From the NCBI RefSeq assembly GCF_964194025.1, contig NC_134472.1:20336001-20400000 (forward strand): a stretch of 64,000 nt of DNA, given 5' to 3'. Positions 1 to 64,000 of the stretch are shown here, one piece after another (position 1 is the first letter of the stretch; each line of letters opens with the position of its first letter). A program made the position numbers and the translations under genes. The notes below the pieces were generated by a model. It saw only the letters and a list, made by a program, of their open reading frames with translations. It had not been told where the DNA came from and searched no databases. Origin of the DNA: Convolutriloba macropyga (lineage: Eukaryota).

Positions 1-556
1 ACAACGATGCGAGAGTAGGGGTAATGGGGGTAAAACGACGCAAGAGTAGGGGTAAGGGGTCCATTAACCCTTCAGTCTTACAACATTTTACCCGTTTCGC
101 AACCCCACTCTTTACATCGCTTTACCTCCATAGTCGCAGGCTGACAACTTTGAACCCACAACCTCTGTCCCCTGGGTCTTTTTCTAACAATCCACCCCTT
201 ACTCCCCATTACCCACTAATCTTAAAGCGTTTTACCCCCACTTAGTTTACCCCCTAATTTTATATTTTTTTCGGGGGGGATTTTAGGGGGTAAAATCTGA
301 AAATCCCCCCCCATTCCCTCCTCCCCATCACCTCCACTACCACCCTAATCTTACATCGTTTTACCCCATAAAAGTACCACCTAATCTTTTATCTTTTTTG
401 GGGGTGGGTGTAATTTTTGGGTGATTACATAAATTCCCCCATTACCCCCATTACCTTATCACCCCCCTAATTTTACATCGTTTTACTCCCCATAGAAAAT
501 TACCCCCTAATCTTACACCAGTTTGATGGGTAATCAGGGAGTAACTTCGACACGGG
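1..556. mobile_element. Right part of a C/G-tract-rich non-autonomous DNA element (left end outside window)
   Basis: Reiterated TTACCCC/GGGGTAA motifs in both orientations, ending in ...CACGGG (556), the same terminus as the TSD-verified MITE at 35704-36219. Confidence 0.4.
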
Positions 557-804
557 TGATAGCCAGGATAGGTTCCTAAAACCTCTGCTGTAACAGAAAC
601 AAATTGGGGGTTGGAACAAAATTTTTTATATTATCAATAATGTTTCAAAAGGAATCAAATATTGCTTATGTTCAGATGCGATGAAGGCGTTGTCCTTCTT
701 ATTACGAAATTTATCTTTGTCCTAGAATTCTTGTTTGTTCAGGTGTATGTATGATTTGTATTAGAACCTTGAGCGAATAAAGTGAATTAGCACAAGCGCT
801 TGAA

Positions 805-1054
805 ATGAAAATAGTTAGATTGATTTTGTTTGTTTTATTTGCAAATTCGTCTTCATGTCGAACTTTTGGGCAAAAAGAACTGTCAACTCCCAAATTTTCA
901 AGGTCATTACAATATAATATAGTGAATGGATACCGAGCCGAAGAAAGACCTTTTTACGTGCGAATTGTGACTCGATGGAGGAAAGAACTGATCTGTGGAG
1001 GGACAATTATTAGCAATTATTTTGTCCTAACTGCTGCATCCTGCTTTGAAAATA
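805..1054 (+). CDS. Gene A exon 1, secreted trypsin-like serine protease homolog (non-catalytic); join(805..1054,1942..2038,4498..5032), 293 aa
   Basis: Hydrophobic N-terminus, IVNG...PFYV...ICGGTIISNYFVLTAASC (His57->Ser); donor GTTAGT at 1055, phase 1. Confidence 0.9.
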
Positions 1055-1121
1055 GTTAGTCTGCTAAAAAAAAGTTTAACTGGTTGCCTATCAAGTTTTT
1101 GACATATTATAATCAATAGTT

Positions 1122-1525
1122 CCTTTGTCCAGAAGACAGAGCAGAAACGACGGAATAAATGTTGTTCGGTTCGCCACGTAAAAAACTGTCGGTGTGTTTG
1201 GTTTGTTCGGTATGTTTTGCTTCGAACGTATAAAATTGTTGATATGTTTAGCGTGGAACGTACGAAGATTTCTTACGTTTGAAACTGAACATAATGAATC
1301 TATGAAAAAGAACATTTTGACGACATCTGACGTTTTAAAACGGACCATACCAAAATTTTCTTGTGCTTGAATAATAAACATACCGATGATTTCTTACGTT
1401 TCAAAACACGAACATACCAACGATACCAAAGAAAAAACCTACTGGCTGTCGTCGTTTTTTGTCCAACTAAATCCAAACATTTTGACATTTTTTTACGTTT
1501 AAAAACGACGATTTCTGGACTATGG
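1122..1525. mobile_element. Possible MITE in gene A intron 1
   Basis: Imperfect termini CCTTTGTCCAGAA / TTCTGGACTATGG flanked by TT on both sides; internal inverted motifs. Confidence 0.3.
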
Positions 1526-1941
1526 TTGTAAATTAAAATTACCTTACATTTCCGATACATATTTCTGCAAAGAATATAACGCTACTACCAATTGCACGCA
1601 GAAACTTGCTCTTTCATAATAGTCCAGCCAAAAAAAATGGCCACTTCTGCAGTATCTTGTTCGATTCTGGGTGAAAACTTGCAAGATTATACATGTTTTG
1701 CTAGAATCATTATGGGTAGGCATCCAATTTAATTTGGTGCTTTAAACTGAAAAAAGTTACAAGATAATGAGGAGAAAATAGGCTTTCAAAATTAATTTCT
1801 TCTCGAGGAATATTTATTGCGAGAAAAGGGGTAAAGTATCCAGGATAGAGCCGGAAAAAAGTTTTAAAGACCGAAGTTCTGGCCGTTGCATTTATCGGTT
1901 AATGTGAACTACTCTAGATTTTTAATATTAGCTTTTTTCAG

Positions 1942-2038
1942 CTCAGCCATCATCTGCTGTTGTTGAGGTTGGCAATTTTCAGAGGGAGAGGTCGCCGAGA
2001 CAGATTCACCGAATTGCATGTGTTATCCTTGCACCCGG
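1942..2038 (+). CDS. Gene A exon 2
   Basis: TTTTTTCAG acceptor, GTACGT donor, 97 nt like exon 2 of B and C; reads QPSSAVVEVGNFQRERSPRQIHRIACVILAPG in frame. Confidence 0.85.
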
Positions 2039-4497
2039 GTACGTTAAAGTAAATAGATTAATTTAGATACCAAACTTTCATACAGTTTAAAGCAATTTTT
2101 GGTATATTAAGAAATTATAAATTTTGCTCAGGATTAATCACTTTTTTGCTCAAACTGATTGGGTAAAAATAACTAAAACAGTTAGTAACTTGTCTAGATG
2201 AGTGTAGTTGTTCAAGTATTTCTCATGGCATCAGCTAATAAAATATTTTGATAACTCAATAATAGATGCTGCTACAAGCAGAGAAAACAGTTCTGGAAAA
2301 ATGCAGAGGATATTTTTAAATACCCTTCTTCAAGAGATAATCATCGTTTAGCGTGAAAATTTTTCTAAACACATTCCTTCAGTCAGAAGAAAAATAGAGA
2401 AAATCAATAATTTTTTGAATAATATGAATATTTTGATCGCTTTCTGGTACAATAACTCAGAAGCGAAAACTGAAAAAAACTTTTCAAGAACTCCAAAAAA
2501 ATTTTATTGCAGTGCTATAAGAAGAAAAACGTGAAAATACTGTTGTCAAACAAATATCTCATATCGACAAGAAAGCATAATAAATAACATTCAATAATTC
2601 CCTCTTCGCAACTAAATTGTTTGAAATAAACAAACTCGTTTGACATTAATTGATGTTTAAAAAGCATATGGTGGCAAGCAACACTTCTGTGAAACTTTAA
2701 AATTGACTTAAAATATTATTTCTAAAGACAAAAACACAAAAATGGAAAACGCGTGTTTCTTTAGTATTTAATGGATTCTTTAGCTTGAAAATGGGACAAA
2801 TTTGAATTTTTGGTACAAATTGTGCAATATGCAGTTGCCTTTTTGGGTGAAGAAAATTGCTATTGATAAATAAGGTAGCGAATAAATTGCAGCTTGAAGT
2901 CACAAAAAAAATTATCGAATACACCCTAGTCACAAGTCTCAAACTGTTCAAGCTTTGACTAAAGCCTTATTGTTGTTGCAGTAGTAAATTTGTAAGGAAA
3001 AATAGAAATTTTTACTGTACACAAATTTGTTTATCATGAAAACAAAACAGTTGTTCTTATTTTATCTCTACTATACATTATATCTGTTTTCAGTTGCCGC
3101 AAACTTTGAATTTCCGATTTTTTGCTCTCAAAATGCAAAAAATTGCTATGATATAATTATCCTTTTATCCACTGAAAGTTGTATTAAATTAACCTGGTGC
3201 ATCGTTTCGCGGAAATCCCAGTGGGATTCCAGGAAATCTTGCTTATACTTTCTAATCCTACAATTTCCCAGCGAGAAACTTGCCTATGCCTAAGTTTCCC
3301 GCTTTTTTCCCGCTGGGAAACTTGCATTCACTTCTGATCCCGGTTCTTCCCGGAAAATTAGTTAAGATTTCAGTGGGAAAAAATCGAGAAAAACGGGAAA
3401 AATTGCGGGGAAAAAATTGCTGTATTTACAGGGTGACGATAATATTTTAATTGCGTGCCTCGTAGAGACGCATGCTACCCGTATTGTAAGTATAGCCTTT
3501 AGATCATGATTAGGTTATAAACAATTTTACACTGTGGACGTGTCGAGAAGAAGCACTTTTGTTACCAATCAAATTCAGAAGTATTTGTAGGAAACAATCA
3601 CAAAATACAAGTTGGCTTCTATTAAGACAATTTTTGAAAACTGCAATACATTTCAACTGATTCAAAAAATTTAAATTGTAAGAATTTCCCAGCCATGTTT
3701 TAGCATCTACTCTCATATTCAAACACTGCGTCTATAGTTTCCTCATTCTTCGTGTAAAAGATTTATAGGAAAAATCATATCTTGGATGACCCTATATATG
3801 GACATGTTCAAGCTTTCCGAAATAATTGTGCGAGAAAATGGCTGTGCGTCTGGTGTACGTGAACCCGGGCTGAGCACCCAGAGCATTTCTGTCTTGAACC
3901 ATTGTAAATTCAGAAATTGTATATAGACATATTACACTTGTTCAGTTCAAAATATACACTCATCAGTCGTTTTTCAGAACAAATTTGTACTCCCAATTTT
4001 ATCCTGATTTTGATCTGTCCATAACTGTTATCATGAAAATCAACCTAATTAACATTATTGTATAACTCTTGTCAGCCAAAAACATTCTTTTTAAAACCTG
4101 TTTCTCATTATATTTTTTCCATTTTGCATGCTTTTCTCAGAAAATTTCATTAATTTTGCTTCATTTCACAGTACTGTTTCTACCATAGAATTACTCTGAA
4201 CAGTCTGAATAAATGTTTTATTTCTTTTTCTGGACGTAATAACTAACTTTTTTGATGTAAATAATCTATTTCTGTACCGTTTTTTTAGGTTAATATTGAA
4301 ATAGGTATGTTTAGTACTGAAATACTCTGGGTGGTCAACCCGGCAATGAGTTTTGAGTACAGGAGTAAAGTTAAAGTATACGATGTTTACAAATCTTATA
4401 AATCTACTAAATTTAGAATAGACTCCCAGAATTTTGGGAGCGAAATTCGCACGACAGTAAAAAAGAGTTCTTAGATTATTTTACCATTTGTTTTCAG

Positions 4498-5032
4498 TCG
4501 AGCCTTAGGAGTCAAAAGTGGCAATAGTTTGGCACTTGTACAACTTCGAAGTCCTGTTACGCAATTTCATCGCATTTTAAGTCTCTGCTTCGGCGTTGAA
4601 TACGATCACGGAACGCCAGTTGCTACCTGTGGTACTGGGTCCATCTCTGGCTCGAGATTTTCACCGACCAAAATTCTACGTGAAATTCAGTTAAGAGAAA
4701 ACAAACTACACAAACTATTCTCCCCCGTTGTAACTGAAAGGCGACAAATTTGTCGAGAAGATTCAGTTTGCACGACTAGAGTGACCCCTGGTGGCAACTC
4801 CTGTTTTGGCGATGAAGGAAACCCTTTATACGCTCGGAACCCGCGCTTTAATGGGAGTTATGTTCCGTTGTGCTTATACGGGGTTGCAACAGGATATGAT
4901 TCGAAACATAAGGACAAGGAATCGGACAAGTGTAATGGTGGGAGTCACTTCGCCAGGGTTTCCCATTTTTTGGGATGGATTGATTTTATGATGTGGGAAT
5001 CGGATCCTTTTGAAGAACACTGTTGTTTATGA
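4498..5032 (+). CDS. Gene A exon 3
   Basis: TTTTCAG acceptor; GNSLALVQL (Asp102->Ser), NSCFGDEGNPL (Ser195->Glu), LYGVAT, FARVS; total CDS 882 nt in frame. Confidence 0.9.
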
Positions 5033-5087
5033 TGATTTACTTGGTCAGAATGTTAAAGAAAACATGAAGACGTGCCTTTTCGGATCT

Positions 5088-8000
5088 TTCCTGCTATCAT
5101 TAAAAAGCTCGTCCAGCATGAATTCGAAAATAAGAAGATTTCTTTCAATTTCCTTTTTTTGAGGAGTTATCGAGGATTGAAGTTTTGTGTGAACATGTGA
5201 TATTTTGTTCACTTTTAGTGTAATTTATGTGTAATTTAGTGTAATTCTTCAAATTAAGAAAATCTCTATATAAAATTTTGATTCAAAATTACATTTCACG
5301 CCACAAAAAGAATCAATATTGAGTTCCTAATAGACGAAAGGCGATATAAAGACTAGTTCTGGTCTCATAGGTAAGTTTACTATAAAAAAAAATTATCGAA
5401 TTCTATTTGAGAGCTCTTTTTTTAAAAAAAAAATTCATTTTTTGTTTTCTTATGTCACATAGAGACTAGTCACTCTTCATCCCAAGGCTCCGTTATTGAT
5501 TAACCTGATTCACAGCCTAATGAAACCCAATGAACAAAAAATTCGTTTTCAAAGAATCGCTCGTTTTTTTTGGCTACTACCCTTAATCTCTTAATTTAAA
5601 ATGAAATTTTGTTTTTTTTGAGGTTTTACTAATTTTTTGGAGACATACGGCATAAACTCGTTGCCTAAAAGTGCAATAGGTTTCATGATGAGCATTAAGA
5701 GAACCTATCTAGAGCTTTGAGTGGACAGCTAATGGCTGTTAAGACTTTAGAAATGGTTTTTCGAGAAATTTTTTTAACATTAACCAATCATAAACTATTT
5801 TCGTGATTTGTAGGTCAACTTCATTAATGACAAAACCCCCTTACTTTCTGCTGCAACCAAAATTAACCTGGTTAGCGGTTTTATCTTCTTATTATATGTT
5901 ATATGACTTCAATGATACGAAATTTCGAAAAAAAAATTGGATTTTTTCGTTCTATTGGTCCCTCTTGAAATCTTATTACATTCTCCTGATATTAATATCT
6001 CCCATTGGCTTAGAGAATTTCTTTAGTGAATATTGGACAAAATTTTCAGAGAAAAGCTTATAGTTTAAATGGCTTCGACCCTTTTTTCGGGCACTTTCCC
6101 ACTGAATTTTTTTCTTTTTGCCTGTATTTGTTGTTGTCTCCATAGTCATAAGACTTATTGTGATGTCTTATCGATTACCTATGAATAAAAACCTCCTTTT
6201 TCTCCAATTGAGGGACAACTGAGCGTATCCATTGGCTTCCGATGAAAGCTATTGGATTTAATGGCTGTTGAGACTTTAAAAGTGATTTTCGAGAAATTTT
6301 TAACATTAATCAATCTTAACCCCTAGTTCGTGTACTGTAAGTCAGTCTCAGTAATGACCGGACCTTTTTTCAAAATCAACCCAAAATTATTCTATTTAGC
6401 AGGTTTATGTTCTAACTATTGGTGTTATGACTTCGATGCACGAGTTTTCATAACTTTTTTAAAAAAAAATTTGGATCTCTTTTTCTTAATTCTGGTTCCT
6501 TTTGGAATCTTAACAAATTATCCTAATATTGATAGTTTCATGGGCTTAGAGACTACAACGTTCAATGGATCATACAAAAAGTTTTCAGAGAAAAACCTAT
6601 GGTTTAAAGGGCTTCGACACTCCTCGCGCATTTTTCTACCAATTTTTTGGATTTTGCCTGTGTTTTTTGTTGTTTTCATAGTCAATGACATTTTGTAATG
6701 TCTTATTGATGAGTTATGAAAACCAAACATCTTATCTTTTTGTTGTCTCACCGAATCATAACTTAGCGTATTTATTAGCTCCCGTTGAAGGCTATTGAAT
6801 TTAATGGCGTTCTAACTAATGTTTTTTCTGAAAAAATGTCCTTGTTTTAATGTGTTTGTTCATGTTTGTTGATTTATTGCAGTCAAATTTTTTAAACGAA
6901 GAATCCCATTGCTGCTAGCAATTAATTGAAATTGGATAAATTTCAACCGAAAAAGTTCATTTTTTAATGGCTTCGACGCTTTCCTCGCTCAATTTTTTTT
7001 TGAATTCGCAGTGTTAGCCTGTTTTTTATTCTTCAGGTAGCCGTAAAAAGCTGACCGGTCTCATAAGCTTGTAAGTAAGAATTTAGGGAATAATTTTACC
7101 TGAGGAGGACTGTTTATAGCGATTAGTCTTCAAGTTTACAATAGTATGCATTTTTGAGATATTAAAGAATTTTCAATTTTTTCAGTTTTTGTTGTTGTTT
7201 TCATTAACTTGTAACGTGTTCTCATCATTGAGAGGTCCCATGTATTTTAAAAATTAACAAGTTTAGTGATATTATGACGTAACTAATGTTTTGTTTGTTG
7301 GAGCATGTGTTTTCAAAGAAAGTTATGTTAGTCGTGTAATTGTGTTTCTTTTTCTCTTCCTTTAGCACAATCGCGTAATAACAGATCCCAATGATTTTGA
7401 AATGTGGCCGAATTAAACTTATTTATTCATTAATTATAAATTTATCTGGATTAGCATAATTGGAAATTGAAATAAAAATACTTAATATTCAGATTATAGC
7501 TAATGATTTTAATGGCTTCACTAATTTGTGTTTTCGCAATGTTTGTAAGTTTTCTGCATCTATAGTGGGTTCCTATGGCTTAGTCTAACCAAAGACAGGT
7601 CCTATTGGTTTCTTTATGACTCTTTACTAAATTTATTGAGAATTAATTCGTTGAAAGCTATTGATTTTTGAGACTTAAAACTATTCGGTTTAAAAAATGT
7701 GGATTGATTTTTGAATTTCGCCTAATTCTTTTTTTTGTAGAATTGTTACCTAGTCTCATTAAGAAAAAATTCCGTCTGCTGCGTAGTTAGGAAAAATTAA
7801 ATTCGTGTAGTTAGGATTTTGTCTGATTGTAATGTGACGTTGTTACTAGCTGCTTTTAAAATTAGTTATTGAATTTTTGACCTGAAACTTTTGTTTTTGC
7901 TTTTTTGTAGTTGTTGTTTTTTTTTCTCGTAGTCTTTTCAATGCAGATATCGTTGTAATGAGGCATGTTATTATTTAATTCAATTATTAGTTTGGTTGTG

Positions 8001-8140
8001 TAACGGTTTTTTTGAACTCAAGCATCTACTTTTGATTATCGCTTTGTCATAAATGTAAGTCAAAAGACAGTTAATTCAAAAATGTAGATGAGCGCGGGTC
8101 GGAACATCATGTGAGAACGCACATTAACGAGCCTCCTTGT
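5088..8140 (+). mobile_element. Diverged Helentron-associated (HINE/DINE-1-like) element, 5' end missing
   Basis: 5090-5180 resembles the core at 50330-50420; 3' end GGGTCGGAAC, imperfect ATGTG...CACAT hairpin and GCCTCCTTGT match the terminus at 53099-53143; degenerate internal repeats. Confidence 0.55.
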
Positions 8141-8417
8141 TCTTTTCAAACTGATAATCAATTGAATCATACTTTGTGTGGTTGTCAGAAATAGTTCGTT
8201 ATCATCAATAAATCACTTAATAAGTGGCTTGATTGGAAGCAAATAATCTCTGCAATGCCCTCCATATCAATTAATTTCCCACTGACAGTTCCTGAGTCTT
8301 GTTTTCATAATTGTTTTCTCGTAATTAAAGTCTGGTAATAGTATAAATCATAATGGACATTCTATGATTTAGTATTGAATTGTTATGACACACAGATCCC
8401 CAGGCTTAGGTACAGAC

Positions 8418-8625
8418 TTATGAAAAGACAATGCTCGACCAAAAAGTACTATGAAAAGACCGTACTCGACTCATTTGAGCTATGAAAAGATTTTACCTCG
8501 ACTTTAAGAAACGATGGACTTTAGCTCGACAGAGGTTTTTAAAAAAAGACTTTAGCTCGACCCAAAAGTTTACAAAAGACTTAAGCTCGACTCAAAAGTT
8601 TTTAGAAGATTTTAGCTCGACCCAA
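8418..8625 (+). repeat. Left subterminal repeats of the EnSpm element
   Basis: ~30-bp spaced AAAGAC-n-CTCGAC motifs. Confidence 0.75.
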
Positions 8626-9190
8626 AATTAGGGCTGGATTTCANNNNNNNNNNNNNNNNNNNNNNNNNNNNNNNNNNNNNNNNNNNNNNNNNNNNNNNNN
8701 NNNNNNNNNNNNNNNNNNNNNNNNNNNNNNNNNNNNNNNNNNNNNNNNNNNNNNNNNNNNNNNNNNNNNNNNNNNNNNNNNNNNNNNNNNNNNNNNNNNN
8801 NNNNNNNNNNNNNNNNNNNNNNNNNNNNNNNNNNNNNNNNNNNNNNNNNNNNNNNNNNNNNNNNNNNNNNNNNNNNNNNNNNNNNNNNNNNNNNNNNNNN
8901 NNNNNNNNNNNNNNNNNNNNNNNNNNNNNNNNNNNNNNNNNNNNNNNNNNNNNNNNNNTTTTTTATCAGTCAACCCTAAATTAAACTCTTTGCAAAGAGT
9001 GTAAAAAGAGTGGAGAAAAGAGTGTAATTTTCGCATGCATATGTTGTCAAGGGATCCGGCAACACGTATCATGGATGACTTTTTTCATAGAATTTTCACA
9101 TTGAGGAGCGTACGAGGAAATTAAAACAGTATTCTATCTTTGCTGAAATATATTGTGCCGCATGAAGTCAAGACTGACCAAATCAGCTAG

Positions 9191-9375
9191 TTGAGTGATC
9201 GACAACAATATGTGGGTGTGGACAATACCATTTCGGAGATACTAGATATAACAAGCGGGGTACCACAGGGGTCACTCCTAGGCCCTATACGGTTCTGTAT
9301 AATTATTAACGATCTTCCAGATGTCCTGATGTTTTCTCAGCCCTTAATATTTGCTGATGATCTTAAAATTTTGGC
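9191..9375 (+). pseudogene. Non-LTR retrotransposon RT fragment nested in the EnSpm element
   Basis: SDRQQYV...SGVPQGSLLGP...INDLP...IFADDLKI motifs; isolated ~60 codons. Confidence 0.8.
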
Positions 9376-10007
9376 TGTTTGGGTTTTGGGTCCGATTACA
9401 GTATTTGAGGAGCCACTGCGGGGCGTCAAGGTGGGGAAATAAAGAGAGGAAATAATTGATTTGTCATGTAGGAGTAACGATCACCTGCATGCCAAATTCA
9501 TTTTTCATAATAGACTTTAGTTTTTTGTAAAGTTAAGGCGTCTTTCTCTCAATAAAACGCTAGGGCTGTACTTTTGCTTTCAAAAAGTGAAATCATGAGA
9601 ATTTGAAATATATTTAGGACAACACCACGCTTTTTTCTCTTTATACTCATAACATGCTATCGGCGACTAGAATTCAAAAAAGTTTTAAAATTGCCACAGT
9701 CAAATCATAATTCACAAAATTCACATTGAAAAGAAGTGTTACCGAGAAGCATATGAATGAAGAAACACAAGGAGATTTGTATTTTGAAATACATTGTGCC
9801 GCATGAAGTCATTATTTGGTAATCAAACTATTTCTCCGTGGTGCCTAAAGAGTAAATTGTCAACTGAAGCAGCCAGTTACAAGCAATCGCATCAAAAATT
9901 AGATCATGAAGAACTCATTTTTCTTGATTTTAAGGATATCTTATACGCAATTTTTGAAAAGAGAATTCCGTTAATGTTAAACTACGCCGAAGACTAGTCA
10001 GGACCTC

Positions 10008-11658
10008 TTGATTCCAAAGTTTGAAATAAAAGAGAACGCAGTTAGAGTAAGCTTGATTCTCAATGTTGATGGAGCAAATGTTTGCAAGTCTCCCCCTCTG
10101 TCAGCCTGGCCAGTGTTCATTGCGATTGCTGATTTGCCACCATTCCAGCGCCAAAGTTTCAAGAATCTTACAATGGCTGCGGTATATGTTGGCAATAGCC
10201 ATCCAAATTTCAACGATATTTTCGACTTCTTGCAAAGAGAAATGCAGAAATCAGGTGCCATCAATTTTCAGGGTAGAAAAGTCACTGTTCATCTCAATTC
10301 TATACTTTTGATTGCCGATCTCATTGGCAAAGCAAAGATCCTGAATATGAAGCAGTGCAATGGATTTTACGGCTGTACATTGTGCCTCCAAAGAGGTGTT
10401 CACGTTCATGGATCCCATAGATACCCTCATGATGAAGCAATTGTCTTGAGACCGCTGGAGTCGCATATGGCGAACTTGGAAGCTTTAGAGAATGGCAGTC
10501 AAGAACGTCTTAAAGCAAAAAAATGGCCGCAGATCAGATTTTGAAAAAGAAACGCAAGGTGTCAAGGGCAGGAGTACTGTTTTTTCATTGATACCGAATC
10601 AGCCTTTGACTTCTCCTGTTGATGTAATGCACCAGTTGCTTCTGGGTGTTGCTAAAGAACTTCTCCTTTTCTACTACGAAAGATTACGCCATGACAAAAA
10701 GGTTGAACTTGATCTTTTTCTCTCCAGAAATGAAGCTCCTAAGGAGTTCACGCGAAAAATTTGTCCTCTAAAAGACATTGCCACGTTCAAAGCAAAGGAA
10801 TTCAAGGTCCACCTTTTGTATTTGGCACCTATTGTTTTCCCTCAGTACTTTTTCGGCGAAGATCGCATTAGCGATACTGAAGACCTCAATAAACTGATTT
10901 ATGCATTGCGCTCTCTATACGAAAGTTGCGATGAAGCAGCTCAATGCGAGTTTCGCTTGAGCATGAACGAAAAATACAATCAGTTCGAATCAATAAATTT
11001 TCATCTTCTTAGACATTTGGCGTGGCAAGCACAGAACATTGGACCGCTGTTTGCTACATCAGCATCAATGTTTGAAGCAGCCAACCATCGCGTAATTTGT
11101 CCTCTTACTGGAACTACTAACCACTGCGATCTCTTAGTAACGCGCTATGTTCGGAACAAGATCCTTGGAATACTCAAGATCAATGAAGACTGCTTGTCGT
11201 CTTGTCTGGATAGTAGCAGGGGAAGGAAGTTTAATGATACGTTTAGTTTAAAAAAAAATACTGAATCTCAATCATTTGAGGCCGAAAATCCGAGTTGCAG
11301 AATTTTTGGTCGTTTATTTACTGATTTCTACCTCACATCTACAGTTTACACCAAAAGTAAAAGGGCGGACAAGTTTGTCTGCATTGTTTTGGATGAAACT
11401 GTGGTTGGGGAAATTGATTTCTTCTACGAAATTGACAATAGCAAAGGTTTATGCCTAAAGATTTTCAATATTATACGTCGGCTCAGACTTGTAAATCACC
11501 AAAACACAATTGCTCGTTCTGTCTTTGGATATATTGTAGAGGAAACCGAGAAATTCATTCGCGTTCCTGTTTCGTCCATTACTTCAAAGCTTATTCCAGT
11601 TTTTTTTCAAGAAACTCTACACCTGGTTAAATTAATGAAACATTTTGAACATGAATAA
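10008..11658 (+). pseudogene. EnSpm/CACTA-type DDE transposase, frameshifted
   Basis: LNVDG, SAWPVF, IADLIGKAKILNMKQCNGFYGCTLC, GVKG, PVDVMHQLLLGV, FKAKEF, NFHLLRHL, GPL...FEAAN; frameshift near the A-run at ~10520 links ORFs 10008-10544 and 10492-11658; N-terminus decayed. Confidence 0.85.
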
Positions 11659-12239
11659 TGAATGCTGATGTTACTGTTGATTAGAGTGAACATACACATA
11701 TCATCTATGTGCCAATTTTTTTTGAAAAAATTATATTTAAGTTCTTTTTTACCCTAATTTCTAATCTTGATTGTCGAATAAAGTTTTTGGAAGAATTTTT
11801 GTTTCAAATTAATCGGGGATTCAGTAGCATTGTTTCTTGCATAGTAGCAAAGATAGCTTTTCAAATGTTATATTCCAGGAGTACGTAAATTTTCAAATTT
11901 GTTCCAAGATGTGTTGGAGAGTTTGTTGCTTTCTTAAACAGGAAAAAATAATACTGCTTATACAACAAAAATTAGTCTTGGTATGAGAGAGTCTTCAGTA
12001 CGTTGTCTTCAGTACGTTGTCAAACTTTGCGCTCAAGAAACTAACTATGAGCATTTTCAAGAAAAATGCTTTTCAATGTAGTTAAGGACTTATTCAAAAT
12101 ACTCGAGGGTCTATGTAGGAGTGTCATCATCCTAGTAGGTTCTAATGCAGAATGAATTTTTGATCTAAATTGTCTACAAGAAAGTACTGACTACATTGTT
12201 AACTTTTGTTGTCAAGAAACTATGTACTTTCAAGAAAAT

Positions 12240-26500: not shown

Positions 26501-28958
26501 AAATGAATTTTTAGTTAATGTGGAAAGACTAAAATTAGACAATTTTCTTGTAAGGGTTAGTAGCACTTGATATTGAAATGTTAATTTCTAAAAAATTTGA
26601 GGTCGGGTTGACATGAGAAATGGGGATCGACTAATTTGAGTGCAAAGAAACCGTTTTTGATGTCCGATTAGACTCCACAACAACACCGATGGAACTACCG
26701 CACGTCGTTTTTGCGGAACTTAAAACTGAAATTACTTGTGGAGTACTGGTGGTATCACCGTGATTTTTGGAGGGTTGCTGAATCTTTTTAAGGGCTTTCT
26801 AATTGTCTTATTTTCCGCTTTCCATCGCCGGGGGAAGTTGGTGCTTCGGAATGACTCGAGTGGCGAAAAGCGGATATCAGCCTTTTCGAGCCGCTCATTG
26901 ACTTTGAAATAGTAATTATATTATAACCTGAGACAGTTAGCGACAAAAAATACCCCAACCGGTCATTTTTGAAGAACTCGATTTTTTTCTGGTTTGGGTG
27001 CCCACGATTCGTTAAAAAATGAAAACGCAAACAAATAATGCTAGGAAGATATTTCCGCTGTGCATTTAGTTGATGCCCATCAGTTTCTTATTTTTTTACC
27101 CGAAGTGATTTTACCCCCTAGAACGTGAGATATGAATTTTTGACTTTTCACTGCGGAGCACCCACGAGACATAAGCGCATGCACTGCTCCTGTCCTATTA
27201 AGAGTTAGGTTGTGAAGATTCGTGAGTTGGCGCAACTGTGGATGGACTTGTTTGACATTGGTTATCTTTCTCAAATTTACCCCTCATATAGGACAATTGA
27301 CCCCTGATTGACCCCGAGAGATCAAATTTTTTGGCTTTCTACAAAAACTGATCTTTCCGGCGTGTAAAAAAAACATAGATTTGGTTGAAGTAATTTGAAG
27401 ATTGGGATGAAAATCTTCTCTGAATTTTAAGGGTTGAGTTTAGTTGTTTACTCTGAGTTTGACACGATTTTTGACATGGATTGATAGTTGTTCAGTTGTT
27501 AAGTTGAGTTTAGTTGTTTAACATGGTTTTGACATGGATTGATTGCAGTTAGTTGAAATTGATAGCTGAAATGGAGAGATATGAGCTTTAAAATCAAATG
27601 AATTAAAGCAGAGCAGAATTATTCAGCCAAATTTTTTTTGTGAACCATTTATATGGGATTTTGTGGCCCATTATGCGTTTGATAAACTGTAAAATTGGAC
27701 ATTTTTGCTCCTTTGTCAAAATTTGTATGTTTTATTCAGAGCAAAATTTGATGGTAATCATTTCTATTGATAGTTAAATTGTAGTCGCGTCAACGGGCTA
27801 CTAAATTTTGTTCCCTATTTCATGTAGTTGATTTGCTTCAAAGGCTGAAATGACGATTCCATTCTAAGCTACGTCTGCGCATATAGTTAGATATTGAGAG
27901 ATTTTTAAAAAGAAAAAATTCAGTTAAATATAATTTAAAAATGCAATAGCAACATCAAACGTTCTGTGTGAAGAATGGTATTTAGGTACTTTGAGAGAGC
28001 GATGGACGTGACGTGCCTTCAACCAATTGCAATAACCAAGCTTTTTTTAACATAGAATAATCGATGCTTAAACGTGTGTTAAAAAGCAAAAGATAGCTAA
28101 ATAAAAATCCAAAATCTGACTTCATTCTGAATTTTTTTTTGCATTTTTACAATTAACTGAAAGAATGATTACTGACTACTATTAATTGTTAGTTAGTAAT
28201 TATTTAATGAAAATTCCGTACAATTTTTTTATATTTTTTCCGCAATCATGTTGTAAAGAGACTAAAGATAGACGATTCGATCCATGATGACGCAGTTTAT
28301 TCAGAAACCAACTTCTTTCGGAAATGGAAATCTGATTTTCTGACAACTTTCACAAACTCAATGCCAATAATTGAAAATCAGTCGCAGTTTTTGCTTACCT
28401 CGTGCTTTTGGCAGTGGTGTGGGATGTATAGCTGACTATAATTGTCTTGTTATTGAGTTATGACGGAAGGGGGCTAATTTGATCCTATGATTCTGGAACG
28501 GTTAATTATTAATAATGCAATTATTTTTTTTTCGCATGTCCCTTTACTTTGTTGCTACAGTATTATAGGAAGTTTTATATAGTGAAACTCAAGCGTCAAT
28601 ATTTAATCAATGATTTTTTTAATTCCTCGCAAAACTTGATTTCTTACATCAGCTCATATGTTTCTATTTTAATTTACCGCCAAAACCAAACTGTGCGAAT
28701 TGACAACTGTCAAATCAATCTTATGAGCGGGTTGGACTTTTGGACTTTCTTCCTGATTATGACCTATTTTGCTAACTTTTGTCAGTAATGTCACCCCGAA
28801 TGTCCGATGAACATGTCAAGCTTGCTGACGTACTTGATAATAGATTGCACTAAACTGTGAACCCTAATTAGTATTTGCTTAGAATTTTGTTTGCGCAAAC
28901 AAAACATTGAGTTTGTTCATGCTGAAACAATAAAAACAAACGCCACTTTCCTGACAAA

Positions 28959-29208
28959 ATGAATATACTCACATTTGGTACTTTGGTTATTTTCTTTTTC
29001 AATTCCAGTTTATGTCGAAATTTTAATACTAAATTATTCAAACCCGAATTTCGGAGGTCATTGCAACTGAACCTTGTTAATGGTTACGAATCAGAAAGGA
29101 GGCCATTTTACGTGCGTCTAGTGAAGCGGTGGACAAATGAGTTGATTTGCGGAGGTTCAATCATAAGTTACCGATTTGTATTAACTGCTGCTAAATGCTT
29201 AGAGAGCG
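28959..29208 (+). CDS. Gene B exon 1, secreted trypsin-like serine protease homolog; join(28959..29208,35572..35668,41580..42114), 293 aa
   Basis: Signal-like N-terminus, LVNG, ICGGSIISYRFVLTAAKC (His57->Lys); GTTAGT donor at 29209. Confidence 0.9.
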
Positions 29209-29848
29209 GTTAGTTTCAATAATTAGCGTCATTTTTTGGCGTCAAGACGAATGTCGATATTACACGAAGAAGCTTCACCGCACTTTTGATAACGTACAAA
29301 AAACATTGTTACCATTTTTGCGTTATTTACCGGTATTTTGACGTTTTTTTAAACGTTTTTACCGGTATTAACGTTTTTACCTGTATTTTCGTGAACAGAT
29401 GCTCGAAGCCTTTTCGTTTTAAAGCAGCCTGAACGTTTTTGACCAGTTCCGAATGTAGGAAGCTTTTACGAAAAGATCTGAAAAAACCTGCCGGATCCAA
29501 ATCTTAGAAAAATGTTGTCAACAACAAAACTTCTATACAACATTACAAAAATGTCATTGCGCCTTTAGTTTCCTATAAATTCACTTGTGGTTTAGAAAAC
29601 ATTATGATTGACACAAATATAGTTTATAATCTTGATTGAGCTTTTGAATCTTGTGGTGGGTTGCAGACCACACTGAACGAAAAAAAAACATCGTGTGTTC
29701 CATTTTCTGACTGGCAGTTCAAATAATTTTTGATACACCAACTCATCGAGTTTTTCTTCAGTACTTTGAGAGCGCTCACAAATTAGAGGTAGCTTCAACC
29801 TCAACAAAACAAAACAGAATCTTTCTACCACAACAGGGGCGAAAAATT

Positions 29849-30255
29849 TGTTGAAAGTATAATGTTAATTGTTTAAAGTATGGAAAGATATACGTACCTC
29901 ATCCACGTGCTGATTTACATCTTGGTTATTTATGAAATGAGTGAATGCAACAAGGAGCTAACACGTGCTATTTATACTAGATTTGTCCCCAACTTTTCAT
30001 ATTGTTATAGGTGATATGATGACCCTTGATCTTTTAGAGAAGTAAATTATCAGAGTAAATAGCTAGTTAAGATCGGATGTCATAAGAAGTCAAGGAACTT
30101 ATAAATTAAAGGTGATCACCATGATTGTAAAAGTGCGGTAATTTGGGGTAATAAATATGGACTGAATTTCGTGTTAATTGCCACAGTTGTCAACCATTAT
30201 TTCTAATTTAACTATTCGATTACAAGATTTGTCTCTGCGTTCCCATTAACCAACA
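29849..30255 (+). repeat. Copia 5' LTR (407 bp)
   Basis: Direct repeat of 34791-35187; about 8 substitutions and one 10-bp indel by eye. Confidence 0.95.
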
Positions 30256-30269
30256 GGTTATGGGCCCAG
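30256..30269 (+). promoter_or_regulatory. Primer-binding site GGTTATGGGCCCAG (internal tRNA-iMet, half-tRNA type)
   Basis: Directly follows the 5' LTR, lacks the canonical TGG start, matches the PBS type of Drosophila copia. Confidence 0.85.
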
Positions 30270-31407
30270 ATTTTTTCTAAGTTAAGTAATCAACCCCGAT
30301 CGTAAATAGAAAAACGTTGTTGCTGCGCCTCTTTGCTACATAAGAGGATCGCTGAAACCACTGGGGGAGGAAGACAGAGAAGACAAGGAGAGACAAGCCT
30401 TGTAGTCAAGAAGTGGCCAAGTGAGACCAGAAGAAGCAAGAGTAAGAAGCTTGTGTAACTGGTTGGGGGACTTCAGTTGTGGAGTTGGAAGCTTTTGTAA
30501 GTGGTTGGGGGACTTCACTTAAGAAGTGAGCAGTTTGTGAAGCTGGTTGGGGGACTTCATCTGTTGAGTCGAGAGCTGGTGTACCTGGTCGGGGGACTTC
30601 AATCGTGGAGTGCTAAGTGTGTGTAGCTAAGCAGTGGATTCTGCTTGTGAAGTAAAGAGTGAGTGGAGCTGTTGTGGGGGATCAAAAAGGAGCGCGGAGG
30701 TTCAATTGTATAACAGAGCTGTTGGGGAACCAGGATTGCTTAGTATAGCTGAGAACAGCTCAGCTTAAACAACTGTTTCCTTTTCAATTGTGTGTGCTGT
30801 GCTTCTGTAAGATACAAGTTTGGTCGAAAGACACAAATTTGGTGGTAAAAGATTTCTTAATTAGGACTAGGATTAGGGTTCGAGTACATTATCCTCGGAA
30901 GGTGTTGGTATCCTCATCGTGCTTATTCGCGGCAGAAAAACCCTGGCTCAATGTCAATGTCCTGCTTTCGATTTTGTCAAGGATACTACAGAACTCGAAC
31001 AGAACACCAACTTCTAGATTAATTTAGTCGACCAAACTCTTTTTGCTTAGTGTTTTTTTTTCTAACAAGTGCTACCATATAACAACAAGTGCTAACCTGG
31101 TGGTAAAAAGCATTTTATTGGATACACAAACATAACGACTCACCGCTTCGTCGCCAACACAACCACCAACAGGCAACAGATTCAAACACGCGTAGAAAAG
31201 AAAGGAGTTTTGATCTAAGTCCGAACAAGATTTTTTTGACAGCCGGACCCTTTTCACAAAAGAATATTTACCTAGAGCAGTACTAGCTTAGAAAAACAAA
31301 GGACATAGTTGGGGCATCATAAGTCTTTGGTTCAGTAGGGAACAATTAAAGCTAAAGAGTTAATTTGAGACGAACGGAAATTAAACGAAAGTAAGACAGG
31401 CCTAACA

Positions 31408-34776
<3,369 letters not shown>

Positions 34777-34790
34777 CATGATAGGAGGAG

Positions 34791-35187
34791 TGTTGAAAGT
34801 ATAAAGTTAATTGTTTAAAGTATGGAAAGATATACGTACCTCATCCGCGTGCTGATTTACATCTTGGTTATTTATGAAATGAGTGAATGCAACAAGGTGC
34901 TAATTATACTAGATTTGTCCCCAACTTTTCATATTGTTATAGGTGATTTGATGACCCTTGATCTTTTAGAGAAGTAAATTATCAGAGTAAATAGCTAGTT
35001 AAGATCGGATGTCATAAGAAGTCAAGGAAGTTATAATTTAAAGGTGATCACCATGATTGTAAAAGTGCGGTAATTTGGGGTAATAAATATTGACTGAATT
35101 TCGTGTTAATTGCCACAGTTGTCAACCATTATTTCTAATTTAACTATTCGATTACAAGATTTGTCTCTGCGTTCCCATTAACCGACA
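34791..35187 (+). repeat. Copia 3' LTR (397 bp)
   Basis: Follows the PPT; followed by TSD AAATT. Confidence 0.95.
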
Positions 35188-35571
35188 AAATTAAGATAAA
35201 AAGATGATTTTCGTCTTTCTTCGAAACTATAAAGCCTTTGCAAATACTTAAATACTTTAGTCAACAATTTAAATGTCATTAATCGGATTCTATCAAGAAA
35301 TTTCCGATTTCATTTAGGGTTACTTTGCTGTGCTCAGGTGTTGCGTTTAATTTTCCAATTAAACCCGGCTAAAGTGGCTCCAAAACCTGCCATACACAAA
35401 AATATATAACAAAAGGGAGTTATTAAAGGAACTATGCACGAGGTCTATGAAGGAGAGAGTTATATTTTTCCTCCTACTTGAGATTGAACATAAGACGTTA
35501 CTTCCATTTTGTAGCGTAACCCATTTGGTTTTTGAAAGCGTCTCATCACTTAACTTATACTCTTTTTTCAG

Positions 35572-35668
35572 TTGATTGTAAATCAATTCTGGTTGAAGTT
35601 GGTGATTTTAACGATAGAAGGAGCCCAAAATACAGTCATGGAGTTTCACGAATTGTCACAGCTCCAAG
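35572..35668 (+). CDS. Gene B exon 2
   Basis: TTTTTTCAG acceptor, GTTAGT donor, 97 nt, VDCKSILVEVGDFNDRRSPKYSHGVSRIVTAP. Confidence 0.9.
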
Positions 35669-35703
35669 GTTAGTTACTTTTTAAGCTTTTTAAAGAAATT
35701 ACT

Positions 35704-36219
35704 CCCGGGTTGAGAAATTGCGACGAAATCGAAGCAAGAATTGTCGTTTTTGGTCGACTTTTGTTGATTTTGTCGGTTTTTTATGTAGGAAATCTCGATT
35801 ATCCACGTTTTCGTCGGTATTGTCGGTATTTGATGTAAGAAGTGTCGATTAGCGTAGTTTTCGTCGGTATTGTCGGTTTTGGCAGTAAGAAGTGTCGATT
35901 ATCGTCGTTTTTTGTCGGTATTGTCAGTCTCAATTTGTTTTAAATACAAAAGAAATAGAGTAAAACTAAGTGACAAGTGGTGCAGTGGAGGAGAAGGTGG
36001 CTAGTAATATAGGGGTGCAAGGTTCGAATCCTGGCAGGGACTGTCCGGTTTGTAAGATTTTTAGAATGGCAAAAACCGACGATTCTTACGTTAAAATACC
36101 GACGAAAAGCGATCAAAACGACGAAAAAAACGTAAGGGCTTTGATCGGTTTTGGCGAAGTAAAACCGACGAAAACCGACGATTTCTTATGTTTAAATCCG
36201 AAGAATTTCTCAACACGGG
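35704..36219. mobile_element. 516-bp CMC-type MITE in gene B intron 2
   Basis: 16-bp TIR CCCG(G/T)GTTGAGAAATT with one mismatch; 2-bp TSD CT supported by the empty site at ~53561 in gene C. Confidence 0.9.
35970..36041 (+). other. tRNA-like / Pol III promoter relic inside the MITE
   Basis: A box TGGTGCAGTGG (35978) and B box GGTTCGAATCC (36021); acceptor stem does not pair. Confidence 0.5.
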
Positions 36220-36444
36220 CTCTCATATTTCATATTTCATCGTTTTTCTGATCAGAAGAATAAAAAACATGAATTCATTTTTATTTTGTGAATCGAACAA
36301 ATTTTTAAGCAATCAGTTTTAAGCTTAACTATTAAATATTAATAATTTTCAACGGTGCTTGCATACAGTTTGATGAAAAATGGAACATCAAAAAAACTTT
36401 TACGGATCAATGAGATAATTTAGTAAGTCAGAACTTAAAAACAA

Positions 36445-39111
36445 CAAGGCGGCTCGGTAATGTGCAATGGCACATAAGGTTCCGACCCCGCCCATCCACA
36501 ATTTTGGCATAATTGTCTACCAAATGAGGAACAGATAGAAAAACCCAAAAATTATTTTTTGCGAATCCCAAAAAAGCCCAAGTATTTTTCAAAAAATTCT
36601 GTATGAACGATATGATAACCTCCAAAACAAACAACTCAGTGGAGTACAAATTGATGCATTAGATTGCTGTAATATGTCAATATTAAGAAAGCGAGTCAAA
36701 ACGAACAGCAAAATCAAGCAACAACAACAACAAACAATAATTACATCAAAAAATTTATGTCCCTCTTAAAAACTAAATTTAATAACAAAGTCAACATACC
36801 GTCAGATAAACATGAAACTAAACAAAAATAACTTATAAATCACCAGAAAACATATGCAACCAGTCCATAAAAAGGTTTGGTAACAATTATACAAAAAAGA
36901 ACAAAAACAGAAAAGTAAAAAAAATTAATTTATTTTTTTGAAACAATTAACTTCAAAGTAATATATACCATTAGGAATAAATTAATATTACCACAAATTT
37001 GCGATTACCACTGCTTCTATAGAAGGGCATTAGGACCTGACCTTATTCATTTTTTAAAGCGGCTAAAAAGAACAACAAAGAACAAACAAAATTTCAATTG
37101 AAACTTGCCAGAAAACGCTGTCAAAACCGTCAAGCCAAATTTTGGCACTCAAAATATATTTGATTGCGCCTTCTTCAAAAAGCTATAATGTAGTACGTGG
37201 CCATTCATTAGTAAGACTAGGTAACAAGTAGACAAAAAAGCGAAGTGCTAAAGTATGTAATACTTTTATTTTTTTTTCGAAACAAAATTACATTCAATGT
37301 CATGAAAGGCATTAATTACAAAAAGAGCTATTTAAATATCGTCGTTTTTTCATGAAAAGGAAACCCTCGAGACCTGTAATTATCCAGAATATTTCTTGCA
37401 TCTACAAAAAGAACGTCAAATATGACAAAAAATCAAAGTAATTTAATTTTTTTTTGTGAAAAAGCGGGGTCGAAGCCAGTAAGGTCATAACAAAATCTTT
37501 AAAAAAAGATTTTGGGACACCAATCCCTTTTATTCCCTTGACACCCATAATGTCATATTTGACCTGTAATCAACTAACGAGATTAGGTAACAAAAAGAAA
37601 CATAAAAAGAACAAAATTGCGAAGTTAAAAAAGTTTTTTTTTTTAATTTTGGAAAACGATGGGTTTGAAAGTCATAAAAGCCATCAGCTATCTGCTAATA
37701 TCAGAATATCGGTTTTTCTATTCTTCCATGAAAAGCCAATGAAAGCTATCACTATACAGGAAATTTCATACGACCGAAACGACAAAGTATAAATGACAGT
37801 TAAGACAAAAATTAAAAAATTCAATTGATTTCTTCAAGAAAGAGGCGTCGAGGCCATTAAAACGATGATTTATGTCTTTCAGCATTTTAATATGTTCAAT
37901 TGTGCTTTAATTTGAATGCTAATAAGGTGACATGAGAACTGTCAATAATGTGATAATGTGACAAAATTAGAAAACGTGAAAAACTGGCAAATATCAAAAC
38001 AAACAAAAATCTAAAATCTTGTAGTATCAAAGCCAGAAATCAATAGTTTCAGGCTTAAAACTGCAACCGAGAATAAAGGTTAACTCAGTAGAAAGAAGAA
38101 GCAGTCTTTTTTTGCTGACACTAAGCTGGAAGTTGAACAAATTACGAAAAAAATAGAGGAAAAGTTAATTAAGCCATTATTTATTGAAAAGTCAATTATT
38201 TTTAAAAAAGAAACGACCATAAACTTTCAATTAAAAAACTAAATGCATTAGCCTGGAGCTGTTTAGCAAGCGAATTGGTGGGACCTATCACTCCTGAGCT
38301 TTGATTTGATATGTTCTGTTCTTTATTATTAAAGAAAAGTCTTTTTTTTTTAAAAAAAAAAAGACCGACTGATTACAACCCGATTTTTTTTGGATTGTAA
38401 CAGTCCAAGAATGGCCCAAAACCACCCCTGTTAATACTTATTGTCCGTTAAGAACAATTGATTTTTCGAATGTTGTAGATATAGATAATTTCTGAGTTGA
38501 ATCTCAAAAAAAATTTTGCATTTTTGATAATCAACGAGTAAAGTTAGCAAAAAACGGCAAAGTTTTAACTACAAGGCACTCTCTGCGGATAGAAATAGCC
38601 CCCCTCTGAGTTTAAAAAGATTGTATGAGTGTTGTTTGGGGGTGTACTGTAGGCAAATTTAATCAAAGTGGACTAAAGTAGCTTATTTCGTGCTGTTGTT
38701 GATGAAAAAGGCTAAATTTTGAAATGTTTATCCAGATTTTTTGACCAAAAAATTAAATCAAAACAATCAACAATGCTTGTTCGTCTTCAAAAATAAAATC
38801 AACGACACTATTCTTAAAAATTGTAACAAATTTTAGCAAAATTGACGAAAATTTAGGCAAAAATTCCGGAAAATGTGAATAAAAACAACGTGAATTCACT
38901 CTTCTTTTCTCAGAAGTTTAAGCCTCGATAACTCCATGTAGAAAACGAAAATTAAAAAAATCTTTTTAATTCCATATTCTACGCTGGACGAGCTTTCTAA
39001 TGATACCAGTCTCAACTCTCTACGATGAATATATCGAGCGGCGAAAATTCACGGAACAAAAAAAAACCAGTTGAGTATATAGTTCCTCCCCCCTCAAGAG
39101 GGTCGGAACAA
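36445..39111 (-). mobile_element. Helentron-associated non-autonomous element (HINE/DINE-1-like) in gene B intron 2
   Basis: SubTIRs GTTCCGACCC/GGGTCGGAAC, terminal hairpin, no TSD; empty site at ~57749 in gene C; reverse complement of 50226-53142. Confidence 0.85.
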
Positions 39112-39470
39112 TAAAATTAACAACAGATGCTCCGTAACACATTTTTCTTTTCTATTAATTTTCAATGTTTTCAGTGATTCAGATATTATCATTGTCTGAT
39201 GGAAATACAGATTTATTTTCAAATTTTTACATCTGACGATTTGATGTGCTTCAAATTATCTATTAATTAGTTTTTTACCCTTTATTGTTAGAGCTCCTGT
39301 GTGCACATAAAATTTCCAGGGATGACTTAGTGTAACAACTATGATACTAAATTCATTTTTTTTGTCTGATGGGTTGAGGTCCCAGACGGAAAGTCGATAT
39401 GTCCAGACCCAGATGAACGCACGACGGGGGTGTCGTGCGTTCAAATTTACATGGTCTGGAAACAAGGAAA

Positions 39471-39945
39471 AACGCACGAAAGTCTGATCATGAACGCACG
39501 AATAGTCTGGTGAACGCACGAAAGTCTGATCATGAACGCACGAATAGTCTGGTGAACGCACGAAAGTCTGATCAAGAACGCACGAATAGTCTGGTGAACG
39601 CACGAAAGTCTGATCATGAACGCACGAATAGTCTGGTGAACGCACGAAAGTCTGATCATGAACGCACGAATAGACTGGTGAACGCACGAAAGTCTGATCA
39701 TGAACGCACGAATAGTCTGGTGAACGCACGAAAGTCTGATCATGAACGCACGAATAGTCTGGTGAACGCACGAAAGTCTGATCATGAACGCACGAAAGTC
39801 TGGACATGAACGCACTAAAGGTCTGATGAACGCACAATTTTTTTGTGCGTTCATCAGACTTAAGCGCGTTCATGTCCAGACTTTCGTGCGTTCTTGATCA
39901 GACTTTCGTGCGTTCACCAGACTATTCGTGCGTTCATGATCAGAC
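39471..39945. repeat. 42-bp (20+22) minisatellite with an inverted tail
   Basis: TGAACGCACGAAAGTCTGATCA + TGAACGCACGAATAGTCTGG about 8 times; inverted copies at 39845-39945. Confidence 0.95.
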
Positions 39946-40271
39946 AAAAAACTAACCTTTTATGCTTGTAGATGCCCATTGAAGATGAAGACGCCAGAGG
40001 GTTCCATCAGTCCACAAATCCACATAAAAAGTCTTTTTTTTACGTGAGGTACATGAACATTTTTCTACTAATAGGAGACATGCCTTTTTTTTGCTAGGGT
40101 GAGCAAAATTCAAGGTGTCTAACTATCAGCATTAAGAATAAAATGAACCTCTAATAAGACTTTTTTTGATAATTAAGACTTCTTTTGACACTCATTTAAG
40201 AAAGCTGAAATCAACATAAACATATATCATACATCATAAACACACATCATAGACTCAAACCAAAAGACCGA

Positions 40272-40410
40272 AGCGAGAGACGAGCGAGACAACGCGAGAG
40301 ACGAGCGAGAGAACGCGAGACAACGCGAGAGACGAGCGAGAGAACGCGAGACGAGCGAGAGAACGCGAGACGATAGCGAGAGAACGCGAGACACGAGCGA
40401 GAGACGAAAA
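40272..40410. repeat. GCGAGA-type microsatellite
   Basis: Reiterated GCGAGA/GACGA. Confidence 0.85.
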
Positions 40411-40870
40411 CAAGGGCGAGAGAAAGAGGGGAGGGGGGAGGGAGAGCACCGAAAAATCTTGACGCCCGAAAGGCGTCCCACCCATTTTTAACTCTATATT
40501 TTTGATTTTTTTTTCAAAAAAACCGTACGCAAAACTAACTTTTTTTCTAGACAAGCTATACCAAAAATTCTTTTTGCTTCACACTCTAGATACACATGGG
40601 ATACTCCATACCAAGTTTGGTTCAATTTGGACAACTCCTTGACCCGATGAAATTCTTATATTTTTGAAAATAGAATAAGCGAATAAGTCGAAATTTCCGT
40701 ATGAAAAACTAACTTTTTTCCTAGGCAAGCTATACCGAAAATTCTTTTCGAAAATTTTAGACCAATTATGCTCGTTTTTGGTGGGTATGCTCCACTTTAG
40801 CCACAATTCGTGATAAAATTAAGAATCCGGACTGACCGAACTAATTTGGACAAGTGTTTACCTAGTTCCA

Positions 40871-41327
40871 AAAGTCTGGACATGAACGCACGAAAGTCTG
40901 GTGAACGCACGAAGGTCTGATGAACGCACGAAAGTCTGGTGAACGCACGAAAGTCTGGTGAACGCACGAAAGTCTGTCGAACGCACGAAAGTCTGGACAT
41001 GAACGCACGAAAGTCTGGACATGAACGCACGAAAGTCTGGTGAACGCACAAAAGTCTGGACATAAACGCACGAAAGTCTGGTGAACGCACGAAAGTCTGG
41101 TGAACGCACGAAAGTCTGTCGAACGCACGAAAGTCTGGACATGAACGCACGAAAGTCTGGACATGAACGCACGAAAGTCTGGTGAACGCACGAAAGTCTG
41201 GACATGAACGCACGAAAGTCTGGTGAACGCACGAAAGTCTGGACATAGGCACTTTCCGTCTGGGACGGTCTGGACATAGGCACTTTCCGTCTGGGACGGT
41301 CTGGACATATCGACTTTCCGTCTGGGA
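40871..41327. repeat. 20/22-bp minisatellite and 31-bp TIR-like repeats
   Basis: TGAACGCACGAAAGTCTGG(ACA) about 17 times, then three GTCTGGACAT..ACTTTCCGTCTGGGAC units. Confidence 0.95.
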
Positions 41328-41579
41328 CCTCAACCTGGGAGAAGAAAAGTGTTGCAATTATTTTTTGGATACTACTAATTAATTTAGCTTTTTCCTTTTT
41401 GTTTACTATAGGTTTTCAAATATGGCCATTGATGATCATCGAATATCTATTAAAATCCTTGTTTATGTGTTATAAGATTCGCTGAAAAATTTTATGATTT
41501 AGTGTCATTACTAAGAATGATACTTTTATGGTATTCATCTCAGGGTGATAAACTATCCTATAAAGTTGCGCTTTTTTAG

Positions 41580-42114
41580 CCAATTTCTGCTGGTCAAAAA
41601 CGGAAACAACCTTGCTCTGCTCCAACTCCGCCGACCAATTACGGATTGCATTCGAATTATCAGCATTTGCATCACAGAGAAAGAACACGGAACGCCAGTA
41701 GCTACCTGTGGTCTAGGTTCAACATCTGGCTCCAAATATTCACCGACCAAAAAACTGCGAGAAATTCAGTTAAGAGAAAACAAACTACACAAACCATTCT
41801 CCCCATTTGTAACTGAAAGGCGACAAATTTGTCGAGAAGATTCAGTTTGCACGACTAGAGTGACTCCTGGTGGCAACTCTTGTTTTGGCGATGAAGGGAA
41901 TCCGTTGTACTATCGGAACCCTTGCTTTAACAAAAGCTCTGCGGGTCCCTTTTGTTTATATGGCGTAGCAACAGAATACGATTCAAAGACCAACAATGAA
42001 TCTGAAAAGTGTGCAGGCGGGAGTTCTTTCGCAAGAGTGTCCCATTTTGCAAGATGGATTGATTTCGTACTTTGGCAGGCTGCACCAATGCATTTACCTT
42101 GTGGGATTTTTTAA
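41580..42114 (+). CDS. Gene B exon 3
   Basis: TTTTTTAG acceptor; GNNLALLQL (Asp102->Asn), NSCFGDEGNPL (Ser195->Glu); total CDS 882 nt. Confidence 0.9.
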
Positions 42115-42185
42115 GAGCCATCCGGATCAAGTAATTAGCTATACTAAACTACTGTTTAATACAGTGTACCAACTTTTTAACTCTT

Positions 42186-42537
42186 AACCAATTTTCTCAT
42201 AATATTTTATCAGATTTTCGGTAATAGTTTCATATCGAATCCGACGTCTGCTGAGCCATAGCCCGCGAGGAAAGGTAAGCTGATTATACTGCAAATGTTA
42301 AAAAAACGTTAAAAAATGTTAAAATTATATAAAGTATCGAAATAATGGTGAAATAACGGGGTTAAAATAGTAGGGATTGAATAAAAAATTATTATTTTGA
42401 TACTTTATATAATTAGTTTTTTTAACATTTGTAGTATAATCAGCTTACCATTCCTCGCGGGCCATGGCTCAGCAGACGTCGGATTCGATATGAAACTATA
42501 ACCGAAAATCTGTTAAAATATTATGAGAAACATGGTT
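42186..42537. repeat. Foldback palindrome just 3' of gene B
   Basis: Long inverted arms (..GAATCCGACGTCTGCTGAGCC.. / ..GGCTCAGCAGACGTCGGATTC..); inner right arm partly deleted. Confidence 0.9.
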
Positions 42538-44965
42538 GTAATGCGAATTCTAATCTGACGGGTGAAATGATAGACGGGTGAAATCATATGGTGTTAAGAT
42601 ATGCGGGGTTAAGCTAATCGGGTGTGAAAAGAAGTAAAATGGTGCGAAACACCCCATGGTTACTGGTTACTGACTTGCAAAAGTGAAAAAGTTTGTACTA
42701 ACTTTTCAGTAACAAGAAAGTTTTTATTTGTCACCAAATTTGACTACTGAAGTCCAGACTTGAGAAATGGTACAAAAAATGACGAGAATTTCTGGGTCTT
42801 TCCAATAATAACTATCATATTATAGTATAAATAGATTAATTGTTAGAGTAATTCAAAGACAAGATAGAGTATTTCAATAAGGTATCAAGGAGTAACCATT
42901 GACAGCAAACTGAGTTTCTCAGAACAAACTAAAANNNNNNNNNNNNNNNNNNNNNNNNNNNNNNNNNNNNNNNNNNNNNNNNNNNNNNNNNNNNNNNNNN
43001 NNNNNNNNNNNNNNNNNNNNNNNNNNNNNNNNNNNNNNNNNNNNNNNNNNNNNNNNNNNNNNNNNNNNNNNNNNNNNNNNNNNNNNNNNNNNNNNNNNNN
43101 NNNNNNNNNNNNNNNNNNNNNNNNNNNNNNNNNNNNNNNNNNNNNNNNNNNNNNNNNNNNNNNNNNNNNNNNNNNNNNNNNNNNNNNNNNNNNNNNNNNN
43201 NNNNNNNNTAAGTGTGTGTTTGCATGTATTTACATATTTATATATTGCTGACCAACTCTCTCATAATATTGATTTGACAATTGTCAATTAATACAGTTTG
43301 GTTTCGGCGGTAAATTAAAATGGAAAAGTCTGACCTGAAGTAAGAAATCAAGACGTTCGAGGAAGTCAAATAAAAAGCCATTGATTGAAAGTTGAACCTT
43401 GAGTTTCATCATATAAAACTTCCTATAAATTTAGCAACAAATTCAAGAAACCAGTGAAAAAAATTATTCGCATTAATAATAATTAACCGTTCTAGAATCA
43501 TAGGATCAAATTAACCCCCTTCCGTCATAACTCAATAACAAGACAATCAAAGTCAGCTATACATCACAAACCACTGCAGGAAAACCGCAAAAAGCAAGAA
43601 AACCGATTTTTTGAACAGAAAGTCAATTAAAGCAAAAACTTTGGTTATTGTTTTTTTTTCAAATTGTCCTTGCATGGGTATTGCTCTGTGCGAGCAATTC
43701 ACGACTCGCAATTTTATTACGATAAACGGCCTTCAATTTTTGGATCTTATCCCTCTGTTAGTGAAAAGCAAAGCCAATGGTCCTCTTGACGTCGCAAACC
43801 ATGCATGTTTTACATATGACCTATTTTGCTTCGTTCGTACATTGGAATACATAAATTGAAAATAATATTCGATGTTTTGATTGTAACGGTTAACCATTAA
43901 CGATTTCTCAAAATTTCATTAATATTACATAACAACCGTCTTTGTTTTATATCGTTTTTTCTTGGGCATATTTTGCGTTGACATAAAAAGCTGAGCAAGG
44001 GTTTTATGAATAGATATAGAGGGGTATATTACTTGGATTAGAAAGATAAATCTGCAAATTTATACCATGGCTGATAGCATTTTGGATCGGATTTCGCTGA
44101 CGCTATTGTCTCTACCGCTTTGATGATTTATTTTTATAGGTTTCCCTAGAAGGTCCGATAAGCAGTAAAACCATTTGATAGAAAAAGATGTAAATTAAGC
44201 TATGAACTTTGGTAACTGTTTTATTTCTAATTGTCCATGGCGGGAGATTGCTGTGTGCAATCATGAGGCGACTCAAACTTTTATGGCAAAAACGGCCGTC
44301 AATTCTTTGATCGCGCACCTCTGTGGCCGAAAAGCACGACCAGCCGTCCTATTGTTGTCGCAAACCCTGCATGTCCCACAGATTGCCTATTTTAAAGATT
44401 GGAATACATAAGCTGAAATCATTAAGCGATGTCTTGATTGTAACGGGTAACGATGAATGATTTCTCAGAAATTACATTAATGTTACAAAACAATTGTCTT
44501 AGTTTTATGTCGTTTTACTTTTCCTTGGGCATACTTTGCGTTCATATAAAAAGCTGCGCAAGGGCATTATGAAAAAAACATGTGAGCAATATGAACCACA
44601 GGCTTGAAATACCCAACAATAAACTATTTTGGTAAGGTGTTTTTAATATTCTTAAATGTGCCAATTCATACAAACAACGGTATGTAATGCTACTTTTTTT
44701 TCTTTTCAATGCTCAGGTACACTGCTGAGATTTTTATATGATTGCGCTAAAGTAAAACGGATCTATTCGGTTTTGCCCCCCCCCCCCCCCGCAAATGTTT
44801 TTCATTACCCCCAGTTACGAATTATTTGTTGTTATATAGCTTGTTACTATGTAGGAAAATAGTGGTCTTTCCCATTGTAGCCCCCAAGTTTAGTGGTCAG
44901 ATAACCAATAGCCCCCCATAATGGGGTAGGATATAAATTCATGGGGGGCTTTAACCCAGGTTGCC

Positions 44966-45269
44966 CACCTTAGAAGAAACTTCTAAAAACTTACTACGAC
45001 TTATACGGTGCCGTAGAAAACTTACAATACTTTGTACGGCACTGTTTAAGGCCGTAATAAGTTTACTACGGCACCGTAGCCAACTGATGTAATTACCAAT
45101 TTGTAATTTCTAATTTCCTAAAATCGACTTTAAATCCATCGCTTATCTCATACAAGCCACTTTTTCTTCCTTTTATGGCACTGGGTATAAATTTTAAATC
45201 TCTGAAAATTACAAAACTTATTACGGTGCCGTATAAGGCCGTATCAAGTTTTGTAATTTTTCTAAGGTA
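44966..45269. mobile_element. Possible MITE
   Basis: Termini CACCTTAGAAGAAA / TTTTTCTAAGGTA with inverted TACGGCAC/GTGCCGTA motifs. Confidence 0.45.
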
Positions 45270-46373
45270 ATGTTTGCGAACTTTATTTTGCTCTGCATTT
45301 AGGCCTGATGGTCAAAAAAATTACCTCGAAACAGCTCGAAATTGCAAAAATCTGTTACGCCTCTTCTTAGGCCGTACCGAACTTTGGAAGTCTAATGATA
45401 TCTTTTGCAGTTCATGTCATTGATGAAGCAAAAAAAACATTCAGTTCTGAAAATCCATCAAAAGCGTCAAAACTGAGATTTTGTTCCAAAAGAAGACCAA
45501 TGCGTACCTATTATGACTCAAAAAAAGGATTAGCTGTAAAATGAAGTTCGAAAAAAAACTTTGCGGTTAAAGTGAATCAAATGAAATAAGAATTCTTTTT
45601 AGATGAAACTGTCAGTACCACTTACATAGCCGGTGAATAAATTCCTAATTACAAGCGCAGGGTTTATAAGAAAGAATAGAAAAATTAATGTGTTTGGTTT
45701 GCATTCTGTTCAATTAAATCTATTCTGGTTTCAGAAAAAAAATTTTATTCAAAATTTGGCTCAATTAAAAGTTCAATTTCGAACTTTTTTGAGCATTCAC
45801 AATTACAAAACCTCTCTTGCAGATTTCAAGTCAAATTACTTAAACTTATTACGAGAATGATATAAGAAGAATCATCAAAAGCGCAACAAAATATACATTT
45901 GATCGCTTTAAAAGAAGTAAATCAAGATTTTATATTTTTTCAATCTTCTCTATAGTTTTGGCATCTAAATGGCTAATCAACAGTGCAATTTCTGGCGGCT
46001 AAGCTGTCACTGCATGCAAAGTAATTTTTTTTGTCCTGAATTTTTTTTTGTCGAACGGTTATTCAAGATTGATTGATTCCTGAAAACAATGTCGAATCTC
46101 AGATTTTATTGGCTGAGGTGTGTTTTTTGTAACTTAACAGGTTTTTTTTGCGTGCAATTTGTGTTTCCAGACAATGATCAAGTCCCTTAAGCTAACAATA
46201 TCACTGGTTGCTGCTAATTCAGCGTTTTTTCACTTTCATGGTTTTGTCAAATTTCTGTGTATGTTGCTTTGTATCAAAATTGATAAAACGCCATAACCTT
46301 CATGGTGAAGATTGAAAGTTTTTTTCATCTCATCATGAAGAATTTACTTAATGAGAAACGGAAAAATGTTTTA

Positions 46374-48236
46374 TTTTATACTGCAAATGTTTAAAAATCA
46401 ATTATATAAAGGATCGAAGTAAAGGTGAAATAACGGGGTTAAAGTAGTAAGGGTTGAATAAATAATTATTTATTCAACCCCTACTATTTTAACCCCGTTA
46501 TTTCACCACTATTTAGATCCTTTATATAATTAATTTTAAACATTTGCAGTATAATCAGCTTACCTTTCCCCGCGGGCCATGACTCAGCGGACGTCGGATT
46601 CGATATGAAACTATATCCAAAAATCTGATAAAAAATTATGAGAAACATGGTTGTAATGCGACTGCTAATCTGACGGGTGAAATGATAGAGGGGTGAAATC
46701 ATATGGTGTTAAGATATGCGGGGGTAAGCTAATCGGGTTGAAAAGAAGTAAAACAGTGCGAACGGTGTGAAACGACCCATGGTTACTGGTTATTTGACTT
46801 GCAAAAGAGAAAACGTTTGTACTATTTTTTCAGTAACAAGAAAGTTTTTATTTGTCACCAAATTTGACTATTGAAGTCCAGATTTGAGGAATGAGTAAAA
46901 AATGACGAGAATTTCTGTGTCTTTCCCATAACAACTATTATATTATAATATAAACAGAGGTAGCTAGGAGTAACCATTGACAACAAACTGAGTTTCTCAG
47001 AACAAACCAAAAACGTTTAAAACAGCTATATGCAATTCTGTGATGTCTTTTTCGAGCTACAAAAACCTGCATGTTCTCAGTACATGTAATAGTGCTCTTG
47101 CAGGTGCAGTTATTGGTTATTTCGTTGTTAGTTGAATCATGTAAACTTTGATTTTTGTTAAAGGGTCCGATGAGCAGGAAAACCATTTGTTAGAAAAAGA
47201 TGTAAATTAAGCTATTAACTTTGGTTACTGTTTTATTTCTAATTGTCAATGGCGGGAGATTGCTGTGTGCAATCATGAGGCGACTCAAACTTTTATGGCA
47301 AAAAACGGCCGTCAATTCTTTGATCGCGCCCCTCTGTGGCCGAAAAGCACGACCAGCCGTCCTATTGTTGTCGCAAACCCTGCATGTCCCACAGATTGCC
47401 TATTTTAAAGATTGGAATACATAAGCTGAAATCATTATGCGATGTCTTGATTGTAACGGGTAACGATGAATGATTTCTCGGAAATTACATTAATGTTACA
47501 AAACAATTGTCTTAGTTTTATGTCGTTTTACTTTTCCTTGGGCATACTTTGCGTTCACATAAAAAGCTGCGCAAGGGCATTATGAATAGAAAATCTGAGC
47601 AATATGATTTACAGGCTTGAAATATCCAACAATAAACTATTTTGGTAAGGTGTTTTTAATATTCTTAAACGTGTCAATTCATACATACAACGGTACGTAA
47701 TGCTCTTTTTTTTCTTTTCAATGCTTAGGTACACTGCTGAGATTTTATATGATTGCGCTAAAGTAAATGGGATTTATTCGGTTTTGACCCCCAACTGTTT
47801 TTTATGACCCCCAGCTACGAATTATATGTTGTTATCTAGCTTGTTACTATGTAGGAAAATAGGGGTCTTTCCCATTCTAGCCCCCAACTTAGTGGTCAGA
47901 TAACCTATAGCCCCCCCCCCCCCCAATCATGGTAATTATACCATAATGGGGGGCTATAATTTCGTGGGGGGCTATAATGGGAAAGACCGAAAATAGCACG
48001 AGCGCCGGAGGGTCATAATATGTTTATGCTCACTAAGCTGGGGGGGGGGGAGGGCGAACCAGTAAATGCTTCATTTGAAGACCAACTCTATAAATAGGGC
48101 GGGGGAAAAGCAGTTAATTAGAAAATTTTGTTCAACATTTCGACTCACTAAATGGTTATTGATAAACTCCAGAAGTTCCTTCAAAAGAAGTCACGTTACC
48201 TATAAAGCTAAATTAATAGTTGGGATCTATTCTCTT
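46374..48236 (+). repeat. Extra copy of the B/C downstream flank
   Basis: Matches in blocks 42290-42930, 44150-44950 and 58965-61760; no exon 3 upstream of it. Confidence 0.8.
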
Positions 48237-49238
48237 NNNNNNNNNNNNNNNNNNNNNNNNNNNNNNNNNNNNNNNNNNNNNNNNNNNNNNNNNNNNNNNN
48301 NNNNNNNNNNNNNNNNNNNNNNNNNNNNNNNNNNNNNNNNNNNNNNNNNNNNNNNNNNNNNNNNNNNNNNNNNNNNNNNNNNNNNNNNNNNNNNNNNNNN
48401 NNNNNNNNNNNNNNNNNNNNNNNNNNNNNNNNNNNNACACGTTTATTACCTTTATATCATTTTAAGTAAAGCTATCATTATTTTGTGGATCTATTTAAAG
48501 GCGTTGGTCAAACAAGCCAATAGGCAGCCAATTTGTTAAATGAGGCCGAGTAAAGTTCGAGATGAAAAGGTCAAGATATAGTTATCATAAATTTTCTTAT
48601 GCGGCCTGGTGGACGCGCTTCCCCGCCTCGCTGTTTGCCGAGATAATTGGCTGATAATATCACCCCCCCCCCCCCCCCCCCCCACTTGACGGGAGGAGGG
48701 GGGAGGTTGCGACCGCGGATAGACATTCGATGCGCTATTTTGTTATTTTGTAAGTATTTTTTACAAAAAAATTGCCGGTAATGTAATGAGTTTCAGATCA
48801 ACCAATCAGAGCACGGGAAATATTCGGCTTTAGATCTCATTTTAAGGCATTCTGATCTACGCCCGTTCGGCTCTACCGGCTTCATCCGTGCTGCATCATT
48901 TGTCTGACGAAGAGGGGTCGAGGGGTCGAGAGGGTCTATGCAACCCTAGATTCTCTTCTTTTGATTAATTTTTAGTTGCGAGTCCTATGCGGTCAGAGCT
49001 GACTTTTGGACTTTCTGCCTGATTATATTTCTTTCTTCCTGAGCATATTTTGCTATCTTTTGTCACTAATCTCACCCCAATGTCAGGTGAACATGTCAAG
49101 TTTAATGACGTACTTGAAAATAGATTGCACTAAACTGTGAACCCTAATTTGTATTTGCTCAGAATTTTGTTTGCGCAAACAAAACATTGAGTTTGTTCAT
49201 TCTGAAACAATAAAAACAAACGCCACTTTCCTGTCAAA

Positions 49239-49488
49239 ATGAATATACTCACATTTTGTACTTTGCTTATTTTCTTTTTCGATTCCAGTTTATGTCGAAA
49301 TTTTAATACTAAATTATTCAAACCCGATTTTCGAAGGTCATTGCAACTGAATCTTGTTAATGGTTACGAATCAGAAAGGAGGCCATTTTACGTGCGTCTA
49401 GTGAAGCGGTGGACGAATGAGTTGATTTGTGGAGGTTCAATCATAAGTTACCGATTTGTATTAACTGCTGCTAAATGCTTAGAGAGCG
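49239..49488 (+). CDS. Gene C exon 1, secreted trypsin-like serine protease homolog; join(49239..49488,53432..53528,58251..58788), 294 aa
   Basis: Near-identical to gene B exon 1; TAAKC; GTTAGT donor. Confidence 0.9.
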
Positions 49489-50225
49489 GTTAGTTTCAAT
49501 AATTTATCGTCGTTTTTTGGCGTCGAGACGAATGTCGATATTACACAAAGAAGCTTCACCGCACTTTTGATAACGTACAAAAAATATTGTTACCATTTTT
49601 ACGTTATTTACCGGTATTTTGACGTTTTTTTAAACGTTTTTACCGGTAGTAACGTTTTTACCGGTATTTTTGTGAACAGATGCTCGAAGCCTTTTCGTTT
49701 TAAGGCAGCCTGGAGGTTTTTGACCAGTTCCGAACGTAGGAAGCTTTTACGAAAAGATCTGAAAAAACCTGCCGGATCCAAATCTTAGAAAAATGTTGTC
49801 AACAACAAAACTTCTAAACAACATTACAAAAATCTCATTGCGCTTTTAGTTTCCTATAAATTTACTTGTGGTATTAGAAAACATTATGATTGACACAAAT
49901 ATAGTTTATAATCTTGAATGCGCTTTTTGAATGTTGTAGTGAGTTGCAGACCACTATGTTGAACGAAAAAAAAAACATCGTGTGTTCTATTTTCTGACTG
50001 GCAGTTCAAATAATTTTTGATACACCAACTCATCGAGTTTTTCTTCAGTACTTTGAGAGCTCTCACAAATTAGAGGTAGCTTCAACCTCAACAAAACAAA
50101 ACAGAATCTTTCTACCACAACCGGGGCAAAAAATTAAGATAAAAAGATGATTTTCGTATTTTTTCGAAACTATAAAGCCTTTGCAAATACTTAAATACTT
50201 TAGTCAACAATTTAAAGGTCATTAA

Positions 50226-53142
50226 TTGTTCCGACCCTCTTGAGGGGGGAGGAACTATATACTCAAATGGGTTTTTTTTGTTCCGTGAATTTTCGCCGCT
50301 CGATATATTCATCGTACAGAGTTGAGACTGGTATCATTAGAAAGCTCGTCCAGCGTAGAATATGGAATTAAAAAGATTTTTTTAATTTCCGTTTTCTACA
50401 GGGAGTTATCGAGGTTTAAACTTCTTTGAAAAGAAGAGTGAATTCACGTTGTTTTTATTCACATTTTCCGGAATTTTTGCCTAAATTTTCGTCAATTTTG
50501 CTAAAATTTGTTATAATTTTTAAGAATAGTGTAGTTGATTTTATTTTTGAAGACGAACAAGCATTGTTGATTGTTTTGATTTAATTTTTTTTTTGCCGAA
50601 AAGTCTGGATAAACGTTTCAAAATTTAGCCTTTTTCATCAAAAACAGCACGAAATAAGCTACTTTAGTCCACTTTGATTAAATTTGCCGACAGTACACCC
50701 CCAAACAACACTCATACAATCTTTGTAGACTCAGAGGGGGGCTATTTCTACTTCAGAGTCCCCTGAGAGTGCCCTGAATTTAAAAATTTGCCGTTTTTTG
50801 CTAACTTTACTCGTTGATTATCAAAAATGCAGAATTTATTTTGAGTTTTTAACTAACAAATTATCTATATCTACAACATTCGAAAAATCAATTGTTCCTA
50901 ACTGACAATAAGTATTAGCAAGGCTAGTTTTGGGCCATTCTTGGTCTGTTACAATCCAAAAAAATCGGGTTGTAATCAGTCGGTCTTTTTTTAAAAGACC
51001 TGTATTCAAAAAATTTGCCGTTTTTTGCTAACTTTACTCGTTGATTATCAAAAATGCAGAATTTATTTTGAGTTTTCAACTCAAAAATTATCTATATCTA
51101 CAACATTCGAAAAATCAATTGTTCCTAACTGACAATAAGTATTAGCAAGGCTAGTTTTGGGCCATTCTTGGACTGTTACAATCCAAAAAAATCGGGTTGT
51201 AATCAGTCGGTCTTTTTTTTTTAAAAAAAGACTTTTTTTTAATAATAAAGAACAGAACATATCAAATCAAAGCTCAGGAGTGATAGGTCCAACCAATTCG
51301 CTTGCGAAACAGCTCCAGGCTAATTCATTTAGTTTTTTAATTGAAAGTTTATGGTGGTTTTTTTTAAAAATAATTGACTTTTCAATAAATAATGGCTTAT
51401 ATAACTTTTCCTCTATTTTTTTCTTAATTTGTTCAACTTCCAGCTTAGTGTCAGCAAAAAAAGACTGCTTCTTCTTTCTACTGAGTTAACATTTATTCTC
51501 GGTTGCAGTTTTAAGCCTGAAATTATTGTTTTCTGGCTTTGATACTACAAGATTTTAGATTTTTGTTTGTTTTGATATTTGCCAGTTTTTCATGTTTTCT
51601 AATTTTGTCACATTATCACATTATTGACAGTTCTCATGTCACCTTATTAGCATTCAAATTAAAACACAATTGAACATATTAAAATCTTGAAAGATATAAA
51701 TCATCGTTTTAATGGCCTCGACGCCTCTTTCTTGAAGAAATCAATTGAATTTTTTAATTTTGTCTTAACTGTCATTTATACTTTGTCGTTTCGGTCGTAT
51801 GAAATTTCCTGTTTAGTGATAGCTTTCATTGGCTTTTCATGGAAGAATAGAAAAACCGATATTCTGATATTAGCAGATAGCTGATGGCTTTTATGACTTT
51901 CAAACCCATCGTTTTCCAAAATTAAAAAATAATTTTTTAACTTCGCAATTTTGTTCTTTTTATGTTTCTTTTTTTTTACCTAATCTCGTTAGTTAATTAC
52001 AGGTCAAATATGACATTTTGGGCATAATGGGTGTCAAGGGAATAAAAGGGATTGGTGTCCCAAAATTTTTTTTTTACAGAATTTGTTATGACCTTACTGG
52101 CTTTGACACCGGTTTTTCACAAAGAAAAGTAAATTAATTTGATTTTTGTCATATTTGACTTTGACAATCTTTTTGTAGATGCAAAAAAAAATTCTGGATA
52201 ATTACAGGTCTCGAGGGCTTCTTTTTCATGAATAAACGACCCTATTTAAATAGCTCTTTTTGTAATTAATGTCTTTCATGACATTGAATGTAATTTTGTT
52301 TCGAAAAAAAATTAAATTTATTACATACTTTAGCACTTCGCTTTTTTGTCTACTTGTTACCTATTCTTACTAATGAATGGCCACGTACTACATTATAGCT
52401 GTTTGAAGAAGGCGCAATCAAACATATTTTGAGTGCCAAAATTTGGCTTAACGGTTTTGACAGCGTTTTCTGGCAAGTTTCAATTGAAATTTTGTTTGTT
52501 CTTTGTTGTTCTTTTTAGCCGCTTTAAAAAATGAATAAGGACAGGTCCTAATGCCCTTCTATAGAAGCAGTGGTAATCGTAAATTTGTGGTAATATTAAT
52601 TGATTCCTAATGGTATTTATTACTTTGAAGTTAACTGTTTCAAAAAAATAAGTTAATTTTTTTACTTTACTGTTTTTGTTCTTTTTTTGTATAATTGTTA
52701 CCAAACCTTTTTATGGACTGGTCGCATATGTTTTCTAATGATCTATAAGTTATTTTTGTTTAGTTTTAGGTTTATCTGACTGTATGTTGGCTTTGTTATT
52801 AAATTTAGTTTTTAAGAGGGACATAAATTTTTTGATGTAATTAATGTTTGTTGTTGTTGTTGTTTGATTTTGCTGTTCGTCTTGACTCGCTTTCTTAATA
52901 TTGACATATTACAGCAATCTAATGCATCAATTTTTACTCCACTGAGTTATTTGCTTTATAGGCTACCTTATCGTTCATACTGACTTTTTTGAAAAAGACT
53001 TGGGCTTTTTTGGGATTCGCAAAAAATAATTTTTGGGTTTTTCTATCTGTTCCTCATTTGGTAGACAATTATGCCAAAATTGTGGATGTGGATAGGCGGG
53101 GTCGGAACCTTATGTGCCATCGCACATTACCGAGCCGCCTTG
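50226..53142 (+). mobile_element. Helentron-associated non-autonomous element (HINE/DINE-1-like) in gene C intron 1
   Basis: 5' GTTCCGACCC with nearby partial IR GGAAC; 3' GGGTCGGAAC, ATGTGC-CATC-GCACAT hairpin, CCTTG; no TSD; empty site at ~35282 in gene B; internal ~227-bp duplication. Confidence 0.85.
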
Positions 53143-53431
53143 TCGGATTCTATCACGAAATTTCCGATTTCATTTAGGGTTACTTTGCTGTGTTCAGGTG
53201 TTGCGTTTAATTTTCCAATTAAACCCGGCTAAAGTGGCTCCAAATCCTGCCATACAGAAAAATATAAAACAAAAGGGAGTTATTAAAGAAACTATGCACG
53301 AGGTCTATGAAGGAGAGAGTTATATTTTTCCTCCTACTTGAGATTGAACATAAGACGTTACTTCCATTTTGTAGCGTAACCAATTTGGTTTTTGAAATCG
53401 TCTCATCAATTAACTTATGCTCTTATTTCAG

Positions 53432-53528
53432 TTGATTGCAAATCAATTCTGGTTGAAGTTGGTGATTTTAACGATAGACGGAGCCCAAAATACAGTCATG
53501 GAGTTTCACGAATTGTCACAGCTCCAAG
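53432..53528 (+). CDS. Gene C exon 2
   Basis: 97 nt, AG/GT boundaries, same peptide as gene B exon 2. Confidence 0.9.
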
Positions 53529-53716
53529 GTTAGTCACTTTTTAAGCTTTTTAAAGAAATTACTCTCATATTTCATATTTCATCGTTTTTCTGATCAGAAG
53601 AATAAAAAACTGAAACTTGAAAATTGAGCAACAGACAAAAAAGAGCAACGTTCGAAAACAGTCGCTTACTAATTCATGAACTGAATTGAAACTATTGCAC
53701 TGCTTACGTAAAAATC

Positions 53717-54370
53717 ATGGCCAAATTCGCGTTCGAATCTGAAATTTGTTCAATTACTGACAAAAAAATGCGAAACATTCTTACTTATTTCCATAAAAAA
53801 CTTATTGAAAAAGACGACCAAATAGTTTCTCTGACTAACCAAGTTACCGAACTGGAATCCAGAGTGATTCAATTGGAGCGGTATAGTTCCAAAGACACAA
53901 TTATTATAAATAACCCCCCTCTGCAACCTGGTAACGCCAACATAACAGATCAAATTCTATTTTTCTTTAACAAATGCTTGAATTATTCGATGTCTGCGGA
54001 CGCAATCAAAGCCTGTCATCCCTTGGGTATTTGGAAAGGTAACAACCCCCCCCCCCCCCCCCCCCCCGCGGTAATTGTCAAGTTTATTTACTTCAACGAT
54101 AAAATTGAATTATACAATCGTCGACCAATGCTCGCAAATTTTAGGAACCCACTAAATGGTAAACCCGTATATATGAAAGAACGTCTCCCCCAACATGATT
54201 TGGCTATTCAAAAGCGCGCTAACGAGCTGGATTTGGTCACCACGACCTACAACTGTAGAGTAAAACTGTTTTTAAAAACTGAGAATGGGAGTGTAACACA
54301 ACCTGTTGATAGTGTTAAAGCAGTTGAAGATCTTGAATCACGGGCAATCAAGAAAATATCTCCTAATTAA
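53717..54370 (+). CDS. LINE ORF1 protein (coiled coil followed by RRM-like region)
   Basis: 217-aa open frame, ELESRVIQLERYSSKDTIII, CHPL, VIVKF, YMKERL; lies upstream of ORF2. Confidence 0.8.
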   Translation: MAKFAFESEICSITDKKMRNILTYFHKKLIEKDDQIVSLTNQVTELESRVIQLERYSSKDTIIINNPPLQPGNANITDQILFFFNKCLNYSMSADAIKACHPLGIWKGNNPPPPPPPAVIVKFIYFNDKIELYNRRPMLANFRNPLNGKPVYMKERLPQHDLAIQKRANELDLVTTTYNCRVKLFLKTENGSVTQPVDSVKAVEDLESRAIKKISPN

Positions 54371-54655
54371 CGCAACCAAGCCAACAACTGGAATACTAAC
54401 CAATTGTCAACTCAGCGACGAAACAAACGACCTGGCGATGTAATTGAAATTGATAATTTTGACGATATTTATCATATGGGAGCAACACCAGCTGGAAAAA
54501 AACTTAATGACAACAATACTCCACCCAATAGATGATTGTTCAAACATTAAATAACGCGGCTTAAAAAACAGGCGCAGTGTACACTTCCTTTTCGACTTCG
54601 TGTTTTTGTAAAAGTTTTAATATCAAGTAATTGGACAATCATCTATTACTTGGAA

Positions 54656-57432
54656 ATGGATAAACACTCGAAAGCGCTTTTGTTTATAAATGTGCAATCC
54701 CTAAGATCCCATCATGACCAACTGTGCTGTCAACTAGAAACCCTCAAAACCAAACCAGCTGTAATAGCTGTATGCGAAACCTGGCTCACTGATAACGATC
54801 CCATAGATATATATTTCATAACAGGGTATCAACCATTGAGAGTAAAAAATAGAAACGACAAAAAAGGAGGAGGCGTTGGCTTTTTTGTACGAGAAGATTG
54901 TAAGATAAAATCTAATTTCTTTTTTGAAGAAATTCTGGAACATCTACTCCTATCCATAGAGATCGGAAAAAAGCGAATAAATTTCTGTGTTCTATACAGG
55001 CCTCCCTCGGAAAAAATTCAAAATTTCCTTGAGACTTTTGAAAGTTTATTGTTCAAAATAAACGCGATGAAAGAGGTAACTATTATTTGTGGTGACTTTA
55101 ATATTGATATCTCTGATGCATATCATCAACAGTACCAAAACTTGATCAATTCATTTAATTATGAAATGCAAAACGCAGAACCTACAAGAGTAACTAAGTT
55201 CACGAGCAAATGTATCGATCATATTTTGTCAAAACAATCGAAAGAAGTATCAACCCTGAAATGGTCTTTCAGCGATCATTACGCTCTAATTTATGAATTT
55301 GATTTTTCAGTCTCTAGCTCTCAATCTAATGAATTTTATTACAGTCGTGATTTTGAATGAACAGAATTATTTGAACTTCCTCTTCATTCTCCAACATAGA
55401 TTAAACACGATGAATAGTTATGATCTTGAAAGTTCATGGTGTGAACTAAGTTCAATCTTTCTACAAATTTTTGATGATAAATGTTCAATTACGAAGAAGA
55501 AAATCGTCAAAAACAGTTGGATGACAAACAGGTTAAAGAATCTCATTAGCAAGAGAGATCGGGCACATCATACACTCATATCTCACCCAAATAGTAAAAA
55601 TGAAGTCGGGTTCAAGCAATTACGTAATTTAGTAACAAATGAAGTGCGAAATGCTCGCAAACAACACTATGATCAAAAACTGACTTTATCAGGTAGTCCA
55701 GCACAAAAATTTAGAGTGTTCAAAGAATTCCTAGGGCGAAGGAAAATATCAGTAAAAGACATTGATGTGGAAGAATTTAATCACTTTTTTATCAACGTAG
55801 GGAAGAAAGTGAGTAACACAAATTTTCACAATGTAGACAGTGATCTAGTTTTACCATGTCACGACAAAACTTTTTTCTTATTTCCCGTCAACACTATCGA
55901 AATATTCAACATACTAAGTTCATTAGAAAACAAAAGCACAGCGGGTCATGATGGAATTAGTAATAAACTTTTAAAACTTGTAGCTTCTGTAGTTAGCTAT
56001 CATGTGGCTAAGCTGATAAATAGGAGCATTCAAGAAGGGTTTTTTCCGGTTTGTCTTAAAACAGCTAAGGTAATTCCTATACATAAAAATGGAAGTTTTG
56101 AAAACCCTTCAAACTATCGACCAATTAGTCTATTGTCATCCCTAAGCAAAGTGTTTGAAAAAGTCTTGAATACAAGAATGGTTGAATTCCTCGAAAAACA
56201 TCAACTTCTCTCAAACGAACAGTTCGGTTTCCGGCCAAAACGCTCATGCACACACGCTATCGCATCAGTTACAGAACTGATGCGAAATGTTATTGACTCA
56301 CAAAAAATGGGTTTCGCTTGCTTCATTGACTTTCAAAAGGCATTTGACACAATTGATCATTCACTTCTGATAAAAAAATTACAAAATCTAAGCTTTCGAG
56401 GAAAAATTAGTTCACTCATTGCTTCATTCCTGTCAGATAGAAAACAATTTGTAGTCCACGGATCAAAAGAGTCGAAAAAAATGGAAATTAATGTAGGTGT
56501 TCCATAGGGATCAATTTTGGGCCCGTTGCTGTTTCTTTTGTTTATCAATGATCTGCCTCAAATTGTTCAAGATAATTCAAAATTAGCACTTTTTGCAGAC
56601 GACACAACAATTTTAACATCAGGCAATAATTTGGAAATTAAGGAAAAGCTCAATAATGTCTTGAAAAAGATTGAAAATTGGTCCTCAAGAAACAAACTTG
56701 TCATTAACAGTAAGAAATGTAAAATTGTTGGTTTTGGCCGGAATGTACAAAAATCAAAAAATCTGCTATCAGGCGAAGTGCTTGAAGAAGTAAATTCATT
56801 CAAATATCTAGGAGTGTTCATAGATAAGCATCTCAATTTTGATCTAGACATTTAATATGTTGGCAAAAAATTAGCCAAATTCAACGGAATGCGGTTCCGA
56901 GCAAGAAACTTTTTTACGAAAACTTTTTTATTACAAATGTATAATAGTTATGCCAAACCAATGATATCGTACGGCATTTTAGCTTACGGTTCCGCAAAAA
57001 AAAACAAAACTCAATTCGATTTTCTGTCTACAAAAACGCATTTTAAAGACTATATTTTTCAAAAAGAGAGGAGACCATGTATGCTATCTTTTCAAGCGTT
57101 ACAACGTGCTGTCAGTTTTTGACTTATATTTTGACGCTCTTGTAAAAGAGATCCTGGATCAGATTGCAAAAGTTTCTCCTTTGAATTTTCTTGATGTTGA
57201 CAGTAACATGCCGAACACGCGGGCATCCATTAAGTCACTCATCCCTTTACCAAAATTTAAAACACAGACTCAGAAGAAATCCTTGAGATTTTCAATAATA
57301 AAAATGTTCAACTACCTTGCTAAAGAAAGTCTATTACCCAAACAAGTATCTAAAGAACAGATTTTTTCGATTCGAACTAAACTTAGGGCATATTATTTGG
57401 ATAATAAAGATGTTTTCGATTTGTTTTTTTAG
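54656..57432 (+). pseudogene. LINE ORF2 (APE endonuclease + reverse transcriptase), disrupted
   Basis: AVCETWL, ICGDFN, CIDH, SDH; NYRPISLL, QFGFR, DFQKAFDTIDH, GVP*GS, LFADD, KYLGV; frameshifts and stops. Confidence 0.95.
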
Positions 57433-58250
57433 GTATTGCACGTTTTTTCTCTGGGCACCTCTTGTAGAGTCATTTGACTCGTATGGTGTCCAAGGTGGTA
57501 ATTTGATTAAACTTAATATTCTGTATAAAATGCTCTGTATCATCTACCATCTGAATTTAAATCAAATCAAAGCATGAATTCATTTTTATTTTTTGAATCG
57601 AACAAATTGTTAAGCAATCAGTTTTAAGCTTAAATATTAAATATTAATAATTTTCAACGTTGCTTGCATACATTTTGATGAAAAATGGAACATCAAAAAA
57701 ACTTTTACGGATCAATGAGATAATTTAGTAAGTCAGAACTTAAAAACAATAAAAATAATAACAGATGCTCCGTAACACATTTTTCTTTTCTATTAATTTT
57801 CAATGTTTTCTGTGATTCAGATATTATCATTGTCTGATGGAAACACAGATTTGTTTTCAAATTTTTACATCTGACGATTTGATGTGCTTCAAATTATCTA
57901 TTGTTCAGTTTTTTATCCTTTATTGTTAGAGCTCCTGTGTGCAAATAAAATTTCCAGGGATGACTTAGCGTAACAACTATGATACTAAACTTTTTTTTTG
58001 TCTGATGGGCAGAAGAAAAGTGTTGTAATTATTTTTTGGATACTACTAATTAATTTAGCTTTTTCCTTTTTGTTTACTATAGGTTTTCAAATATGGCCAT
58101 TGATGATCATCGAATATCTATTGAAATCCTTGTTTATGTGTTATAAGATTCGCTGAAAAATTTTATGATTTAGTGTCATTACTAAGAATGATACTTTTAT
58201 GGTATTCATCTCAGGGTGATAAACTATCCTATAAAGTTGCGCTTTTTTAG

Positions 58251-58788
58251 CCAATTTTTGCTGGTCAAAAACGGAAACAACCTGGCTCTGCTCCAACTCC
58301 GCCGACCAATTACGGATTGCATCCGAATTATCAGCATTTGCATCACAGAGAAAGAACACGGAACGCCAGTAGCTACGTGTGGTCTGGGTTCAACATCTGG
58401 CTCCAAATATTCACCGACCAAAAAACTGCGAGAAATTCAGTTAAAAGAAAACAAGCTACACAAACCATTCTCCCCCGTTGTAACTGAAAGGCGACAAATT
58501 TGTCGAGAAGATTCAGTTTGCACGACTAGAGTGACTCCTGGTGGCAACTCCTGTTTCGGCGACGAAGGGAATCCGTTTTACTATCGGAACCCTGGCTTTA
58601 ACGAAAGCTCTGCGGGTCCCTTTTGTTTATATGGCGTAGCAACAGAATATGATTCAAAGACCATAAACAATGAATCTGAAAAGTGTGCTGGTGGGAGTTC
58701 TTTCGCAAGAGTGTCCCATTTTGCAAGATGGATTGATTTCGTACTTTGGCAATCTGCACCAATGCATTTACCCTGTGGGATTTTTTAA
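58251..58788 (+). CDS. Gene C exon 3
   Basis: GNNLALLQL, NSCFGDEGNPF; one extra codon relative to B; total CDS 885 nt. Confidence 0.9.
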
Positions 58789-58859
58789 GAGCCATCCGGA
58801 TCAACTAATTAGCTATACTAAACTAATGTTTAATACAGTGTACCAACTTTTTAACCCTT

Positions 58860-59239
58860 AATCATGTTTCTCATAATATTTTATCAGATTTTCGGTTATA
58901 GTTTCATATTGAATCCGACGTCTGGTGAGCGATGGCCCGCGAGGAAACCTAAGCTGATTATACTACAAATGTTAAAAAACCAATTATATAAAAGGACCAA
59001 AATAATGGTGAAATAATGGGGTTAAAATAGTAGGGGTTGAATAAATAATTATTCATTCAACCCCTACTATTTTAACCCCATTATTTCACAATTATTTTGG
59101 TCCTTTTATATAATTGGTTTTTTAACATATTTGTAGTATTATCAGCTTGCCTTTCCTTGCGGGCCATGGCTCAGCAGACGCTGGATTCGATATGAAACTA
59201 TAACAGAAAATCTGATAAAATTTTATGAGAAACATGGTT
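58860..59239. repeat. 380-bp foldback palindrome just 3' of gene C
   Basis: Arms pair from AATCATGTTTCTC to GAGAAACATGGTT, centred at ~59050. Confidence 0.92.
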
Positions 59240-61276
59240 GTAATGCGACTGCTAATCTGACGGGTGAAATGATAGACGGGTGAAATCATATGGTGTTAAG
59301 ATATGCGGGGTTAAGCTAATCGGGGTGAAAAGAAATGAAACAGTGCGAACGGTGTGAAACGTCCCCTGGTTACTGGTTACTTGACTTGCAAAAGTGAAAA
59401 CGTTAGTACTAATTTTTCAGTAACAAGAAAATTTTTATTTTGTTACTAAATTTGACTATTGAAGTCCACACTTGAGAAATGGTAAAAAATGACGAAAAAT
59501 TTTGGGTCTTTCCAATAACATATTATAGTATAAGCAGTCCTTAACACTACCACGCGTGTGTGACATGTTTCACATAAGAACATAAATATAACAACACAAA
59601 GATTGCAACTGTCTCATAACTGTCTCACCAACGGATCCAACAAAAAGTATTTTTGCAATCAAAAATACTTTTTTGCTAACAAAAATGTCATGAAAAAAAG
59701 TACAGTATGCAATAAATGTGTCGACGGCAGTGACTTTTTGCTGCGACTAAAGGAAGGGATCGAAGCTTACTATCATCCCACCTCAAACACTCTCATTCAC
59801 ACATGAACCAACGCTTTTTGTACAAGAAATTTTGTACAAAAAGACGTAACAAGGGTAAAAACTCCAATGGTCAAATGAGCGAAAATTTTTACCTATATAG
59901 ATGAATGCTAAATTCAACATCAATTGGGTACAATTGCACAGTGCAAATCGGCACAAATAAGATCCTTGTAAACTTAATTTGGATTAGAAAGGGAATCTTT
60001 GCAAATTTATACCTTGGCTGATAGCATTTCAAATTGGATTTTGCTCACGCTCTTGTCTCTACCGCTTTGGATTATTTATTACCGGCGGTGTTTAAAAGGT
60101 CACATAAGCGGGAAAACCGATTTTTGAACAGAACGTCAATTAAAGCAAAAACGTTGGTTATTGTTTTATTTCAAATTGTCCAGGCTGGAGTATTGCTGTG
60201 TGCGGAGCAATGCGCGACTCGCACTTTTATTGCTATAAACGGCCTTCAATTTTTGGATCTAATCCCACTGTCGGTGAAAAGCAAAACCAGTGGTCCTCTT
60301 GCCGTCGCAAACCATGCATGTTTTACATATGACCTATTTTGCGTCATTCGTGCATTGGAATACATTAATTGAAAATAATATTCGATGTTCTGATTGTAAT
60401 GGTTAACCATTAACCATTTCTCAGAAATTTCATTAATATTATATAACAACCGTCTTTTTTATATCGTTTTTGTTTTTCCTTGGACATATTTTGCGTTGAC
60501 ATAAAAAATTGAGCAAGGGTATTATGAATAGATATAGAGGGGTATATTACTTGGATTAGAAAGAAAAATTCGCAAATTTATACCATGGCAGATAGCATTT
60601 TGGATCGGATTTTGCTGACGCTATTGTCTCTACCGCTTTGATGAATTATTTATATAGGTTTCCTTAAAGGGTCCGATAAGCATGAAAACTATTTGTTAGA
60701 AAAAGAAATAATTTAAGCTATTAACTTTGGTTACTGTTTTATTTTTAATTGTCCATGGCGGGAGATTGCTGTGTGCGATCATGGGGCGACTCAAATTTTT
60801 ATGGCAATAAACGGCCCTCAATTTTTTGATCGCGCCCCTCTTAGGCCGAAAACCATGACCAGCCGTCCTATTATTGTCGCAAACCCTGCATGTCTTACAA
60901 ATTACCTATTTTAAAACTTGGAATACTTCAGTTGAATTGATTATGCAATGTCTTGATTGTAAGGGGTAACAATGAATGATTTCTCAGAATTTACATTAAT
61001 GTTACAAAACAATTGTCTTAATTTAATGTCGTTTTACTTTTCCTTGGGCATACTTTGCGTTCACATAAAAAGCCGCGCAAGGGCATTATGAATAGAAAAT
61101 CTGAGCAATATGAGTTACAGGCTTGAAATATCCAACAAAAAGCTATTTTGGTAAGGTGTTTTTAATATTCTTAAACGTGTCAATTAATACATACAACGGT
61201 GCGTAATGCTACTTTTTTTCTTTTCAATGCTTAGGTACACTGCTGAAATTTTATATGATTGCGCTTAAGTAAATGG

Positions 61277-61577
61277 GATCTATTCAGTTTTGCCCCCCCC
61301 CCCCAAGTGTTTTTATGACCCCCAGTTACGAATTATATGTTGTTATCTAGCTTGTTACTATGTAGGAAAATAGGGGTCTTTTCCATTATAGCCCCCCAGC
61401 TTAGTGGTCAGGTAACCTATAGCCCCCCCCCCCCGATCATGGTAATTATACCATAATGGGGGGCTATAATTTCATGGGGGGCTATAATGGGAAAGACCCG
61501 AAAATAGCACGTGCGCCGGGGGGTCATAAAATGTTTATGCTCACTAAGCTGAGGGGTAAGGGACCAGAATAGATCCA
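61277..61577. mobile_element. Nested GG-terminal MITEs with 8-bp TSDs
   Basis: Outer GGATCTATTC...GAATAGATCC between AGTAAAT(G/T) repeats; inner 61374-61499 GGGTCTTT..AAAGACCC between GAAAATAG repeats; related copies at 44760, 47770 and 61750-63985. Confidence 0.7.
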
Positions 61578-62714
61578 GTAAATTCTTGATTTGAAGACCA
61601 ACTCTATAAATAGGGCGGGGGAAAAAGAAGTTAATTTGAAAATTTTATTCAACATTTCGACTCACTAAATGGTTATTGAAAAACTCTAGAAGTTTTCAGG
61701 GACTTCAAAAGAAGTCACGTTACCTATAAAGCTAAATTAAAAATTGGGATCTATTCTCTTCCCCCAGTGTATCTTACGTCCCCCAGTTCCAAATTTTATG
61801 TTGTTATATAGCACATTACTAAAAATAGCATGTGCGCTTGGGTGCGCAGAAATATAAGCCGACTAAGCTGGACGGGGGGCAACAGAATAGATCCAAAAAT
61901 TGATTCGTAGTATCAACTTTAAGAAAGGCAAATTAATTACCATTTCCAACGGATTCAGCGCTGATCATACACGATTTTACTGTTATTTTTGTAAAATGTT
62001 TTTTGAATTTTTGTTAGCGTTGATACCCTGTCCGGGGTGAGAATGTGAATAGAGATGTGTCAGCAGCTTCACGCGAAAAAACGATCCACGAAAGTATAAG
62101 CGTGGCGAGAAAATTCAACACGTGCTCTGTACTTATTAACCGATTGTTTATCAAGCTAACTAAGTCTTTTGGAAGATACAAAAGCTACGAAAAAAACAAT
62201 AAAAACAAAAAAAATTAGAAGAAAGCGAAGTTGGTGGTGATATACAAGAGAAACACATCACCGAAATCCTTTGGTTTTTCCCTTTATGTCCCCTATACAA
62301 TTTGCGGGTGTTTTGGGTCTTTCCCATTATAGCCCTCCCCCCATCCCCATTATGGTATAATTATCATGTTTGAGGGGGTTATAGGTTATCTGACCACTAA
62401 GCTGGGGGGGGGGGTGGGCTATAATGGGAAAGACCCACACAAAATTATAACCTCCCGTAATGGTAAGTTTACAGGGATCTATTCTGTTTCGGCCCCCCAG
62501 TGTTTTTTATGACCCCCAGTTACAAATTATATGTTGTTATATAGCACGTTACTATAAAGGGATCTATTCGGTTTCGGCCCCCCAGTGTTTTTTATGACCC
62601 CCAGTTACAAATTATATGTTGTTATATAGCACGTTACCCTTATGTACATATAAAGGGAGGGAGGCATTAACGGGAAAAAATCGAATTCTTTTTTGAATAC
62701 TCTGAGCAAGTAGC

Positions 62715-62932
62715 ATGGAAGGAGCTCCTCCACCTCCGTCTGCACCTCCCCCGCCCCCTGCAACTCCGCGTCCCCACCCAAATCAAGAGTCGCAACCCAC
62801 TGAGCGCCTGATTCCAGCCACAGAACAGGCCATCCCAAATCCTCGACCTCGCAAAAGTCCAAAGCGTCGAAGTCCCAACCGAAGGAGTCCTCGGAGTCCC
62901 AGGCGTTCCCCTAACAGATCTCGCGGACACAG
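62715..62932 (+). CDS. Possible first coding exon of an unknown gene (Pro-rich, then RSP repeats)
   Basis: GC-rich island, GCATGG start context, MEGAPPPP...RKSPKRRSPNRRSPRSPRRSPNRSR, possible donor AG|GTTACT; no downstream exon identified. Confidence 0.4.
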
Positions 62933-64000
62933 GTTACTCAATGTTACTCTAATTTTGATAAACTTAAATTTAAGTGTCTCTATTATTATTAAACTCCCCC
63001 CCCCCCCACTCTGCAAAAATTAAGATCTTTTTCCAGTTAAGAGGTATACTTTGGGCAACGAGGGGATCGTAGTGCACTATGTGATCGATAAGCTGGCTCA
63101 TTAAGCTATAGGTACAAACGGAAAAACTCCAACAAAGTTAACGAGGCCATATGGGGAGAGGGAATACTTTTTAAGACCCCTCATCTAGTAAAACAGAGCT
63201 TGATACACCTTGCTATGTCATGCAAGATAATGATATTTCTGGCTAAACTACAAACATTGGATCTTTTCAATTGTGCCTCCCAAGAAGTTTTGCACCCATC
63301 CCCTCACTCAGCCCCCCAGATACAGAGCATGTATCATTACATAGTAAATCATTATATAAAAATATGACACGTGCTCCTTTGGCGGGTCTTTCCCATTATA
63401 GAGCCCACCCCCCCAGCTTAGTGGTCAGATAACCTATAGCCCCCCAAACATGGTAACTATACTATAAAGGGGGGCTATAATTTCATTGGGGGGCTATAAT
63501 TGGAAAGACAACCTTTGGCTTGCAAATATTAAGCACCCACTAAGCTGGGGAGCACAAACGGAAAAGATCCGAAACATCTTGCTTAGGTCTTGGGAGGCAA
63601 AACTATCTGGGAGCACCACCATAACACGGCAAGATTGATGATGTTTTAGTATTTTTCTTATCAAGGAGTATCCAGTTTTGGGTTTTGGTTCACTGGGCAT
63701 ATTTCTTCCGACCCTCTGGCAAAAAAACAGATGCGATGCATTTATATTAAAGCTGAAATTATGCTGTTGTGTGGTATCGTCTTTTTGCAGCTGATTTTGT
63801 TGACTTTGACAAAAAATTTTTTGGATCCAATCTGTTCCCCCCAGTGTTTTTTATGACCCCCAGTTACAAATTATATGCTGTAATATAGCACGTTACTATG
63901 TAAGAAAATAGCACGTGCACCTGGGGGGTCATAAAAAATTTATGCTCACTAAGCTTGGGGGGCTTGCGAAACAGAATAGATTGAAGTTTTCTTTTCAATT

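Follow-up and report, generated by a model that had tools for sequence, protein, structure and literature searches.

Pseudo-proteases of the S1A family are well known, and three more of them would be ordinary. Protein Z has Asp at position 195, haptoglobin has Lys at position 57, and the arthropod serine protease homolog (SPH) PPAF-II carries a clip domain. In HGF and MSP, cleavage switches on binding through the pseudo-active site, as described in the part of the source consulted (PMC13194640). In the scabies mite, the available part of another account describes the SMIPP-S proteins as lineage-specific single-domain S1A pseudo-proteases, in which an aromatic residue blocks the S1 pocket and the conserved functional surface is on the face opposite the dead site (PMC4031079).

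The locus studied here lies in the photosymbiotic acoel Convolutriloba macropyga (GCF_964194025.1, NC_134472.1:20,336,001-20,400,000). All positions refer to this whole stretch of 64,000 nt, called the window, and its features are as follows:

805..1054, + strand: gene A (XP_075246990) exon 1, with likely signal peptide, propeptide, Ile16 and Cys42-Cys58; position 57 is Ser (1039-1041)
1942..2038, + strand: gene A exon 2, 97 nt
4498..5032, + strand: gene A exon 3; position 102 is Ser (4526-4528), followed by Asp194, Glu at 195 (4814-4816) and the stop
4688..4783, + strand: likely gene-conversion tract linking A with the B/C lineage and covering codons 180-211 of A
28959..29208, + strand: gene B (XP_075246991) exon 1; position 57 is Lys (29193-29195)
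35572..35668, + strand: gene B exon 2, 97 nt
41580..42114, + strand: gene B exon 3; position 102 is Asn (41608-41610), 195 is Glu (41893-41895)
48237..48436, no strand: stretch of exactly 200 N that separates the duplicated unit of B from that of C and may be a scaffold gap
49239..49488, + strand: gene C (XP_075246992) exon 1; position 57 is Lys (49473-49475)
53432..53528, + strand: gene C exon 2, 97 nt
58251..58788, + strand: gene C exon 3; position 102 is Asn (58279-58281), 195 is Glu (58564-58566)

The exons measured 250/97/535 nt in A and B and 250/97/538 nt in C, encoding proteins of 293, 293 and 294 aa. In these exon models, built from the sequence, all six introns showed GT-AG boundaries and no internal stop was found. 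The A and B proteins were letter-for-letter identical to their RefSeq records, and C corresponded to XP_075246992. These results confirmed the proposal of the initial annotation that the cluster holds three intact genes with a shared 250/97/535-538 nt structure. No additional family exon was found within 30 kb on either flank of the window. The segment 35187-35283, considered as gene B exon 2 on the basis of B-C intron identity, was rejected and is intron. The introns of the three genes carry many transposon insertions, and in four sequencing runs they were covered as in DNA. RefSeq automatically names the gene A product 'azurocidin-like'.

Chymotrypsin numbering was set by HMMER alignments to PDB 2b9l and 1fy3, and was also anchored by a structural alignment in which model residue 39 corresponds to chymotrypsin residue 16. 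Positions 57/102/195 read S/S/E in A and K/N/E in both B and C, so that none of the three has the His57-Asp102-Ser195 triad of an active S1A protease, and the earlier claim that all three residues are replaced was upheld. Position 189 was Asn, positions 214-216 read TGY or TEY, and Tyr216 and Ser226 occupied the places of the Gly216 and Gly226 of an open S1 pocket. In an alignment of 40 family rows, Asn189 was found in 26 and Ser214 in 31, and Gly216 was absent from all 40, including the His-Asp-Ser members. The pocket changes reported in the initial annotation are therefore real, but since full-triad relatives share Asn189 and the loss of Gly216, these changes are no sign that catalysis was lost. 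At the sequence level, the Ile16-Asp194 switch was kept in A, B and C (Ile/Leu16, Gly19, Asp194), and across the same alignment Asp194 was present in 40/40 rows, Ile/Leu/Val16 in 39/40 and Gly19 in 39/40. The idea that a non-basic residue 15 means a protein is never activated was rejected, as Ala or Leu stands there in His-Asp-Ser members too.

Pfam Trypsin (PF00089) matched the three proteins with E values of 1e-18 to 1e-16 (62-68 bits against a cut-off of 20.6), indicating that their likeness to trypsin is not due to chance, and it was their only domain, with no clip or other accessory domain. The predicted structure agreed with the S1A fold: the AlphaFold model (pLDDT 83.8) was closest to PR3 (Z 28.4, rmsd 2.5, 215 residues aligned). 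Judged by hydrophobicity, each protein has an N-terminal 9-mer with KD 2.5-3.0, lacks membrane segments further along the chain, and is likely secreted. The pI was 9.1-9.3, and net charges of +12 to +15 placed the three proteins among the four highest values in 42 family proteins; for P0003, the nearest paralog, the net charge is 0, so cationicity is not fixed in the subclade.

Among described proteins, azurocidin (heparin-binding protein, CAP37) resembles A in being a single cationic chymotrypsin-fold domain with Ser57 (TAASC in both) and without Ser195. Its structure 1ae5 aligned to the model with Z 27.8 at about 28-31% identity; the Z scores to active PR3 and elastase were tied with this value, which argues for resemblance and not orthology. 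Azurocidin keeps Asp102, whereas A has Ser102 and Glu195 as well as extra cysteines and a propeptide some 20 residues long. Azurocidin has Gly195, the aligned chain being the G175Q mutant. The Gly195/Asp102 pattern is not shared, and the acoel rows separated as their own clade, in a tree that contained no azurocidin sequence. PPAF-II (2b9l), a non-catalytic S1A protein from the large SPH families of arthropods, was the top PDB sequence match of A (E 3e-11), but it combines Gly195 with retained His57 and Asp102; A, B and C have a different triad and a trypsin domain only, and so lack both marks of clip-domain SPHs. HGF and MSP beta chains, haptoglobin, protein Z and VaaSPH-1 are non-catalytic S1A ligands, cofactors and scaffolds, like the role suggested here for A, B and C, but are mostly multidomain, single-copy vertebrate plasma proteins, in contrast to the stand-alone domains and large radiation of the acoels. 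Likened by description, SMIPP-S come close, being single-domain S1A pseudo-proteases that form a multigene family confined to one lineage and have an aromatic-blocked S1 pocket, although they comprise 33 sequences in a parasite and the acoel family more than 100 loci in a free-living animal; the part of the source consulted mentions neither a conserved acid at 195 nor its coupling with His57, both of which the acoel family has (PMC4031079). No SMIPP was among the top PDB matches.

The C. macropyga genome contained 107 sites with Asp or Glu at 195 (0 in the control), whereas canonical GDSG[GS]P sites numbered no more than 68. The acoel family with an acid at 195 comprises more than 100 loci. 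It is common to C. macropyga and Symsagittifera, and all 18 matches below E 1e-13 came from C. macropyga or S. roscoffensis. In a quick tree, the acoel proteins fell into one clade of 42 rows (SH-aLRT 100). The suspected lineage-specific expansion was thus borne out, and the family proved far bigger than three genes. Active-looking paralogs with a full His-Asp-Ser triad made up 3 of the 42 rows, and had the same pre-Ile16 motif and non-Gly216 as the rest. Ser occupied position 195 in 32 of 93 family sites counted by eye, and non-Ser members outnumbered Ser members by about 3:1 or more. A by-eye count found internal stops in 12 of 150 family matches, and broken or partial copies exist in the genome.

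The commonest single triad state in the family was His-Asp-Asp, found in both acoel species. Genome-wide, an upstream His57 motif accompanied 28/45 Asp195 loci, 13/22 family-type Ser195 loci, 4/20 Glu195 loci (p 0.003 when compared with Asp195) and 3/31 other loci, counts which are inflated by tandem clusters on C7 and C10. Full-length Asp195 proteins, though merely 28-40% alike, had His57 in 7/7 and Asp102 in 6/7, compared with His57 in 4/32 other non-Ser proteins (Fisher p 2e-5), and eight of nine Asp195 loci fetched after preselection for His57 read His-Asp-Asp. Asp195 therefore retains His57 as often as Ser195 does, suggesting a conserved His-Asp-Asp site, although the tree gave one independent pair on starred branches and the coupling is thus inseparable from descent. 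For B and C, the initial annotation had suggested that a Lys57-Glu195 salt bridge could seal the site; Lys or Arg at 57 was counted by eye in 9/21 Glu195 proteins against 1/11 other non-Ser, non-Asp proteins. By these patterns, A, B and C look like further-decayed Glu195 offshoots.

The initial annotation had regarded the genes as intact pseudo-proteases and proposed dN/dS as a check. The ratio was 0.24 for A-B (95% CI 0.15-0.34), 0.28 for A-C and 0.13 for B-C (0.06-0.28), and 0.15 for the mature protein without the conversion tract. Across exon 3 of subclade loci, 14 of 15 pairs with finite dS gave 0.11-0.24, the exception being L005-L006 (0.62). Taken together with the predicted chymotrypsin-like fold and the kept switch, the range of 0.13-0.28 indicated maintained pseudo-proteases, in support of that reading. 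In the conversion tract, 29 of 30 same-residue codons were identical, whereas the figure for all such codons was 109 of 183 (p 1e-4 by permutation), so part of the A-B identity near the cleft stems from gene conversion and not selection. Identity of A and B at 191-227, for the most part a product of this tract, therefore holds only partly as proof of a conserved binding face. In five unconverted pairs with similar pS, residues 176-227 (170-loop to 197) showed pN of 0.10-0.12 vs 0.24-0.32 in the rest of exon 3. This low-change region also carries core cysteines of the fold.

Fold kept, catalytic residues lost and purifying selection all characterise A, B and C, which are intact, selectively maintained trypsin-fold genes without a triad and probably encode secreted, cationic, non-catalytic binders with a cleavage-ordered cleft. 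Their origin may lie in an elastase-like acoel S1A lineage with Asn/Ser189, non-Gly216 and extra cysteines. Ser195 would have become Asp with His57 and Asp102 retained, most likely as a site-locking ion pair, and sub-lineages including A, B and C would then have moved to Glu195 and lost His57 (to Ser, Lys, Arg or Asn) and Asp102. This order from Ser through Asp to Glu is tentative, as the base of the quick tree was poorly resolved, with 19 of 39 inner branches open. Once the propeptide is clipped, residue 16 would be free to form its pair with Asp194, which would order the remodelled cleft. A candidate function, by analogy with azurocidin and SMIPP-S, is extracellular binding of anionic surfaces or proteins, such as microbes, symbionts, mucus or active paralogs; since the functional face of SMIPP-S is on the far side from the dead site, binding may involve a surface other than the cleft. 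The initial annotation had suggested an immune, adhesive, toxin or symbiosis role.

That the three genes are dying pseudogenes of ordinary trypsins is hardly credible. Their missing catalytic residues, the transposon-rich introns and the broken copies elsewhere would fit, but the open frames, the conserved cysteines and switch and the abundance of acid-195 relatives in two species speak against it, and dN/dS intervals far under 1 at dS near 1 refute it. A role in a protease cascade, in which A, B and C would serve the His-Asp-Ser members as non-catalytic cofactors or compete with them as decoys, in the manner of arthropod SPHs, protein Z and VaaSPH-1, seems unlikely: active-looking paralogs sharing the pre-Ile16 motif and non-Gly216 exist in the clade and a prophenoloxidase activating factor heads the PDB sequence matches of A, yet A, B and C have no accessory domain and the excess of non-Ser members goes beyond what a cofactor would need. 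We consider it distinctly improbable that the family core is a new enzyme with a working His57-Asp102-Asp195 site (an Asp nucleophile, acid-base or metal site) and that A, B and C are pseudo-enzyme offshoots of it and not of a serine protease, acting as decoys or regulators. The pairing of His57 and Asp102 with Asp195 in both species and the frequent Ser214 agree with such an enzyme, and a Ser-to-Asp nucleophile swap is known in alpha/beta-hydrolases (epoxide hydrolases, haloalkane dehalogenases), which offers a precedent by analogy. However, Gly193 was replaced in 7/7 full-length Asp195 proteins and kept in 3/3 Ser195 proteins, disfavouring a canonical oxyanion hole; a fold-stabilising His-Asp ion pair would account for the coupling equally well, and the single independent pair and the swollen genomic counts weaken it. 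If His-Asp-Asp were catalytic, it would be a new type of nucleophile in the trypsin fold, with dozens of such genes in two species, and the Glu195 genes of the window would be dead decoys.

Whether the cluster holds three genes or two is a separate matter, as B and C might be haplotypes of one locus placed end to end by the assembly, which would not affect the nature of the protein. We hold this to be rather doubtful. The duplicated units meet at the 200-N run and the B-side homology stops exactly there (47158-48236 vs 60664-61760), the B-type and C-type copies of exon 3 belong to separate ENA contigs (up to 28.6 and 157.7 kb long), and over C exon 1 every full-depth contig listed was B-type, while the C-type pieces had a depth of 2-3. 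On the other hand, B-C dS of 0.11 and intron identity of 89-94% exceed the 1-4% allelic differences at A, and the first 564 bases past the N run had no match upstream of B. Depths of 40.5/29/45/31.9 for B-type and 34.2/24.1/35.9/25 for C-type at exon 2, both near the single-copy 29.2/30.1/42.7/44.9 at A, argue weakly against it as well, contig depth not being equal to copy number.

For a family of S1A pseudo-proteases, the unusual part is scale and pattern: acid-195 sites exceed canonical ones, and Asp195 holds His57 as Ser195 does. In the openly available literature, no account of the acoel family or of a natural His-Asp-Asp trypsin fold was found. Acoels are described, in the part of the source consulted, as being without major conserved immune signalling pathways (PMC12849515), so a large family of putative secreted binders is a candidate replacement, or a candidate for handling algal symbionts. 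The same study reports three serine proteases, identified in the supplement by Trinity ids, that were down-regulated on Vibrio exposure (PMC12849515). Annotation pipelines label genes of this family as proteases, so that 'serine protease' signals reported from expression work on acoels may be misread.

A six-frame motif search of the window found three TAAxC and three GDEGNP exons, all on the + strand, belonging to three trypsin-fold genes, A, B and C; no further family exons were found within 30 kb of either end. The middle exon was 97 nt in each gene, all six introns were GT-AG, and the spliced proteins of 293, 293 and 294 aa had no internal stops and were identical to RefSeq XP_075246990/991/992 (Convolutriloba macropyga), whose automatic names are azurocidin-like and myeloblastin-like, so that the intact, commonly structured genes of the initial annotation were confirmed. 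Residues were numbered by alignment to PDB 2b9l and 1fy3, and by residue 39 matching chymotrypsin 16 in structure. On that numbering, A has Ser/Ser/Glu at positions 57/102/195 and both B and C have Lys/Asn/Glu, in agreement with the reported loss of the entire triad. Judged from these residues, catalysis is very unlikely, because nucleophile, base and acid are all lost.

The B and C units differ in their transposon insertions, and the window also carries other elements:

805-5032, + strand, gene A
9981-11658, overlapping ORFs of 187 and 389 aa; the 187-aa ORF has weak Transposase_21 / DUF1258 hits
13152-13785, 13997-14422, 21644-26483, 39417-39869 and 40797-41415, tandem arrays between and inside genes
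28959-42114, + strand, gene B
29849-35187, Copia-type LTR retroelement in B intron 1; LTRs 29849-30255 and 34791-35187, 95.6% alike
36444-39115 (B intron 2, inverted) and 50235-53143 (C intron 1), 2.9-kb element in opposite orientations
49239-58788, + strand, gene C
53690-57432, non-LTR retroelement in C intron 2; endonuclease and reverse-transcriptase ORFs in pieces

The Copia-type element, with its gag, zinc-knuckle and pol ORFs broken, was absent from C intron 1. Sequencing-run contigs diverged from the window at 53610, near the non-LTR element, suggesting that an allele without it exists. The 2.9-kb element had no long ORF and a summed contig depth of 10^5-10^6, against ~30-45 for single-copy DNA. 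The ORF pair is likely, by its domain hits, a frameshifted EnSpm/CACTA-like transposase; the arrays had 174-bp and 55-bp units, besides longer degenerate ones.

The non-coding DNA of the B and C units was 89-94% alike, with exactly 200 N between them, and haplotype duplicates can inflate gene families, as a passage of PMC9911081 warns. That B and C are a haplotype artefact of assembly is rather unlikely: at C exon 1 the full-depth contigs among those listed were all B-type, as the artefact would have it, whereas at exon 2 the B-type and C-type pieces each came near single-copy depth.

The AlphaFold model of the gene A protein (pLDDT 83.8) matched PR3, granzyme M, elastase and azurocidin best, tied at Z 27.8-28.4, so that the trypsin fold is predicted to be kept, as annotated. 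The N-termini of A, B and C each had a hydrophobic stretch with no membrane segment further on, and a signal peptide is likely. Their pI was 9.1-9.3 and their net charge +12 to +15, which ranks them among the four highest of 42 proteins in the family, while their nearest paralog, P0003, had a net charge of 0.

Nei-Gojobori dN/dS was 0.24 for A-B (bootstrap 0.15-0.34, dS 1.1), 0.28 for A-C and 0.13 for B-C (bootstrap 0.06-0.28); the values between A and B/C lay far below the ratio near 1 expected of dying pseudogenes. Codons 180-211 are likely a gene-conversion tract common to A and B, as same-residue codons there were identical in 29/30 cases vs 109/183 overall (permutation p 1e-4); without codons 176-219, dN/dS of the A-B mature protein was still 0.15. 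In five unconverted pairs among A, B and the family loci L004 and L006, pN of residues 176-227 was 0.10-0.12 vs 0.24-0.32 in remaining exon 3, with similar pS. A, B and C are maintained, folded genes.

With A exon 3 as genome query, all 150 scored candidates (of 276) matched. C-x-x-D-[DE]-G-x-P-L-[YF] gave 107 genome sites (control 0), with 59 Asp and 41 Glu by eye among the 100 matches listed. With A, C or T as the first base of codon 195, a pattern in that frame which covers neither Ala, Gly nor Val codons gave 93 (control 20), 32 of them Ser by eye, and canonical C-x-G-D-S-G-[GS]-P gave 68 (control 1), one being Thr. The patterns are strict, so these counts are lower bounds, with haplotype duplicates and broken copies counted in. 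Among the best 150 of 163 representative proteins, Asp194 domains in proteins ≤345 aa had Glu195 in 39, Asp195 in 37 and Ser195 in 15 of 131 (the last taking in non-acoel trypsins), and those in longer proteins had Asp195 in 0/40. A quick IQ-TREE was built from 70 domains (all three triad positions covered, ≥190 aa, at most two per protein; isoforms P0009, P0164 and P0166 and repeat hits P0081 and P0131 excluded). In it 42 rows formed one clade (SH-aLRT 100), with A, B, C, P0003, P0167 and P0021 as a Glu195 subclade on a starred branch. Named members came from Convolutriloba macropyga and Symsagittifera roscoffensis, as did 18/18 hits with E <1e-13 to a His-Asp-Asp query, and the lineage-specific family proposed earlier was supported as an acoel clade.

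A 40-row family alignment had Asp194 in 40/40, Ile/Leu/Val16 in 39/40, Asn189 in 26, Ser189 in 11, Ser214 in 31 and Gly216 in 0. Asn189 and a bulky 216 therefore occur also in members keeping His-Asp-Ser; the residues annotated in A, B and C stood, but they mark these relatives too.

A tandem array at G000:C12:8.09-8.92 Mb held ~12 family-type genes, mostly with Ser195 and His57, and is likely the active branch of the family. Three sites at G000:C4:37.50-37.70 Mb had Ser195 with Gly193 replaced by Cys, and G000:C5:65190901-65191014, just downstream of P0003, was a duplicated 3' piece of its last exon, with a stop. Multi-domain P0157 and P0178-P0180 (Logan, ENA), with Gln-Asp-Glu and Lys-Asn-Gln triads, adjoined the acoel clade with weak support.

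Among the 42 clade rows, Asp195 rows kept His57 in 7/7 and Asp102 in 6/7 at 28-40% mutual identity, vs His57 in 4/32 other non-Ser rows (Fisher p 2e-5); Gly193 was lost in 7/7 Asp195 rows and retained in 3/3 Ser195 rows. A His57 motif, which overlooks many His57 exons, gave 155 genome sites (control 14), exceeding what canonical Ser sites explain. When the 100 sites listed (contigs C1-4 and C7-12 only) were paired with a downstream 195 site within 40 kb, His57 lay upstream of 28/45 Asp195, 13/22 family-type Ser195, 4/20 Glu195 (p 0.003 vs Asp), 7/25 other canonical Ser and 3/31 other sites, counts that tandem arrays inflate; 9/62 A/C/T-codon rows resembling chance matches had been removed, and some chance may persist in the last class. 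At 20 kb the figures were 22/45 for Asp195 vs 4/20 for Glu195 (p 0.03). Inspection of nine Asp195 loci with a paired His57 site showed eight to be His-Asp-Asp and one His-Asn-Asp. The coupling may reflect shared descent, the basal tree being poorly resolved with only one independent pair on starred branches; its retention at such divergence implies constraint.

A, B and C add three new genes to a known class, the S1A pseudo-proteases. Their family, which has acid 195 in >100 loci and conserves a His-Asp-Asp state, is a variant of it; no description of such a family was found in the literature searched. A term search of PMC11091193 gave 0 hits, passages of PMC9911081, 10.64898/2026.09.27.754747 and PMC2229344 had nothing on it, and those of PMC8097308 described diverse acoel secretory cells with trypsins unmentioned. 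PMC12849515 reports that exposure to Vibrio lowered the expression of three serine proteases, the shrunken fold change being near zero for one of them, under Trinity ids not matchable to genes.

With the Ile16-Asp194 switch kept, a signal peptide likely and region 170-197 constrained, A, B and C would fit secreted proteins that loss of the propeptide switches, allowing them to bind a partner, a sequence of events described for HGF and MSP in passages of PMC13194640. Their cationic surface suggests, by analogy, an azurocidin-like target, and the working face may sit elsewhere than the dead site, as passages on SMIPP-S indicate (PMC4031079).

In the core of the family, a His57-Asp195 ion pair that locks the site would be the simplest reading, with Lys/Arg57-Glu195 as its putative later equivalent; Lys/Arg57 was found in 9/21 Glu195 rows vs 1/11 others, counted by eye. 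Alpha/beta-hydrolases are a precedent for an Asp-type catalytic site, and protein Z has Asp at 195. The bolder reading of His-Asp-Asp as an Asp-type catalytic or metal site seems, in its catalytic form, quite improbable. The clustered His-Asp-Asp genes at G000:C10:47.86-47.93 Mb (L075-L077) were intronless, while most members have 2-4 introns, and are possibly retrocopies duplicated afterwards.
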